From positions 55,490,001-55,554,000 of the forward strand of contig OZ024740.1 in the NCBI GenBank assembly GCA_964016885.1: 64,000 nt of DNA, written 5' to 3'. This document shows positions 1 to 64,000 of this stretch, in pieces; the first letter of the stretch is position 1, and every line of letters starts with the position of its first letter. The stretch comes from Eledone cirrhosa. Taxonomy: Eukaryota. Position numbers and translations under genes: made by a program. The notes below the pieces were generated by a model. The model made no database searches and was not told the DNA's origin. It saw nothing but the letters and a program-made list of their open reading frames with translations.

Positions 1-60
1 ACTTTGCAAATAAGGTATACATTTTACTTGAACTAATATTTTACTGTTACATATTTAGCT

Positions 61-99
<39 letters not shown>

Positions 100-115
100 A
101 ACTATCTCTCTCTCG

Positions 116-170
<55 letters not shown>

Positions 171-181
171 ATAGTTACATT

Positions 182-228
<47 letters not shown>

Positions 229-237
229 GCACACACA

Positions 238-296
<59 letters not shown>
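61..296. repeat. Compound microsatellite (TA)n/(TG)n/(CT)n/(GA)n/(CA)n
   Basis: Directly visible dinucleotide runs; explains the low-complexity ORFs 47-274 and 86-298. Confidence 0.95.
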
Positions 297-418
297 GAAA
301 AAAGTCGGGACCCCGACGACTGAGCTCCGGCCGTTTCGACAGCTAGATCCGAACTAAGCCACCAGTGGCTGTCGAAAAGGCCGGAGCTCTGACGTCAGAG
401 TCCTGACTCTTTTCATAT
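293..418. repeat. Imperfect ~55 bp inverted repeat (hairpin) in a short element between (TA)n runs
   Basis: ATGAAAAAAGTCGGGACCCCGACGACTGAGCTCCGGCCGTTTCGACAGC pairs with GCTGTCGAAAAGGCCGGAGCTCTGACGTCAGAGTCCTGACTCTTTTCAT. Confidence 0.75.
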
Positions 419-554
419 TACCCACTCTACTACACTAAGTATTGAGAACTCTGGTGCGTTATGGTCCACCTAGTATCTTACTACACCGTCCTTGTTATAT
501 ATATATATGTATATATATATAGGAATTTTTAGAGGATTTTCTGATATATCGTCA

Positions 555-759
555 GTCGATCGACTTTCGTCAAATCGGACCGAGGAAACAATGTTTCCAT
601 AGGTATTTCCATTTGCTAATACTATCTATCGGTCGCAACTCCAGGTAGAAGGAGCAACGTGAAATAAAGCGTCTTGCTCAAGGACATAATGCATCGCCAG
701 GTCCGGGAATCGAACTTACAATCTCACGATCGTGAATCCACTCAGCCACGCGCCTTCAC
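555..759 (-). mobile_element. tRNA-derived SINE, family S1
   Basis: Minus strand has A box TGGCTGAGTGG, B box GTTCGATTCC and TGTCCTTGAGCAAGAC core; same family as 3418-3631. Confidence 0.85.
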
Positions 760-760
760 T

Positions 761-799
<39 letters not shown>

Positions 800-808
<9 letters not shown>

Positions 809-840
809 TAAAAGTTTACATACATATAAACTAGATAGAG

Positions 841-905
<65 letters not shown>

Positions 906-1002
906 ATGTAATGATTCTATGGACTTACGTTTTTATATATTGCTCTGATTGTTAATTATTTAATTAATTCGTCATTGAGCCACACCGTGAATGGTTGCCA
1001 AA

Positions 1003-1051
<49 letters not shown>

Positions 1052-1685
1052 CTCTGTCTAGTTTCTATGTATATAAACTTTTAAATGTTATATACTCCCG
1101 TAAGGTTGAGTAAAACCTTAGGCAGTATTCGGCTTCGCTTACTAGCAACCAGCCTACCCGCCGACTGGCACCAATCACAAGCTTTCTGACTTGACCATGG
1201 CCACCTGACAATTCTTAGCCATGTTGAATTCGTTTCTGGCGGGGATCATTTAAGAAAAATCTTTGTGTAATTGAGTTTATCTCCTGATGAATTCCAAACT
1301 CGTTGATTTATCCAAGATCGCATATATCCAAAAAGTGAATGAAGCTTCCGGGGGTAGAGATAGATTTTGATGATTTTGGTATGTTTATGTACATTTTTTC
1401 ATCTAACTTTGATTTTGTACCTAATTGTGTATGGTTAACTATATATCTAGTCAATTTCTACAGGCTATCAGAACTACTAGGTAAAGTTTGTGTGGCTGTG
1501 AATCTCGGATAAAAAGGTATCATTTATTTATCTATTATTGCTTCATAAGTATATTTTAAACTTATAGCCTCGTTTAAATGTTTTTTTTTGTGTGGTTAAT
1601 TATGCTGATTGGGAGAACAAATACTGTATATATATTCTATCTAATGATTCTATGAACTTACTTTATATATATATATATATATATA

Positions 1686-1771
<86 letters not shown>

Positions 1772-1825
1772 ATGCTTTGGGAGGGTCATGTTGCCAATAC
1801 GTCTTGCTAAACACATTCAAAAACG

Positions 1826-1830
<5 letters not shown>
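800..1830. mobile_element. Rearranged remnant embedded in (TA)n, possibly Penelope-like
   Basis: 800-842 is an inverted copy of 1050-1092; ATGATTCTATG(G/A)ACTTAC repeated at ~911 and ~1645; no intact ORF. Confidence 0.35.
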
Positions 1831-1865
<35 letters not shown>

Positions 1866-2083
1866 TCAGTATACATATGTACATCCACATATGTATACTG
1901 AAATACTAGTATGTATATGAATACACACACGTGTACATATGTAGATGTACCGAGTTTTTCACTGGACACTTTACTGTGAGTGTTCAGCTAGTCTGTATGT
2001 AAACACACAGACAAACCGGTTTTTAGAGTCATACTGGTTTTCGAGGAAACACCTTTCCTCTATTCTACAGAAAGCCAGACAGG

Positions 2084-2128
2084 AATATTGGACTAGTTTC
2101 GATGTTGTTACATCTCATCAGCAATATT
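2084..2128 (-). ncRNA. Minimal type I hammerhead ribozyme (inverted copy)
   Basis: Reverse complement of 2437-2481. Confidence 0.8.
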
Positions 2129-2436
2129 TACCTATCCTCCGGCCTTTCTAGAGAATCGTAAAAGCACATATCGTTATATCAGTATACATATCGGTATTTC
2201 AGTATACATATGTGGATGTACATTTTTAACTTAATTGTTTAAGCGTCAGTCATACAAAAGTGAGTTACAAACGAAACGAAATTTAATTTCGTTTCGTTAT
2301 TTGTTTTTATCGTCTCCGCTGAACCGGTACGTACTCACGCTCTATGCAAATTAGTCTGCCCACTACTAATTTTCATAGAAAAAGCATATAACGATATGTG
2401 CTTTTACGATTCTCTAGAAAGGCCGGAGGATAGGTA

Positions 2437-2481
2437 AATATTGCTGATGAGATGTAACAACATCGAAACTAGTCCAATATT
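2437..2481 (+). ncRNA. Minimal type I hammerhead ribozyme
   Basis: AATATTG-CTGATGA-GATGT(AACA)ACATC-GAAA-CTAGTC-CAATATT: stem I, core, stem II, GAAA, palindromic ACTAGT stem III, GUC cleavage triplet ending at 2474. Confidence 0.85.
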
Positions 2482-3103
2482 CCTGTCTGGCTTTCTGGAG
2501 AATAGAGGAAAGGTGTTTCCTCGAAAACCAGTATGACTCTAAAAACCGGTTTGTCTGTGTGTTTACATACAGACTAGCTGAACACTCACAGTAAAGTGTC
2601 CAGTGAAAAACTCGGTACATCTACATATGTACACGTGTGTGTATTCATATGCATACTAGTATTTCAGTATACATATGTGGATGTACATTTTTAACTTAAT
2701 TGTTTAAGCGTCAGTCATACAAAAGTGAGTTACAAACGAAACGAAATTTAATTTCGTTTCGTTATTTGTTTTTATATATATATACATATACATATTTATA
2801 TATAACAAACCTGGACCCTAGGAATTGATGGTAAAATCCAGTACAGGGTTTCTGTGACACCTAAATCAATAATACTGTCTGCTTAAAACAATAAGCTTTT
2901 TGTTTAATGATCGAACGAGGAATATCACGTTATCAACAGGTATTTTTTCTGCAGCAGTGTTGTGGATGACACAGTGTTTTGTAAAAGCTCATGTGTAACT
3001 CACAGGGGAAAAACCCCAGACTTTGGCAAATGAATTCAGTATGTATAAATCCATGCAAAAAATTGCATAAATATCACAAATCGAATAAGCTCTCGACCGG
3101 GTA

Positions 3104-3631
<528 letters not shown>

Positions 3632-4926
3632 TTCCTCTTCCATATATATATATATATATACCCATACCCACACATAATACATATATATCCATTAATGAAT
3701 GGCGTTGACTAACATAATTTCCTCTACCCTTTGACGGATTTTGCTTTTCGTCCTGCAGGATGTCCACTAATCACACTCCGACGTTGCCGATTTAGGCACC
3801 GACGACACAACCATGCAACATGAACCTGAATAATCCCTAAACAAACACTGTCAGCATTTATTGTTGGAGAACTTGAACAATGTAGAAATTGATAAAATAT
3901 TCTGCAAAGTCTCGTAATTGATTGCTATACCTGGAGTTCAATATGAGGTCTGAAAACATTTGAGCAAAAGGGCATAATGCAGAAAAATAAGAAAACAACA
4001 GCCAGTAAGGGAACATGTAATTAATGGAAATGTTTCTACTTGTACAGTAGATGGCTATATCTAATTATTAGAGGCTAGACACTCACTACTGACTACAGAA
4101 CACACATACAAGTTCACCCTCTTCTATACTATATATTCCACAAGATCTGCATATTATCAGGAAGTCGAAAGAGACATTTCGTAGTTAATTAAAATCAAAC
4201 AGGGAAGTTCAAGCAGCACCAAAAAAGACGTGCAATTTATGTTGAAATATTTTTTTCAATATGTCTGGCCTAAAAAGCCACAAAAGATCTCATGCTAAAA
4301 CTGAGCACCACATACTCTTAACTGATCATGCTTTGTATTGAGCTGGCTAACAATGTATGTATATAGGTATGTCGGACCTAAAACCTTTATTCTACTTTTA
4401 AGCTGAGCCATAATATACAGCTCCATAAGTAAATGAGGCTAATCAGCCCATCTATATAGACGAAAAACTATATATTTTCGCCAGTTTCAAGTTCCAGCAG
4501 AGAGAGAGAGAGAGAGAGAGAGAGCAAGGGATGCACTATCCTGATGACTGCCACAGCCAGAAATGTATATTGGCAGATATCATCCTCTGCTTGTACTGGA
4601 GTTCGTTAGACAGCGCTAACCGTCAGCTTTTGAATATTTATAGTTGGACGGCTTTCCAAATGTTTATTTATTAAACATACCGAATATTATACGATATATG
4701 AAATTCACATACTTGTATGTATACAGCTATGTCGGAGCTAAATTTTGAATTATATATATATAGGAAACAACCAAACACACACACACAGACACACATTCAC
4801 ACACACACACACACACACAATCACACCATCACACAATCACACACACAGACACACATACACACACACACACACAATCACACACACACACACAATCACACAC
4901 ACACATATATATATATATATATTTCT

Positions 4927-5120
4927 AAGGAGCATGGGATGGTGATAAGAGATTTGTGTTCAAAATTGTGAGGTTGTGAGTTCCAATCTCAGACCGGATG
5001 TTGAGATACGCCCTTAAGCAAGACTCTATATTTCATGTTGTTCTATTTAACCTAGCTGTAGCAATGAGTTGCGACGTCACTGGCATCAAACTGTTTTGGT
5101 CTTAGCCTTTACATCGGACT
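4927..5120 (+). mobile_element. Degenerate tRNA-derived SINE (S1-like head)
   Basis: GAGGTTGTGAGTTCCAATC...CTTAAGCAAGACTCTATATTTCATGTTG resembles S1 head and core. Confidence 0.55.
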
Positions 5121-5589
5121 ATATTACTTACATACTGGGGGACTGGTATGTATTTCCAGGGCTTTTGCCGCGGTGGGAAACATTGTAGATTCAAAACCCA
5201 TAATCATAAGTAATCGAAGTGCGTCTTCACGCTATACCATATATATATATTTCGAGGAGAGACTGATGATGAAGATGGGATAATTGAACCAACGAACCGA
5301 CCTAGAATAACATAATGTTAGTATGTGCTGTAGATTGCTAATAGCTATAGATTTGAACACACAGAATCGAAGAAGATATCATATACCAAGCATATCTAAC
5401 GACTTTTCGATTACAGAGTCAGGTTTGATCGGCAATAGGTCTTGCCTCGAGCTGATCGACAGTGAAACGTATGTAATAAGTTATTAAATATGCTATGATG
5501 CAACACTGAATCCTTGTTCCTTATCCTTACATATATATATATATGTGTGTATGTGTGTGTGTGTATGTGTGTTAATCATAATATTGGTA

Positions 5590-5752
5590 TATAATTTAGT
5601 CACAAGACCAGGGGAGGTAGACGTCACTGTATTTATTGACTTTCGAAGAATGAAGGACGTATATGTTCTCAAGGGGATATGAACTCATAATGTTGAGACC
5701 GGTAGAAGGATCTGAAAGCATTTTGTCCGATGATCTATGATTCTGACATACC
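5590..5752 (-). mobile_element. Degenerate SINE, S2-like
   Basis: TTTAGTCACAAGACCAG...TATTGACTTTCGAAGAATGAAGG...TGAACTCATAATG resembles 17415-17603. Confidence 0.45.
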
Positions 5753-5998
5753 ACTAACCTTATAGAACTAAATAATAAAACTCAGTCGTTATACGACAAC
5801 CACTTTGTTCATCAGGAACTCCTAAGGGCTTATGACCCAAGATTGGAGAATGTCAGCGTATACAAGTAAATAATAGCATGAAATTTACTCTCGGCATATA
5901 TCCATGTATATGTGTATGAATGTATTTTGTATACATACATACACAAATACCTACCATAAAGGCAACATCTATCTATCTAATTATCTACCCCCCCCCCC

Positions 5999-6084
<86 letters not shown>

Positions 6085-6430
6085 ATTATATATATGGGTG
6101 TGTGTGCATTCCAAAAGACATGAAATATATATATATATATCAGAATTGGGAACTGGTACAAAAACTCAGCGCTCTTCGGCTGTCGAAATAAACATACTGA
6201 ATTTCGACCTCTACCGACTCTATTGCTGATTCATTTGGGGCCATACATATTTGTGTACGCGTAATTGTGTCGGTGTGCGTGAACTAATGTTTCGTTCATT
6301 ACCATCTTCTGAAAAACCAATTAATTGTTTCACTGCATTTCCAATGGCATGAGCCACAGGTATCCGTATGTAAATTAATATCTATTGAATTTCCTAAAAA
6401 TATTTTTTCGTGGATATCTCGACAGCACCT

Positions 6431-6492
6431 TTCACTGATAACCTTCACCGATAACCTTCACCGATAACCTTCACCGATAACCTTCACCGATA
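6431..6492. repeat. 13-bp minisatellite (GATAACCTTCACC) x ~4.5
   Basis: Directly visible tandem copies. Confidence 0.9.
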
Positions 6493-6767
6493 TGCATCAT
6501 CGAAAGAAATACGCACACAAACATAAATTAATTTGATATGTATAAATCTAAATTTTTGTCTCAATGTTTATATTATTGTTATTGTATTTTATTTTGGGTA
6601 ATATTAATATTTAGAATTTAGCTCTGGTATATTATATTTCATAAAATTTAATTCGTTTTGGTAGATTGTTTTCTTGACTTTTTAATATTCTTATTGTCAG
6701 TGCTAAACATATTTTCGAACGGAGTTGTGTCTGCCCGTATGTATATATGTGTGTGGATCTAGGAGTG

Positions 6768-6800
<33 letters not shown>

Positions 6801-6997
6801 ATTTATATACGTATACACACGTGCGCACACAGAGTGAGACAGAGAGAGTGAGAGGGGAGAGAGAGAGAGGCAAACACACACACACATATATATATATGTA
6901 TGCTCACTTTGGTGAACTAAAAGTAACTTGTGACAAACCATACACTATCTCTCTCTCTCTCTCCCCCTCTCTCTCTCTCCCTCTCTTTATATATATT

Positions 6998-7091
<94 letters not shown>

Positions 7092-7467
7092 TAGGAGGAG
7101 AAAGCAATGTAGAGAGAGAAAGATGGAGTGAGGGGGACTTCAGAGTAATTGAGAGGCTTCAATTTAAACCATACCTCAACCAAATACATATAAGCTCCCA
7201 AATGAGGTTGATAGTAATTAATAATGGATGGCGTAAGGAAGGTTATCAAGGCGAGAACTAGAGATCTGGAAAATACGCAACGTTTTTATACGTGTACACT
7301 ATATATGTGTACACTATATATGTGTACACATATATATGTGTACACGTATATATGTGTACAGATAGACACGTATATTTGCATGTATATCATCAGTATTGTA
7401 ATACTTTCATTGATTCACACATACTTCCATTTACTCATGAGCAAAAACAACACACAAAAACACACAT

Positions 7468-7565
<98 letters not shown>

Positions 7566-7699
7566 TTATATATGTATATATATATTTATATATGTATATA
7601 TATATATATGTCTGTCTATATTTATATATATACATATATATATATATACATATATAAATATATATATATACATACCTCGTATATATACATACATACATA

Positions 7700-7740
<41 letters not shown>

Positions 7741-7746
<6 letters not shown>

Positions 7747-8787
7747 ATTATTTTTTGTTTTTGTTTCTGATATTTTTATTAATATATTGAAATCTGTTCT
7801 CTATTTCTGCTTGATAGATAATCATGTAGAGTAAAGACAAGAATAGTATTGTTAAAATTAATATAGACTCTATATATATGTGTGTATATATACACATATA
7901 TGTATACTTAAATTTTTATAGCACAATGAGAATGTTCTCCGTGTGAAATAGGGGTTTGCAGAGTTGATCACGTAAATTCACATCGATGTTTGTAGTTATC
8001 ATATAAACATATGAATTTTTAAAACTAGACATAAGATCATTACTTTTCACACATTATAGATACGTGTCTCATTCAGGAATACTTATATTTACATTATAGT
8101 GCCGGTTTTTATACGAACTAATATTTCTACATTAAAACATAGGGTTTTTAAATTCTGCCTCGCCTATGTCTGGTTACTTTTCATTTTTCTCTCTATATAA
8201 CGGCTGGTTTCTTTCTTTCCTAACCACATATATCTCCCTTACATTAATACTAGAGCTAAATAAATAAATAAATAAATAAATGTATCATTGATACGTCGTT
8301 CAACTACCTACTTTTTTTCTCTATATATATCTATCTCTATCTATTTCCTCTCTCTATATATCTCTCTCTGTTTCTTTACATGAAGTTCTTCTCTTTATCT
8401 ATCTTTCCATCTCTCTATTTTGTTGCATGCATTTCTTCTTTTTCTTCTTTTTCTTCGTTTTCTTTCTTTCTTTCCTTCTTTCTTTCTTTCTTTCTGTTTA
8501 CAATTTTTCACTGCCAAATCAACTTTTTCAAATACAAGTCGATGTTGAACGGTATGTCAAATCTATTTATCTATAAAACTGTCTATATTGTATTTTGTCT
8601 GAAGAAGGCATAACATATTGTTAATATGATATCCCTGAAATATATATAATGAAATAAATATGGTTTTATAAATATAGTTTCCATTTATTTAATATCGTAA
8701 ATATACTCCAAATACTTGTTGAGTGCTTTTATATCAGTTATAAATATTTACTAGTTGTAACCCAACAATTTAAATATAACTTTCCAT
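7741..8787 (+). repeat. 5' pseudo-LTR of the Penelope-like element
   Basis: Near-identical to 11520-12559; both end ATAACTTTCCAT. Confidence 0.9.
8591..8656 (+). ncRNA. Hammerhead ribozyme in 5' pseudo-LTR
   Basis: TATTTTGT-CTGAAGA-AGG...CCT-GAAA-TATATATA-ATGAAATA; stem I with G-U pairs, self-complementary stem III. Confidence 0.7.
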
Positions 8788-8834
8788 GTATCTTGCTGCA
8801 ATAATGTTGAGCGCTTTATATTATAACTGAAAAA

Positions 8835-11038
8835 ATGGAATTCTTTAAGATTACTTCCTCTTTAAAAGACATACCTCTACCTAGAATCAAAGACTTTATA
8901 AAACAATTAATAGATAAATCTGACTCTTTTATAAGGAGAATCAGGTGGCGAGCATTCCACTTTGATAAATCTAATATAAATGAAAATGTCTCGGACTTAA
9001 ACAAAGTTTTCAAATCTAAAAGAAATCCACCCCTAACAAACTTTTATCTGACTTTGAAAACGATATAATTTCTATCATACAAGGGGTCAAATTCAAGAGA
9101 AACTTCAAAGGCCAGGAATATCTGAAAGGCATTAAGGATAATATTGAGAGCTTAGAGAAAACTGAGAAGATCTTGGTGAAATCTGACAAGACCAACAACC
9201 TCTATGGAGTGCAGCATAATGGCCTCATACTGAAGGAACTGAGGAAAAAGTACAAGGTAGCAGATAAGGCCGAGCTTGAGAAAATGAATGTTGAAGCATC
9301 TTGTATAATGCACGAGTTGGAAATTGAGAACAGAACACAACCTTTCGTGCCCAGGAAACCGAAGATCAATATGAAAGATCACAAAAGGAATTTTGAAAAT
9401 GACTTGCCAGTTAGATTGATCGCACCATCAAAATCGGACCTGGGCAAATTAAGCAAAAACATTCTTGACAGGGTGATACAGCAAATTAAAAACTTGGATT
9501 GTTTACCTAACCTGAGCTTGTGGAAGGGAACTGGAGAGGTTGTTGAGTGGTTTAAGCAAATTAAATATAACAATAATAATAAGTTTATTCAACTTGATAT
9601 TGCTAACTATTATTCTTCTATTACCCCTAATCTACTAAAAAAGGCACTAAATTACGCATTCAAACATACAGACCTAACTAGCAATGAAATGCACATTATA
9701 TTATCGGCTAGGAAAACATTGATAGAATTTAATGACCAACTATGGACCAGAGCAGATAGAGATAGCAATTTTGACATTACTATGGGATCATCCGACTCAG
9801 CTCAGGTAACTGACCTTGTGGGCTTATTTTTAATCAATTCGCTACATAGGAAAATACCTGGTACTGCCGGAGGTTTATATAGAGATGACATGCTTTTACT
9901 TATTGATAATAATAACTCTGAACTAAATAGAAAAAGAAAACAAATTACACAATTTTTTAATTACTTTAATCTAAAAATAGAAATTGAGAACAACCATAGA
10001 ATAGTCAATTTCCTAGATATAACATTAAATCTCAACACATGTCTTCACTATCCATTTCACAAGTTGAATGAAAACTTAAACTATGTCAGCTTTAACTCTA
10101 ACCACCCCAGATCTGTCAAAAACACTATAGTAAACTCTGTTCAAAAACGTATCTCTAGAATTTCGTCTAATAGAAAGATTTTCGACGAAAAAGCCCAGTA
10201 CTACAATGAAGCGTTAGCTAGAGCAGGATATAGTGATAAGATTATGTACATAGATAATGATAGACAAACTAAACAAAATAACAACTATTTTAATTACGGC
10301 CACAACCTTAACAACTATAATAGAAAGCATTACAATAATTCCAAAAGCCAAAAAAGAAATAGAACTAGGAACATAATATGGTTTGCCCCCCCTTTCTCAC
10401 TAAACATTAAAACCCACATCGCTAAACTATTTTTTAAAGCTCTTGATAATCGCTTCCCTAGAACACATAGGTATCACTCAATTTTCAATAGACATACTAT
10501 AAAATTAACCTACTCATCCACCAAAAATTTAGCACAAAATATTAATAGAATAAATAATAGGAACTTAAAACCTAGCGATAATAGCATAAATAATATACAA
10601 GTAAACAAATGTAACTGTAGAGATAGATCTAAATGTCCGTTAAATAACAACTGCTTAGTTAAAAATATAATATACAACTGTAATGTTAAAACGGACTCTA
10701 ATTCTTTTAACTACGTCGGTTCCACATCGACGGAATTTAAACTTCGCTATAATAACCACAAGAATTTTTTCACAGATGCAAGCAAAAAATCTTCAACAGC
10801 ACTATCAGGCGTACTCTGGCAACTTAGGCAAGATAACGTTAGATATTCGACGGCTTGGAATATAGTCTCAAGAGGGATTCCTTTTAATTCATCCTCTGAG
10901 ACATGTGACCTCTGCGCGGAGGAGATATTCTTTATACTAAAATCTAAAAATTCCCTTAATCTACGGACAAATTTATTCAGTTGCTGCAAACATAGATTGA
11001 ACTCAACTTTTAAATATAAATTTAAATTTAAAATGTAG
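8835..11038 (+). pseudogene. Penelope-like RT + GIY-YIG endonuclease ORF with one frameshift at ~9030
   Basis: ORFs 8835-9068 and 9173-11038 join through a C-run frameshift. RT motifs LDIANYYSSI, ITMGS, YRDD, FLDITL; CNCRDRSKC (CxCx5C), IIY..YVG, RYNNH, CDLC..E..LN..CCKH. Confidence 0.88.
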
Positions 11039-11519
11039 TATATTTAGTTTGATTTGTAATTATTTGGGAAACTAGCCGATAAATCTTTCGATTTCTTCTT
11101 TTTATTCTTCTTTTTATTTTTATTTTTATTTTAAACATTCTTCATGAAAAATTAAACTACCCTAAAAGTTGATGCTCCAAATATATCGAATAAACGTTAC
11201 ACTAGATAAACTTCTATATTAAATATAAGAACATATGTAGACCAAATGGGCATCCTAAACTTTTGAAATGATTTCTGCTAGACGCGATTTGGTAAATAAT
11301 TTCTAGCTTTATCTGTTTTCGACTCTGATGCTTATAATGAACTTGGCAATATATTGTCAATTAATTTTGAAGGGTTGATCTTTGTGGTCGATTTGCGTGG
11401 CATATTATGTTTTTATTTTTATTATTTTAATATTTTTTAATATTTTTAATATTTTCATTTTTAATATGTAATATTTTTTAGTTTTCTATTTTATTTATTT
11501 GTTTATTATTATTATTATT

Positions 11520-12557
11520 ATTATTATTATTTTTTGTTTTTGTTTCTGATATTTTTATTAATATATTGAAATCTGTTCTCTATTTCTGCTTGATAGATAA
11601 TCATGTAGAGTAAAGACAAGAATAGTATTGTTAAAATTAATATAGACTCTATATATATGTGTGTATATATACACATATATGTATACTTAAATTTTTATAG
11701 CACAATGAGAATGTTCTCCGTGTGAAATAGGGGTTTGCAGAGTTGATCACGTAAATTCACATCGATGTTTGTAGTTATCATATAAACATATGAATTTTTA
11801 AAACTAGACATAAGATCATTACTTTTCACACATTATAGATACGTGTCTCATTCAGGAATACTGATATTTACATTATAGTGCCTGGTTTTTATACGAACTA
11901 ATATTTCTACATTAAAACATAGGGTTTTTAAATTCTGCATCGCCTATATCTGGTTACTTTTCATTTTTCTCTCTATATAACGGCTGGTTTCTTTCCTAAC
12001 CACATACATCTCCCTTACATTAATACTAGAGCTAAATAAATAAATAAATAAATAAATGTATCATTGATACGTCGTTCAACTACCTACTTTTTTTCTCTAT
12101 ATATATCTATCTCTATCTATTTCCTCTCTCTATATATCTCTCTCTGTTTCTTTACATGAAGTTCTTCTCTTTATCTATCTTTCCATCTCTCTATTTTGTT
12201 GCATGCATTTCTTCTTTTTCTTCTTTTTCTTCGTTTTCTTTCTTTCTTTCCTTCTTTCTTTCTTTCTGTTTACAATTTTTCACTGCCAAATCAACTTTTT
12301 CAAATACAAGTCGATGTTGAACGGTATGTCAAATCTATTTATCTATAAAACTGTCTATATTGTATTTTGTCTGAAGAAGGCATAACATATTGTTAATATG
12401 ATATCCCTGAAATATATATAATGAAATAAATATGGTTTTATAAATATAGTTTCCATTTATTTAATATCGTAAATATACTCCAAATACTTGTTGAGTGCTT
12501 TTATATCAGTTATAAATATTTACTAGTTGTAACCCAACAATTTAAATATAACTTTCC

Positions 12558-12559
<2 letters not shown>
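11520..12559 (+). repeat. 3' pseudo-LTR of the Penelope-like element
   Basis: Near-identical to 7741-8787, followed directly by (TA)n. Confidence 0.9.
12363..12428 (+). ncRNA. Hammerhead ribozyme in 3' pseudo-LTR
   Basis: Same sequence as 8591-8656. Confidence 0.7.
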
Positions 12560-12650
<91 letters not shown>

Positions 12651-13438
12651 TATATATGTGTGTGTGTGTGTGTGTATTATTTATATGTACGAGTGCGTTT
12701 TTGATCAACATCCGTCTGTGTATTATGAACCAATCAGATAGCATTTAATATGTGTTAAACTAATTCAAATTGTGAACAACAATTATAATTTATTTATTAT
12801 CTAAATCGATCGACCAGTCAAAAATAATAAAAATAAGCTGAAAGGAGAGTAACCAATCAATAAAACTTTCTTCAAAACCAAACAATTTACGTATGTAAAG
12901 CCTTTCTCTCTTTATCCCAGGCAGTTTTGAAAATAGATGGAAGTCTCGAATATCGTTCATTATGAAGTGAGGTCAAAGTGTACATTGGTATTGAATACTA
13001 TCTTCTACCAATGAAATGTCAGCAATTCCCCTTCAGGGAATATGTCAAGAACGATGCCAATGAATGGCTCTGATGTTTAAGTCATGTATATCTGACTCTC
13101 AAGTGCATTCTCATTGATGAAGTGAGTAGTCAGACGCGTTTTACACCAATACTATTATAGTCATTTGTCAAAATTTCTTTTGTAAATTATCAAAGCGAAT
13201 TAAAATTTTTCAGAAGAGAAAATCGTTATCTCCGGATTAATTAAGCAGTGATTTTGGTATTAATGAAAAGAATACTTGTCAATAAATAATAGTCTAATTA
13301 TACAGCAAAGGTTGTGTTACAAATAGGAGAGAACCTGGTGTATTGAAATAGAAGTAAATTAAAAACATATATCTTTAGTAATATAGAGCAGAGTCTTACA
13401 TACACAATACGAACACACACACAAATACACAAACACAT

Positions 13439-13570
<132 letters not shown>

Positions 13571-14294
13571 CTCTGTTTGTGTGTGTGTGCATTTATAGTT
13601 AGTTACAACTGTGAAATGTACAGGAAGTTAAGTTTCGTTAGTTTGTTTACCCAAATGATTCATACAGTTGAGATGGCTTCATGCAGTTAAGATTTTAGAA
13701 AGTGTAGAGAGATACCTTACAAATCTAAGTGAAAATGGAGATAACTATAAAAATAATCCAGAAGTGTTTCCCGCTGTGTAGCACAGAGAAGTGGAATATA
13801 CTGTCACAACTGGCTTCAGTGAAATACGCAAATCGACTGCTTCAATTGCTGCCCTCGTGATGCAAAATTTGCAAAATCTGTTCTTAAAAAATGGTCTAGA
13901 CCAGATTAATTGAATTTAATTGTTCGAGTTTCCAATTTAACCCTTGGGTTTTCTGTGAAATAAAAGTTGCCTACCTTATGTCATTTTGAGCGTTATCTTT
14001 CATTTCACTTACATTTGTCAAGGTATTTGCCTATCTATGGATGATTTTGGATTATCTAGTGTGAGAGCACTTGTATGCTTTCTAAAATGCCAAAGGTGGG
14101 AACCGATTTTTTTCATGATACGCTGAATAAGTAGGAGTAAATAATCCAACGAGTCATAAATACTTCTACAAGTCACTTTTGTAGGTAATTATAGTTAACT
14201 CGTCCTATGGACTAAGTATTTTATACCCTTCGATATACCAAATTTGTACTACAGTGTGTCTATATATATATATATATTTATATGTATATATATG

Positions 14295-14375
<81 letters not shown>

Positions 14376-14429
14376 TATATATATATACAGTATATATATA
14401 TATATACATATATACATATAAGACTAAGT

Positions 14430-15745
14430 GATAATTGCAGAAACAGAGCGAATACAGCCAACGAAATATGTATAGATATAAACTCAGCCAATCACCCAAT
14501 CTCTATGTTATGAATTTGATCGACTCTCCATATTTTCTGTCGAGGAGCGAGACTATCAGAGTCCCTAAAGATGCAGCTAAAGCACTATCATCAACCATAG
14601 ACCGACCAGGTGCTAATCACTAATTGACGGCATAACTAGAACCGCCTGTTCGTTCTCCTTTTTTCGGGACTTAATCGAAATATCTCTTCGTTCGCTCACT
14701 CCTCCTCAACATGCTTCTGTTCTCTTCAGCTGTCCATCTCGGACTACTCCCTGCATTCATCCCCCATATGATGACATGGAACGACTCCATGACCGATTCA
14801 ATTGCAACTCAATCGATGGTAACTTTTTTTCAGTGCCTCCGCTGTCGTTGGACGACACCCAGTAGATTCTAGCCACTCTCTGCCTCAAACATCAATATTC
14901 CCGACTAATAACAGAGGTATCCAGCGTGTGACGTCTTCTTGGCTGCCCCAAAATACGATGTGATTGATGCCTTGAAATCTTTTTTCATTAGTAACCTTAG
15001 TGGTATGGATAGCTTACGTCCGAGCCACCTCAGGTTCCTAACTACACGGCACGTCGTTGAGACAGGACTACATCTGTTTCGGAAGATTACTGTTATAAAG
15101 AACAGTCATCTCCAGCTCACATCCCTGGTAATGCCTGCGATAATTTCTCCTAAACTAGTCTGACTGCATTGGAAAGAAATAATGTGTGTATCCGCCACAC
15201 GGCATTGAGTAACATCTTTCGGTGATAAGCGGCCAAAATAACCCCCATATCAATTGTAGCAAACTTCAACAAGGTAAAATACGAATGGGATTTTCTTGCT
15301 TCCTGGTAAACCTGGGCATTCGAAGTGCGTTTTGTAGAATTAAGCGTGACGATATCATAGATATGTCAGAGACATGCCTCCTCAGTACTCCTGGCACATC
15401 TGTCATACGGGACCTCATTTGGTCAACGCTTCTGTCAATATTATCACATACGCCTCAGGGGTGTAACAAATTAACATACATGGCCTGCTTCTTGCTTGTG
15501 TTGGCCGTCGAACATATTGCCATTATAATCGGTATGCTTTTGAATGCCTGGTTTCTGGACGGCACGATATTGTGTAAAACTGTGTAGTCGATCATCTCAG
15601 CTATTTTACTTCTCAGACTTGAGATTAACTCGACCCACTCGGAGGTGATATATGTGAATATGTGAGTTACGGCTGAGGTGTCAGCTGAGGGATACCGACC
15701 ATTCAAGGGATTAAAGTTTAGACCCAACCTTTCGCCCCTCGCCTT
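14430..15745 (+). pseudogene. Highly decayed non-LTR RT fragment, CRE-like
   Basis: Translated pieces SGMDSLRPSHL and LNAWFLDGT resemble CRE-clade GxDGLRPxHL and LNxWYLDDGT; many stops and frameshifts. Confidence 0.45.
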
Positions 15746-15992
15746 TAAAAAGGTCTCTTTTCATTTTTGGCTCTACAGATAATATTCATAAATAAGACAT
15801 GATTACAAATCTCACGTATATAAGTGTGTATGTTTGCTTGCCCATATTTTGCAGCATTAGTTAAATCTTGTATTTGTGTGTTTATATGTGAATTTATATT
15901 ATAATTCAGCCATTTAGTGCGCAATTTTATATAATTAGCTTCCACCATAATACTAACTATATGCATGTTCTCTCTTTTTGTCCTGACATGGC

Positions 15993-16086
15993 GGTGAAGG
16001 CACGTTGCTGACTGGTTAGAGAATTAGATTTGCCATCATGAGGTTGTGATTTTGATTTCCGGACCGGGCGATGCATTATTAAGCAA
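15993..16086 (+). mobile_element. SINE head fragment, family S1
   Basis: GTGAAGGCACGTTGCTGACTGGTTAGAGAATTAGATT...CCGGACCGGGCGATGCATT matches the 3418 head. Confidence 0.7.
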
Positions 16087-16577
16087 ATGAGGTCTGGGAT
16101 CTTGCCGAACGACCCTCGATAGCGTTAACATGATCATATCCTATTAAAAATCTGTGGTGAGGCTAAAAATTCATCGAAATTTTCAAATAGATAACAGTAT
16201 TGAGGAAACAACATTAAACCAACCCCTCTTTTAGACTATATACACGCAGACGAAATTCATTTCACAGCTAGACAATAATTATACCAAATCTTTAACCTGA
16301 TATACGTTACCTTTGCTTTTTAGCCCCTTGAGCAGCTGTTATTGAATATGTTTATGGCAAATTTTAAGTCAACAATGATGATGGAGATTTGTTTTCTATT
16401 TCTATCAGAATAAACGGGCGAATAAAGATAGCAGAGCCTTACACATATATTTAGTATGACGGTGCATTGCATGTTAAATTTATCAGTACGTTGCGTTGCC
16501 ATGACACACAGAAGAGTACCTTCGATTGGTAGAAATAATGATTCACCCGCAGCATAAACTATAGGCGATATTGTTCA

Positions 16578-17406
16578 TCTATATATATAAAGTTGTAGTT
16601 CCTGTCTGTTTGTTTGTTTGTTCATGAACTACTCCTATGGTCTTGGAGATAGACCCCCATAACCATATATATTCTGAAACTACATTGCCCCGGGTACTTG
16701 GATAAGTATATTTTATTTTAATCAAAGGGTTCCTCGGGGGCACAAACCCCTGCTGAATACGTTCGCTGAAAATTTTCCACTTCGATTTATATGAAATTTA
16801 AACAATAGGTAAATGACAAGATATGATGCCGATTCACAAAATTTCAGCTAATTTCAAGAATATTAAGACACTCTAATGGGGTTTAAACGCCCTATTATGG
16901 TTCACCGCGGGCAGAGACACCCGCCGAAATTTTTTCCCTTCGATTTATATGAAATTTAGACCATAGGTAAATGACAAATAATGATGCCTATTCACAAACG
17001 TTTTGAATTAATATTTTGAAAAAAATGATTTACAAGAAACAAAATAAGAATAAGATTTAATAATGTAATGTTGATTTGATATATTACAAAAAATAATGTT
17101 TTCCAATTTTTCATGCATTACATTGAGTAATATTGAAATACAGAGTTTTTCTCCATAAATTGGTGACGATGGCTTCTAACCCAACACCACAAAGTTAGGA
17201 GGGAGGGAGGGGACAAACCCCAGTACATACACTGTACTTATGTACTGGGGTTTGTCCCCTCCCACCTCCTAACTTTGTGGTGTTGGGTTAGAAACCATCG
17301 TCACCAATTTATGGAGAAAAACTCTGTATTTCAATTATATCAATGATCATTTTCTTAGAAAAAAAGAAATGTGTGTAACGCAGCAAGGCGCGGGTAATTT
17401 GGCTAG
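16578..17406 (+). mobile_element. Non-autonomous Helitron
   Basis: Starts A|TCTATATATATAAAG; ends with GC-rich subterminal CGCAGCAAGGCGCGGG then CTAG|T; no TSD; internal ~75 bp direct repeat at 16766-16840 and 16925-16998. Confidence 0.7.
17132..17335. repeat. ~200 bp near-perfect palindrome inside the Helitron
   Basis: ATTGAAATACAGAG...CCCCAGTACATA / TATGTACTGGGG...CTCTGTATTTCAAT; ~98 bp arms, short loop. Confidence 0.92.
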
Positions 17407-17414
17407 TCAATAAT

Positions 17415-17603
17415 TGTTTCTACTTTTGGCACAAGGCCAGCAATTACCCAGTGCATTACTGGTACTTTATTTTATCAACCCCGTAAGGATGAAAGGCAAA
17501 GTTAACCTCGGCGGAATTTGAACTCAGAATGGCAAGGGCCGTAACTCTATACGTCAAAGCATGGCGTCCAACCCTCTACCGATACTGCCAATCCACCGCC
17601 CTA
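17415..17603 (-). mobile_element. tRNA-derived SINE, family S2, with 16-bp TSD
   Basis: Minus-strand B box GTTCAAATTCC; TSD TTGGCTAGTCAATAAT at 17399-17414 and 17604-17619. Confidence 0.85.
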
Positions 17604-18087
17604 TTGGCTAGTCAATAATAAAACTGAGATGGATGCAAAAATAAGTTCCAGTAGTTGTCATTTATTAGCAACGAGACATTCTTCAGATAAAACTAGACAA
17701 TCTTTAAAAAAATGTATAGAATACGAAACTGGTGGAGTCGATAAAGGCTCGTATGTGATGCTTTGATGAAAGTAGCCCGACTCGTTGCGTTCTCATTTCA
17801 AATCCATGTGTGACCTATTTGAATAATAAAATGAATCAATCATCCGATTTTACATAACAACCGCACCAATGAGTAGCTTATATGAACGAAGAGATGCTCA
17901 CAGCTCTGAACTAGCGTTAATAACAAAAGAAAAAAAAAATAATAATAACCAATACGCTATTAATTAATTACGTATAACTAGGAGAATAATTATAGGTATA
18001 AATCGAAGTGGTAGTTGCAATCAAATAGTTTGAGGCGATCACAAAGCACTCAATGCTAATACATTTTCGTTCATATAAATCCATACA

Positions 18088-18172
<85 letters not shown>

Positions 18173-18529
18173 GTATATATATATAAAACGGCTGGAATTA
18201 TGTGTAAATAGTAATATGTTACCTATAAAGGATGAAGCAAACATCTGCATGACGCCTTTTATTTAATAATGGTAATCTACATTATTTCTTGTCGGCTCCA
18301 AACCGATCTACATAGGCCTTAAAATTTACTCTTTATCATCTTCATGTATACTCATTGGTAACCTTCCCGCTTTTCTTGCGCCTTTTATACCTATATATCT
18401 ACATATGGTCGTGGATATGTTAGGTTAGCCTAGGTAATATTAACTGATGTGTACGCACTGACCGGTTTTTTCGCAGCTGTTTTGTCAGCGAACTATTGCC
18501 GGACCACATGATTATTGTGTACTTATGGG

Positions 18530-18615
18530 ATGGATTGGCAGTATCTGTACAGTGTCAGACATCATAGAGTTATTGCCCTTTACGTTCTGAGTTCAAATCC
18601 CACCAATATCAACTG
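18530..18615 (+). mobile_element. SINE head remnant, S2-like
   Basis: TGGATTGGCAGTATC...CCCTTTACGTTCTGAGTTCAAATCCCACC. Confidence 0.5.
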
Positions 18616-18778
18616 ATCAAAATTATCACTTTATATATTTTTGGGTGTGTGAGTGTGTATTTATATACATACGTATAAATGCTTAAATGTATATATTGTA
18701 TATTATGCTATTAAAATATATAGTATTGTGAAATAAACTTCATTGTAAGAATTAAGTCTTACATTATAGTTATTCACT

Positions 18779-18846
<68 letters not shown>

Positions 18847-19218
18847 CGAGAGAGAGAGAGACATGCCTGCCTAACTACATACATACATTCATACATACGT
18901 AGGTACATACATCGATACGCACATACATAAAGAAAGAGATATCTGAGTGTACCTGAATATCTAAATACCGGTCTCTATTGGATTGCCTGTCTGCGTCTAG
19001 AGAACGGTTTGTGTAATAGTGCATTTGTGCCTTCAGTTGTATGAGTGTGGCATTTCGTTGAATAGGCGTGTAGTTAGACCAGGAGGTGTTTTTTGTTGTA
19101 TGAGTACACATGCGTCTGAATCAAACTTTATATATTTTCTTATGTGTATAAGTGAGTATTTTGTTGAATCTTTGTATACAGTTTCGATTGTGTCCGTACT
19201 TACGACTGCAATTAATTC

Positions 19219-19500
<282 letters not shown>

Positions 19501-20287
19501 AGTTATTTGGACATATACACACACACACGCACACACACTCATATTTATATATACATACATACAAATGCATACACACTTGCCACTTGCGCACACAAACATA
19601 TTATATATGTGTGTGTGTTTGTTTGAATGTGTGTATACCTATGTGTGTATTTGTATATTTGTTGATGATTGAACAGCGTTCTATTCAGTTGGTTGTAAAA
19701 GGAGTGATTATATGTAAACAGGAAAAATGTAGAAAGGGCAGATGAAGAGAGGAACGGTTGATAGACAAAAATCCCACGATGTCATGACTACATTGAACGC
19801 TTCTGGCGTGTAAGTCTTTGCTATGGAATAACTAATAGAATGCGTATAACGAAGCTAATAGAATTGACATTTGCTGCAGTACAGAAGACATGGTTGCTGC
19901 CAACCCGAAAAATTAACATGCAGAAATCTACAACGAATGCCTCCAGATACCCGTATCAGCCTACAATTAGAGCAATAATGTGATTTCAAATCTTGCAACT
20001 GCAGTAAAAACAATCGTGAGTCATTTTTTTCCCTCTCTTTGTTTCACAGTTTTTGCTCCCTTGTTCGCTTTTTTCTCTATTTCGATTTTTCTGGGTTTTT
20101 TCTTTTACTTTTCCTTTTTCAAAAAGTCCCCCTAAAGGGATGTAGCGACACAATTCCAACAAGAATTTGTAGCGGATGGAATATTTCAGACAAGTTCAAA
20201 AGTCTATTTTTAGAATGAAATTAGGGCATTCGAAAGTAACATTTTATCTTTACAATGGATATAGTTTTTTAAATGAATAATTATAAT

Positions 20288-20309
20288 GATGATGATGATG
20301 ATGATGATG

Positions 20310-20368
<59 letters not shown>
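20288..20368. repeat. (GAT)n(AAT)n microsatellite, left border of the retroelement stack
   Basis: Directly visible; abuts the 3' end of LINE copy 1. Confidence 0.95.
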
Positions 20369-20369
<1 letters not shown>

Positions 20370-20611
20370 TTTTCTTTATTAACCACAAGGGTTTACGTAA
20401 AGTAGACATTAAGGACAGTACAGGACAATACAGGACGGTACAAATGGGCATTTCTGCGTGTAAAAAAACAGAGGATGTAATAAAATAACAAAGAAAGATT
20501 CCCCAATAGGGGGGAGACTTCCGAGGGACATTTGTGGAGAAAGCCCATTAAAAGACCACAGTGACCCTGACAACCAGGGTAAGTGCCCTCTCCCAGTTTT
20601 CCACCTTTAAT

Positions 20612-23600
20612 TTACAGACACATACTCAGAGTAGGCCCATTCACTCGGGCCATACTTGCTTCTCTCACCCATCTTTCAACAAAATGCTGGGAAGAGAGCA
20701 CTTCCCTCTCTACCCTGATTTTCCTTTTCAAATGAAATTTGAAAAAGTTAATCAGGGCATCACCGAAGAGGTAAGTGCTCGTCTTCAGGCCTTTCAAACG
20801 TGTCCACCATACTATCATTTTCGCCATGGCCACCAGACAGATAAAAACTGCCTGCCCTTCCCGGCTAAAGGAAGAGGGCGGGGCAATCCTCACGATGGAC
20901 TCAGCTGATAGCTGGATCCGTCCTACACGTGACAGCAGGTGTTCGACATAAACCCACAAGTCAGCAATGCTCGGACATTGGACGAGTGCGTGCAGGATGG
21001 TTTCGTCGCCCTGCGCGCATCTCGGACATGCCCGGCTGACGGCACCTCCATGCCTGTAGAGTTTATCCCGAACTGGCAAAGCTCCCCGGTAGCACTGCCA
21101 GGCCAGGGATTTCTGGAAGTTGTCCATAGGTCCCGGCCCGAAAGTCCTTCCGAAGAGATTGGCTAGTTGATTTTCGTCGACGCCTAGAGTTTCTCCAAGT
21201 AAGTCGTCGCTCTTCCCCTCCACTAATCCTTTATAGAACGCCAAGGTGGAGTTTCCACCGATCACATTGCCCGATTGGTCGAGGGCTGTGAGCGCCTGAA
21301 AACATTCCAGTCTCCAAGCGCTCCCTCTCGGTCTTCGCTTGACCCAGGACTGCAGCTCCATCAAGGAGACGAGCTGGGGAAAGACGCATCTAGCAAACGG
21401 CGACCACACCTGATCACCGTCGAGGAAGAGGTGGAGATGTCGTAGCCTGAGCGCGTGTCTGCGCATCATCAGCCACGGCAACCCAGCCCTCCACGTAGCG
21501 GGTGTTGACAGCAGATGGACCGCCTGACCATCGGAGCACGTCCCTTCCACAAAAAGCGAAAGAACAAACGCTCCAGCGCAGTCAGGCAGGGCTTAGGACA
21601 AGGTACGACGGTCAGGCGGTAGTAGGTGACGGACACGATGTACGCGTTAGCCACCTCCGCTTGACTTTTCAGGGATAGCTTCCTCTCGGCCCATTTCTAG
21701 GTGAGAGAAGCCACCCTGCTCGTCACCTCGTCCCAGTTTTTTTGTCCGTCTGGAGGTCCGGACTGAACCAGACCCCTAGCAATTTAACCGGTCCGTTCGT
21801 CCAGCGCCCGACGACGCTGTTGGACGGCATGGACCTGCCTCTCCAGGTGCCGAGCTGCAAGCCCATTGACTTTTCCTGGTTGATCATTGCTCCTGACACC
21901 GTTCGTATTCTCTTAGTGTAGTGCCGATTGCCTCGATGTGTTTGGCGTTCGACACCACTACGGTGACATCGTCCGCATATGCTGACACGGATCTTCAGCA
22001 TCCTAGTTCGCGCGGGACCCCCCTCAACGTCTCCAATTTGTGCAGTAATGGCTCGAGAGTCAATACGTACAAGCGGGACGAGAGGGGACATCCTTGGCGG
22101 ACCGAGCGCATGATGTTGAACGGTACCGGAAGGTGACCGTTCACTCTCACCACAGAGCATATGTCGCTGTGCATGGCTGCGATCCAGCCTCTGAAGACGG
22201 GCCCAAAGCCAGCCGCCCTCAGGACTGCCGCTAGGTAACGACGGTAGACCTTATAGAAAGCTTTCGACTGATCTAAATTTATCAAAGACCCACCCGTGCC
22301 AGGTTCCCTAGCTACCCTCTCTACGATTTATCATGAGGCGGAGGTTGTCGTGGATGGATCTGTCGGGAATGGTGCATGTCTGCGCCTCTCCCACCAGACC
22401 ACCAACGACAAGCGCCAATCTCTTTGCTAGCACCTTGGCCAAAATCTTGAACTCTGTGTTTAGCAGAGTTATGGGCCTAAAATTATCTATGTTATCCCCC
22501 TTGTTCGGATCCTTTCTCAGCAGCGCCACCGCTCCTCGGCTCACAGAGCTGGGAATTCTCTCGTTCTGTTGCAAGTTGCAGTAGACGTCCGCCAAGAGGC
22601 CTCCGAACAAGTCTGCCATTTGTACGTAAAGTTCATAGGGCAGACCATCCAAACCAGGTGATTTACCCCTTGTGCAGCCAGTCATTGCCTCCCGTACTTC
22701 AGCGGCTGTTATCGGCTTTTCGCAACACTCCGACTCAGTGGCCGAGAGCCGCGGCAGTCGTTCGAGGTATACACTAAAGTCCATCCCTCGATCCGGCCCG
22801 CCGCTGCCCCCGAACAGTTGAGCGAAGTGTCGCTGAAAAGCTTCACACATTTGCCCGGGATCGAGTAGCATGCGCCCGTCGTGGTCCACCAAAGACCGGA
22901 TCGTGGCTTTGTTGCCACGACGCGCCTCCGCCACTCAGGCCCATTGAACGGCTTTCGTCCCCTCGTGTCTGAGAGCACGCACCCTAGCTCTGAAAACGCA
23001 GCCTTCGTGCTTTGCATTGAAGAATTGGTCAAGGGCCAATTTCGCCGCAAGTACGTCGGTCCCGATGCCTTTGCAAAGCGCCTCGTCTAACTTTCTAACT
23101 AATTCTCCCTCTGCTCTATTTTTCTGTATTGCTAAAGCCTTACTAAACCTAATGGACCTTTGGTAAGAGTTGTTGACACCAATTTAGCGGAGAAGTATTT
23201 AGAGGTTGAGTATTGACAGAGGTTGAGCTGGCATGCCAAGAGAAATAAAACAAATCAATTAAGATTACAAGAGAAAATACCGTCGACTGGCTGAGGCGTT
23301 TAGCCAATTCCGTAGTAAAATTGTTGTGTCGTTACATATTGTTTGTGCTGGCGGAGCAAAAGAACAAGTGGTGTTTACCTTAGCAAGGCCTAGTTGGAAG
23401 TGATAGCGTCCTCAAATCTTTGCAGGCTATTTCTCCCTCAGAACGCGTAGGGATACATACTCTTCTACTGGCGCTGATTACTGAGCTGAGCCGAATCACG
23501 CACAGAGAATGTATGTGAGCCCGCGGAATGTAGGTCACTACAGACTCTATTCTAATTGCTCTTTTCAGAGCAAACCACCACTTGTTGTTGACGATGGCCC

Positions 23601-24410
23601 CCGTCAACGCCCACTTAACTAATCCGGTCTCTGTAGGCCCTGCACGCTGGTAAGGACGCGTTTAGCTTCCAGTAGCCGGGTCCTCGTTAATGAAGCCTAT
23701 CTAAGTCAAGCACACAGATCACGAATTTGTGGTCTGTATAGCTGACTATCTTGAATTGTGGACAGCCTATGCTAGACCTATCTATTTCCCTACAAAATAC
23801 TCTATCTAGATATGATCTGGATGACCCTATGCGATTTGTCCAAGTCCACATTGGTACATTCGGGAAATCCAATCGGTACCTGTCAGACAGTTCAAAACGC
23901 CTGAGCAGGTTGGTGAGGCTCTTGCACTCTCCTCCCCTATCCACTAATCCCACACAATCCCAGCGTGCATCTAAGATCCCGTTCCAGTTGCCCACTAACA
24001 CTAAAGAGCGGGACGTTCCAAGAAAGGTCTCCAGACGCCGGAAGAAATCAGGCCGCCCTGCTCCTGTCGTGGCATAGACGGCCACTAGCCTGAAAGCTTG
24101 CCCGTCTCCGCTGGTCACGTCCAGCACCACCAACTTAGCCTCTGGCTCCAGGAAGATGGCCCGTATGGCGAGATGCAAACCTCTCCGAATAAGCACAGCA
24201 ACTCCTCCCCCCGATCCCGGACAGCTGGGAGATGCGTACACATCGTAGCCGCCGAAGATCGGTGCGAAGGCCCATGCTTCGGAGATTCTGGTCTCGCTTA
24301 TGGCCACTACATCTATGTTTAGTGACCTGAGGTCGTTGAGCAGGTGGCCCTGCTTCCATGACGACCCCAAGCCACGCGCATTTGTGCTGCCTATTCAGAG
24401 TGAGGTTATG
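20612..24410 (-). pseudogene. ORF2 (APE-RT) of copy 1, disrupted
   Basis: Fragments 23687-24370, 22308-22934, 21995-22285 and 20612-21550 closely match the 1139-aa ORF2 at 57869; stops, frameshifts and an insertion. Confidence 0.9.
23158..23542 (-). mobile_element. Inserted LTR + PBS-like fragment (Gypsy-like)
   Basis: 385 bp interrupts AATGGACTCT of ORF2 with GAC duplicated; minus strand starts TGTAGTG, ends CGCTAAA, then TGGTGTCAACAACT (PBS-like). Confidence 0.5.
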
Positions 24411-24443
24411 TTGAAATGGAGTGGAAAAGATGGGAAAGACCAC

Positions 24444-26400
24444 TTACCTTACTTCTCGTAGAGGAAGGACGGTTTTTCTATCCTTTTCACTGCTTGTGGC
24501 CTCCTCAGGAAGGATGTCCTTATAAATCCTCCTGGAGAGTGCTTGTCGGAAGTCTCCTATGTCTTTGGGGAATTTTTGTTTTAGTGTCATGTACGTTTTC
24601 TGTGTGATGCGAGTGATTTGTATGTGTGGAGGTGGTGTGAATTTTTGGGTTGTTGTGTAGTCTTTTTCTGTGATGCTGGTGTTGTGTTGGATGTAGTGTA
24701 ATAATTGGTTGTTGTTCAAATTTAATGCTGTGTAGTGTGTATCGTTTAGGTTGTTTTGTTTTGTTTGTGTTTGTTGTGGGTTTGTTTCTGTTTCGCATTT
24801 TGGTGACTTTTGTGGTGTAGGTGATGGTGGTGTTGGGGTTAATGATGGTGATGGTGTTGGTGTTTGGGGTGATGGGGTTGGTGATGCTGGTGTGGATGGT
24901 GGCATATCCGTCCTAACTTTTTTGTTTGTTAATTTATTTGTTTCCCTCTGTATTTTGTTTTTGGAGGGGAAAGGAAGAGAATTTTTTTCTTTTTTGGTTT
25001 CCTTTTTTCTTTTTTCCTGATACCGTTTCCCACTCTTCGTCGTCACAATCTGTCTCCAGTTGTGATAGGCCGGGGAGTGGAAAATCCTCCACATGCGTTA
25101 GTTTTGGTTGTGGCGTGGTGGATGGTGTAGGCGCTGGTGTTAGTTCTGAAGCGTTGGGTGGTGGTGGGGTTGTTGTTGTTATAGTTGCTTCTGTTGTTGC
25201 TGCTACAGTTGTTGCTGCCATCTCTGCTACTGGTGGTGTTGATGGTTGAGTCACTGGGGTGAGTAGGAGAGGTGGCCTCAACCTTTTAGCCTGAGGGCAG
25301 AAAGCCCTTAGGTGGGTTCCTTCACCGCAAACGACACACCTAGGCCTTCTGCCCTCGACAATTACGGTGAGGTGGCTGCCGTCAGTGAGGTCTATTACCT
25401 CTGGGATCTCCTCAACGCTTTTTTGGTCCTTATGGATCAGGAGCTCCATCCCAGATCCGGACCAGTTCTCCTGCTTTTCTTTTGCTATTGCTATTATCTT
25501 GGTGTTGGCTTCGATGCCGGCGAGGACGGCCGCTATTAGCCAGGGAATTTCGATGGCCGGTGGAACGTGGGTCACCCTGATCTTTACGAGTCTCTGGCCA
25601 CAATAGTTTGGGACGAGTGTGAAATCGTCACTTCTTAATGGGGCCATGGAGTGTTCTCTAGCCTCCTCTGGTGTTTTAAAGAACACCTCCACGGTTCCAT
25701 ACTTCTGCCCACGTCTGATGTGGGTTTTTCTTGCCCACACATGTCCCAAAGCTTTTGGGATTTGGGACTCGGATGCCCGTTCCACTCGGCGCTATTTTAC
25801 ATTAATTGCTCGATACGACACAGTGCACAGGCGCTGATGCTCCATTTTATTAGGTGTGGTGGTGGTGGGGGTAGGGGGGGTGAAGCTGACCCTGTACCCA
25901 TCTTTCTTTACCATTTTGGGGGCATTTTCTAATTCCTCCTGAGTTACCGTAAATGCTTCGCACTGTTTTGCTACTCTGGCAAATCTGAGGGTGGTTTTTT
26001 TAATGTCATTGTTGCTGTTGTTGTTCTCGTTATTTTTGTTATTATTAATTTTAGTTTCAGTTGTGGTGGTCGTGACGTCAGTGGTGTTCGGTGTGGAAGA
26101 GTCCATTTTGGTTGAACACATTTCGACATCACGAGTTGATTTATTTTTTCCTTTTGTTTCTGTTGTCGCGGTGGTGGTGGGGGTGGTGGTTGTCGCAGTG
26201 GTGTTGGTGGTGGCGGCTTTAACACCTGCAGTCATTGGTAATGGTGGGAAATGAATGTCTGCCTGAGACAAATTTAAAATATTGCTACTGATTAAATTTT
26301 TAGTGTTGGCAAACGTAGTAATATTTACAATGGTGGTGTCGGTGTGAGGTGTTAGTTTATGAGGAATGCTGTCAACTTCGTGTGGCTGTGAGACTTCCAT
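24444..26400 (-). pseudogene. ORF1 (gag-like, CCHC knuckle) of copy 1, frameshifted
   Basis: Three consecutive ORF pieces 25792-26400, 24934-25785, 24444-25094 homologous to the 698-aa ORF1. Confidence 0.85.
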
Positions 26401-26638
26401 TTTTTTTTTTCAAAGAAATTTTTTTGATAATTATAAATGTTTAAATTTTGGGCACAAGGCCCCAATCTTTTTGAGTGTCCTTTTCGGAAAACAATGTATG
26501 TGCGCTTATAAACAGTTAACAATAAAATTTTCCATAAATGGCAATTTTAAACAAACGGAAATAACAAACCTTTGCGGAGCTCACGATGATACGATTTACT
26601 ACGTAGGTCGCCAATAATAATAATAATAATAATAATAA

Positions 26639-29600
26639 GGATTTCTTTATTGGCCACAAGGGCTGACATCAAGAAAAACATCACAGACGGAACAGGACGG
26701 TACGATGTGGGTTTTGTGCGTGTAAATATTTTAATTATTTATATAAGAAAAGAAAAAAGACATAAAACATATATATATAAACAATAAAATGAAAATTGAA
26801 ACAATGAAAAATTCTCCGACAGGGGGGAAACCTGCGAGGGTTACTCGTGGCGAAAACCACACAAAAGACCACGGCCACCCTGACTACCAGGGCAAGCGCC
26901 CTCTCTCAATTTTTCCATCTCTCAAACTACGGACGTATATTCAGAGTTCACTCGGACCATTCTCGCTACATTCACCCACCTTTCAACAAACTTGTTAGAA
27001 AGCAGCACTTGCCTCTCCACCCTGATTTTCCTCTTCAAGTGAAACTTGAAAAAGTTAATCAGGGATTCGCCGAAGAGGAAAGTGTTTGTCTTTAATCGTT
27101 TTAACGTTGTCTACCACACAATCTCTTTCGCCATGGCCACCAGGAAGATGAAAACCGTCTGCCCTTCCTCCTCAAAGGAAGACGGCGAGACCATCTGCAC
27201 AATGGACTCAGTCGACAACCGGATCAGTCTCACACGTGACAGCAACTGTTCGACATAGCTCCACAAGTCAGCAATGCTCGGGAACTGAACGAGTGCGTGC
27301 ACAACGGTTTCGTCGCTATGGGCGCATCTCGGACAGGCTCGGCTGACGGCACTTCCGTGCCTGTAGAGCTTATCTCGAACCGGCAGCGCTCCCCGGTAGC
27401 ACTGCCAGGCCAGGGATTTTTGGAAGTTATTGATAGGCCCCGGGCTGAAAGTTCTCCGGAAGAGAGCAAGCAGCTGATCTTCTTCGACGCCCAGGATCTC
27501 TCCAAGAACGTCGTCGCTCTTCCCCTCCACTAGTTCTCTATAGAACGCCGAGGTGGATGTTCCACCGATACTGGTGCCCAACTGGGAGAGGGCAGTGAGC
27601 GCCTGGATACATTCCAGTTTCCAAGCGCTATCCCTCGGTCTTTTTCTGACCCAGGAATGCAGCTCCGTCAAGGAGTGGGAAAATGTGGGAAAATGTGCCT
27701 GGCGAACGGCGCCCACACCCGTTCACCATCAAGGAAGCACCAGAGATGTCGCAGCCTCAGCGCATGTTTGCGCATCATCAACCATGGCATGCCCAGTCCT
27801 CCACGCAACGGGTGTTGACAGCAGATGGATCGTCTGACCATGGGAGCGCGTCCCTTCCACAAAAAGCGGAAGCAGAGGCGCTCCATTTTGGTGATAGTTG
27901 GGCTGTAGCAAGGGACGACGGTGAGGCGGTAGCAGATGACGGATGCAATGTACGCATTCGCCACTTCCGCCTGGCCTTTCAGGGACAGCTTCCTCTCAGC
28001 CTATTTCTGGGTGAAGGAGGCCACCCTGCTCGTCACCTCGTTCCAGTTTTTCTCCATCTGGAGGTCCGGTCCGAACCAGACTCCGAGCAATATAACTGGT
28101 CCGTCCGTCCAACGCCCCACGACGCTGTCGGACGGTATGGACTTGCACCCGTTTTGGTCAGACAAAGACCGAATTGTGGCTTTATTGCCACGTCGCGCCT
28201 CTGCCACCCGGGCCCATTGGACGGCTTTTGTCCCCCCCGTGTTTCAGAGCACGCGCTTTAGCTCTGACAACGCAGCCTTCGTGTTTTGCGTTGGTGAATT
28301 GGTCGAGTGCCAATCTCGCCGCAAGCACGTCGGTTGCGATGCCTGTCCTAAACGCCTCTTCTAGCTTTCTGACTAGCTCTCCCTCTACTCTATTTTCTTC
28401 TATCACTACTCCTTTGCTAAACCTAATCGACTCTACTTTAATTGCCCTTTTCAGGGCGAACCACCACCTCTTGTTGACGACCGCTCCCGTCAACGCCCGC
28501 TTAACTAATACGCTAATTCGGTCTCTGTAGGCCTTTCGCGCCCGGAAAGACGCGTTCAGCTTCCAGTAACCAGGCCCTTGTCTATGAAGTCTGTCTATGT
28601 CAATCTCACAGATCACAAATTTGTGGTCTGTGTAGTCGACTATTTTAAATTGTGGACAACTTATACTAGCCTTATCTAGTTCCCTGCAGAATACCCTATC
28701 TAGATACGATCTGGATAACCCGATGCGGTTTGTCCATGTCCACATTGGCACATTCGAGTGATCCAGTCGATACCTGTCAGACAGTTCAAAACGTCTGAGC
28801 AGGTTAGTGAGGCTCTTGCACCCTCCTCCCCTATCCACTAGCCCCACACGACCCCAGCGTGCATCCAAGATACCGTTCCAGTCGCCCACTAACACTAAAG
28901 AGCGGGACGTTCCAAGAAAGGTCTCTAGACGTCTGAAGAAATCTGGCCGTCCTGCCCCTGTTGGGACGTAGACGGCTACTAGCCTGAAAGCATTGCCTTC
29001 GCTGCCGGTCACGTCCAGTACCACCGACTTACCTTCTGGGTCCAGGACGATGGCCCGTATCGCGAGATCCAAGCCTCTCCGAAAAAGGACGGCAACCCCT
29101 CCCCCCGATCCTGGACGGCTGGGAGATGCGTATACATCGTAGCCGCCGAAGATCGGTGCGAAGGCCCGTGCCTCGGAGATTCTGGTTTCACTGATGGCCA
29201 CCACATCTATGTTTAGTGACCTGAGGTCATTGAGCAGGTGACCCTGCTTCCAAGATGACCACAGGCCACGTGCATTTATACTGCCTATTCTGAGTACAGC
29301 CATATTGGATGAGAAACGGGGCAAATGAGAAAGGGCCACTTACCTTGTTCGTGGGGTGAAGGGACAGTAGAACCGTCCTTTTCGCTGGTCATGGCTGTTT
29401 CCAAGAGGATGTCAGTGTATATCCTCTTGGTAACCGTCCCTCTGAAATCTCCAACTGCGTTGGGGAATTTTTGTTTTAAAGGTTTGTATTGTTCTATTGA
29501 GATTTCGATGATGCTTATGTTGGTCGGGAGAGTTCTTGGTGTTGGTGGGGTGCAGTAATTTTTTTCCGTGATGTCTGTGTGCTGCTTTATATATTTTATG

Positions 29601-31591
29601 AGTTCTTTTTTTGCTATGTTTATGGCTGTGTACTTTTTTTTTTTTGGGGGGGGGGGGGGATTTTGTTGCCGTTTTCTTCTTGTTGCTGTTTGGTGTGTGT
29701 GTCTTGTTGTGTTTGCGTTGTTGGTGTTTGTGGTGGTGTTGCTGCAAGTTTCCTTGCTGCCTTTACCCCTCTTTGTATGCCTTCGCTTTTGGAGGGTGAA
29801 TCTAAGGGTTTCTTTTTTTTTGTTTTTTGTGGCAGACTGTTTGCCATGTCACTCCCGCCTCAAACTCCATGTCGGATTCTGTCGCGTCTGGGAGGAGTAT
29901 GTGCTCCACGGCTGTTGGTGGTGATAGTGGAGCCCTCTTCGGCAATGTTGTTGCTGGTGTAGCTATTTCAAATGTAGCTATTGGTGTTGCCGCTACTGAT
30001 GATGCTGCTTTAGTTATCCGTGGCCTTGGTACGGGTGCTACGGACGTTGCCCTCCTACTCACCGTGGAAGGGGCTTCTTCGTTTGTTGCCTGTCCTGCTC
30101 TTGGTAGCAGCGGACCAGGTATTGGGAGGAGAGGGGCCCTTTTCGGTGTCTTCTGCGGGCAAAAGGCCCTGAGGTGACCTTTAGACCCACAGAGATAACA
30201 TTTTGGCCGTCTTCCTTCTACACTTATAGGGAGTTGTAGTCCTTCCTCAAAGTCTATGATATCGGGGATAGCCTCGATACATTCCTGGTCAGTTTGTATA
30301 AGCATTTGCATGCCTATACCTGACCAGTTCTCTCTCCCTATTTTTTCTACTTGCAGCATGGTCGCCCTGTTCTCAATTCCAGCAAGGACAGACGCGGCCA
30401 GCCAAGGTATGGGCACGTCGGGTGGGACCTGGGTCACTTTGACCCTCACAATTTTCTGCCCGCAGTAGGAGGGCACCAAGACTAACTCCTCACTCTTTAG
30501 GGTTTCCAAAGAGTGAGACTTTGCTTCTTGGGGGGTGGCGAAAAGTACGTCTACTGTGGCGTACTTTCTGCCTCGGGTGATGTGGGTTTAGCGTGCCCAG
30601 ACGCACCCCAAGGCCTTTTGGATTTGAGCCTCCGTGGCTCTCTCCACTCGATGTGAGATTTTGCTTACGGTGCGGTAAATCACCGTTCGTAGCTGCTGGT
30701 CCTTGAAAACATCGGGTGGAGGTTTCAGGGAAACTCTATTTGCGCTTCTTGTCACCATGGCCCTTGCGACTGCCATCTCTTCCTCTGTGACTAACACTGT
30801 CTCGATATTTCGGGCGACACCTGCAAAAGAAGTGGTCCCTTTTTCAGCAGCACCACTATTGCTGCCGCTCCTGGTCTTACTGGTGGTGCTGAGGTCGCTA
30901 TTACAGGTATCGGTGTCATTGTTGTTCTTTTCGCTGGTACAGTTGTTGGTGTTGTTTTCGTTGATACTGTTACTGCTGTTACTGTTATTGTGGCTGTTGT
31001 TATTATTGTTGTTTTTGTTGATACTGTTCCTACTATTATTGTTATTGTCATTGTTATTGTCGTTCTCGACCTTACCGCTGTTATTTTTGTTATTGTCGTT
31101 CTCGACCTTACCGCTGTTATTTTTGTTATTGTCGTTCTCGACTTTACCGCTGTTATTTTTGGTGTTGTTGTTGGTGATGTTGTTGGTGTTATTGTTGGTG
31201 TTGTTTGTGTTAGAAATATTTGTTAATTTTAAATCTGTAACAATCTTTTTTTCCTTTGTAATATTTTCGTTTATATTTATCTCCGCTGGAACGCTGTCTT
31301 GTTGACATGCTGATAAAGTCTCCCCCTCTCTCTCTCTGTGTTGTCTGACAGCGCTTTCTCTCTTTTTTGTGTTATCCATGTTGAAATTTTTCAAAAAATA
31401 GTTTTACACAAATACGAATACGACACCCCGTAAAGGGGTACCGTATTATTTACTAGTGAACCCCTGTATTAGGTGGGTCACTTCTAAACTTTTATCAAAT
31501 TTAAAACTTGAATAAAAGGTTTAGAACGGTTGTAAAAGAGGTAAAACGTTGAAAAAGACTGGAGGCGATAAGAAGCGTGGCTTCACCAACC
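26639..31591 (-). mobile_element. L1/Tx1-clade LINE copy 2 (family B), both ends present, RT core deleted
   Basis: ORF1 pieces (CYLCGSKGHLRAFC); EN 28182-29339 joined at ~28145 to the post-RT region; distinct 3'UTR ending CTTGTGGCCAATAAAGAAA; (AAT)n both sides. Confidence 0.9.
31054..31161 (-). repeat. 36-bp coding tandem repeat x3 (NNSGKVENDNNK) in ORF1 of copy 2
   Basis: Visible in DNA and in ORF 30588-31394. Confidence 0.9.
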
Positions 31592-31606
31592 AATAATAAT
31601 AATAAT

Positions 31607-31702
31607 TGTTTCTACTTTAGGCACAAGGCCAGCAATTACCCAGTGCATTACTGGTACTTTATTTTATCGACCCCGTAAGGATGAAAGGCAAAGTCAACCT
31701 CG
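31607..31702 (-). mobile_element. 5'-truncated SINE (family S2) inside the AAT spacer
   Basis: Near-identical to 17415-17510; AAT runs on both sides. Confidence 0.85.
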
Positions 31703-31710
31703 ATAATAAT

Positions 31711-34700
31711 GATTTCATTTATTAGCCACAAGGGCCGACATGTAGGGGACAATACAAAGACAGGGATAGTGGGGGTTTACAATAAGGTTTACAATGGCGA
31801 GACTAATTTAACAATGTAGATATAAAAAATATGATATAAACTATGCATAAATAATGCAAAATAAATTCAAAGATAGGGGGTGGACGACCCTGGGGTGACT
31901 CAGGTACCCCACCAATGCTGAACCACCCTGCGCTTCTAGGGCACCCAGGGAGAGCACCCTCTACTCAAGTTAGCTAGCCTATAGGCGCATGGTCAGAGTA
32001 GGCCCATTCAGACGACCCATTCTTGCCACATTCATCCACCTTTTAGCAAATGTACTGGGGGCAGCACTTTTCTCTCCACCCTCACCTTCCTTTCCAGGTG
32101 AAACTTGAAGAAGTTGATGAGGTATTGGCCGAAGAGAAAAGTGTCTGTCTTCAGTCATTTTAATCTGGTCCACCATATAAGCTCTTTCGCAACGGTCACG
32201 AGACAGAGGACAATTTCCTGCTCTTCCTGACCTAAGGAAGGCGGTTGGTCGATCTTCACTATGGACTCGGCCGATAGCCGGATTCGTTCCACGCGCGACA
32301 GTAGCTGTTCCACATAACTCCACGAGTCAGTAATGCACGGACATTGGACAAGTGCGTGCAGAACGGTTTCGTCATTCTGTGCGCATGTTGGGCAGCTCAG
32401 TCTGACAGCACTTCCGTGCCTGTAGAGTTTATCCCGAACCGGTAGTGCCTCCCGGTAGCACTGCCAAGCGAGGGATTTCTGAAAATTGTCCATCGTCCCC
32501 AGCTCGAATGTTCTCCGGTACAGACTGGTCAGTTCGACTTCGTCGAGGCCCAAAGCTTCTCCGAGTGCGTCATCACACTTGCCCACCACTAATACTCTAT
32601 AGAACTCAAGAGTGGAAGTTCCACTGATCGCATTTCCCGCTTGGTAGAGGGCAGTGAGTGCCTGGCAACATTCCAGTTGCCAGTGACTCAGTCTCGGTCT
32701 CTTCTTGACCCAGGACTGCAGCTCAGTTAAAGAAATGAGCTGCGGAAAGGCCCGTCTGATAAACGGCGACAACACCTGTTCACCGTTTAGGCAGAATATC
32801 TGGAGATGTCGCAGCCTCAAAGCATATCTGCGCATCATTAGCCACGGCATGCCCAGCCCTCCGCGTAGAGGGTGCTGGCAACAGATGGACCGCCTCACCA
32901 ACGGAACTTGTCCCCTCCCCAAGAATTTGAAGAGGAGCCGTTCCAAATTGACGAGGCGCGGACGGGAGCAAGGCACGACGGTCAGGCGGTAGTAGATGAC
33001 GGACGCGATGTATGCATTCGCCACCTCCACGCGACCTTTCAGTGATAGCTTCCTCCCAGCCCATTTTGGGGTGAGACTGGCTACTCTGCTCGTTACCTCG
33101 TCCCAATTCTCTTCCACCTGGAGGTCTGGTCCGAACCAAACCCCGAGCAACTTTACCGGTATGTCCGTCCAGCGCCACACGACGCTGTTGGACGGCATAG
33201 GCTTGTCTCTCCAGGTTCCGAGCTGCAAGCCCACCGACTTTTCCGGGTTAAGTTTGGCTCCTGTCAACCTTTCATATTCCTTCTATAAGGTGCCGACCAC
33301 CTCGATTTCTGAAGTTTCCGACACCATCACGGTGATGTCGTCCGCATAAGCCGACACCTCCTTTCCACGTCCCGGTTCGAGCGGGATGCCCTACAACAGC
33401 TCCAGCTTCCGCAGTAAAGGCTCGAGAGTCAATACGTACAGAATGGAAGAGAGAGGGCACCCTTGACGGACCGATTAGGAGTGCCGAAATGATTCCGAAA
33501 GGTGGCCATTAACCTTGACCACCGAGCGTGTGCTGCTGTGCATTGCAGCGATCCAGCTTCCGAAGACAAGGCCGAAGCCAGCCGCTTTGAGGAGAAACTC
33601 CAGATACTGATGGTCGACCCTATCGAATGCTTTTGATTGATCTATATTGATCAGTGCCCCACCGAAGCCAGGTTTACACCCTACCCTCTCTATGATGTAT
33701 AGCATGGGGTGAAGATTGTCGTGTATGGACCTGGCTGGGATTGCGCATGTTTGCGCCTCCCCAACCAAATCCTTGACGACAAGCGCCAATCTCTTTGCTA
33801 ACACCATGGCCAAAATCTTAAACTCTATGTTAAGCAGAGTTATGGGCCTGAAGTTGTCTAATGTATCCCTCTTGTTCTCGTCTTTCCTTATCAGCGTCAC
33901 CACTCCCCTGCTCACAGAACTGGAAATACTCCCATTCTGCTGCCAGTCGCAGTAGAGTGCTTCGAGGAGATTGGAGAACAAGACTGGCATATTTACGTAA
34001 AGCTCGTAGGGCAGGCCATCCAAACCGGGTGACTTGCGCCTCATGCAGCCGACAAGGGCGTCCTGAATTTCGGCTGAAGTAATCGGCCTTTCGCAGCGCT
34101 CAGCGTCGACCGTCGAGATGCGCGGCAAGCCGTCAAGGTAGGGATTGAAATCCGCTACTCTCTCTGACTCGCCACTTTCCCCGAACAACTGAGCAAAGTG
34201 CTGGCGTAAGGCCTCACACATCCGCTTGGAATCGCTTATCTCGTGTCCGTCTATGTCCGCCAAAGACCGAATTGTGGTTTTATTACCACGCTGCGCCTCC
34301 GACACGCGGGCCCTTTGAACAGCTTTGGTTCCCTCGTTTCTCAGCGCACGCGCCTTAGCTCTCACAATGCAACCTTCGTGTTTCGCATTGAAGAAATGGT
34401 CTAATGCCATTCTCGCCGCTAGCACGTCAGTTGCAATGCCACTACAAATAGCCGCGTCTAACTTATCTACCAGCTCCCCATCCTTTCTATTTTTCTCTAA
34501 CGCTAGTTCTTTGCTGAACTCTATCGAAGTTACTCTAATCTCTCTTTTGAGAGCCCCCCACCATCTGTTGTTGATGATCTCCCCTGTCAACTTTTGCTTA
34601 ACTAAATTGTTGACTCGGTCCCTGTGAGCCTTACGTGCCGGAAATGACATGTTCAGCTTCCAGTAACCCAGTCCCAGCCTACGCGTTTTATCTAGGTCGA

Positions 34701-37033
34701 CCATACAGATCACAAATTTGAGATCTGAATAGTAAGTGGGCAGCCTACACTATTTCTACCTATTTTCCTTATGAAGATCCTGTCTATATACGATCTAGAA
34801 GACCTCATGCGGGTGGTTCATGTCCATACTGGCACATTGGGGAAATGTAGTCGATACCTGTCAAACAGTTGGAACTGGCTGATTAGGTTCTTGAGGCTTT
34901 TGCACCCCCCGCTCCTTTCAGCTACTCCCACACAATCCCAGCGTACGTATAAGATGCCGTTCCAGTCACCCGCTAACAGTAAAGGGTGAGACGTACCCAC
35001 GTCTTGAGGAAAGCTCTCCCGAATTTCTTTGAAGGAATCGAGTGACATTCGGAACAGAAGCAAATCTTCTGGCACGCAAAATCTGCTCATTTCAAAGACC
35101 TCCCCCTCTGTTTGAATGTCCTCGCTTCGTGCTAAGAGGGCCATCAGTTTATCGTTGGCCCTTCTGACAAGCACGAAGTTTTTAACATTTTGTTGGTGTG
35201 GTTTTATTTGTTTCGTTTTGGTGTCTGTGGTGGTGATGGTTTTGGTGGTGTTGTTTCGGGTATGTCTGTGTTAGTTGTAGGTGTGGTGTCTGCAACTTCA
35301 GGTATTTGTGTGTTTATTTGTACTTGTGTTTGTTTAGGTTCTTTGCGTTTCGGGGATTGTGGGGGTTGTGTCGATGTTGCAGTTGGTGCTGATGTTATTG
35401 TGGAAGTGATTGCGTTAATGGTGACTGTATTTTTGTTGTGTATGTTTGCGTGTTTTGTTGGGGCTGTTTTTTTGGTGAGTTTTCTCAGTTTTATTTGCAC
35501 TTTTGGGTTTTCCTTCATCTTTGCTGCTGGAAGACAAAGGGTCTGTGGCTGTGAGTGTCTCTGTGTCTGTGTGTGCGTTTATTGTTTTGTGTATGTGTAT
35601 AATGGGGGGTAGGGGGAGTGGGAGAGCTTTCCTCGTTTTCCCCTTGGATTGGTTTCGGTGGTGGTCCGGCTGTTTTTGATGTTGGTATTCGTGTCTTTGT
35701 TGGTGTTGTTTTTGGTGGTGGTGGTGCAGCTTTCAGTGCTGACACTGGCGTTGGCAACAAAGGAGGTTTGCGACCCCCTGCAGTCTTGCGCTGATGGCAG
35801 GAGGTTTGCAGATGCGTTGCTTCCCCGCAGACGAAGCAGTGCGGCCTTCCTCCCTTAGTGATTAGTTGATTGTTGTCCCGTCCTGCAGGAGGGAAAAATC
35901 CGGGATGTTGTTCATATCCTCTGGTTTCATTTGTAGAAGAATCTCCAAATCCATTCCGGACCAGTCTTCTCTCTCTGTCCTTTTGATATCCAGGCGGGTA
36001 GTGTCTGTTCACCTCCTCGATTACGCATCCCAGGAGCCACCATATTTTCATTCCTTGTGGGATGCTGGGAATGAAGACCTTTACTGTCCTTTTACCCATG
36101 TAGGACGGGTGCATGATAATGCGTTCCGTTCTGCAAGGGGTCACCGAGTGCTTAATAGCAAGGGTCTCGGTTTTGAACAGTACCGAGATGGTAGCGAACT
36201 GTTTGGCTCTTGCTTTATACTCTATGTCACTTCCGATGCACCCCAAAGCAGCCTTGACCTCTGCTTGCTGGCAAATTCCACTTTGCGTGTCTGCACCGAA
36301 ATGCATCGAAAGTACACCGGCCTTCTTTGCATGGCCGCTATTGCCCCGTCCAGGATGGTCAGGTTTGCCCAGGACTTCTCACGTTTAATTAACCTCCACG
36401 CCTGGGTCAACTGTTCGTCTTTATCGCTAATATCAATATTCAATAAGTGCTGTGTTTTTGCTGCTACTGCAGCAAAGGTGGTGCCTCTGTTGCTCTTGTT
36501 GTTGGTATTGTGGTACTTGCTGTTGTTGTTGGTGTTGTTGTTGTGGTTTTATTTGTTGTTGCTGTTGTCACCGCCATCCGTGTTTACATTGAAGCTGTCA
36601 GTGTTATTGTCGTTGTTGTTCTGAGTTGTTGTTGTGGTTGTGGTTGTGGTGGTGGTGGTGATGTCGTTTTCAGATGATACTGCTCCTAACACAGTGGAAT
36701 AGTCGACAGACATGGCTGTAGTAGTCGTAGTTGTGGTGAGATCTACAGTGGCTGCTTTTGAATTTTTGACCTGAACGTTGTTTACTGTTTCAAGGTCGAA
36801 AATTTCCATATTTTCTTTTGGTGGGGAAGCGATTTTTTTTCGAAGTTTTTAAAAATAAATCTGAATATTCGGGCTTAAAGCCCGAATATTGAGAAGTCTC
36901 CCTGCCTTGAAACCACGGTAGGTACCTTATGTTTCGTTAACGACAAGAAAATACAAATAATGATACTTTGAAACAGCTTAAAGTTACGAACATTTTCCCC
37001 CGAAGACTTGTACGTCTTCATAGATGTGCGTCC
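31711..37033 (-). mobile_element. L1/Tx1-clade LINE copy 3 (divergent family C), decayed, ORF1/ORF2 junction deleted
   Basis: ORF2 pieces 33475-34713 and 32155-33267; ORF1 pieces with CFVCGEATHLQTSC; ORF1 fused into EN at ~35000; 3' end CTTGTGGCTAATAAATGAAA. Confidence 0.88.
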
Positions 37034-37061
37034 AAATGATAGTAATAATAATAATAATAAT

Positions 37062-37795
37062 GCTTTCTTTATTAACCACAAGGGTTTACATAAAGTACAG
37101 GACAATACAGGACGGTACAAATGGGTATTTCTGCGTGTAAAAAAAAACAGGATGTAATAAAAAATAACAATGAAAAATTTCCCAATGGGGGGGAAACTTC
37201 CGAGGGACATTTGTGGAGAAAGCCCATTAAAAGGCCACAGTGACCCTGACCACTATGTCAAGTGCCCTCTCCCAGTTTTCCACCTTTAATTTACAGACAC
37301 ATACTCAGAGTAGGCCCATTCACTCGGGCCATTCTTGCCTCTTTCACCGCACACCTTTTTCGTCGTTGTCGTCGTCGGGGAGAAATGTTCCATGCTTTGC
37401 ACGTGATTTTGGAAGCTATTTTTCTTTACTGGCGTCGCTTGCGAAAGAGAAGGGAGGGAGAGAGACACATTTAGAGAAGGGAGGGAGAGAGACAATCTTC
37501 TCTCTGCTGTAGTGACGATTGAGGAAGAAGAAGACGGAATGAGTGGGAGTGACTTGTGAAAATTCTTTTTCCTAGCCATGTTTTTTGGGGGGTTTAAAAT
37601 GAATATTGGGCACAAAACCCCAATAAGCGGCTATTTAACCCCGAAGGGCCAAATAACGGGCAGTAAGACCCCTCTCACGAGGAGGAGGTTGTTTTTGTCT
37701 ACAATTTGGTTAAAGTTTTAAACAATTTACAATTGTTATTGCTGTCAAAATTTACTATACCTTACAGAGCCGAGCCTCCGTCAACCATGGCATTC
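37062..37795 (-). mobile_element. 734-bp internally deleted Tx1-like derivative (copy 4)
   Basis: 5'UTR plus ORF1 start (MARKKNFH) fused at ~37347 (ACC microhomology) to the last ORF2 codons and 3'UTR; (AAT)n both sides. Confidence 0.9.
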
Positions 37796-38097
37796 AATAA
37801 TAATAATAATAATAATAATAATTATAATAATAATGATTTCTTTATTAACCACAAGGGTTTACATAAAGTAGACATTAAGGACAGTGCAGGACAATGCAGG
37901 ACGGTACAAATGGGCATTTCTGCGTGTAAAAAAAACAAAAACAGAGGATGTAACAAAAATAACAATGAAAATAACAATGAAAAATTCCCCAATAGGGGGG
38001 AGACTTCGGAGGGACATTTGTGGAGAAAGCCCAGTAAAAAGCCACAATGACCCTGACCACCAAGGCAAGTGCCCTCTCCCAGTTTTCCACCTTTAAT

Positions 38098-40678
38098 TTA
38101 CAGATATATGCTCAGAGTAGGCCCATTCACTCGGGCCATTCTTGCTTCTCTCACCCATCTTTCAACAAAATGCTGGGAAGAGAGCACTTCCCTCTCTACT
38201 CTGATTTTCCTTTTCAAATGAAATTTGAAAAAGTCAATCAGAGCATCACCGAAGAGGTAAGTGCTCGTCTTCAGCCCTTTCAAACGTGTCCACCATACTA
38301 TCTCTTTCGCCATGGCCACCAGGCAGATAAAAACTGCCTGCCCTTCCCGGCTAAAGGAGGAGGGCGGGGCAATCCTCACGATGGACTCAGATGATAGCCG
38401 CATCCGTCCTAAACGCGACAGCAGGTGTTCGACATAAACCCACAAGTCAGCAATTTTCGGACATTGGACGAGTGCGTGCAGGACGGTTTCGTCGCCCTGC
38501 GCGCATCTCGGACATGCCCGGCTGACGGCACCTACATGCCTGTAGAGTTTATCCCGAACTGGCAAGGCTCCTCGGTAGCACTGCCAGGCCAGAGATTTCT
38601 GGAAGTTGTCCATAGGCCCTGGCCCGAAAGTTCTTCCGAAGAGATTGGCTAGTTGATTTTCGTCGACGCCTAGAGTTTCCCCAAGTACGTCGTCGCTCTT
38701 CCCCTCCACTAATCCTCTATAGAACGCCGAGGTGGAGTTTCCACCGATCACATTGCCCGATTGGTCGAGGGCTGTGAGCGCCTGAAGACATTCCAGTCTC
38801 CAGGCGCTCCCTCTCGGTCTTCGCTTGACCCAGGACTGCAGCTCCGTCAAGGAAACGAGCTGGGGAAACACGCGTCTAGCAAACGGCGACCACACCTGAT
38901 CACCGTCGAGGAAGAGGTGGAGATGTCGTAGCCTGAGCGCGTGCCTGCGCATCATCAGCCACGGCATGCCCAGCCCTCCAGCGGGTGTTGACAACAGATG
39001 GACCGCCTGACCATCGGAGCGCGTCCCTTCCACAAAAAGCGAAAGAGCAAACGCTCCAGCGCAGTCAGGCGAGGCTTAGGACAAGGTACGACGGTCAGGC
39101 GGTAGCAGATGACGGACGCGATGTACGCGTTAGCCACCTCCGCTCGACCTTTCAGGGATAGCTTCCTCTCCGCCCATTTCTGGGTGAGAGAAGCCACCTG
39201 CTCGTCACCTCGTCCCAGTTTTTGTCCGTCTGGAGGTCCGGACCGAACCAGACCCCTAGCAATTTAACCGGTCCGTCCGTCCAGCGTCCGACGACGCTGT
39301 TGGACGGCATGGACCTGCCTCTCCAGGTGCCGAGCTGCAGGCCCACTGACTTTTCCTGGTTGATCATTGCTCCTGTCACCGCTTCGTATTCTCTTAGTGT
39401 AGTGCCGATCGCCTCGATGTGTTTGGCGTTCGACACCACTACGGTGACATCGTCCGCATATGCTGATACGGATCTTCCGCATCCTAGTTCGCGCGGGACC
39501 CCCCTCAACGTCTCCAGTTTGTGCAGTAATGGCTCGAGAGTCAATACGTACAAGAGAGACGAGAGGGGACATCCTTGGCGGACCGAGCGCATGATGTTGA
39601 ACGGTTCCGACAGGTGACCGTTCACTCTCACCACAGAGCAGATGTCGCAGCCTTCGTGCTTTGCATTGAAGAATTGGTCAAGGGCCAATTTCGCCGCAAG
39701 CACGTCGGTCGCAATGCCTTTGCTAAGCGCCTCGTCTAATTTTCTAACTAGTTCTCCCTCTGCTCTATTTTTCTCTATTGCTAAAGCCTTACTAAACCTA
39801 ATCGATTCTATTCTAATCGCTCTTTTCAGAGCAAACCACCACTTGTTGTTGACGATGGCCCCCGTCAACGCCCGCTTAACTAGTTCGCTAATCCGGTCTC
39901 TGTAGGCCTTGCGCGCTGGTAAGGACGCGTTTAGCTTCCAGTAGCCGGGTCCTCGTCTATGAAGCCTATCTAAGTCAAGCACACAGGTCACGAATTTGTG
40001 GTCCGTGTAGCTGACTATCTTGAATTGTGGACAGCCTATGCTAGACCTATCTATTTCCCTACAAAATACTCTATCTAGATATGATCTGGATGACCCTATG
40101 CGGTTTGTCCAAGTCCACATTGGCACATTCGGGAAATCCAATCGGTACCTGTCAGACATTTCAAAACGCCTGAGCAGGTTGGTGAGGCTCTTGCACCCTC
40201 CACCCCTATTCGCTAATCCCACACAGTCCCAGCGTGCATCTAAGATCCCGTTCCAGTCGCCCACTAATACTAAAGAGCGGGACGTTCCAAGAAAGGTCTC
40301 CAGACGCCGGAAGAAATCAGGCCGCCCTGCTCCTGTCGGGGCATAGACGGCCACTAGCCTGAAAGCTTGCCCGTCTCCGCTGGTCACGTCCAGCACCACC
40401 AGCTTACCCTCTGGGTCCAGGAAGATGGCCCGTATGGCGAGATCCAAACCTCTCCGAAAAAGCACAGCAACTCCTCCACCCGATCCAGGACGGCTGGGAG
40501 ATTCGTACACATCGTAGCCGCCGAAGATCGGTGCGAAGGCCCGTGCTTCGGAGATTCTGGTCTCGCTGATGGCCACTACATCTATGTTTAGTGACCTGAG
40601 GTCGTTGAGCAGGTGACCCTGCTTCCATGACGACCCCAAGCCACGCGCATTTATGCTGCCTATTCTGAGTGAGGTCAT
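38098..40678 (-). pseudogene. ORF2 of copy 5 with 834-bp in-frame deletion and two frameshifts
   Basis: Junction HEGC|DICS at ~39648 with GCG microhomology (58899 vs 59733 in copy 9); small deletions near 39195 and 38981. Confidence 0.9.
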
Positions 40679-40713
40679 GTTTAAAATAGAGTGGAAAAGA
40701 TGGGAAAGACCAC

Positions 40714-42810
40714 TTACCGTACTTTTTGTAGAGGAGGGATGGTTTTTACATCCCCTTTCACTTGATCGTCTGGTGAAGGGACCGTTGAATCGTCCCTTCG
40801 GCTGGTCGTCGGCTCTTCTAAGAGAATGTCTGAATATACTCTTCGATTGATGGTTCCTCCTAGGTCCCTGAAATCACCAACTGCGTTGGGGAATTTCGTT
40901 TTAATGTTTGTGTATTGTTTCTGTGCTATTTTTAGCAGTCTTATGTTAGTTGGCGTTTTGATTGGTGCTGGTATTATGTAGTCCTGTTGTGAAATGTCTG
41001 TGTGTTCAATTATGTAAGTCATTAGTTTCTTGTTGTGTGTGTTTATTGCCGTGCATTTGTTTTTCTGGGGGTGGGGTGTGGTTCTGCTATTTTCTTGTCG
41101 TTGTTGCTGGGTGTGTGTGTTTTGTTGTTGTGTTTGCGATGTTGGTGCTTGTGGTGGTGGTGTTGAAGGTGTTGTTGGCGGTGGGGTTGTCGCCGGTGGT
41201 GATGGTGGTGCTGGTGTGGGTGGTGATGGTGTTGGTGGTGTTGCTGCTGTGGGTCTCTTTGCAGTAGACTTTACCCTTTTCTCATTTCTTTCCTCCCTTT
41301 TCAAAGGCGACGATGCGCTGCTTCTGCGTTTGTGCCTTCTTGCGACCTTTTGCCATCCCTCTCCCACCTCACACTCCATGTCTGATTCTGTAAGGTCGGG
41401 GAGGGGTACCAGCTCCACTCTTTCACTTGTTGTTGTTGGTGATGTTTGCACTGGAGTCTCTGTTGCAGCTGCATTTGGTATTGCTGTTGTTGTTGTTAAT
41501 ATTTCCACTGCTGCTGCTGTCTTTGATTTCCGTGGAGTGGGTATGGGTGCCACGGACCTATCGTTCCTGGTTGCCGCTTGTCCTGTTGCTGGTAGCCGTG
41601 GAGCCGGATTCGGAAGGAGGGGGGTTTTCTCCTTTCTCAGGGTCTTCTCGTTGCAGAAGGCCCTGAGGTGAGTCTTCGATCCACAGCGAAAGCATTTCGG
41701 GCGTTTGCCCTCAACACTTATGGGCAGTTGAGTGCCGTTATCGAAGTCTATCACATCCGGGATAGCTTCGATGCACTCCTGGTTGGTTTGGATTAGCATC
41801 TCAATGGAGGAGCCGACCCAATCTTCTCTTACTTTTTTCTGTACTTGCAGTACAGTTGTTTTGTCCTCGATTCCGACGAGGACAGACGCGGCCAGCCAAG
41901 AAGGGGTCATTCCGGGGGGGACGTGGGTCAGTTTGACCCTCACAATTTTTTGCCCGCAGTAGGAGGGCACCAACACCATTTCCTCGCTCCTTAGGGTCAC
42001 TACTGATTGGGCCTTTGCCTCCTGGGGTGTGGCAAAAAGTACGTCTACGGTGGCGTATTTTTTGCCTCGGGTGATGTGCGTTTTCCTCTGCCACACAGAC
42101 CCCAAGGCTTTTTGTATTTGGGCCTCTGTGGCTCTTTCCACCCTACGGGATTTTGTACTTACTGTACGGTACGTGACCGTACAGTGCTCTTGGGTTTCGA
42201 AAAAATTTTTCGCTGCCTTGCAGATTGCTCGGTGTCCGTTCTTTGTCACCATCTTCTTCGCTTCCTCTAATTCCTCATTTGTTATGAGGATTGTTTCCAA
42301 GTTTTTCGCAATACCTGCAAATGAGATTGGTTTTTCTCTGCTGTTGTTGTTGTCGTCAGAGCTGCTGGTACTTTTGTTGTTGCTGCAGGTACTACGACTA
42401 CTGCCTCCGCCGCTGTTGCTGTGGTTGTTGTTGGTGTTGCTGCTGCTAATGCTGTTGTTGTTTATGCTGCTGGTGATGCTGTTGCGGCTGCTACTGTTGT
42501 TTTCATTGTCACTGTTGCTGTTGTTATTACGGCTGCTACTGCTATTATTCCTGACGTCAGACGAATGAACTGGGTTTTCGTATTTCCCGCACACCTGTTT
42601 CGTCGCTGTCGTCGTCGTCGTGGAGAAACCTTGCACGCTTTGCACGAGACTTTTCTTTTCTTTCGTCGCTTGCGAAAGAGAAGGGAGGGAGAGAGACACA
42701 TTTAAAGAAGGGAGGGAGAGAGACAATCTTCTCTCTGCTGTAGTGATGATTGAGGAAGAAGAAGACGGAATGAGTGGGAGTGACGTATGAAATTTCTTTT
42801 TCGTAGCCAT
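40714..42810 (-). CDS. ORF1p, 698 aa gag-like nucleic-acid-binding protein of Tx1-like LINE
   Basis: Open frame; N/S-rich N-terminus, SFAG motif, zinc knuckle CFRCGSKTHLRAFC, P/T-rich linker. Confidence 0.9.
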   Translation of the reverse strand: MATKKKFHTSLPLIPSSSSSIITTAERRLSLSLPSLNVSLSLPSLSQATKEKKSLVQSVQGFSTTTTTATKQVCGKYENPVHSSDVRNNSSSSRNNNSNSDNENNSSSRNSITSSINNNSISSSNTNNNHSNSGGGSSRSTCSNNKSTSSSDDNNNSREKPISFAGIAKNLETILITNEELEEAKKMVTKNGHRAICKAAKNFFETQEHCTVTYRTVSTKSRRVERATEAQIQKALGSVWQRKTHITRGKKYATVDVLFATPQEAKAQSVVTLRSEEMVLVPSYCGQKIVRVKLTHVPPGMTPSWLAASVLVGIEDKTTVLQVQKKVREDWVGSSIEMLIQTNQECIEAIPDVIDFDNGTQLPISVEGKRPKCFRCGSKTHLRAFCNEKTLRKEKTPLLPNPAPRLPATGQAATRNDRSVAPIPTPRKSKTAAAVEILTTTTAIPNAAATETPVQTSPTTTSERVELVPLPDLTESDMECEVGEGWQKVARRHKRRSSASSPLKREERNEKRVKSTAKRPTAATPPTPSPPTPAPPSPPATTPPPTTPSTPPPQAPTSQTQQQNTHTQQQRQENSRTTPHPQKNKCTAINTHNKKLMTYIIEHTDISQQDYIIPAPIKTPTNIRLLKIAQKQYTNIKTKFPNAVGDFRDLGGTINRRVYSDILLEEPTTSRRDDSTVPSPDDQVKGDVKTIPPLQKVR

Positions 42811-43025
42811 GTTGTTTTTTGTTTAAAATGAAATTTTGGGTACAAAACCCCAATAACTGGTTATTTAACCCCGAAGGGCCAAATAACGGACAGAAAGACC
42901 CCTCTCACGAGGAGGAGGGTGTCTTTATCAACAATTTGGTTCAAGTTTTAAACAATTTACAATTGTTTTAACGGTTAAAAATTACTATACCTTACAGAGC
43001 CGAGCCTCCGTCAACCATGGCATTC

Positions 43026-43055
<30 letters not shown>

Positions 43056-43056
<1 letters not shown>

Positions 43057-46000
43057 CTTTCTTTATTAACCACAAGGGTCTACATAAAGTAGACATTAAG
43101 GACTGTACAGGACAATACAGGGCGGTACAAATGGGCATTTCTGCGTGTAGAAAACAAGAAACAGAGGATGTAATAATAGAACAATGAAAAAATTCCCCAA
43201 CGGGGGGGGGGAGACTTCCGAGAGACATTCGTGGAGAAAGCCCACTAAAAAGCCACAGTAACCCTTACCACCAGAGCAAGTGCCCTCTCCCAGTTTTCCA
43301 CCTTTAATTTACAGACACATACTCACTCGGGCCATTCTTGCCTCTTTCACCCATCTTTCAACAAAATGCTGGGAAGAGAGCACTTCCCTTTCTACCCTGA
43401 TTTTCCTTTTTAAATGAAATTTGAAAAAGTTAATCAGGGCATCACCGAAGAAGGAGGTGCTCGTCTTCAGCCCTTTCAAATGTGTCCACCATACTATCTC
43501 TTTCGCCATGGCCACTAGACAGATAAAAACTGCATGCTCTTCCCGGCTAAAGGAAGAGGGCGAGGCAATCCTCACAATGGACTCAGCTGGTAGCTAGATC
43601 CGTCCTACACGCGACAGAAGGTGTTCGACATAAACCCACAAGTCAGCAATGCTCGGACACTGGACGAGTGCGTGCAGGATGGTTTCGTCGTCCCGCGCGC
43701 ATCTCGAACATGCCCGGCTGACGGCACCTCTATGCCTGTAGAGTTTATCCCGAACTGGCAAAGCTCCTCGGTAGCACTGCCAGGCAGGGATTTCTGGCAG
43801 TTGTCCTTAGGCCCCGGCCCGAAAGTCCTTCCGAAGAGATTGGCTAGTTGATTTTCATCGACGCCTAGAGTTTCACCAAGTACGTCGCCGCTCTTCCTCT
43901 CCACTAATCCTCTATAGAACGCCAAGGTGGAGTTTCCACCGATCACATTGCTCCTGACCATCGGAGCGCGTCCCCTCCACAAAAAGCGAAAGAGAAAACC
44001 CTCCAGAGCAGTCAAGCGGGGCTTAGGACAAGGTACGACGGTCAGGCGGTAGTAGATTATGGACGCGATGTACGCGTTAGCCACCTCCGCTCGACCTTTC
44101 AGGGATAGCTTCCTCTCCGCCCATTTCTGTGTGAGAGAAGCCACCCTGCTCGTCACCTCGTCCCAATTTTTGTCCGTCTGGAGGTGCGGACCTAACCAGA
44201 CCCCTAGCAATTTAACCGGTCCGTCCGTCCAGCACCCGCCGATGCTGTTGGACGGCATGGACCTGCCTCTCCAGGTGCCGAGCTGCAGGCCCACTGACTT
44301 TTCCTGGTTGATCATTGCTCCTGTCACCGCTTCGTATTCTCTTAGTGTAGTGCCGATCGCCTCGATGTGTTTGGCATTCGACACCACTACGGTGACATCG
44401 TCCGCATATGCTGACACCACCAACGACAAGCGCCAACCTATTTGCTAGCACCTTGGCCAAAATCTTGAACTCTGTGTTCAGCAGAGTTATGGGCCTGAAA
44501 TTATCTATGTTATCCCTCTTGTTCGAATCCTTTCTCAGCAGTACCACATCTCCTCGACTGAAAGAGCTGGGAGTTCTACCGTTCTGTTGCCAGTTGCAGT
44601 AGACGTCCGCCAAGAGGCCTCCGAACAAGTCTGGAATCTCTACGTAAAGTTCATAGGGCAGACCGTCCAAACCAGGTGATTTACCCCTTGTGCAGCCAGT
44701 CATTGCCTCCCGTACTTCAGCGGCTGCTATCGGCTTTTCGCAACACTCCGCCTCAGTGGCCGAGAGTCGCGGCATCCGTCGAGGTAGACACTAAAGTCTA
44801 TCCCTCGACCCGGCCCACCGCTGTCCACGAACAGCTGTGCGAAGTGTCGCTGAAAAGCTATAACACATTTACCCGGGATCGAGTAGCATGAGCCCGTCGT
44901 GGTCCACCAAAGACCGGATCGTGGCTTTGTTGCCACGACACGGCTCCGCCACTCGGGCCCATTGAACGGCTTTCGTCCCCTCGTGTCTGAGAGCACGCAC
45001 CCTAGCTCTGACAACACAGCTTTCGTGCTTTGCATTGAAGAATTGGTCAAGGGCCAATTTCGCCGCAAGCACGTCGGTCGCAATGCCTTTGCTAAGCGCC
45101 TCGTCTAATTTTCTAACTAGTTCTCCCTCTGCTCTCTTTTTCTCTATTGCTAAAGCCTTACTAAACCTAATGGACTCTATTCTAATCGCTCTTTTCAGAG
45201 CAAACCACCACTTGTTGTTGACGATGGCCCCCGTCAACGCCCGCTTAACTAGTTCGCTATTCCGGTCTCTGTAGGCCTTGCGCGCTGGTAAGGACGCGTT
45301 TAGCTTCCAGTAGCCGGGTCCTCGTCTATGAAGCCTATCTAAATCAAGCACACATATCACGAACATGTGGTCCGTCTAGCTGACTATCTTGTATTGTGGA
45401 CAGCCTATGCTAGACCTATCTATTTCCCTACAAAATACTCTATCTAGATATGATCTGGATGACCCTATGCGATTTGTCCAAGTCCACATTGGCACATTCG
45501 AGAAATCCAATCGGTAACTGTCAGACAGTTCAAAACGCCTGAGCAGGTTGGTGAGGCTCTTGCACCCTCCTCCCCTATCCGCTAATCCAACACAGTCCCA
45601 GCGTACATCTAAGATCCCGTTCCAGTCGCCCACTAACACTAAAGTGCGGGACGTTTCAAGAAAGGTCTCCAGACGCCGGAAGAAGTCAGGCCACCCTGCT
45701 CCTGTCGTGGCATAGACGGCCACTAGCCTGAAAGCTTGCCCGTCTCCGCTGGTCACGTCCAGCACCACCAACTTAGCCTCTGGCTCCAGGAAGATGGCCC
45801 GTATGGCGAGATGCAAACTTCTCCGAAAAAGCACAGCAACTCTCCCCCGATCCCGGACGCTTGGGAGATGCGTACACATCGTAGCCGCCGAAGATCGGTG
45901 CGAAGGCCCGTGCTTCGCAGATTCTAGTCTCGCTGATGGCCACTACATCTATGTTTAGTGACCTGAGGTCGTTGAGCAGGTGGCCCTGCTTCCATGACGA

Positions 46001-47916
46001 TCCCAAGCCACGCACATTTATGCTGTCTATTCTGAGTGAGGTCATGTTGAAATGGAGTGGACGCGATGGGAAAGACCACTTACCGTACTTTTCGTAGAGG
46101 AAGGATGGTTTCTCCATCCCTTTTCACTTGATCGTCTGGTGAAGGGACCGTTGAATCGTCCCTTCGGCTGGTCGTCGGCTCTTCTATGAGTATGTCCGAA
46201 TATACTCTTCGGTTGAGAGTCCCTCCTAGGTCTTTGAAATCACCAACTCCGTTGGGTAATTTCGTTTTAATGTTTGTGTATTGTTTCTGTGCTATTTTTA
46301 CCAGTCTTATGTTCGTTGGCGTTTTGATTGGTGCTGGAATTGTGTAGTCGTGCTGTGAAATGTCTGTGTGTTCAATTATGTAAGTCATTAGTTTCTTGTT
46401 GTGTGTATTTATTGCCGTACATTTGTTTTTCTGGGGGTGGGGTGTGATTCTGCTATTTTCTTGTCGTTTTTGCTGCGTGTGTGTTTGTTGTTGTGTTTGC
46501 GATGTTGGTGCTTGTGGTGGTGGTGTTGAAGGTGTTGTTGTTGTTGGCGGTGGGGTTGTCGCCGGTGATGATGATGGTGCTAGTGTGGGTGGTGATGGTG
46601 TTGGTGGTGTTGCTGCTGTGAGTCTCTTTGCAGTAGCCTTTACCCTTTTTTCATTTCTTTCCTCCATTTTCGAAGGCGTCGATGCGCTTCTTCTGCGTTT
46701 GTGCCTTCTTGCGACCTTTTGCCATCCCTCTCCCACCTCACACTCCATGTCTGATTCTGTGAGGTCGGGGAGGGGTACCAGCTACACTCTTTCACTTGTT
46801 GTTGTTGGTGATGTTTGCAGTGGAGTCTCTGTTGGAGCTGCAGTTGGTATTACTGTTGTTGTTGTTAATACTTCGACTGCTGCTGCTGTTTTTGATTTCC
46901 GTGCGTGGGTATGGGTGCCACGGACCTATCGTTCCTGGTTGCCGCTTGTCCTATTGCTGGTAGCAGTAGAGCCGGTTTCGGAAGGAGGGGGGTTTTCTCC
47001 TTTCTCAGGGTCTTCTCGTTGCAGAAGGCACTGAGGTGAGTCTTCGATCCACAGCGAAAGCATTTCGGGCATTTGCCCTCAACACTTATGGGCAGTTGAG
47101 TGCCGTTATCGAAGTCTATCACATTCGGGATAGCTTCGATGCACTCCTGGTTGGTTTGGATTAAATATCTCAATTGAGGTGCCGACCCAATCTTCTCTTA
47201 CTCTTTTCTGTACTTGCAGTACAGTTGTTTTGTCCTCGATTCCGACGAGGACAGACGCGGCCAGCCAAGAAGGGGCCATTCCGGGGGGGGTGGGTCAGTT
47301 TGACTCTCACAATTGTTGTTGTTGTTGTTGCTGCTGCTAATGCTGTTGTTGTTTATGCTGCTGCTGATGCTGTTGCGGCTGCTACTGTTGTTTTCCTTGT
47401 CACTGTTGCTGTTGTTATTACGGCTGCTACTGCTATTATTCAGACGAATGAAATGGGTTTTCGTATTTACCGCACACCCTTTTCGTCGTTGTCGTCGTCG
47501 GGGAGAAATGTTCCATGCTTTGCACGTGATTTTGGAAGCTATTTTTCTTTACTGGCGTCGCTTGCGAAAGAGAAGGGAGGGAGAGAGACACATTTAGAGA
47601 AGGGAGGGAGAGAGACAATCTTCTCTCTGCTGTAGTGACGATTGAGGAAGAAGAAGACGGAATGAGTGGGAGTGACTTGTGAAAATTCTTTTTCCTAGCC
47701 ATGTTTTTGGGGGGTTTAAAATGAATATTGGGCACAAAACCACAATAAGCGGCTATTTAACCCTGAAGGGCCAAATAACAGGCAGTAAGACCCTCTCACG
47801 AGGAGGAGGTTGTTTTTGTCTACAATTTGGTTAAAGTTTTAAACAATTTACAATTGTTATAGCTGTCAAAATTTACTATACCTTACAGGGCTGAGCCTCC
47901 GTCAACCATGGCATTC
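43056..47916 (-). mobile_element. L1/Tx1-clade LINE copy 6 (family A, MARKKNF 5' variant), several internal deletions
   Basis: ORF1 pieces 46080-47702 and ORF2 pieces 43309-46045; both termini present; (AAT)n both sides. Confidence 0.92.
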
Positions 47917-47955
<39 letters not shown>

Positions 47956-47956
<1 letters not shown>

Positions 47957-50900
47957 CTTTCTTTATTAACCACAAGGGTCTACATAAAGTAGACATTAAG
48001 GACTGTACAGGACAATACAGGGCGGTACAAATGGGCATTTCTGCGTGTAGAAAACAAGAAACAGAGGATGTAATGATAGAACAATGAAAAAATTCCCCAA
48101 CGGGGGGGGGGGGGAGACTTCCGAGAGACATTCGTGGAGAAAGCCCACTAAAAAGCCACAGTAACCCTTACCACCAGAGCAAGTGCCCTCTCCCAGTTTT
48201 CCACCTTTAAATTACAGACACATACTCAGAGTAGGCCCATTCACTCGGGCCATTCTTGACTCCCTCACCGATTTTTCAACAAAATGCTGGGAAGAGAGCA
48301 CTTCCCTTTCTACCCTGATTTTCCTTTTTAAATGAGATTTGAAAAAGTTAATCAGGGCATCACCGAAGAGGTAAGTGCTCGTCTTCAGCCCTTTCAAACG
48401 TGTCCACCATTCTATCTCTTTCGCCATGGCCACCAGACAGATAAAAACTGCCCTTCCCGGCTAAAGGAAGAGGGCGGGGCAATCCTCACGATGGACTCAG
48501 CTGATAGCTGGATCCGTCCTACACGTGACAGCAGGTGTTCGACATAAACCCACAAGTCAGCAATGCTCGGACACTGGACGAGTGCGTGCAGGATGGTTTC
48601 GTCGTCCTGCGCGCATCTCCGACATGCCCGACTGACGGCACCTCCATGCTTGTAGAGTTTATCCCGAACTGGCAAAGCTCCCCGGTAGCACTGCCAGGCC
48701 AGGGATTTATGGAAGTTCTCCATAGGCTCCGGCCCGAAAGTTCTTCCGTAGAGATTGGCTAGTTGATTTTCGTCGACGCCTAGAGTTTCTCCAAGTACGT
48801 CGTCGCTCGTCCCCTTAACTAATCCTCTATAGAACGCCAAGGTGGAGTTTCTACCGATCACATTGCCCGATTGGTCGAGGGCTGTGAGCGCCTGAAGACA
48901 TTCCAGTCTCCAAGCGCTCCCTCTGGGTCTTCGCTTGACATAGGACTTCAGCTCCGTCAAGGAGACGAGCTGGGGAAAGACGCGTCTAGCAAATAGAGAC
49001 CACACCTGATCACCGTCGAGGAAGAGGTGGAGATGTCGTAGCCTGAGCGCGTGTCTGCGCATCATCAGCCACGGCATTCCCAGCCCTCCACGTAATGGGT
49101 GTTGACAGCAGATGGACCGCCTGACCATCGGAGCGCGTCCCTTCCACAAAAAGCGAAAGAGCAAAGGCTCCATCGCAGTCAGGTGGGGCTTAGGACAAAG
49201 TACGACGGTCAGGCGGTAGTAGATGACGGACGCGATATACGCGTTAGCAACCTCCGCTCGACCTTTCAAGGATAGCTTCCTCTCCGCCCATTTCTGGGTG
49301 AGAGAAGCCACCCTGCTCGTCACCTCGTCCTAGGTTTTGTCCGTCTGGAGGTCCGGACCGAACCAGACCCCTAGCAATTTAACTGGTCCGTCTGTGCAGC
49401 GCCCGACGATGCTGTTGGACGGCATGGACCTGCCTCTTCAGGTGCCGAGCTGCAGGCCCACTGATATTTCCTGGTTGATCATTGCTACTGTCACCACTTC
49501 GTATTCTCTTACTGTAGTGTTCGACACCACTACGGTGACATCGTCCGCATATGCTGACACGTATCTTCCGCATCCTAGTTCGCGCGGGATGCCCCTCAAC
49601 GTCTTCAATACCTACAAGAGGGACGAGAGGGGACATCCTATGGTGGACCGAGCGCATGATGTTGAACGGTTCCGAAAGGTAACCGTTCACTCTCACCACA
49701 GAGCAGATGTCGCTGTTCATGGCAGCGACCCAGCCTCTGAAGACGGGCCCAAAGTCAGCCGCCCTCAGGACTGCCGCTAGGTAACCATGGTCGACCCTAT
49801 CGAAAGCTTTCGACTGATCTAAATTGATCAAGGACCCACCCGTGCCACGTTCCCTAGCTACCCTCTCTACGATGTATCGCATGAGGTGGAGATTGTCGTG
49901 GATGGATCTGTCGGGAATGGCGCATGTTTGCGCCTCTCCCACCAGACCACCAACCACAAGCGGCAACCTCTTTGCTAGCACCTTGGCCTAAATCTTGAAC
50001 TGTGTGTTTAGCAGAGTTATGGGCCTGAAATTATCTATGTTATCCCCCTTTTTCGGATCCTTTCTCAGCAGCGCCACAGCTCTTCGGCTCACAGAGCTGG
50101 AAATTCTCCCGTTTTGTTGCCAGTTGCAGTAGACGTCCGCCAAGAGGCCTCCGAACAAGTCTGGCATCTGTACGTAAAGTTCATAGGGCAGACCATCCAA
50201 ACCAGGCGATTTACCCCTTGTGCAGCCAATCATTGCCTCCTGTACTTCAGCGGCTGTTATCGGCTTTTCGCAACACTCCGCCTCAGTGGCCGAGAGCCGC
50301 GATGCCTTTGCTAAGCGCCTCGTCTTATTTTCTAACTAATTCTCCCTCTGCTCTATTTTTCTCTATTGCTAAATCCTTACTAAACCTAATGGACTCTATT
50401 CTAATCGCTCTTTTCAGAGCAAACCACCACTTGTTGTTGACGATGGCCCCTGTCAACGCTCGCTTTACTAGTTCGCTTATCCGGTCTCTGTAGGCCTTGC
50501 GCGCTGGTAAGGACGCGTTTAGCTTCCAGTAGCCGGGTCCTCGTCTATGAAGCCTATCTAAGTCAAGCACACAGATCACGAATTTGTGGTCCGTGTAGCT
50601 GACTATCTTGAATTGTGGACAGCCTATGCTAGACCTATCTATTTCCCTACAAAATACACTATCTAGATATGATCTGGATGACCCTATGCGATTTGTCCAA
50701 GTTCACATTGGCACATTCGGGAAATCCAATCGGTACCTGTCAGACAGTTCAAAACGCCTGAGCAGGTTGGTGAGACTCTTGCACCCTCCTCCCCTATCCA
50801 CTAATCCCACACAGTCCCAGCATGCATCTAAGATCCCGTTCCAGTCGCCCACTAACACTAAAGAGTGGGACGTTCCAAGAAAGGTCTCCAGACGCCTGAA

Positions 50901-51068
50901 GAAATCAGGCCGCCCTGCTCCTGTCGGGGCATAGACGGCCACTAGCCTGAAAGCTTGCCCGTCTCCGCTGGTTACGTCTAGCACCACCAACTTACCTTCT
51001 GGGTCCAGGAAGATGGCCCGTATGGCGAGATCCAAACCTCTCCGAAAAAGCACAGCAACTCCGATCCA
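47956..51068 (-). mobile_element. L1/Tx1-clade LINE copy 7 (family A), 5'-truncated within EN, decayed
   Basis: ORF2 pieces 48212-51053; 3'UTR nearly the same as copy 6. Confidence 0.92.
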
Positions 51069-51542
51069 GACACTTTCCTCTTCGGCGATCTCTAATTATC
51101 TTTTTCAAGTTTCACTTGAAGAGGAAAATCAGGGGGGGGGGGGGGGGGGCAATGCTCCCTTCTAGCAAGTTTGTTGAAAGGTGGGTGAATGTAGCGAGAA
51201 TGGTCCGAGTGAACGGGACCGCTCTGAATATACGCCTGTAGTTTGAGAAATGGAAAAATTGCGACAGGGCGCTTGCCCTGATGGTCAGGATGGCCGTGAT
51301 CTTTTGTGTGGTTTTCGCCACGAGTAACCCTCGGAGGTTTCCCCCCTATTGGAGAATTTTTCATTGTTTCAATTTTCATTTTTATTGTTTATATATATAT
51401 ATGTTTCTATGTCTTCTTTTCTTTTCTTATATAAATAATTAAAAATTTTACACGCACAAAACCAACATCGTATCGTCCTGTACCGTCCTGTGCCGTCTGT
51501 AATGTTTTTTCTTGATGTCAGCCCTTGTGGCCAATAAAGAAA
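51069..51542 (+). mobile_element. 3' fragment of family B Tx1-like LINE (copy 8), opposite orientation
   Basis: Reverse complement of 26639-~27090; ends CTTGTGGCCAATAAAGAAA followed by TTA repeats. Confidence 0.9.
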
Positions 51543-51557
51543 TTATTATGATTATTA

Positions 51558-52263
51558 CAGTTGCATTTATCTTGCTTTACGTTCATACGAGTTATCACCA
51601 AGTCACAACCAGTGACCTCAAGAGACAACAAGGTCCGCCATGTTCAAAACCTACATACACATCCATGCATCTTCAGGTGTTTAGACTTGTGATGTACTTA
51701 TATTGACAGAATCTTCCTGAGTATATGGGCAGTTCCCATTAGTTCTATCTTTTGTATCTCTCCTATACGCGGGTTTCCTGGGATTTGCGATAAGTAATCA
51801 TTACTCACACATGTTTCATTTTCCCTTTGCTGACGTTGTGCTAATTGCTTAATCTGATCAATTTCTATATCAGTTCGTAAATTTTTTTAACAATATTTCT
51901 TCGTATATTGGCTAGTATGTTTCTGTCAATATAGCCTCTGTTTTCGGGATGTTTCTTTTTCCAGTTGATATATGTCTGTATTTGATGAGTAGTACATGGC
52001 AGTGTAGAAAGCCTCAAGGACTTCTTTATTGTCTTCCCTTGATAATTTTTCTCTCTTTTTCTTTGGATTTCTTGGTGATGAGCACGGAGGGCCAACAGTA
52101 GGAGTATTCCAGTTAGGAGTGGTCTTCAGCTCCGAATTGATGGGAAGGTTTGAACCATCAGCTGATTTTTCGACCCCAGTCTGGTTCCTCTCTGAGGCAC
52201 GCGGCCCTTTTTGACCCGGGTGACGGCCGGTCCGGTATGAGATTTTATCATTTAACATTGTAC
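51558..52263 (-). mobile_element. R4/Dong-like LINE, ~700 bp internally deleted copy
   Basis: 3'UTR and ORF end match the neighbouring R4-like copies; fused at ~51805 to an N-terminal-like region (VLEAFY..ILANIRRNIVK); TTA runs both sides. Confidence 0.75.
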
Positions 52264-52275
52264 TTATTATTATTA

Positions 52276-53835
52276 CAGTTGCATTTATCTTGCTTTATGT
52301 TCATACGAGTTATCACCAAGTCACAACCAGTGACCTCAAGAGACAACAAGGTCCGCCATGTTCAAGAAAGAAAATACATATTCACACATGCATCTTTAGT
52401 GTTTAGACTTGTGATGTACTTATATTGACAGAATCTTCCTTAGTATATGGACAGTTCCCATTAGTACTATCTTTTGTATTTCTCCTATACGCGGGTTTCC
52501 TGGGATTTGCGATAAGTTTTCATTAGACCCCTTAGGTATCATTCCCAGAGCGCCTACAACCACTGGTATTGTTTTAGTTCTCAATTTCCACATTTTTCCA
52601 ATTTCTCTCTCCAGGTCCTTATACTTGCTCAATTTTTCAAATGTTTTTATAGATACATTCTTGTCTATTGGAACAGACATATCAATTAGCAGGCATACCC
52701 TCTTTTGAAAGTCCTTCAATATTATATCAGGTCTATTTGCATCTATTTTTCGGTCCGTTTGGATGCTAAAGTTCCACAAGATTGAGATGTGATCTTTTTC
52801 AAGTATGGGAGGTGGTTGATGCTCCCACCAATTCTTTTGATGGGGCAGGTCAAAATGCTTACACATTATCCAATGTATGTATTGTGCAGCTCTGCCATGC
52901 CTGTTTAGGTATTCGGTTGGAGCTATAGGACTGCACATTGAAATTATATGGTCAATGGTCTCTGGTTGTTTTTTGCATACACGGCATAATGGGCTGCACC
53001 CATTTTTTATTATGTTGGCTTGGTAATCGTTTGTTGGCAGACACTGATCTTGTGCCGATATAATCAGTCCTTCAGTCTCCGATTTCAGTCCAGAGGATGC
53101 CAACCACTGATGGGTTAAAGTTTTGTCAACATCAGGATTGTTAGCTCGCTCTGGGTATTTTCCATACAGAGACTTTTCTTGCCATTTCTTAGCCAGTTTC
53201 TGTAGCAGTTCTTTCTTTGCAGTTACTTTTACCTGCTTTGCTTTTTCTGTGTTTTCCATTTCAGCAGTAAATGGGACTTCTGAAATGTGTAGTCCATTAC
53301 TGTATCTTTGTGCATCTTTTGTAATGGAATATGATCTTTTGATGCTTTCGCGTTTCAAAACGAGTTTGATCATCCAATCATGTGATTCCCTTAGATATGT
53401 AGATAATCCAATTGTTGCAGTTTTCAACGCAATCTCTAACTGGATTAACCCACGTCCTCCTTCTTTCCTAGGGAGATATATTCTATCTATATCTGCCTTA
53501 GGGTGATGCATTCTGTGCATGGTTAAGAATTTTCGAATTTTTGTATCGAGCCTACGGATCTCTGTGCTTGACCAGTTGATGACATTGTAACTGTAGGTTA
53601 CTACTGGTATGGCAAGCGTGTTTATGGCATCGATCCTATTCCTTGCATTCAATTCCGTTCTTAAGATTGCTCTTACTCTGCGGTAACATTCCTTCCTTAT
53701 CCTTTCCCTCATTGTCGAGTGCTTGATTCCGTCTCCTTCACAAACACCTAGATATTTGTAAGTTTTTTCTTGATCAAGTTCTCTTATCACGTTCCTCCGA
53801 TCAAGATTAATGTCTGAACTCTTCAGCAGCTTTCC

Positions 53836-53837
<2 letters not shown>
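52276..53837 (-). mobile_element. R4/Dong-like non-LTR retrotransposon, 5'-truncated (RT thumb, CCHC, restriction-like endonuclease)
   Basis: YKYLG, EGGRGL, CRVCKKQPETIDHIISMC, RPDI..LIDMSVP..KLSKY; sense-strand (TAA)n tail. Confidence 0.88.
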
Positions 53838-53923
<86 letters not shown>

Positions 53924-53924
<1 letters not shown>

Positions 53925-55483
53925 AGTTGTATTTATCTTGCTTTATGTTCATACGAGTTATCACCAAGTCGCAACCAGTGACCTCAAGAGACAACAAGGT
54001 CAACCATGTTCAAGAAAGAACATTCATACTCACACATGCATCTTTAGTGTTTAGACTTGTGATGTACTTATATTGACAGAATCTTCCTTAGTATATGGGC
54101 AGTTCCCATTAGTACTATCTTTTGTATTTCTCCTATACGCAGGTTTCCTGGGATTTGCGATAAGTAATCATTAGACCCCTTAGGTATCATTCCCAGAGCG
54201 CCTACAACCACTGGTATAGTTTTAGTTCTCAATTTCCACATTTTTCCAATTTCTATCTCCAGGTCCTTATACTTGCTCAATTTTTCAAATGTTTTTATAG
54301 ATACATTCTTGTCTATTGGAACAGACATATCAATTAGCAGGCATACCCTCTTTTGAAAGTCCTTCAATATTATATCAGGTCTATTTGCATCTATTTTTCG
54401 GTCTGTTTGGATGCTAAAGTTCCACAAAATTGAGATGTGATCTTTTTCAAGTATGGGAGGTGGTTGATGCTCCCACCAATTCTTTTGATGGGGCAGGTCA
54501 AAATGCTTACACATTATCCAATGTATGTATTGTGAAGCTCTGTCATGCTTGTTTAGGTATTCGGTTTGAGCTATAGGACTGAACATTGAAATTATATGGT
54601 CAATGGTCTCTGGTTGTTTTTTGCATACACGGCATAATGGGCTGCATCCATTTTTTATTATGTTGGCTTGGTAATTTTTTGTTGGCAGACACTGATTTTG
54701 TGGTGATATAATCAGTCCTTCAGTCTCCGATTTCAGTCCAGAGGATGCCAACCACTGATGGGTTAAAGTTTTGTCAACATCAGGATTGTTAGCTCGCTCT
54801 GGGTATTTTCCATACAGAGACTTTTCTTGCCATTTCTTAGCCAGTTTCTGTTGCAGTTCTTTCTTTGCAGTTACTTTTTCCTGCTTTGCTTTTTCTGTGT
54901 TTTCCATTTCAGCAGTAAATGGGACTTCTGAAATTTGTAGTCCATTACTGTATCTTTGTGCATCTTTTGTAATGGAATATGATCTTTTGATGCTTTCGTG
55001 TTTCAAAACGAGTTTGATCATCCAATCATGTGATTCCCTTAGATATGTAGATAATCCAATTGTTGCAGTTTTCAACGCAATCTCTAACTGGATTCACCCA
55101 CGTCCTCCTTCTTTCCTAGGGAGATATATTCTATCTATATCTGCCTTAGGGTGATGCATTCTGTGCATGGTTAAGAATTTTCGAATTTTTGTATCGAGTC
55201 TACGGATCTCTGTGCTTGACCAGTTGATGACATTGTAACTGTAGGTTACTACTGGTATGGCAAGCGTGTTTATGGCATCGATCCTATTCCTTGCATTCAA
55301 TTCCGTTCTTAAGATTGCTCTTACTCTGCGGTAACATTCCTTCCTTATCCTTTCCCTCATTGTCGAGTGCTTGATTCCGTCTCCTTCACAAACACCTAGA
55401 TATTTGTAAGTTTTTTCTTGATCAAGTTCTCTTATCACGTTCCTCCGATCAAGATTAATGTCTGAACTCTTCAGCAGCTTTCC

Positions 55484-55485
<2 letters not shown>
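53924..55485 (-). mobile_element. R4/Dong-like non-LTR retrotransposon, second 5'-truncated copy with the same breakpoint
   Basis: Highly similar to 52276-53837; both start AAAGGAAAGCTG (KGKL); in-frame stop near 55094. Confidence 0.88.
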
Positions 55486-55519
<34 letters not shown>

Positions 55520-55618
55520 GAATGCCATGGTTGACGGAGGCTCGGCTCTGTAAGGTATAGTAATTTTTAACCGTTAAAACAATTGTAAATTGTTTAAAAC
55601 TTGAACCAAATTGTTGAT

Positions 55619-55685
55619 AAAGACACCCTCCTCCTCGTGAGAGGGGTCTTTCTGTCCGTTATTTGGCCCTTCGGGGTTAAATAAC
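55619..55685 (+). promoter_or_regulatory. Tandem 5'UTR stem-loops with GNRA (GUGA) and cUUCGg tetraloops
   Basis: AAAGAC..CTC-GTGA-GAG..GTCTTT and GTTATTTGGCCC-TTCG-GGGTTAAATAAC. Confidence 0.6.
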
Positions 55686-55735
55686 CAGTTATTGGGGTTT
55701 TGTACCCAAAATTTCATTTTAAACAAAAAAACAAC

Positions 55736-57833
55736 ATGGCTACGAAAAAGAAATTTCATACGTCACTCCCACTCATTCCGTCTTCTTCTTCCTCAATCAT
55801 CACTACACCAGAGAGAAGATTGTCTCTCTCCCTCCCTTCTTTAAATGTGTCTCTCTCCCTCCCTTCTCTTTCGCAAGTGACGAAAGAAAAGAAAAGTCTC
55901 GTGCAAAGCGTGCAAGGTTTCTCCACGACGACGACGACAGCGACGAAACAGGTGTGCGGGAAATACGAAAACCCAGTTCATTCGTCTGACGTCAGGAATA
56001 ATAGCAGTAGCAGCCGTAATAACAACAGCAACAGTGACAATGAAAACAACAGTAGCAGCCGCAACAGCATCACCAGCAGCATAAACAACAACAGCATTAG
56101 CAGCAGCAACACCAACAACAACCACAGCAACAGCGGCGGAGGCAGTAGTCGTAGTACCTGCAGCAACAACAAAAGTACCAGCAGCTCTGACGACAACAAC
56201 AACAGCAGAGAAAAACCAATCTCATTTGCAGGTATTGCGAAAAACTTGGAAACAATCCTCATAACAAATGAGGAATTAGAGGAAGCGAAGAAGATGGTGA
56301 CAAAGAACGGACACAGAGCAATCTGCAAGGCAGCGAAAAATTTTTTCGAAACCCAAGAGCACTGTACGGTCACGTACCGTACAGTAAGTACAAAATCCCG
56401 TAGGGTGGAAAGAGCCACAGAGGCCCAAATACAAAAAGCCTTGGGGTCTGTGTGGCAGAGGAAAACGCACATCACCCGAGGCAAAAAATACGCCACCGTA
56501 GACGTACTTTTTGCCACACCCCAGGAGGCAAAGGCCCAATCAGTAGTGACCCTAAGGAGCGAGGAAATGGTGTTGATGCCCTCCTACTGCGGGCAAAAAA
56601 TTGTGAGGGTCAAACTGACCCACGTCCCCCCCCGGAATGACCCCTTCTTGGCTGGCTGCGTCTGTCCTCGTCGGAATCGAGGACAAAACAACTGTACTGC
56701 AAGTACAGAAAAAAGTAAGAGAAGATTGGGTCGGCTCCTCCATTGAGATGCTAATCCAAACCAACCAGGAGTGCATCGAAGCTATCCCGGATGTGATAGA
56801 CTTCGATAACGGCACTCAACTGCCCATAAGTGTTGAGGGCAAACGCCCGAAATGCTTTCGCTGTGGATCGAAGACTCACCTCAGGGCCTTCTGCAACGAG
56901 AAGACCCTGAGAAAGGAGAAAACCCCCCTCCTTCCGAATCCGGCTCCACGGCTACCAGCAACAGGACAAGCGGCAACCAGGAACGATAGGTCCGTGGCAC
57001 CCATACCCACTCCACGGAAATCAAAGACAGCAGCAGCAGTGGAAATATTAACAACAACAACAGCAATACCAAATGCAGCTGCAACAGAGACTCCAGTGCA
57101 AACATCACCAACAACAACAAGTGAAAGAGTGGAGCTGGTACCCCTCCCCGACCTTACAGAATCAGACATGGAGTGTGAGGTGGGAGAGGGATGGCAAAAG
57201 GTCGCAAGAAGGCACAAACGCAGAAGCAGCGCATCGTCGCCTTTGAAAAGGGAGGAAAGAAATGAGAAAAGGGTAAAGTCTACTGCAAAGAGACCCACAG
57301 CAGCAACACCACCAACACCATCACCACCCACACCAGCACCACCATCACCACCGGCGACAACCCCACCGCCAACAACACCTTCAACACCACCACCACAAGC
57401 ACCAACATCGCAAACACAACAACAAAACACACACACCCAGCAACAACGACAAGAAAATAGCAGAACCACACCCCACCCCCAGAAAAACAAATGCACGGCA
57501 ATAAACACACACAACAAGAAACTAATGACTTACATAATTGAACACACAGACATTTCACAACAGGACTACATAATACCAGCACCAATCAAAACGCCAACTA
57601 ACATAAGACTGCTAAAAATAGCACAGAAACAATACACAAACATTAAAACGAAATTCCCCAACGCAGTTGGTGATTTCAGGGACCTAGGAGGAACCATCAA
57701 TCGAAGAGTATATTCAGACATTCTCTTAGAAGAGCCGACGACCAGCCGAAGGGACGATTCAACGGTCCCTTCACCAGACGATCAAGTGAAAGGGGATGTA
57801 AAAACCATCCCTCCTCTACAAAAAGTACGGTAA
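55736..57833 (+). pseudogene. ORF1 of copy 9 with one +1 frameshift in a C8 run (56626-56633)
   Basis: Almost identical to the 698-aa ORF1 of copy 5, which has 7 C at this position. Confidence 0.88.
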
Positions 57834-57835
57834 GT
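57828..57835 (+). promoter_or_regulatory. Candidate consensus 5' splice site CG|GTAAGT overlapping the ORF1 stop
   Basis: Perfect GTAAGT, also present in copies 1, 2, 5 and 6 at 39-40 nt before the ORF2 start. Confidence 0.45.
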
Positions 57836-57868
57836 GGTCTTTCCCATCTTTTCCACTCTATTTTAAAC

Positions 57869-60800
57869 ATGACCTCACTCAGAATAGGCAGCATAAATGC
57901 GCGTGGCTTGGGGTCGTCATGGAAGCAGGGTCACCTGCTCAACGACCTCAGGTCACTAAACATAGGTGTAGTGGCCATCAGCGAGACCAGAATCTCCGAA
58001 GCACGGGCTTTCGCACCGATCTTCGGCGGCTACGATGTGTACGCATCTCCCAGCCGTCCTGGATCGGGTGGAGGAGTTGCTGTGCTTTTTCGGAGAGGTT
58101 TGGATCTCGCCATACGGGCCATCTTCCTGGACCCAGAGGGTAAGCTGGTGGTGCTGGACGTGACCAGCGGAGACGGGCAAGCTTTCAGGCTAGTGGCCGT
58201 CTATGCCCCGACAGGAGCAGGGCGGCCTGATTTCTTCCGGCGTCTGGAGACCTTTCTTGGAACGTCCCACTCTTTAGTGTTAGTGGGCGACTGGAACGGG
58301 ATCTTAGATGCACGCTGGGACTGTGTGGGATTAGCGGATAGGGGTGGAGGGTGCAAGAGCCTCACCAACCTGCTCAGGCGTTTTGAACTGTCTGACAGGT
58401 ACCGATTGGATTTCCCAAATGTGCCAATGTGGACTTGGACAAACCGCATAGGGTCATCCAGATCATATCTAGATAGAGTATTTTGTAGGGAAATAGATAG
58501 GTCTAGCATAGGCTGTCCACAATTCAAGATAGTCAGCTACACGGACCACAAATTCGTGACCTGTGTGCTTGACTTAGATAGGCTTCATAGACGAGGACCC
58601 GGCTACTGGAAGCTAAACGCGTCCTTACCAGCGCGCAAGGCCTACAGAGACCGGATTAGCGAACTAGTTAAGCGGGCGTTGACGGGGGCCATCGTCAACA
58701 ACAAGTGGTGGTTTGCTCTGAAAAGAGCGATTAGAATAGAATCGATTAGGTTTAGTAAGGCTTTAGCAATAGAGAAAAATAGAGCAGAGGGAGAACTAGT
58801 TAGAAAATTAGACGAGGCGCTTAGCAAAGGCATTGCGACCGACGTGCTTGCGGCGAAATTGGCCCTTGACCAATTCTTCAATGCAAAGCACGAAGGCTGC
58901 GTTGTCAGAGCTAGGGTGCGTGCTCTCAGACACGAGGGGACGAAAGCCGTTCAATGGGCCCGAGTGGCGGAGGCGCGTCGTGGCAACAAAGCCACGATCC
59001 GGTCTTTGGTGGACCACAACGGGCGCATGCTACTCGATCCCGGGCAAATGTGTGAAGCTTTTCAGCGACACTTCGCTCAGCTGTTCGGGGGCAGCGGGGG
59101 GCCGGGTAGAGGGATGGACTTTAGTGTCTACCTCGACGGACTGCCGCGGCTCTCGGCCACTGAGGCGAAGTGTTGCGAAAAGCCGATAACAGCCGCTGAA
59201 GTACGGGAGGCAATGACTGGCTGCACAAGGGGTAAATCGCCTGGTTTGGATGGTCTGCCCTATGAACTTTACGTACAGATGCCAGACTTGTTCGGAGGCC
59301 TCTTGGCGGACGTCTACTGCAACTGGCAACAGAACGGGAGAATTCCCAGTTCTGTGAGCCGAGGAGCGGTGGCACTGCTGAGAAAGGATCCGAACAAGGG
59401 GGATAACATAGACAATTTCCGGCCCATAACTCTGCTAAACACAGAGTTTAAGATTTTGGCCAAGGTGCTAGCAAAGAGGTTGGCGCTTGTCGTTGGTGGT
59501 CTGGTGGGAGAGGCGCAGACATGCGCCATTCCCGACAGATCCATCCACGACAACCTCCACCTCATGCGATACATCGTAGAGAGGGTAGCTAGGGAACCTG
59601 GCACGGGTGGGTCCTTGATCAATTTAGATCAGTCGAAAGCTTTCGATAGGGTCGACCATCGTTACCTAGCGGCAGTCCTGAGGGCGGCTGGCTTGGGGCC
59701 CGTCTTCAGAGGCTGGATCGCTGCCATGCACAGCGACATCTGCTCTGTAGTGAGAGTGAACGGTCACCTGTCGGAACCGTTCAACATCATGCGCTCGGTC
59801 CGCCAAGGATGTCCCCTCTCGTCCCTCTTGTACGTATTGACTCTCGAGCCATTACTGCACAAACTGGAGACGTTGAGGGGAGTCCCGCGCGAACTAGGAT
59901 GCGGAAGATCCGTGTCAGCATATGCGGACGATGTCACCGTAGTGGTGTCGAACGCCAAACACATCGAGGCGATCGGCACTACACTAAGAGAATACGAAGC
60001 GGTGACAGGAGCAATGATCAACCAGCAAAAGTCAGTGGGCCTGCAGCTCGGCACCTGGAGAGGCAGGTCCATGCCGTCCAACAGCGTCGTCGGGCGCTGG
60101 ACGGACGGACCGGTTAAATTGCTAGGGGTCTGGTTCGGTCCGGACCTCCAGACGGACAAAAACTGGGACGAGGTGACGAGCAGGGTGGCTTCTCTCACCC
60201 AGAAATGGGCGGAGAGGAAGCTATCCCTGAAAGGTCGAGCGGAGGTGGCTAACGCGTACATCGCGTCTGTCATCTGCTACCGCCTAACCGTCGTACCTTG
60301 TCCTAAGCCTCGCCTGACTGCGCTGGAGCGTTTGCTCTTTCGCTTTTTGTGGAAGGGACGTGCTCCGATGGTCAGGCGGTCCATCTGTTGTCAACACCCG
60401 CTACGTGGAGGGCTGGGCATGCCGTGGCTGATGATGCGCAGGCACGCGCTCAGGCTACGACATCTCCACCTCTTCCTCGACGGTGATCAGGTGTGGTCGC
60501 CGTTTGCTAGACGCGTTTTTCCCCAGCTCGTTTCCTTGACGGAGCTGCAGTCCTGGGTCAAGCGAAGACCGAGAGGGAGCGCCTGGAGACTGGAATGTCT
60601 TCAGGCGCTCACAGCCCTCGACCAATCGGGCAATGTGATCGGTGGAAACTCCACCTCGGCGTTCTATAGAGGATTAGTGGAGGGGAAGAGCGACGACGTA
60701 CTTGGGGAAACTCTAGGCGTCGACGAAAATCAACTAGCCAATCTCTTCGGAAGAACTTTCGGGCCAGGGCCTATGGACAACTTCCAGAAATCTCTGGCCT

Positions 60801-61288
60801 GGCAGTGCTACCGAGGAGCCTTGCCAGTTCGGGATAAACTCTACAGGCATGGAGGTGCCGTCAGCCGGGCATGTCCGAGATGCGCGCAGGGCGACGAAAC
60901 CGTCCTGCACGCACTCGTCCAGTGTCCGAAAATTGCTGACTTGTGGGTTTATGTCGAACACCTGCTGTCGCGTTTAGGACGGATCCAGCTATCATCTGAG
61001 TCTATCGTGAGGATTGCCCCGCCCTCCTCCTTTAGCCGGGAAGGGCAGGCAGTTTTTATCTGTCTGGTGGCCATGGCGAAAGAGATAGTATGGTGGACAC
61101 GTTTGAAAGGGCTGAAGACGAGCACTGACCTCTTCGGTGATGCTCTGATTGACTTTTTCAAATTTCATTTGAAAAGGAAAATCAGAGTAGAGAAGGAAGT
61201 GCTCTCTTCCCAGCATTTTGTTGAAAGATGGGTGAGAGAAGCAAGAATGGCCCGAGTGAATGGGCCGACTCTGAGTATATATCTGTAA
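57869..61288 (+). CDS. ORF2p, 1139 aa: APE endonuclease, reverse transcriptase, C-terminal Zn-binding domain (L1/Tx1 clade)
   Basis: SINARGL, ISET, GDWN, YLDR, TDH; KSPGLDG, FRPITLLN, LDQSKAFDRV, RQGCPLS, YADD; CPRC..ETVLHALVQC. Confidence 0.96.
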   Translation: MTSLRIGSINARGLGSSWKQGHLLNDLRSLNIGVVAISETRISEARAFAPIFGGYDVYASPSRPGSGGGVAVLFRRGLDLAIRAIFLDPEGKLVVLDVTSGDGQAFRLVAVYAPTGAGRPDFFRRLETFLGTSHSLVLVGDWNGILDARWDCVGLADRGGGCKSLTNLLRRFELSDRYRLDFPNVPMWTWTNRIGSSRSYLDRVFCREIDRSSIGCPQFKIVSYTDHKFVTCVLDLDRLHRRGPGYWKLNASLPARKAYRDRISELVKRALTGAIVNNKWWFALKRAIRIESIRFSKALAIEKNRAEGELVRKLDEALSKGIATDVLAAKLALDQFFNAKHEGCVVRARVRALRHEGTKAVQWARVAEARRGNKATIRSLVDHNGRMLLDPGQMCEAFQRHFAQLFGGSGGPGRGMDFSVYLDGLPRLSATEAKCCEKPITAAEVREAMTGCTRGKSPGLDGLPYELYVQMPDLFGGLLADVYCNWQQNGRIPSSVSRGAVALLRKDPNKGDNIDNFRPITLLNTEFKILAKVLAKRLALVVGGLVGEAQTCAIPDRSIHDNLHLMRYIVERVAREPGTGGSLINLDQSKAFDRVDHRYLAAVLRAAGLGPVFRGWIAAMHSDICSVVRVNGHLSEPFNIMRSVRQGCPLSSLLYVLTLEPLLHKLETLRGVPRELGCGRSVSAYADDVTVVVSNAKHIEAIGTTLREYEAVTGAMINQQKSVGLQLGTWRGRSMPSNSVVGRWTDGPVKLLGVWFGPDLQTDKNWDEVTSRVASLTQKWAERKLSLKGRAEVANAYIASVICYRLTVVPCPKPRLTALERLLFRFLWKGRAPMVRRSICCQHPLRGGLGMPWLMMRRHALRLRHLHLFLDGDQVWSPFARRVFPQLVSLTELQSWVKRRPRGSAWRLECLQALTALDQSGNVIGGNSTSAFYRGLVEGKSDDVLGETLGVDENQLANLFGRTFGPGPMDNFQKSLAWQCYRGALPVRDKLYRHGGAVSRACPRCAQGDETVLHALVQCPKIADLWVYVEHLLSRLGRIQLSSESIVRIAPPSSFSREGQAVFICLVAMAKEIVWWTRLKGLKTSTDLFGDALIDFFKFHLKRKIRVEKEVLSSQHFVERWVREARMARVNGPTLSIYL

Positions 61289-61547
61289 ACTAAAGGTGGA
61301 AAACTGGGAGAGGGCACTTGCCTTGGTGGTCAGGGTCATTGTGGCTTTTTACTGGGCTTTCTCCACAAATGTCCCTCCGAAGTCTCCCCCTATTGGGGAA
61401 TTTTTCATTGTTATTTTCATTGTTATTTTTGTTACATCCTCTGTTTTTGTTTTTTTACACGCAGAAATGCCCATTTGTACCGTCCTGCATTGTCCTGCAC
61501 TGTCCTTAATGTCTACTTTATGTAAACCCTTGTGGTTAATAAAGAAA

Positions 61548-61549
<2 letters not shown>

Positions 61550-61578
<29 letters not shown>
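61550..61578. repeat. (TTA)n run, right border of the retroelement stack
   Basis: Directly visible. Confidence 0.95.
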
Positions 61579-63092
61579 ACCTTTAATCAAATAATAATAA
61601 CAACAACACAACTTTTAAAGAAATTGTTTTGTACTCGTACTGTAAATGCTAAGTTGGCTTCGATTTGGGTTTGTCTTGGTGCTTAATTATTCTTCTTATG
61701 CCATTATATTCCCTTGGTAAAGTAATTATAAACGAACTAGCATGCCATTTCGTCTTTTAAACTAGGCGACGTATGCCTAATGAAACGATGCTAATTGCAA
61801 TCATAATGATCAACTGGTTGAGCAGCATGCTTAGCATGGATGTTCCTGTGTTCGATCCCATAGCATGGCATCTTGTGCAATTTTCATTTATTATATCATT
61901 CAATTGACAGGCGAAAAATATTTCGAAATCCGTCGCCTAGACTGTACCAGTAATTCAAAAGTATTTTCTTAACACACTGTTTCAAGCTGATTCCACATTA
62001 GAATTATGTTTAGTATACAACTATCTGTGCGCTGGGCCACTTCGCATTATCAAGAAGAGTACTGGTTGACGTATAATTACTGAATTGAATAACGTGCCAC
62101 ACTTTAACCGTGAGGCAGACCGAATCAGTCTAGACCATACTTGTCCAAGGGTATCTCGATCTTCCGGAAACAGTTTTCACTCTCTTTCCTTCTTTAGGAG
62201 AAATTAGCTGTGTTCAGGTCCGGCGAGTGAAGGATGTTCAGGCTTTTAACATGACCAAGACGCGTTGAGCGTCAACATATCACCCCTACCACTCCATCTG
62301 AAGCTAAGGTACTTTTTCTTTGTTTGAATTACTACACAAGGTGCGCAGTTTACACATGGAAGGTAAACACTCGGTGTGACATGAGCTCTAAAACGATATA
62401 AATTCTCGGCTGAGATACTTTTCTTTTGGTGTACAAACGGTATCATGTCGAAGTCAATATATTCGATAGAATTATTTATACTATGCCAATCTTACTTCTA
62501 TTTAGACAGGAGTCTATAATCAACTCTTAGGAAATGACCTAATAACACATTAATGATTACGGTACGTTTCATTTTTCATTTAAAATATTTCACCGAATTA
62601 TATTCCTTTTGGAAGTTTGTGAATATATCAAGTGTAAAGAATTCTTAATTGTGCTGAAATTTCTACAAAATTAATCACAACTCTTAAATTCTGAAATTAA
62701 TTAACACACCGAATCTACTAACTTAATGAATGAAATTATTTTTGTTTCTACCAACATACAGGAGCTCGATTAAATCCTAATTTGTGGTGGCAATTCTAAA
62801 TCTATTGGCTTATTTGTCATGCAGGCAGATACAAATTACTTTAACATACACCATTTATGTCAGCAAGTAGAGTGATTAACATTCGGTAGCATGAATATTG
62901 ATTTCTTTTATTTAGAAACAAATCTGAATTTTCCCAGAGTGAATGTACACATAATTGAATCGAAACCAGCACATTTCTGTTGTGGGTTCTAATTGACCAC
63001 GTGGAATTGGAAGGTGAAGTTAACCTGAGCTGGATTTGAACACAGAACCTATGTTATTATTTTATGTACTATACGAAATTTGGTTTTAACCT

Positions 63093-63102
63093 GTCTTCTT
63101 CT

Positions 63103-63135
<33 letters not shown>

Positions 63136-63158
63136 ACTTCTTCTTCTACTTCTTCTTC

Positions 63159-63190
<32 letters not shown>

Positions 63191-63330
63191 CTTCTTCTTC
63201 TTCTTCTTCTTCTTCTTCTTCTTCTCCTCCTCCTCCTCCTCCTCCTCCTCCCCTCCTCCTCATCCCCCTCCTCATCCTCCTCCTCCTTCTTCTTCTTCTT
63301 CTTCTTCTTCTTCTTCTTCTTCTTCTTCTC
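63093..63330. repeat. (TCT)n/(CCT)n polypyrimidine microsatellite
   Basis: Directly visible; source of the poly-S, poly-E and poly-L ORFs. Confidence 0.95.
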
Positions 63331-64000
63331 AGCAAATGTCTGATTAAGAATTAGGATATATGTATGTATGCGCGCGTGTATATATGTAAATAATTACCGT
63401 TCATATAAATATTTTTATACATACAGCCACGTTAGCAAAGCATTATAACATGTTTTCCCAGGAACTACTGCATAAAGATACGCTTGTATTCGTACCCTTT
63501 AACATCTCAGTAGCCCCAACCGTGAATGCATCATTGGCATTTACAGCACAGGCTGTTATAACCAAGAATTGGTTAAATATTTTATTGCAATTTGTAAAGA
63601 CTGACGTCAGCAGTTAAAGATTTTCGAAGGGTCAACTGTTAGTTCATTAAGCAACACCAAAATACCTTACACACTGCAGAAAAAATAAATGAAGCGACTC
63701 CATTCATAAAACTTCGTTTGATCATTATTTCTCTGCATATGTGTATGTCATTCACTGTTATATAACAATAAACGTTATATACATACTACATATACATATG
63801 TATAGGTTCGAGTTATATATCACAGTTCTAATCCACAGGTATCTCTCCAGAACTGCTATAACCCAGCAGTGGGTATGAAATTTCAATCTCTTGAACTCGT
63901 ATTTAAGCACAGTTTGTATCCCAGTAGGCAATAACATATTTTCTGGATATCCTAACTTTTCTCCAGATTGATTTTGCCGCACTAACGTACCTACCATATT

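Follow-up and report, generated by a model that had tools for sequence, protein, structure and literature searches.

We asked how 13 retroelements of three kinds came to lie end to end at one locus of Eledone cirrhosa, and whether the AAT repeats between them served as the target of both enzyme systems concerned. The window, that is, the whole stretch of DNA that was analysed, comprises 64,000 nucleotides (GCA_964016885.1, contig OZ024740.1, positions 55,490,001 to 55,554,000 of the forward strand), and all coordinates below refer to it. The locus is a real non-LTR array that probably grew by target-primed insertion into one AAT microsatellite, with the two systems likely divided between the strands and the target likely renewed. 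The features are listed in Table 1.

Table 1. Features of the array and its surroundings
Feature	Positions	Strand	Description
Whole SINE outside the array	17399..17619	-	Exact 16-base target duplication (17399-17414, 17604-17619)
(GAT)8 then (AAT)19	20288..20368	+	Left end of the putative original compound microsatellite, read from the sequence
c1	20369..26612	-	Both ends present; ORF2 95.7% like c9; different 5' UTR and ORF1
Insert in c1 ORF2	23157..23543	.	Unclassified, 388 bases; sole insert within any element body
c2	26639..31591	-	Lineage B, own 5' end; ORF2 83.8% to c9; about 1 kb of ORF2 deleted
SINE piece	31607..31702	-	5'-truncated; 96.9% like the whole SINE at 17415-17603
c3	31711..37043	-	Lineage C, own 5' end, longer 3' UTR; ORF2 75.8% to c9
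c4	37062..37795	-	Two ends of lineage A; 5,273 bases deleted
c5	37835..43025	-	Young lineage A; ORF1 open with CCHC knuckle
c6	43056..47916	-	Older lineage A; three large deletions, 4 in-frame stops in ORF2
c7	47956..51069	-	Older lineage A; 5'-truncated in endonuclease region, fused to c8
c8	51067..51542	+	3' part of lineage B element, probably inverted; 87% like c2
Dong/R4-like piece a	51558..52263	-	Middle deleted; both ORF ends (residues 9-131 and 1162-1192 of relative P0182)
Dong/R4-like piece b	52275..53838	-	5'-truncated; RT end, CCHC finger, restriction-like endonuclease motifs; open for 472 codons
Dong/R4-like piece c	53923..55486	-	Length and 5' break as b; 32 substitutions, one stop
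(ATT)11	55487..55519	+	Head to head between two 5' ends, read from the sequence
c9	55520..61549	+	Youngest lineage A; ORF2 open, ORF1 frameshifted
(ATT)9	61550..61576	+	Right end of putative inverted block, read from the sequence
Stub	61580..61589	-	10 bases continuing c8 over its break; 8/10 bases as c2, in register; putative right inversion breakpoint
(AAT)3(AAC)3	61590..61607	+	Putative right boundary of the founding microsatellite, with polarity unflipped; c8's original 5' flank

Composition of the array

The 41-kb array contains nine Tx1-like LINE copies, which fall into three ORF2 lineages and show 5' ends of four kinds, together with three Dong/R4-like pieces and a SINE piece, and our re-count returned the same census as a preliminary description of this DNA. 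All 13 spacer runs given there were found, each within a base or two, and the direct fusion that it placed at about 51068 was located at 51067-51069 with an overlap of 2-3 bases. Its stack of at least 13 elements holds as to the 13 copies but omitted a 14th, the insert in c1, whose ends read TG...CA on the element's sense strand and which, from this end motif, may be a solo LTR.

The 13 AAT-class runs total 402 of 41,265 bases (about 1%). Each of the 13 elements has an end at a run, and in no case is one inserted in the body of another; for the 12 later insertions, all in runs, p = 2e-16 even if runs made up 5% of the array. Across 22.7 kb of flank, AAT-class runs of at least 4 units occur only twice, both in one repeated element.

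Probable target use

On the sense strand, the runs read ATT at all nine Tx1-like copies and the SINE, and TAA, at this locus and on both sides, at all three Dong/R4-like pieces (3/3), so each system likely primes on a different strand. Seven of the nine Tx1-like copies retain a 5' end (four kinds), with (ATT)n immediately upstream in 7/7. Because most head-to-tail 5' runs could be a neighbour's tail, only two runs test targeting directly, namely the non-tail runs at 5' ends (55487-55519 and 61590-61598); the first sits between two 5' ends and therefore cannot be the tail of either element. All of the evidence for targeting is from a single locus. The earlier proposal that APE-type and RLE-type elements share a target is borne out in that one repeat is common to both in the window, but since the strands are opposite, "same target" here means the same duplex and not the same nick.

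Growth probably proceeded through successive target-primed insertions into a single AAT microsatellite, the Tx1-like enzyme likely priming on the AAT strand and the Dong/R4-like enzyme likely on the ATT strand. Each insertion would probably duplicate some repeat units, perhaps about 15 bases (five units), and thereby provide a fresh target; array runs of 15 and 18 bases are close in size to the 16-base duplication of the whole SINE. The latter has a body of 189 bases, and its target duplication ends in AATAAT on the forward strand. The SINE may have been mobilised by the Tx1-like machinery: compared against shuffled ends (five ends tested), its 3' end gave 3/5000 shuffles for c2 and 45/5000 for c3, weak values for lineage A (275/5000 for c1, 225/5000 for c9) and 4577/5000 for Dong-like piece b. 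Its head is tRNA-like, with boxes picked by eye; ARAGORN reported no tRNA gene, and no Rfam match was obtained in the window.

The site that the whole SINE at 17415 entered has no more than two AAT units, and a short motif may thus be what is really targeted. Poly(A) makes insertion hot spots for L1 and Alu, and a weak preference for a short AT-rich motif, combined with ATT tails that turn the ends of neighbours into such hot spots, is the alternative that survives best, although we consider it improbable. It implies that most genomic copies lie outside microsatellites, and it would accommodate both the SINE site and the fact that most 5' runs in the array adjoin a 3' end. It fits poorly with 41 kb of element body, AT-rich UTR included, into which none of the 13 inserted, with an 11-unit run between two 5' ends, and with the compound microsatellite present at both outer ends.

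Ages and lineages of the copies

The ORF2 of c9 encodes 1,138 aa from the Met at 57872, with matches to PF03372, PF00078 and PF13966, i.e. the APE endonuclease, RT and C-terminal zinc finger expected of the Tx1 clade. Tx1 ORF1 carries a CCHC zinc knuckle, and a C-x2-C-x4-H-x4-C knuckle was present in the ORF1 region of all four copies examined (c1, c2, c3, c5). The ORF1 of c1 shares 42-50% amino-acid identity with that of c5, and by comparison of the sequences c1 likely arose by an ORF1 swap or exchange. ORF2 of c5 is damaged by an 834-base in-frame deletion and two small indels. Splicing was rejected as the source of the internal deletions, seven of which have overlaps of 0-3 bases and no GT...AG ends.

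Over 1,829 shared columns, private differences numbered 51 in c6, 48 in c7, 35 in c1, 10 in c5 and 7 in c9, without order along the array, an unequal decay that agrees with the earlier view that the copies differ in age. The 23 changes common to c5 and c9 favour third codon positions (13/23, p = 0.02), which fits the expectation of a younger active master.

All three Dong/R4-like pieces are defective and lack most of the RT. Sixteen aligned sequences all conserve, without exception, C285, C288, H297 and C302 as well as the RPD motif and KY-DLE, and the longer members are single RT ORFs, in line with the Dong/R4 plan in which RT is followed by a CCHC finger and a PD-(D/E)xK restriction-like endonuclease; none of the 120 matches listed for the RLE pieces was a named R4 or Dong sequence. 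Pieces b and c are each 1,564 bases long with an identical 5' break, so 13 copies need not mean 13 insertions; they share 2 of the 18 minority letters tested, and one of them may, with chances about even, be a later duplication.

It is very unlikely that tandem duplication, gene conversion from a small set of founders or unequal exchange between runs produced most of the array. Such growth would explain pieces b and c (both of 1,564 bases with one break, and 32 substitutions apart, each with private changes) and perhaps c5 and c9, which show 34 differences over 5,189 columns and share letters at 57026 and 57792 that are nearly absent from the sequencing runs examined. It would thereby cover one or two of the 13 copies and not the array, in which the ORF2s form three lineages 75-84% identical, the 5' ends are of four kinds, c1, c6 and c7 show a star-like pattern of private differences, and every copy has deletions of its own. 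In place of the near-identical units with identical junctions of an unequal-exchange satellite, the units are 75-99% alike with differing ends and deletions, pieces b and c being the only exception.

Repeat polarity and a probable local inversion

The repeat switches polarity at 51067, from AAT on the left to ATT on the right. The preliminary description treated the runs as one microsatellite; eight read AAT on the forward strand (20312-47955) and five read ATT (51543-61576), a flip that it overlooked. Element c8 is split, one part extending to 51067 and its continuation lying at 61580, 10.5 kb away; because this stub continues the broken c8, a local inversion, as read from the assembled sequence, would explain the flip, and a single original (GAT)8(AAT)n(AAC)3 microsatellite is supported. 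A single origin is supported, albeit only after the overlooked inversion is undone. The stub is 10 bases long and was located by deliberate looking; among 22,637 flank 13-mers, 6 match its 8-base core, a chance of about 3 in 10,000 per 13-mer.

The inversion was likely made when c7 (47956-51069) inserted. That insertion would have inverted about 0.5 kb of flank, consisting of c8 and a run, and c9 and the Dong-like copies would then have entered the flipped run with their orientation flipped too. Twin priming at the c7/c8 junction was ruled out since c8 belongs to another lineage and retains its own tail. Under the alternative of a deletion that joined two stacks of opposite polarity at c7 and c8, with neither a single microsatellite nor an inversion, the polarity flip would also fall at a run-less microhomology junction; given that the continuation of c8 lies 10.5 kb off, beside (AAT)3(AAC)3 and in the orientation that an inversion predicts, we rate such a fusion as less likely still than growth by duplication. 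The inversion offers a rare natural control, in that element orientation tracks the repeat strand and not the position.

Sequencing data and relatives

Reads or contigs of 4 of the 14 listed sequencing runs were compared with positions 53900-62500. Both families are abundant by read depth, and the right flank exists in X5, which is not independent support because it may be the assembly's own source. Contigs in X1 and X9 that end close to the Dong-like 5' break were given no weight, because records are cut at that place in the comparison. Least probable of all is a mis-assembly in which scattered copies were linked by their AAT tails. In its favour, the families reach a summed depth of 1e5-1e6 in X5, compared with 8-45 for the unique flank, and none of the contigs listed from the examined sequencing runs spans the array. 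Against it, the copies are 0.7-25% apart with private deletions, and a junction with 2-3 bases of overlap plus a matching stub 10.5 kb off is unlike a tail mis-join.

From metagenome contigs, 80 of 92 related loci were recovered, all distant (best segment 22-47%); none of the 80 has an AAT-class run of at least 5 units, and two end in U2. Among viral contigs and prokaryotic genome contigs no Tx1-like relative was found, and one short RLE-type contig was present among the matches. In score, the ORF2 RT stood closer to two U2-flanked Keno-like ORF2s (469 and 377 bits) than to human L1 ORF2p (185 bits). A quick tree (54 of 56 rows, L057 and the Argonauta protein P0280 being left out for short RT coverage), which contains no named L1 or Tx1, joins the array ORF2 to the Keno-like ORF2s with an SH-aLRT no higher than 83, and puts it, a cuttlefish protein and relatives at 40-45% on a separate supported branch.

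Comparison with known systems

Dong on TAA, Tx1 on other microsatellites and insertion-linked inversion are already published, and both a self-renewing target (10.1101/158386) and APE/RLE convergence (PMC4640811) are in print. Dong (R4 clade; Bombyx, Anopheles, Biomphalaria) is reported to target TAA microsatellites (PMC3812793), and in Octopus vulgaris Dong-R4 counts as one of the LINEs with recent activity (PMC13282606, Table 1). Compared by description and not by sequence, the RLE pieces of the array resemble Dong in sense-strand TAA, the CCHC finger and the restriction-like motifs, and differ in being all defective and in that Tx1-like elements occupy the same repeat in the opposite orientation relative to it.

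The Tx1 families Kibi and Koshi and crocodilian Tx1 are described as targeting (TC)n, (TTC)n and (TTCC)n/(TTTC)n (PMC4494074); they have in common with our copies two ORFs, an APE endonuclease and insertion into simple repeats, whereas the target here is (ATT)n/(AAT)n. The criterion of target specificity given in that source is more than 20% of genomic flanks, and in the window the figure is 9/9 copies. Crocodilian Tx1-Mar and SINEU, a SINE with the target preference of Tx1, form tandems around a target duplication (PMC4494074), but their target is a Mariner element, and the SINE described here has a tRNA-like head. Our literature search found no AAT-targeting Tx1 lineage; AAT may be a new target for a Tx1 lineage.

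Keno (APE-type Tx1) and Utopia (RLE) are reported to have evolved the same U2 snRNA gene target in parallel (PMC4640811). They share the same 3' flanking sequence in a gene, whereas here opposite strands of a microsatellite are used and the elements are stacked in one locus. In Bombyx, TRAS and SART are two families on one simple repeat, (TTAGG)n, in opposite orientations (PMC7265360); both are APE-type and telomeric, in contrast to APE plus RLE, a repeat making up 1% of the array, and other DNA on both sides. Tandems of R1, jockey and P in Drosophila form by double insertion, which keeps the target and makes a new one (10.1101/158386), and are described there as same-family dimers or arrays; the present array has three element kinds of several ages. 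An L1 insertion with reciprocal-end inversion, comprising a truncated cDNA and 917 bases of inverted neighbouring DNA, was reported in one clone (10.1101/2024.12.14.628481). That report concerns human L1 in cultured cells and tumours, whereas here the event is proposed for a Tx1-like element from an assembly, and the inverted run would later have been filled.

Implications

A broader reading is possible but doubtful, namely that a cephalopod Tx1 lineage and its own SINE are strictly (ATT)n-specific and share repeats genome-wide with Dong acting from the opposite strand. AAT repeats would then be telomere-like but internal docks that grow to tens of kilobases, feed octopus TE hotspots and seed local inversions. 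With its open ORF2, c9 is a ready candidate for an endonuclease assay.

If targeting holds genome-wide, it would give the Tx1 clade a new target and would be a second case of APE/RLE convergence, on opposite strands of one repeat. It would also explain concretely how some TE hotspots reported in Octopus vulgaris (PMC13282606) could arise, point to a likely partner LINE of an octopus-type SINE, and call for caution, as AAT microsatellite markers and short-read assemblies would conceal such arrays.

Composition of the array

We compared the window with itself and mapped the copies onto the most intact one, which upheld the preliminary description in its counts of nine related Tx1-like LINE copies (c1-c9 from left to right), three pieces of an unrelated R4/Dong-like element (a-c) and one SINE piece; the 13 AAT/TTA spacer runs that it had reported were likewise present. 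These AAT-class runs sum to 402 of 41,265 bases, and none of the 13 elements interrupts the body of another in the stack. Were insertion sites random and runs 5% of the array, the probability of all twelve insertions falling in runs would be 2e-16. The 22.7 kb of flank holds only two AAT-class runs of at least 4 units, both within one repeated element. The window is eukaryotic; G+C is mostly 42-55% at 20-62 kb and ~28-38% in the window flanks, which are rich in dinucleotide runs. The retroelement stack is a true feature, for which known mechanisms account well; no piece spanning the stretch was found among the reads and contigs mapped.

Features of the stack and its surroundings (window positions)
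Feature	Position	Details
Left-flank inverted repeat	1863-2179 and 2386-2701	317 bases, 98% alike
Penelope-like element	7708-12563	672-codon open frame between direct repeats of 1.08 kb (97.9% alike)
Whole SINE outside the stack	17415-17603	exact 16-base duplication ending AATAAT
SINE-related older fragments	18531-18604 and 63008-63047	no adjoining AAT runs
Left-hand Tx1-like copies	20369-51066	6 of 7 carry internal deletions, from 250 bases up to 5.3 kb
Insert inside c1	23157-23543	388 bases; TG...CA ends and a short degenerate duplication; single copy within the window
Switch in c1	24492-24583	foreign ORF1 region to lineage A ORF2
SINE piece in the stack	31607-31702	5'-truncated
c7	47956-51069	
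c7/c8 fusion	51067-51069	overlap of 2-3 bases
c8	51067-51542	
Block likely inverted	51067-61579	
Dong-like piece a	51558-52263	
Dong-like piece b	52275-53838	
Dong-like piece c	53923-55486	
(ATT)11 run	55487-55519	between two 5' ends
c9	55520-61549	
Stub	61580-61589	10 bases
(AAT)3 run	61590	adjoins original 5' end of c8
Long (TCT)n microsatellite	63094-63329	1.5 kb right of the stack; no Tx1-like copy inside

The open frame of the Penelope-like element has RT-like and GIY-YIG-like look-alikes in Atlas, and each of its direct repeats begins with an (ATT)4 or (ATT)9 run.

Element families

The ORF2 of c9 encodes an APE endonuclease, an RT and a zinc finger, and a CCHC knuckle was present in the ORF1 region of all four copies examined. 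By ORF2, c1, c5, c6, c7 and c9 form lineage A (93.6-98.9%), c2 represents lineage B at ~84%, joined by c8 on its 3' part, and c3 lineage C at ~76%; c4 consists of two ends of lineage A only. There are four different kinds of 5' end, and c1 carries a lineage A ORF2 behind an ORF1 with only 42-50% identity to that of c5. The likeness of c1 to c2 extends ~90 bases further upstream than its likeness to c9. Overlap at the seven deletion breakpoints examined in c4-c7 is 0-3 bases.

Argonauta hians (58%) and Acanthosepion pharaonis (46%) supply the nearest named relatives of the main Tx1-like ORF2, so an octopod is the probable host. As Keno-like references we used two metagenome contigs with Tx1-like ORF2 that are terminated by U2 snRNA sequence (L005, 4675-4885; L008, 5815-5977), an ending that we take to be expected of Keno-type elements. 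Against these, c9 ORF2 scored 469 and 377 bits, and 185 bits against human L1. On these sequence comparisons Tx1 membership is likely, although the tree of ORF2 relatives joins the c9 branch and the U2-flanked references only weakly.

The Dong-like pieces encode an RT end and a CCHC finger, together with restriction-like motifs that do not vary across 16 aligned sequences. Piece a retains both ends of such an ORF; it and c4, as short two-ended remnants, could be non-autonomous elements. Pieces b and c have equal length, a common 5' break, 32 substitutions and private changes in each, and b shares with c 2 of the 18 listed positions at which c differs from most reads (among the 40 best-supported rows). 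This likeness may stem from duplication between runs or from a truncated subfamily, with roughly even odds. Like that of c5 and c9 below, it tells against all copies being fully independent.

Strand rule and target

On the sense strand, TAA borders each of the three RLE pieces on both sides; it is the target reported for Dong (PMC3812793). Sense-strand ATT follows each of the nine Tx1-like copies as well as the SINE, and precedes all 7 Tx1-like copies with a 5' end. Under the standard TPRT model, priming by the Tx1-like enzyme would be expected on the strand that reads AAT, and priming by the Dong-like enzyme on the one that reads ATT. The proposal that APE and RLE endonucleases converge on the same target is supported within the window insofar as both types of element share the repeat, probably from opposite strands. 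A neighbour's tail could be the source of most 5' runs; the (ATT)11 and (AAT)3 runs of the table are not explicable as tails. No AAT-class run of at least 5 units was present at 80 metagenome loci of distant relatives.

The SINE 3' end can be aligned to Tx1-like 3' ends, its score being attained by 3 (c2), 45 (c3), 225 (c9), 275 (c1) and 4577 (Dong-like b) of 5000 shuffles. Because of this alignment and the common strand rule, the SINE partner is likely a Tx1-like LINE.

Polarity and a likely inversion

On the forward strand eight runs read AAT and five ATT, and polarity switches at the direct fusion previously noted near 51068, which joins c7 to c8. Of the stub's 10 bases, 8 agree with those of c2 past the c8 break, in register and oriented as an inversion predicts; 6 of 22,637 flank 13-mers match as well. 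Because the stub adjoins (AAT)3(AAC)3 and the left end of the stack is (GAT)8(AAT)19, a single compound microsatellite likely occupied the original site, and the right-hand block was likely inverted. The earlier idea of a single microsatellite probably holds for the site, but only once the inversion is undone. On the simplest reading, the c7 insertion would have inverted only c8 and one run (~0.5 kb), and c9 and the Dong-like copies would have arrived afterwards, adopting the flipped orientation. This order is an inference, and the stub is short and came to light in a directed look for it. An L1 insertion with an inverted reciprocal end of 917 bases has been described (10.1101/2024.12.14.628481).

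Probable target renewal and copy ages

The recognised motif may be short, because the site of the SINE outside the stack had only two AAT units. A 16-base duplication in pure repeat would copy about five units, and the stack includes runs of 15 and 18 bases. Over 1,829 columns, private differences number 51 (c6), 48 (c7), 35 (c1), 10 (c5) and 7 (c9), bearing out copies of different ages; the counts have no ordering along the array, and therefore inner runs were reused. At the rate of 0.0036 per million years used in PMC13282606, and on the condition that the host is an octopus, these counts would correspond very roughly to 1-8 million years. Between c5 and c9 there are 34 differences in 5,189 columns. 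Their 23 common changes fall at third positions in 13 cases (p=0.02), which fits a young master, and two letters common to both are nearly missing from the sequencing runs mapped (among the 40 best-supported rows), which fits local copying.

Relatives and published comparisons

All five members of the P0402 protein cluster, a 45%-identical relative sister to a cuttlefish protein, list a contig of 26,301 bases, possibly a stack in a cuttlefish-type lineage. In the P0407 cluster, 11 proteins of Patella caerulea have adjacent locus tags on a single contig; they are 30% like c9 ORF2, and the tree groups them with the U2-flanked elements. This is probably a tandem Tx1-like array, and stacking may occur in relatives too.

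Several components have precedents in the portions of the literature consulted: APE/RLE convergence on U2 (PMC4640811), opposite insertion orientations within one repeat (PMC7265360) and target regeneration through double insertion (10.1101/158386). The Tx1 targets named in PMC4494074 are (TC)n, (TTC)n and (TTCC)n, whereas the copies here sit in AAT/ATT. In Octopus vulgaris, Dong-R4 and L1-Tx1 families are active and TE hotspots number 288, the consulted portion of PMC13282606 giving no targets for these families. AAT-targeting Tx1 is absent from the corresponding portions of PMC9115989, PMC4758252, PMC8091179 and PMC10088271, the last of which refers to a lizard Tx1 specific for telomeres. 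Neither an AAT-targeting Tx1 family nor a mixed stack was found in the literature covered; a curated entry may exist elsewhere, as in Repbase Reports. For a Tx1-like lineage the AAT-class repeat is probably a new target, one held in common with Dong on the opposite strand; a likely partner for the SINE and a fossil inversion linked to an insertion would be further new aspects of the stack.

Follow-up and report, generated by a model that had tools for sequence, protein, structure and literature searches.

A conserved splice-donor consensus at the end of ORF1 in an L1/Tx1-type LINE clade

A sequence matching the consensus of a 5' splice site is conserved at the end of ORF1 in a clade of L1/Tx1-type LINEs, as judged by comparing copies from Eledone cirrhosa with distant families. 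The motif keeps its position through three reading-frame settings, and donor and acceptor consensus sequences are also present in the 3'UTR of two distant families. It is likely a 5' splice site recognised by U1; what we infer from it is that U1 binds there and that splicing follows, as well as which acceptor is used and what the arrangement is for. We hypothesize, at a probability of roughly 45%, that alternative splicing from this site excises ORF2 and yields an ORF1-only mRNA, which may be likened to the GAG-only RNA of Copia.

The element and the motif at its ORF1 end

The window analysed here (64,000 nucleotides of E. cirrhosa contig OZ024740.1, positions 55,490,001 to 55,554,000) contains copies of an L1/Tx1-type LINE with two ORFs, nested in (AAT)n. 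A target-sequence preference, which is a trait of the Tx1 clade, is present: copies terminate in and sit nested within (AAT)n/(ATT)n tracts. The relevant features are as follows (window positions):

55520..61576 (+): copy 9 (family A), a nearly full-length LINE with two ORFs, flanked by (ATT)n tracts
55736..57833 (+): ORF1 of copy 9, its frame split by a frameshift near 56626; CCHC knuckle; C-terminus ...LQKVR-stop
57786..57828 (+): 43-nt segment missing from family B; the ORF1 end is duplicated in degenerate form (42/43 nt), and this is the second unit
57829..57837 (+): splice-donor motif G|GTAAGTGG (D1) of copy 9; GT at 57830; the TAA within it is the family A ORF1 stop
57869..61288 (+): ORF2 of copy 9, 1139 aa; AP endonuclease, reverse transcriptase, zf-RVT
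40710..40718 (-): donor motif of copy 5 (family A); GT at 40717
46076..46084 (-): donor motif of copy 6 (family A); GT at 46083
24440..24448 (-): donor motif of copy 1 (divergent ORF1, family A 3' part); GT at 24447
29336..29344 (-): donor motif of copy 2 (family B); GT at 29343; the ORF1 frame reads GGT AAG TGG

ORF1 of copy 5 is unbroken (698 aa, 40714-42810, minus strand) and carries the CCHC pattern, without a Pfam match; its look-alikes in the Atlas are CCHC or ZCCHC3-like (0.90-0.92), a lead only. Pfam matches of ORF2 to PF03372 (E 1.8e-12) and PF00078 (E 2.6e-28) indicate an N-terminal AP endonuclease and a reverse transcriptase, and its C-terminal zinc motif matches PF13966 (E 6.6e-8); RNase H families are absent among the Pfam matches listed. 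The closest PDB structure is human L1 ORF2p (E 7.6e-54). In a tree built without the named Tx1 references, the window element, the families G001-main and L021, and the entries P0001-P0004 and P0091 form one clade (support 1.0).

A preliminary description had placed G|GTAAGTGG 39-40 nt upstream of ORF2 in copies 9, 5, 6, 1 and 2. The motif is found in each of them, and the distance was correct within one base (39, 39, 38, 38 and 40 nt from the first G of the intron to the ORF2 start). All five window copies that retain the ORF1-ORF2 junction carry GGTAAGTGG unchanged and satisfy the 5' splice-site consensus G|GTAAGT; on the sense strand of family A, G|GTRAGT occurs nowhere else. The donor had been called perfect, which holds for positions -1 to +6 but not beyond, as family A reads CG|GT, not AG|GT. 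The TAA of the motif is indeed the ORF1 stop of family A, and copy 2 reads CAA GGT AAG TGG, its ORF1 extending 18 more codons; presence or absence of the 43-nt segment changes the ORF1 frame across the donor. Copy 1, listed earlier as having a different ORF1, is not independent: it joins a divergent ORF1 to the 3' part of a family A element, and its identity to copy 9 is 83% from 57786 onward and 95% in ORF2. Its ORF2 begins with ATA.

Judged from the window copies alone, conservation of the donor is only suggestive, because these copies are closely related and the family B frame differs by one base. This difference between copies 2 and 1 lies directly 5' of the donor (of 45 positions, 27 match at offset 1 and 11-13 at each of the offsets 0, 2 and 3), and copy 2, the carrier of the family B frame, has many further frameshifts. 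Of 300 shuffled versions of the 6-kb element, 23% contain at least one GGTAAGT. Rather than a splice signal, the motif could reflect descent together with overlapping constraints (stop codon, G-K protein end, a termination-reinitiation signal for ORF2), the remainder being chance. The TAA of the motif, the ORF1 stop in family A and an ORF2-frame stop in family B and G001, would fit this reading, as would the roughly 5% of 9-nt windows outside ORF2 (ORF1 C-terminal region and 3'UTR) that copy 9 of family A shares unchanged with copy 2 of family B, the 0.6-0.9 G|GTRAGT sites expected by chance per element, and the lack of a donor at the ORF1 stop of L021. It nevertheless appears rather unlikely in light of the distant families.

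The motif in distant families

The ORF2 of G001-main is 40.9% identical to that of the window element, and in the 600 nt spanning the junction DNA matches between the two reach no more than 14-21 nt (E 0.16). In G001-main the ORF1 stop is followed by one G and then GTAAGT (AAG|GTAAGT), 13 nt upstream of the ORF2 ATG. This holds for 65/65 ORF1 ends (63 exact and two variants, checked), although the copies are tandem and the 65 do not represent 65 independent events. The earlier claim that the motif is conserved at the nucleotide level irrespective of the stop codon is borne out here. Among nine G001-main subfamilies (88-97% alike) the donor is constant and the following two bases vary. By chance, G|GTRAGT would arise with a probability of 1.1e-4 per base, or about 0.2% per 20-nt spacer.

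Along the 4.7 kb of G001-main, sense G|GTRAGT is confined to the ORF1-end donor and a second site 14 nt past the ORF2 stop; antisense, none was found in the nine subfamilies. Eight of the nine carry both donors, the ninth having A|GTAAGT at the second site, which reads GTRAGT in 62/62 ORF2 ends and alternates between GTAAGT and GTGAGT. An acceptor consensus, a 78-96% pyrimidine tract with YRTAG, lies 237-263 nt beyond the second donor in 22/23 distinct 3'UTRs. In L012, of the G001-main type, the two donors are at 5991 and 9486 and the acceptor at about 9735. No conserved second donor was found in the window families. L021 shows CAG|GTAAGT 40 nt past the ORF2 stop and, 144 nt further, a long pyrimidine tract with TTAG (3/3 copies), so that its 3'UTR appears to hold a 144-nt intron of textbook form, from 5890 to 6033. 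At its ORF1 stop no donor is present, which leaves one of the two distant in-clade families positive, and G|GTRAGT is absent from the ORF1-ORF2 junctions of the outgroups L046, L055, L057 and L062 (0/4). A further L021 donor lies 216 nt within ORF2; 0.9 are expected per unit, and this one may be chance.

With the distant family added, the donor motif appears to be beyond chance. The donors at the ORF1 and ORF2 stops and the 3'UTR acceptor of G001-main, together with the 3'UTR intron of L021, argue that neither the stop codon nor protein constraint explains the motif. Its nine bases are identical in three coding settings, of which that of G001 is wholly non-coding; conservation ends at +6, the distance to the ATG ranges over 13-40 nt, and the second donor, past the ORF2 stop, switches A/G at +3. 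All of this speaks against descent and overlapping constraints as a sufficient account. We also rejected a TURBS-like TGGGA downstream of the donor in G001, as it varies between subfamilies.

At the protein level, the ORF1 homologs P0125 and P0133 (Argonauta hians), at 24-27% identity, end in PPDQGK-stop and PPEGKS-stop. These termini resemble PHEQGKW of copy 2 and are compatible with GGT AAG T. Only about 8 families among the 153 ORF1-like proteins listed reach an intact ORF1 C-terminal domain; GK occurs near the C-terminus in three (P0123, P0125, P0133) and is missing in five (P0144, P0148, P0186, P0191, P0212), of which P0191 and P0212 are similar to the G001 type, whose donor follows the stop and is hence invisible in the protein.

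Candidate acceptors and the search for spliced forms

Downstream of the donor, copy 9 presents the following features:

57838..57868 (+): pyrimidine-rich spacer, C+T 77-83% in four copies against 41-46% on either side; no AG
57880..57882 (+): nearest CAG 3' of the donor, rival acceptor (53-nt mini-intron; in family A an in-frame ORF1-ORF2 fusion)
61405..61464 (+): candidate 3' splice site restricted to family A, a CAG preceded by a U-rich tract
61465..61549 (+): candidate terminal exon, 19 added codons; stop 61523-61525; predicted stem-loop at about 61521-61541; AATAAA 61538-61543

The U-rich 3'UTR tract closing in AG at 61463-61464, as described earlier, was seen in 6/6 family A copies, and CAG (61462-61464) is found in 0/3 copies of families B and C. 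Both family B copies have the CAC reported for them, and copy 3 (family C) has CAT. The proposed acceptor at 61464 is thus confined to family A. Upstream of the CAG, only weak TTAC matches to a branch point were seen by eye. The predicted spliced ORF1 product agrees with the preliminary description: it would end in R-NAHLYRPALSCTVLNVYFM-stop, with its TAA ahead of the AATAAA. In the candidate terminal exon, read in this frame, 4/5 substitutions between family A subfamilies are silent and the stop is retained as TAA or TAG (p 0.04), against 1/4 and 0/5 silent substitutions in the other frames, a marginal result and one among several looks. In family B the next AG lies within the predicted 3' stem-loop, and its use would leave copy 2 without a stop in frame.

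A nearer acceptor is suggested by the AG-free pyrimidine-rich spacer, after which the first CAG follows at +53, +52 and +54 in copies 9, 6 and 2. A mini-intron of 52-54 nt ending just past the ORF2 ATG would create a gag-pol-like fusion in family A (...QKVR|IGSINARG...), in frame and with the endonuclease motif whole. But family B would only lose its ORF2 start, and in G001 a stop before the donor and the ATG 13 nt after it preclude a fusion. Copy 1 has CTG at the AG position, the ORF2 start methionine is kept in all close homologs, and typical animal introns are longer; no minimum octopus intron length was found among the matches listed. We regard this reading, or alternatively splicing into downstream host exons, as very unlikely. 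We rejected a -1 frameshift between ORF1 and ORF2, as copies 9, 6 and 1 share no common slippery heptamer.

Spliced genomic copies had been proposed as a check. No internal deletion in a window copy corresponds to a 57830-61464 splice, and precise GT-AG deletions, as in SpIRE-like retrocopies, were found in none of the window copies (0/4 family A copies having both sites) and in 0/65 G001 copies. Copies 2, 4, 5, 6 and 7 have large deletions, which were rejected as splice products: they end in short direct overlaps, lack clean GT..AG ends, and none starts at the donor (the ORF1-ORF2 joint of copy 3 was left out of this assessment). In contig sets from four public runs, which lose rare forms, donor use was not seen among the best 15 of 2031 joints, nor a splice at the donor among the best 12 of 19 indels; run X1, possibly of RNA, shows no coverage at the donor. 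Neither ORF1 C-termini nor spliced gene models turned up in searches (0 matches), and three viral scans gave no matches. The 7 loci of a metagenome scan are RTE-like or bacterial exonucleases and irrelevant.

The G001 3'UTR introns are retained in all copies though their loss would leave both ORFs whole, which fits weak or no splicing. U1 snRNP might bind the donor without productive splicing and govern 3'-end formation or the nuclear fate of the full-length RNA, by telescripting-like protection or by a donor near the 3' end damping polyadenylation. Such a role would be consistent with a donor that is conserved while the acceptor is not, with putative introns present in every genomic copy, and with U-rich tracts immediately 3' of D1 and of the second G001 donor; in the Copia element EVD, the donor likewise prevents premature termination (PMC5580714). 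However, copy 9 lacks AATAAA/ATTAAA from the donor to 61538, the cryptic ones lying upstream (57500 and 57642), and G001-main and L021 possess complete acceptors at ordinary intron distances. U1 binding alone seems unlikely to us.

Proposed mechanism and related retroelements

LINEs require far more ORF1p than ORF2p, and the usual view is one unspliced bicistronic RNA with inefficient reinitiation. Under the preferred reading, the excision of ORF2, some transcripts would join the ORF1-end donor to a 3'UTR acceptor and supply the ORF1p excess required by the LINE particle, and RNA left unspliced would be the message for ORF2 as well as the template. With the donor at the ORF1 stop, 13-40 nt upstream of the ORF2 AUG, any intron would spare ORF1 almost or fully and drop the ORF2 start, and because of this the donor may be fixed and the acceptor variable among families. 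Few spliced copies would be expected in DNA, since spliced RNA yields no ORF2p, given cis preference, which is established for L1 and assumed here. If so, some LINEs would set their ORF1p excess through host splicing, converging on the Copia/retrovirus solution, and the host would gain a splicing switch over LINE mobility.

It is possible, if doubtful, that a clade of invertebrate Tx1-like LINEs forms a spliced transcription unit, in which two donors, one just past each ORF stop, vie for a single acceptor in the 3'UTR and give ORF1-only mRNA, spliced bicistronic mRNA and unspliced genomic RNA. Host splicing would then set both the ORF1p:ORF2p ratio and mobility, as in retroviruses and Copia. 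This arrangement is not described for LINEs in the literature searched, and titles and abstract openings disclosed no LINE intron that removes ORF2.

Penelope-like elements retain introns in genomic copies and zebrafish ZfL2 has splice sites, at positions or on strands that differ from those of the window element. We know of no retroelement intron, in Penelope-like elements, ZfL2 or TART, that brackets ORF2. The antisense introns of TART are retained in genomic copies, but at another position or strand (PMC1636488).

In Arabidopsis EVD (Ty1/Copia), as in the window element, a conserved U1-matching donor closes the structural-protein gene; splicing yields a structural-protein-only (GAG) RNA, and the donor also suppresses premature termination (PMC5580714). 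EVD, however, has LTRs, one GAG-POL frame and a short intron tied to premature polyadenylation (PMC5580714), whereas the window element is non-LTR and bicistronic, with a predicted 3.6-kb intron that would end in the 3'UTR; Copia is a functional analogy only. Human L1 has functional splice sites in its RNA (SpORF2, PMC2896524; SpIREs, PMC5860796), and its spliced forms alter which proteins are made and are in some cases dead ends (PMC2896524, PMC5860796). The donors described for it are located in the 5'UTR, and their use takes out promoter or ORF1 sequence, giving ORF2-only forms or truncated ORF1p (PMC2896524, PMC5860796); the window donor, in contrast, lies at the ORF1 stop, would excise ORF2 and is conserved across 41% protein identity. 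Lyosin and other L1 ORF1-host fusion exons share a 5' splice site at the ORF1 end, with ORF1 as exon, but are single domesticated copies joined to host exons (PMC12129022), whereas the window donor belongs to an active element family. The preferred reading would also predict ORF1-host fusion transcripts from many insertions.

Splice signals are not mentioned in the excerpts on Kibi and Koshi (PMC4494074) or on the L1-Tx1 families of Octopus vulgaris (PMC13282606, 0 matches to 'splic'). These elements share two ORFs, AP endonuclease, reverse transcriptase and zinc motif with the window element (PMC4494074, PMC13282606), and Kibi and Koshi, target-specific LINEs of the Tx1 clade, insert into microsatellites, namely (TC)n and (TTC)n (PMC4494074), the target of the window element being (AAT)n.

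The donor motif and the LINE copies that carry it

Nested LINE copies inside (AAT)n tracts fill the window from 20.3 to 61.6 kb, the copy to which we refer throughout being the following.

55520-61576 (+): copy 9, a two-ORF LINE

ORF1 is frameshifted in copy 9 and intact (698 aa) in copy 5, and has named relatives in Octopus sinensis, O. bimaculoides and Argonauta hians, which makes an octopus the probable host. Copy 9 ORF2 (1139 aa) contains AP endonuclease, RT and zf-RVT domains, with human L1 ORF2p as its top solved-structure match. The element is filed as L1/Tx1-type. Octopus L1-Tx1 families (PMC13282606) and microsatellite targeting by Tx1 elements (PMC4494074) have both been published.

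The preliminary description had noted a 5' splice-site sequence (G/GTAAGT type, the slash marking the splice position; GT at 57830 in copy 9) 39-40 nt upstream of the ORF2 start. This is borne out at 38-40 nt in all five copies that keep the junction, copy 3 having lost the junction through a deletion. The donor is the sole G/GTRAGT on the sense strand of copies 9, 5, 6 and 1. Its conservation across copies holds, but the window evidence is weaker than was first estimated, because the copies are closely related (copies 9 and 5 are 99.6% identical, and copy 1 belongs to family A downstream of 57786) and the deviating frame of copy 2 is a one-base offset within a decayed copy. Outside ORF2, families A and B have about 5% of their 9-mers in common in any case, and GGTAAGT occurs in 23% of shuffled elements; such figures would be compatible with a motif of non-splicing origin, an explanation which we consider unlikely in view of the distant relatives.

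Splice-type signals in distant families

A genome-collection scan returned 44 loci, 39 of them on eukaryote-like contigs within one bacterial bin (G001), where they are evidently host contamination. Of these, 38 belong to one tandemly arrayed family (G001-main) and one to a second (L021), with ORF2 identities to copy 9 of 40.9% and 40.4%, respectively. The arrays (contigs C3-C19, L008-L047) run head-to-tail with a 6.4-6.9 kb period and up to 10 units per contig, mostly intact, and resemble telomere- or rDNA-like retrotransposon arrays.

The G001-main junction consists of the ORF1 stop TAA, a G and GTAAGT, the ORF2 ATG following 13 nt after the GT. The donor is kept in 65/65 ORF1 ends found in G001 (63 exact, two variants checked), although 65 tandem copies are not independent events. 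In nine G001-main subfamilies, which are 88-97% alike across the unit as aligned, the donor is invariant up to +6 and the next two positions vary. Among the G001 subfamilies, invariant columns amount to 38% in ORF1 C-terminal DNA versus 88% in ORF2. By chance, G/GTRAGT is expected at 1.1e-4 per base, or near 0.2% in a 20-nt spacer, and ~1% once the six distant junctions examined are allowed for. L021 has no donor at its ORF1 stop, so that only one of two distant in-clade families is positive, and the donor is also absent from the four outgroup junctions examined. One outgroup (L046:4922-4935; 28% ORF2 identity) shows a weak donor-like A/GTAAAT one base past the ORF1 stop, the position of the G001-main donor.

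The motif occurs in three settings: in family A it supplies the ORF1 stop, in family B it is read as G-K-W codons, and in G001-main it lies in non-coding spacer. This supports the earlier view that the stop codon does not account for its conservation. The family B frame is probably ancestral, since G001-main shares its ORF1 phase and two distant ORF1 proteins (compared at the protein level only) have GK-stop and GKS-stop as their ends where they align with it; the family A frame may have arisen together with a 43-nt duplication.

Both distant families carry further signals downstream of ORF2.

L012:9486 / ~9735: second donor / acceptor at one G001-main locus, apparent 3'UTR intron
L021:5890-6033: apparent 3'UTR intron, donor with pyrimidine-tract/AG

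The second donor of G001-main, GTRAGT with GTAAGT and GTGAGT alternating, is present in 62/62 ORF2 ends, 14 nt downstream of where ORF2 stops, and in one subfamily its TAA is now the ORF2 stop, paralleling the first donor in family A. The acceptor, a pyrimidine tract with an invariant TAG, follows 237-263 nt past this donor in 22 of 23 distinct 3'UTRs. In all three L021 copies, CAG/GTAAGT lies 40 nt past the ORF2 stop, and TTAG with its long pyrimidine tract comes 144 nt further on. Both second donors sit <50 nt from a stop, and a 3'UTR intron with its donor within 50 nt of the stop escapes junction-dependent decay. Splice-type sequences thus flank ORF2 in the clade of the window elements, G001-main and L021; a conserved second donor is absent from the window families.

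The U-rich tract with CAG ending at 61464 in family A was found as described, as was CAC at this position in family B (both copies), family C having CAT. The next AG of family B falls inside a predicted stem-loop.

61521-61541 (+), and homologous positions: stem-loop predicted at the element's end, with CCTTGT at its centre and AATAAA directly 3' of it

The stem-loop is common to families A, B and C, has one A-U/G-C compensatory pair, and is a candidate RT recognition element.

Possible roles of the donor

The sequences show the motif, where it lies and that it is conserved; U1 binding, splicing and a purpose of the donor are what we infer. All readings below that involve U1 combined, a selected U1 site is quite probable. 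The preliminary description proposed that splicing 57830-61464 removes ORF2. In the explanation that we rank first, at slightly less than even odds (roughly 0.45), a share of transcripts would have the donor joined to a 3'UTR acceptor, leaving ORF1-only mRNA, and unspliced RNA would supply ORF2p and the template for copying. Translated from this mRNA, ORF1p would stay as it is in G001-main and gain 19 residues in family A; the predicted 19-codon extension agrees with the preliminary description, and 4/5 substitutions within it are silent (p 0.04; marginal).

Motif conservation in distant relatives strengthens this interpretation, which is partly supported and unproven; a spliced DNA form was found in 0/4 family A copies having both sites and in 0/65 in G001, and the 57830 splice is absent among 15 listed of 2031 joints (four contig sets). 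The apparent 3'UTR intron is present in every G001 copy, though losing it would leave both ORFs intact; such retention would be unexpected unless splicing is weak, spliced RNA is not used as template, or intron-less copies die out. U1 binding without splicing would also fit the lack of spliced copies, and would leave the 3'UTR acceptors aside; we regard it as rather improbable. A 53-nt mini-intron fusing ORF1 to ORF2 would work in family A only and seems very doubtful.

Penelope elements have introns, and a zebrafish LINE has splice sites. ORF1-only splicing would work like the GAG subgenomic RNA of Copia, a group to which the window LINE does not belong. The conserved U1 site of Copia serves splicing and also prevents early termination (PMC5580714), and TART has antisense introns (PMC1636488). 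Human L1 splicing takes out 5'UTR or ORF1 sequence (PMC2896524, PMC5860796), whereas the window LINE would lose ORF2; ORF1 exons spliced to host genes appear as domesticated single copies (PMC12129022). Titles and abstract openings surveyed contained no report of a LINE intron removing ORF2.

Other features

37044-37795 (-): 752-nt non-autonomous derivative, the first ~440 nt fused to the last ~330 nt, both ORFs deleted
24490-26612 (-): copy 1, an ORF1 swap in which a divergent ORF1 runs into the ORF1 end and ORF2 of family A; ORF2 carries a 388-nt insertion near 23545
~34995 (-): copy 3, deletion fusing the ORF1 C-terminal domain with ORF2 residue ~131, apparently in frame, junction gone; equally compatible with a splice and with microhomology
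52420-55573 (-): two 5'-truncated copies of another LINE, RTE-like by eye, likewise in (AAT)n tracts and adjoining Tx1-type copies
9284-11038 (+): 584-aa ORF without Pfam match, which by eye resembles RTs of Penelope type and seems to end in a GIY-YIG-like part
61455-61545: stretch to which contigs of a public sequencing run (X2) return from the 3' end of the element, at depths of 433 and 363

The returning contigs point to a tandem 90-nt 3' end in many genomic copies. In an Octopus sinensis 'tectonic-3-like' gene model (P0052), one stretch is 62% identical to the endonuclease of the window element and is either an exonised LINE piece or an annotation error.
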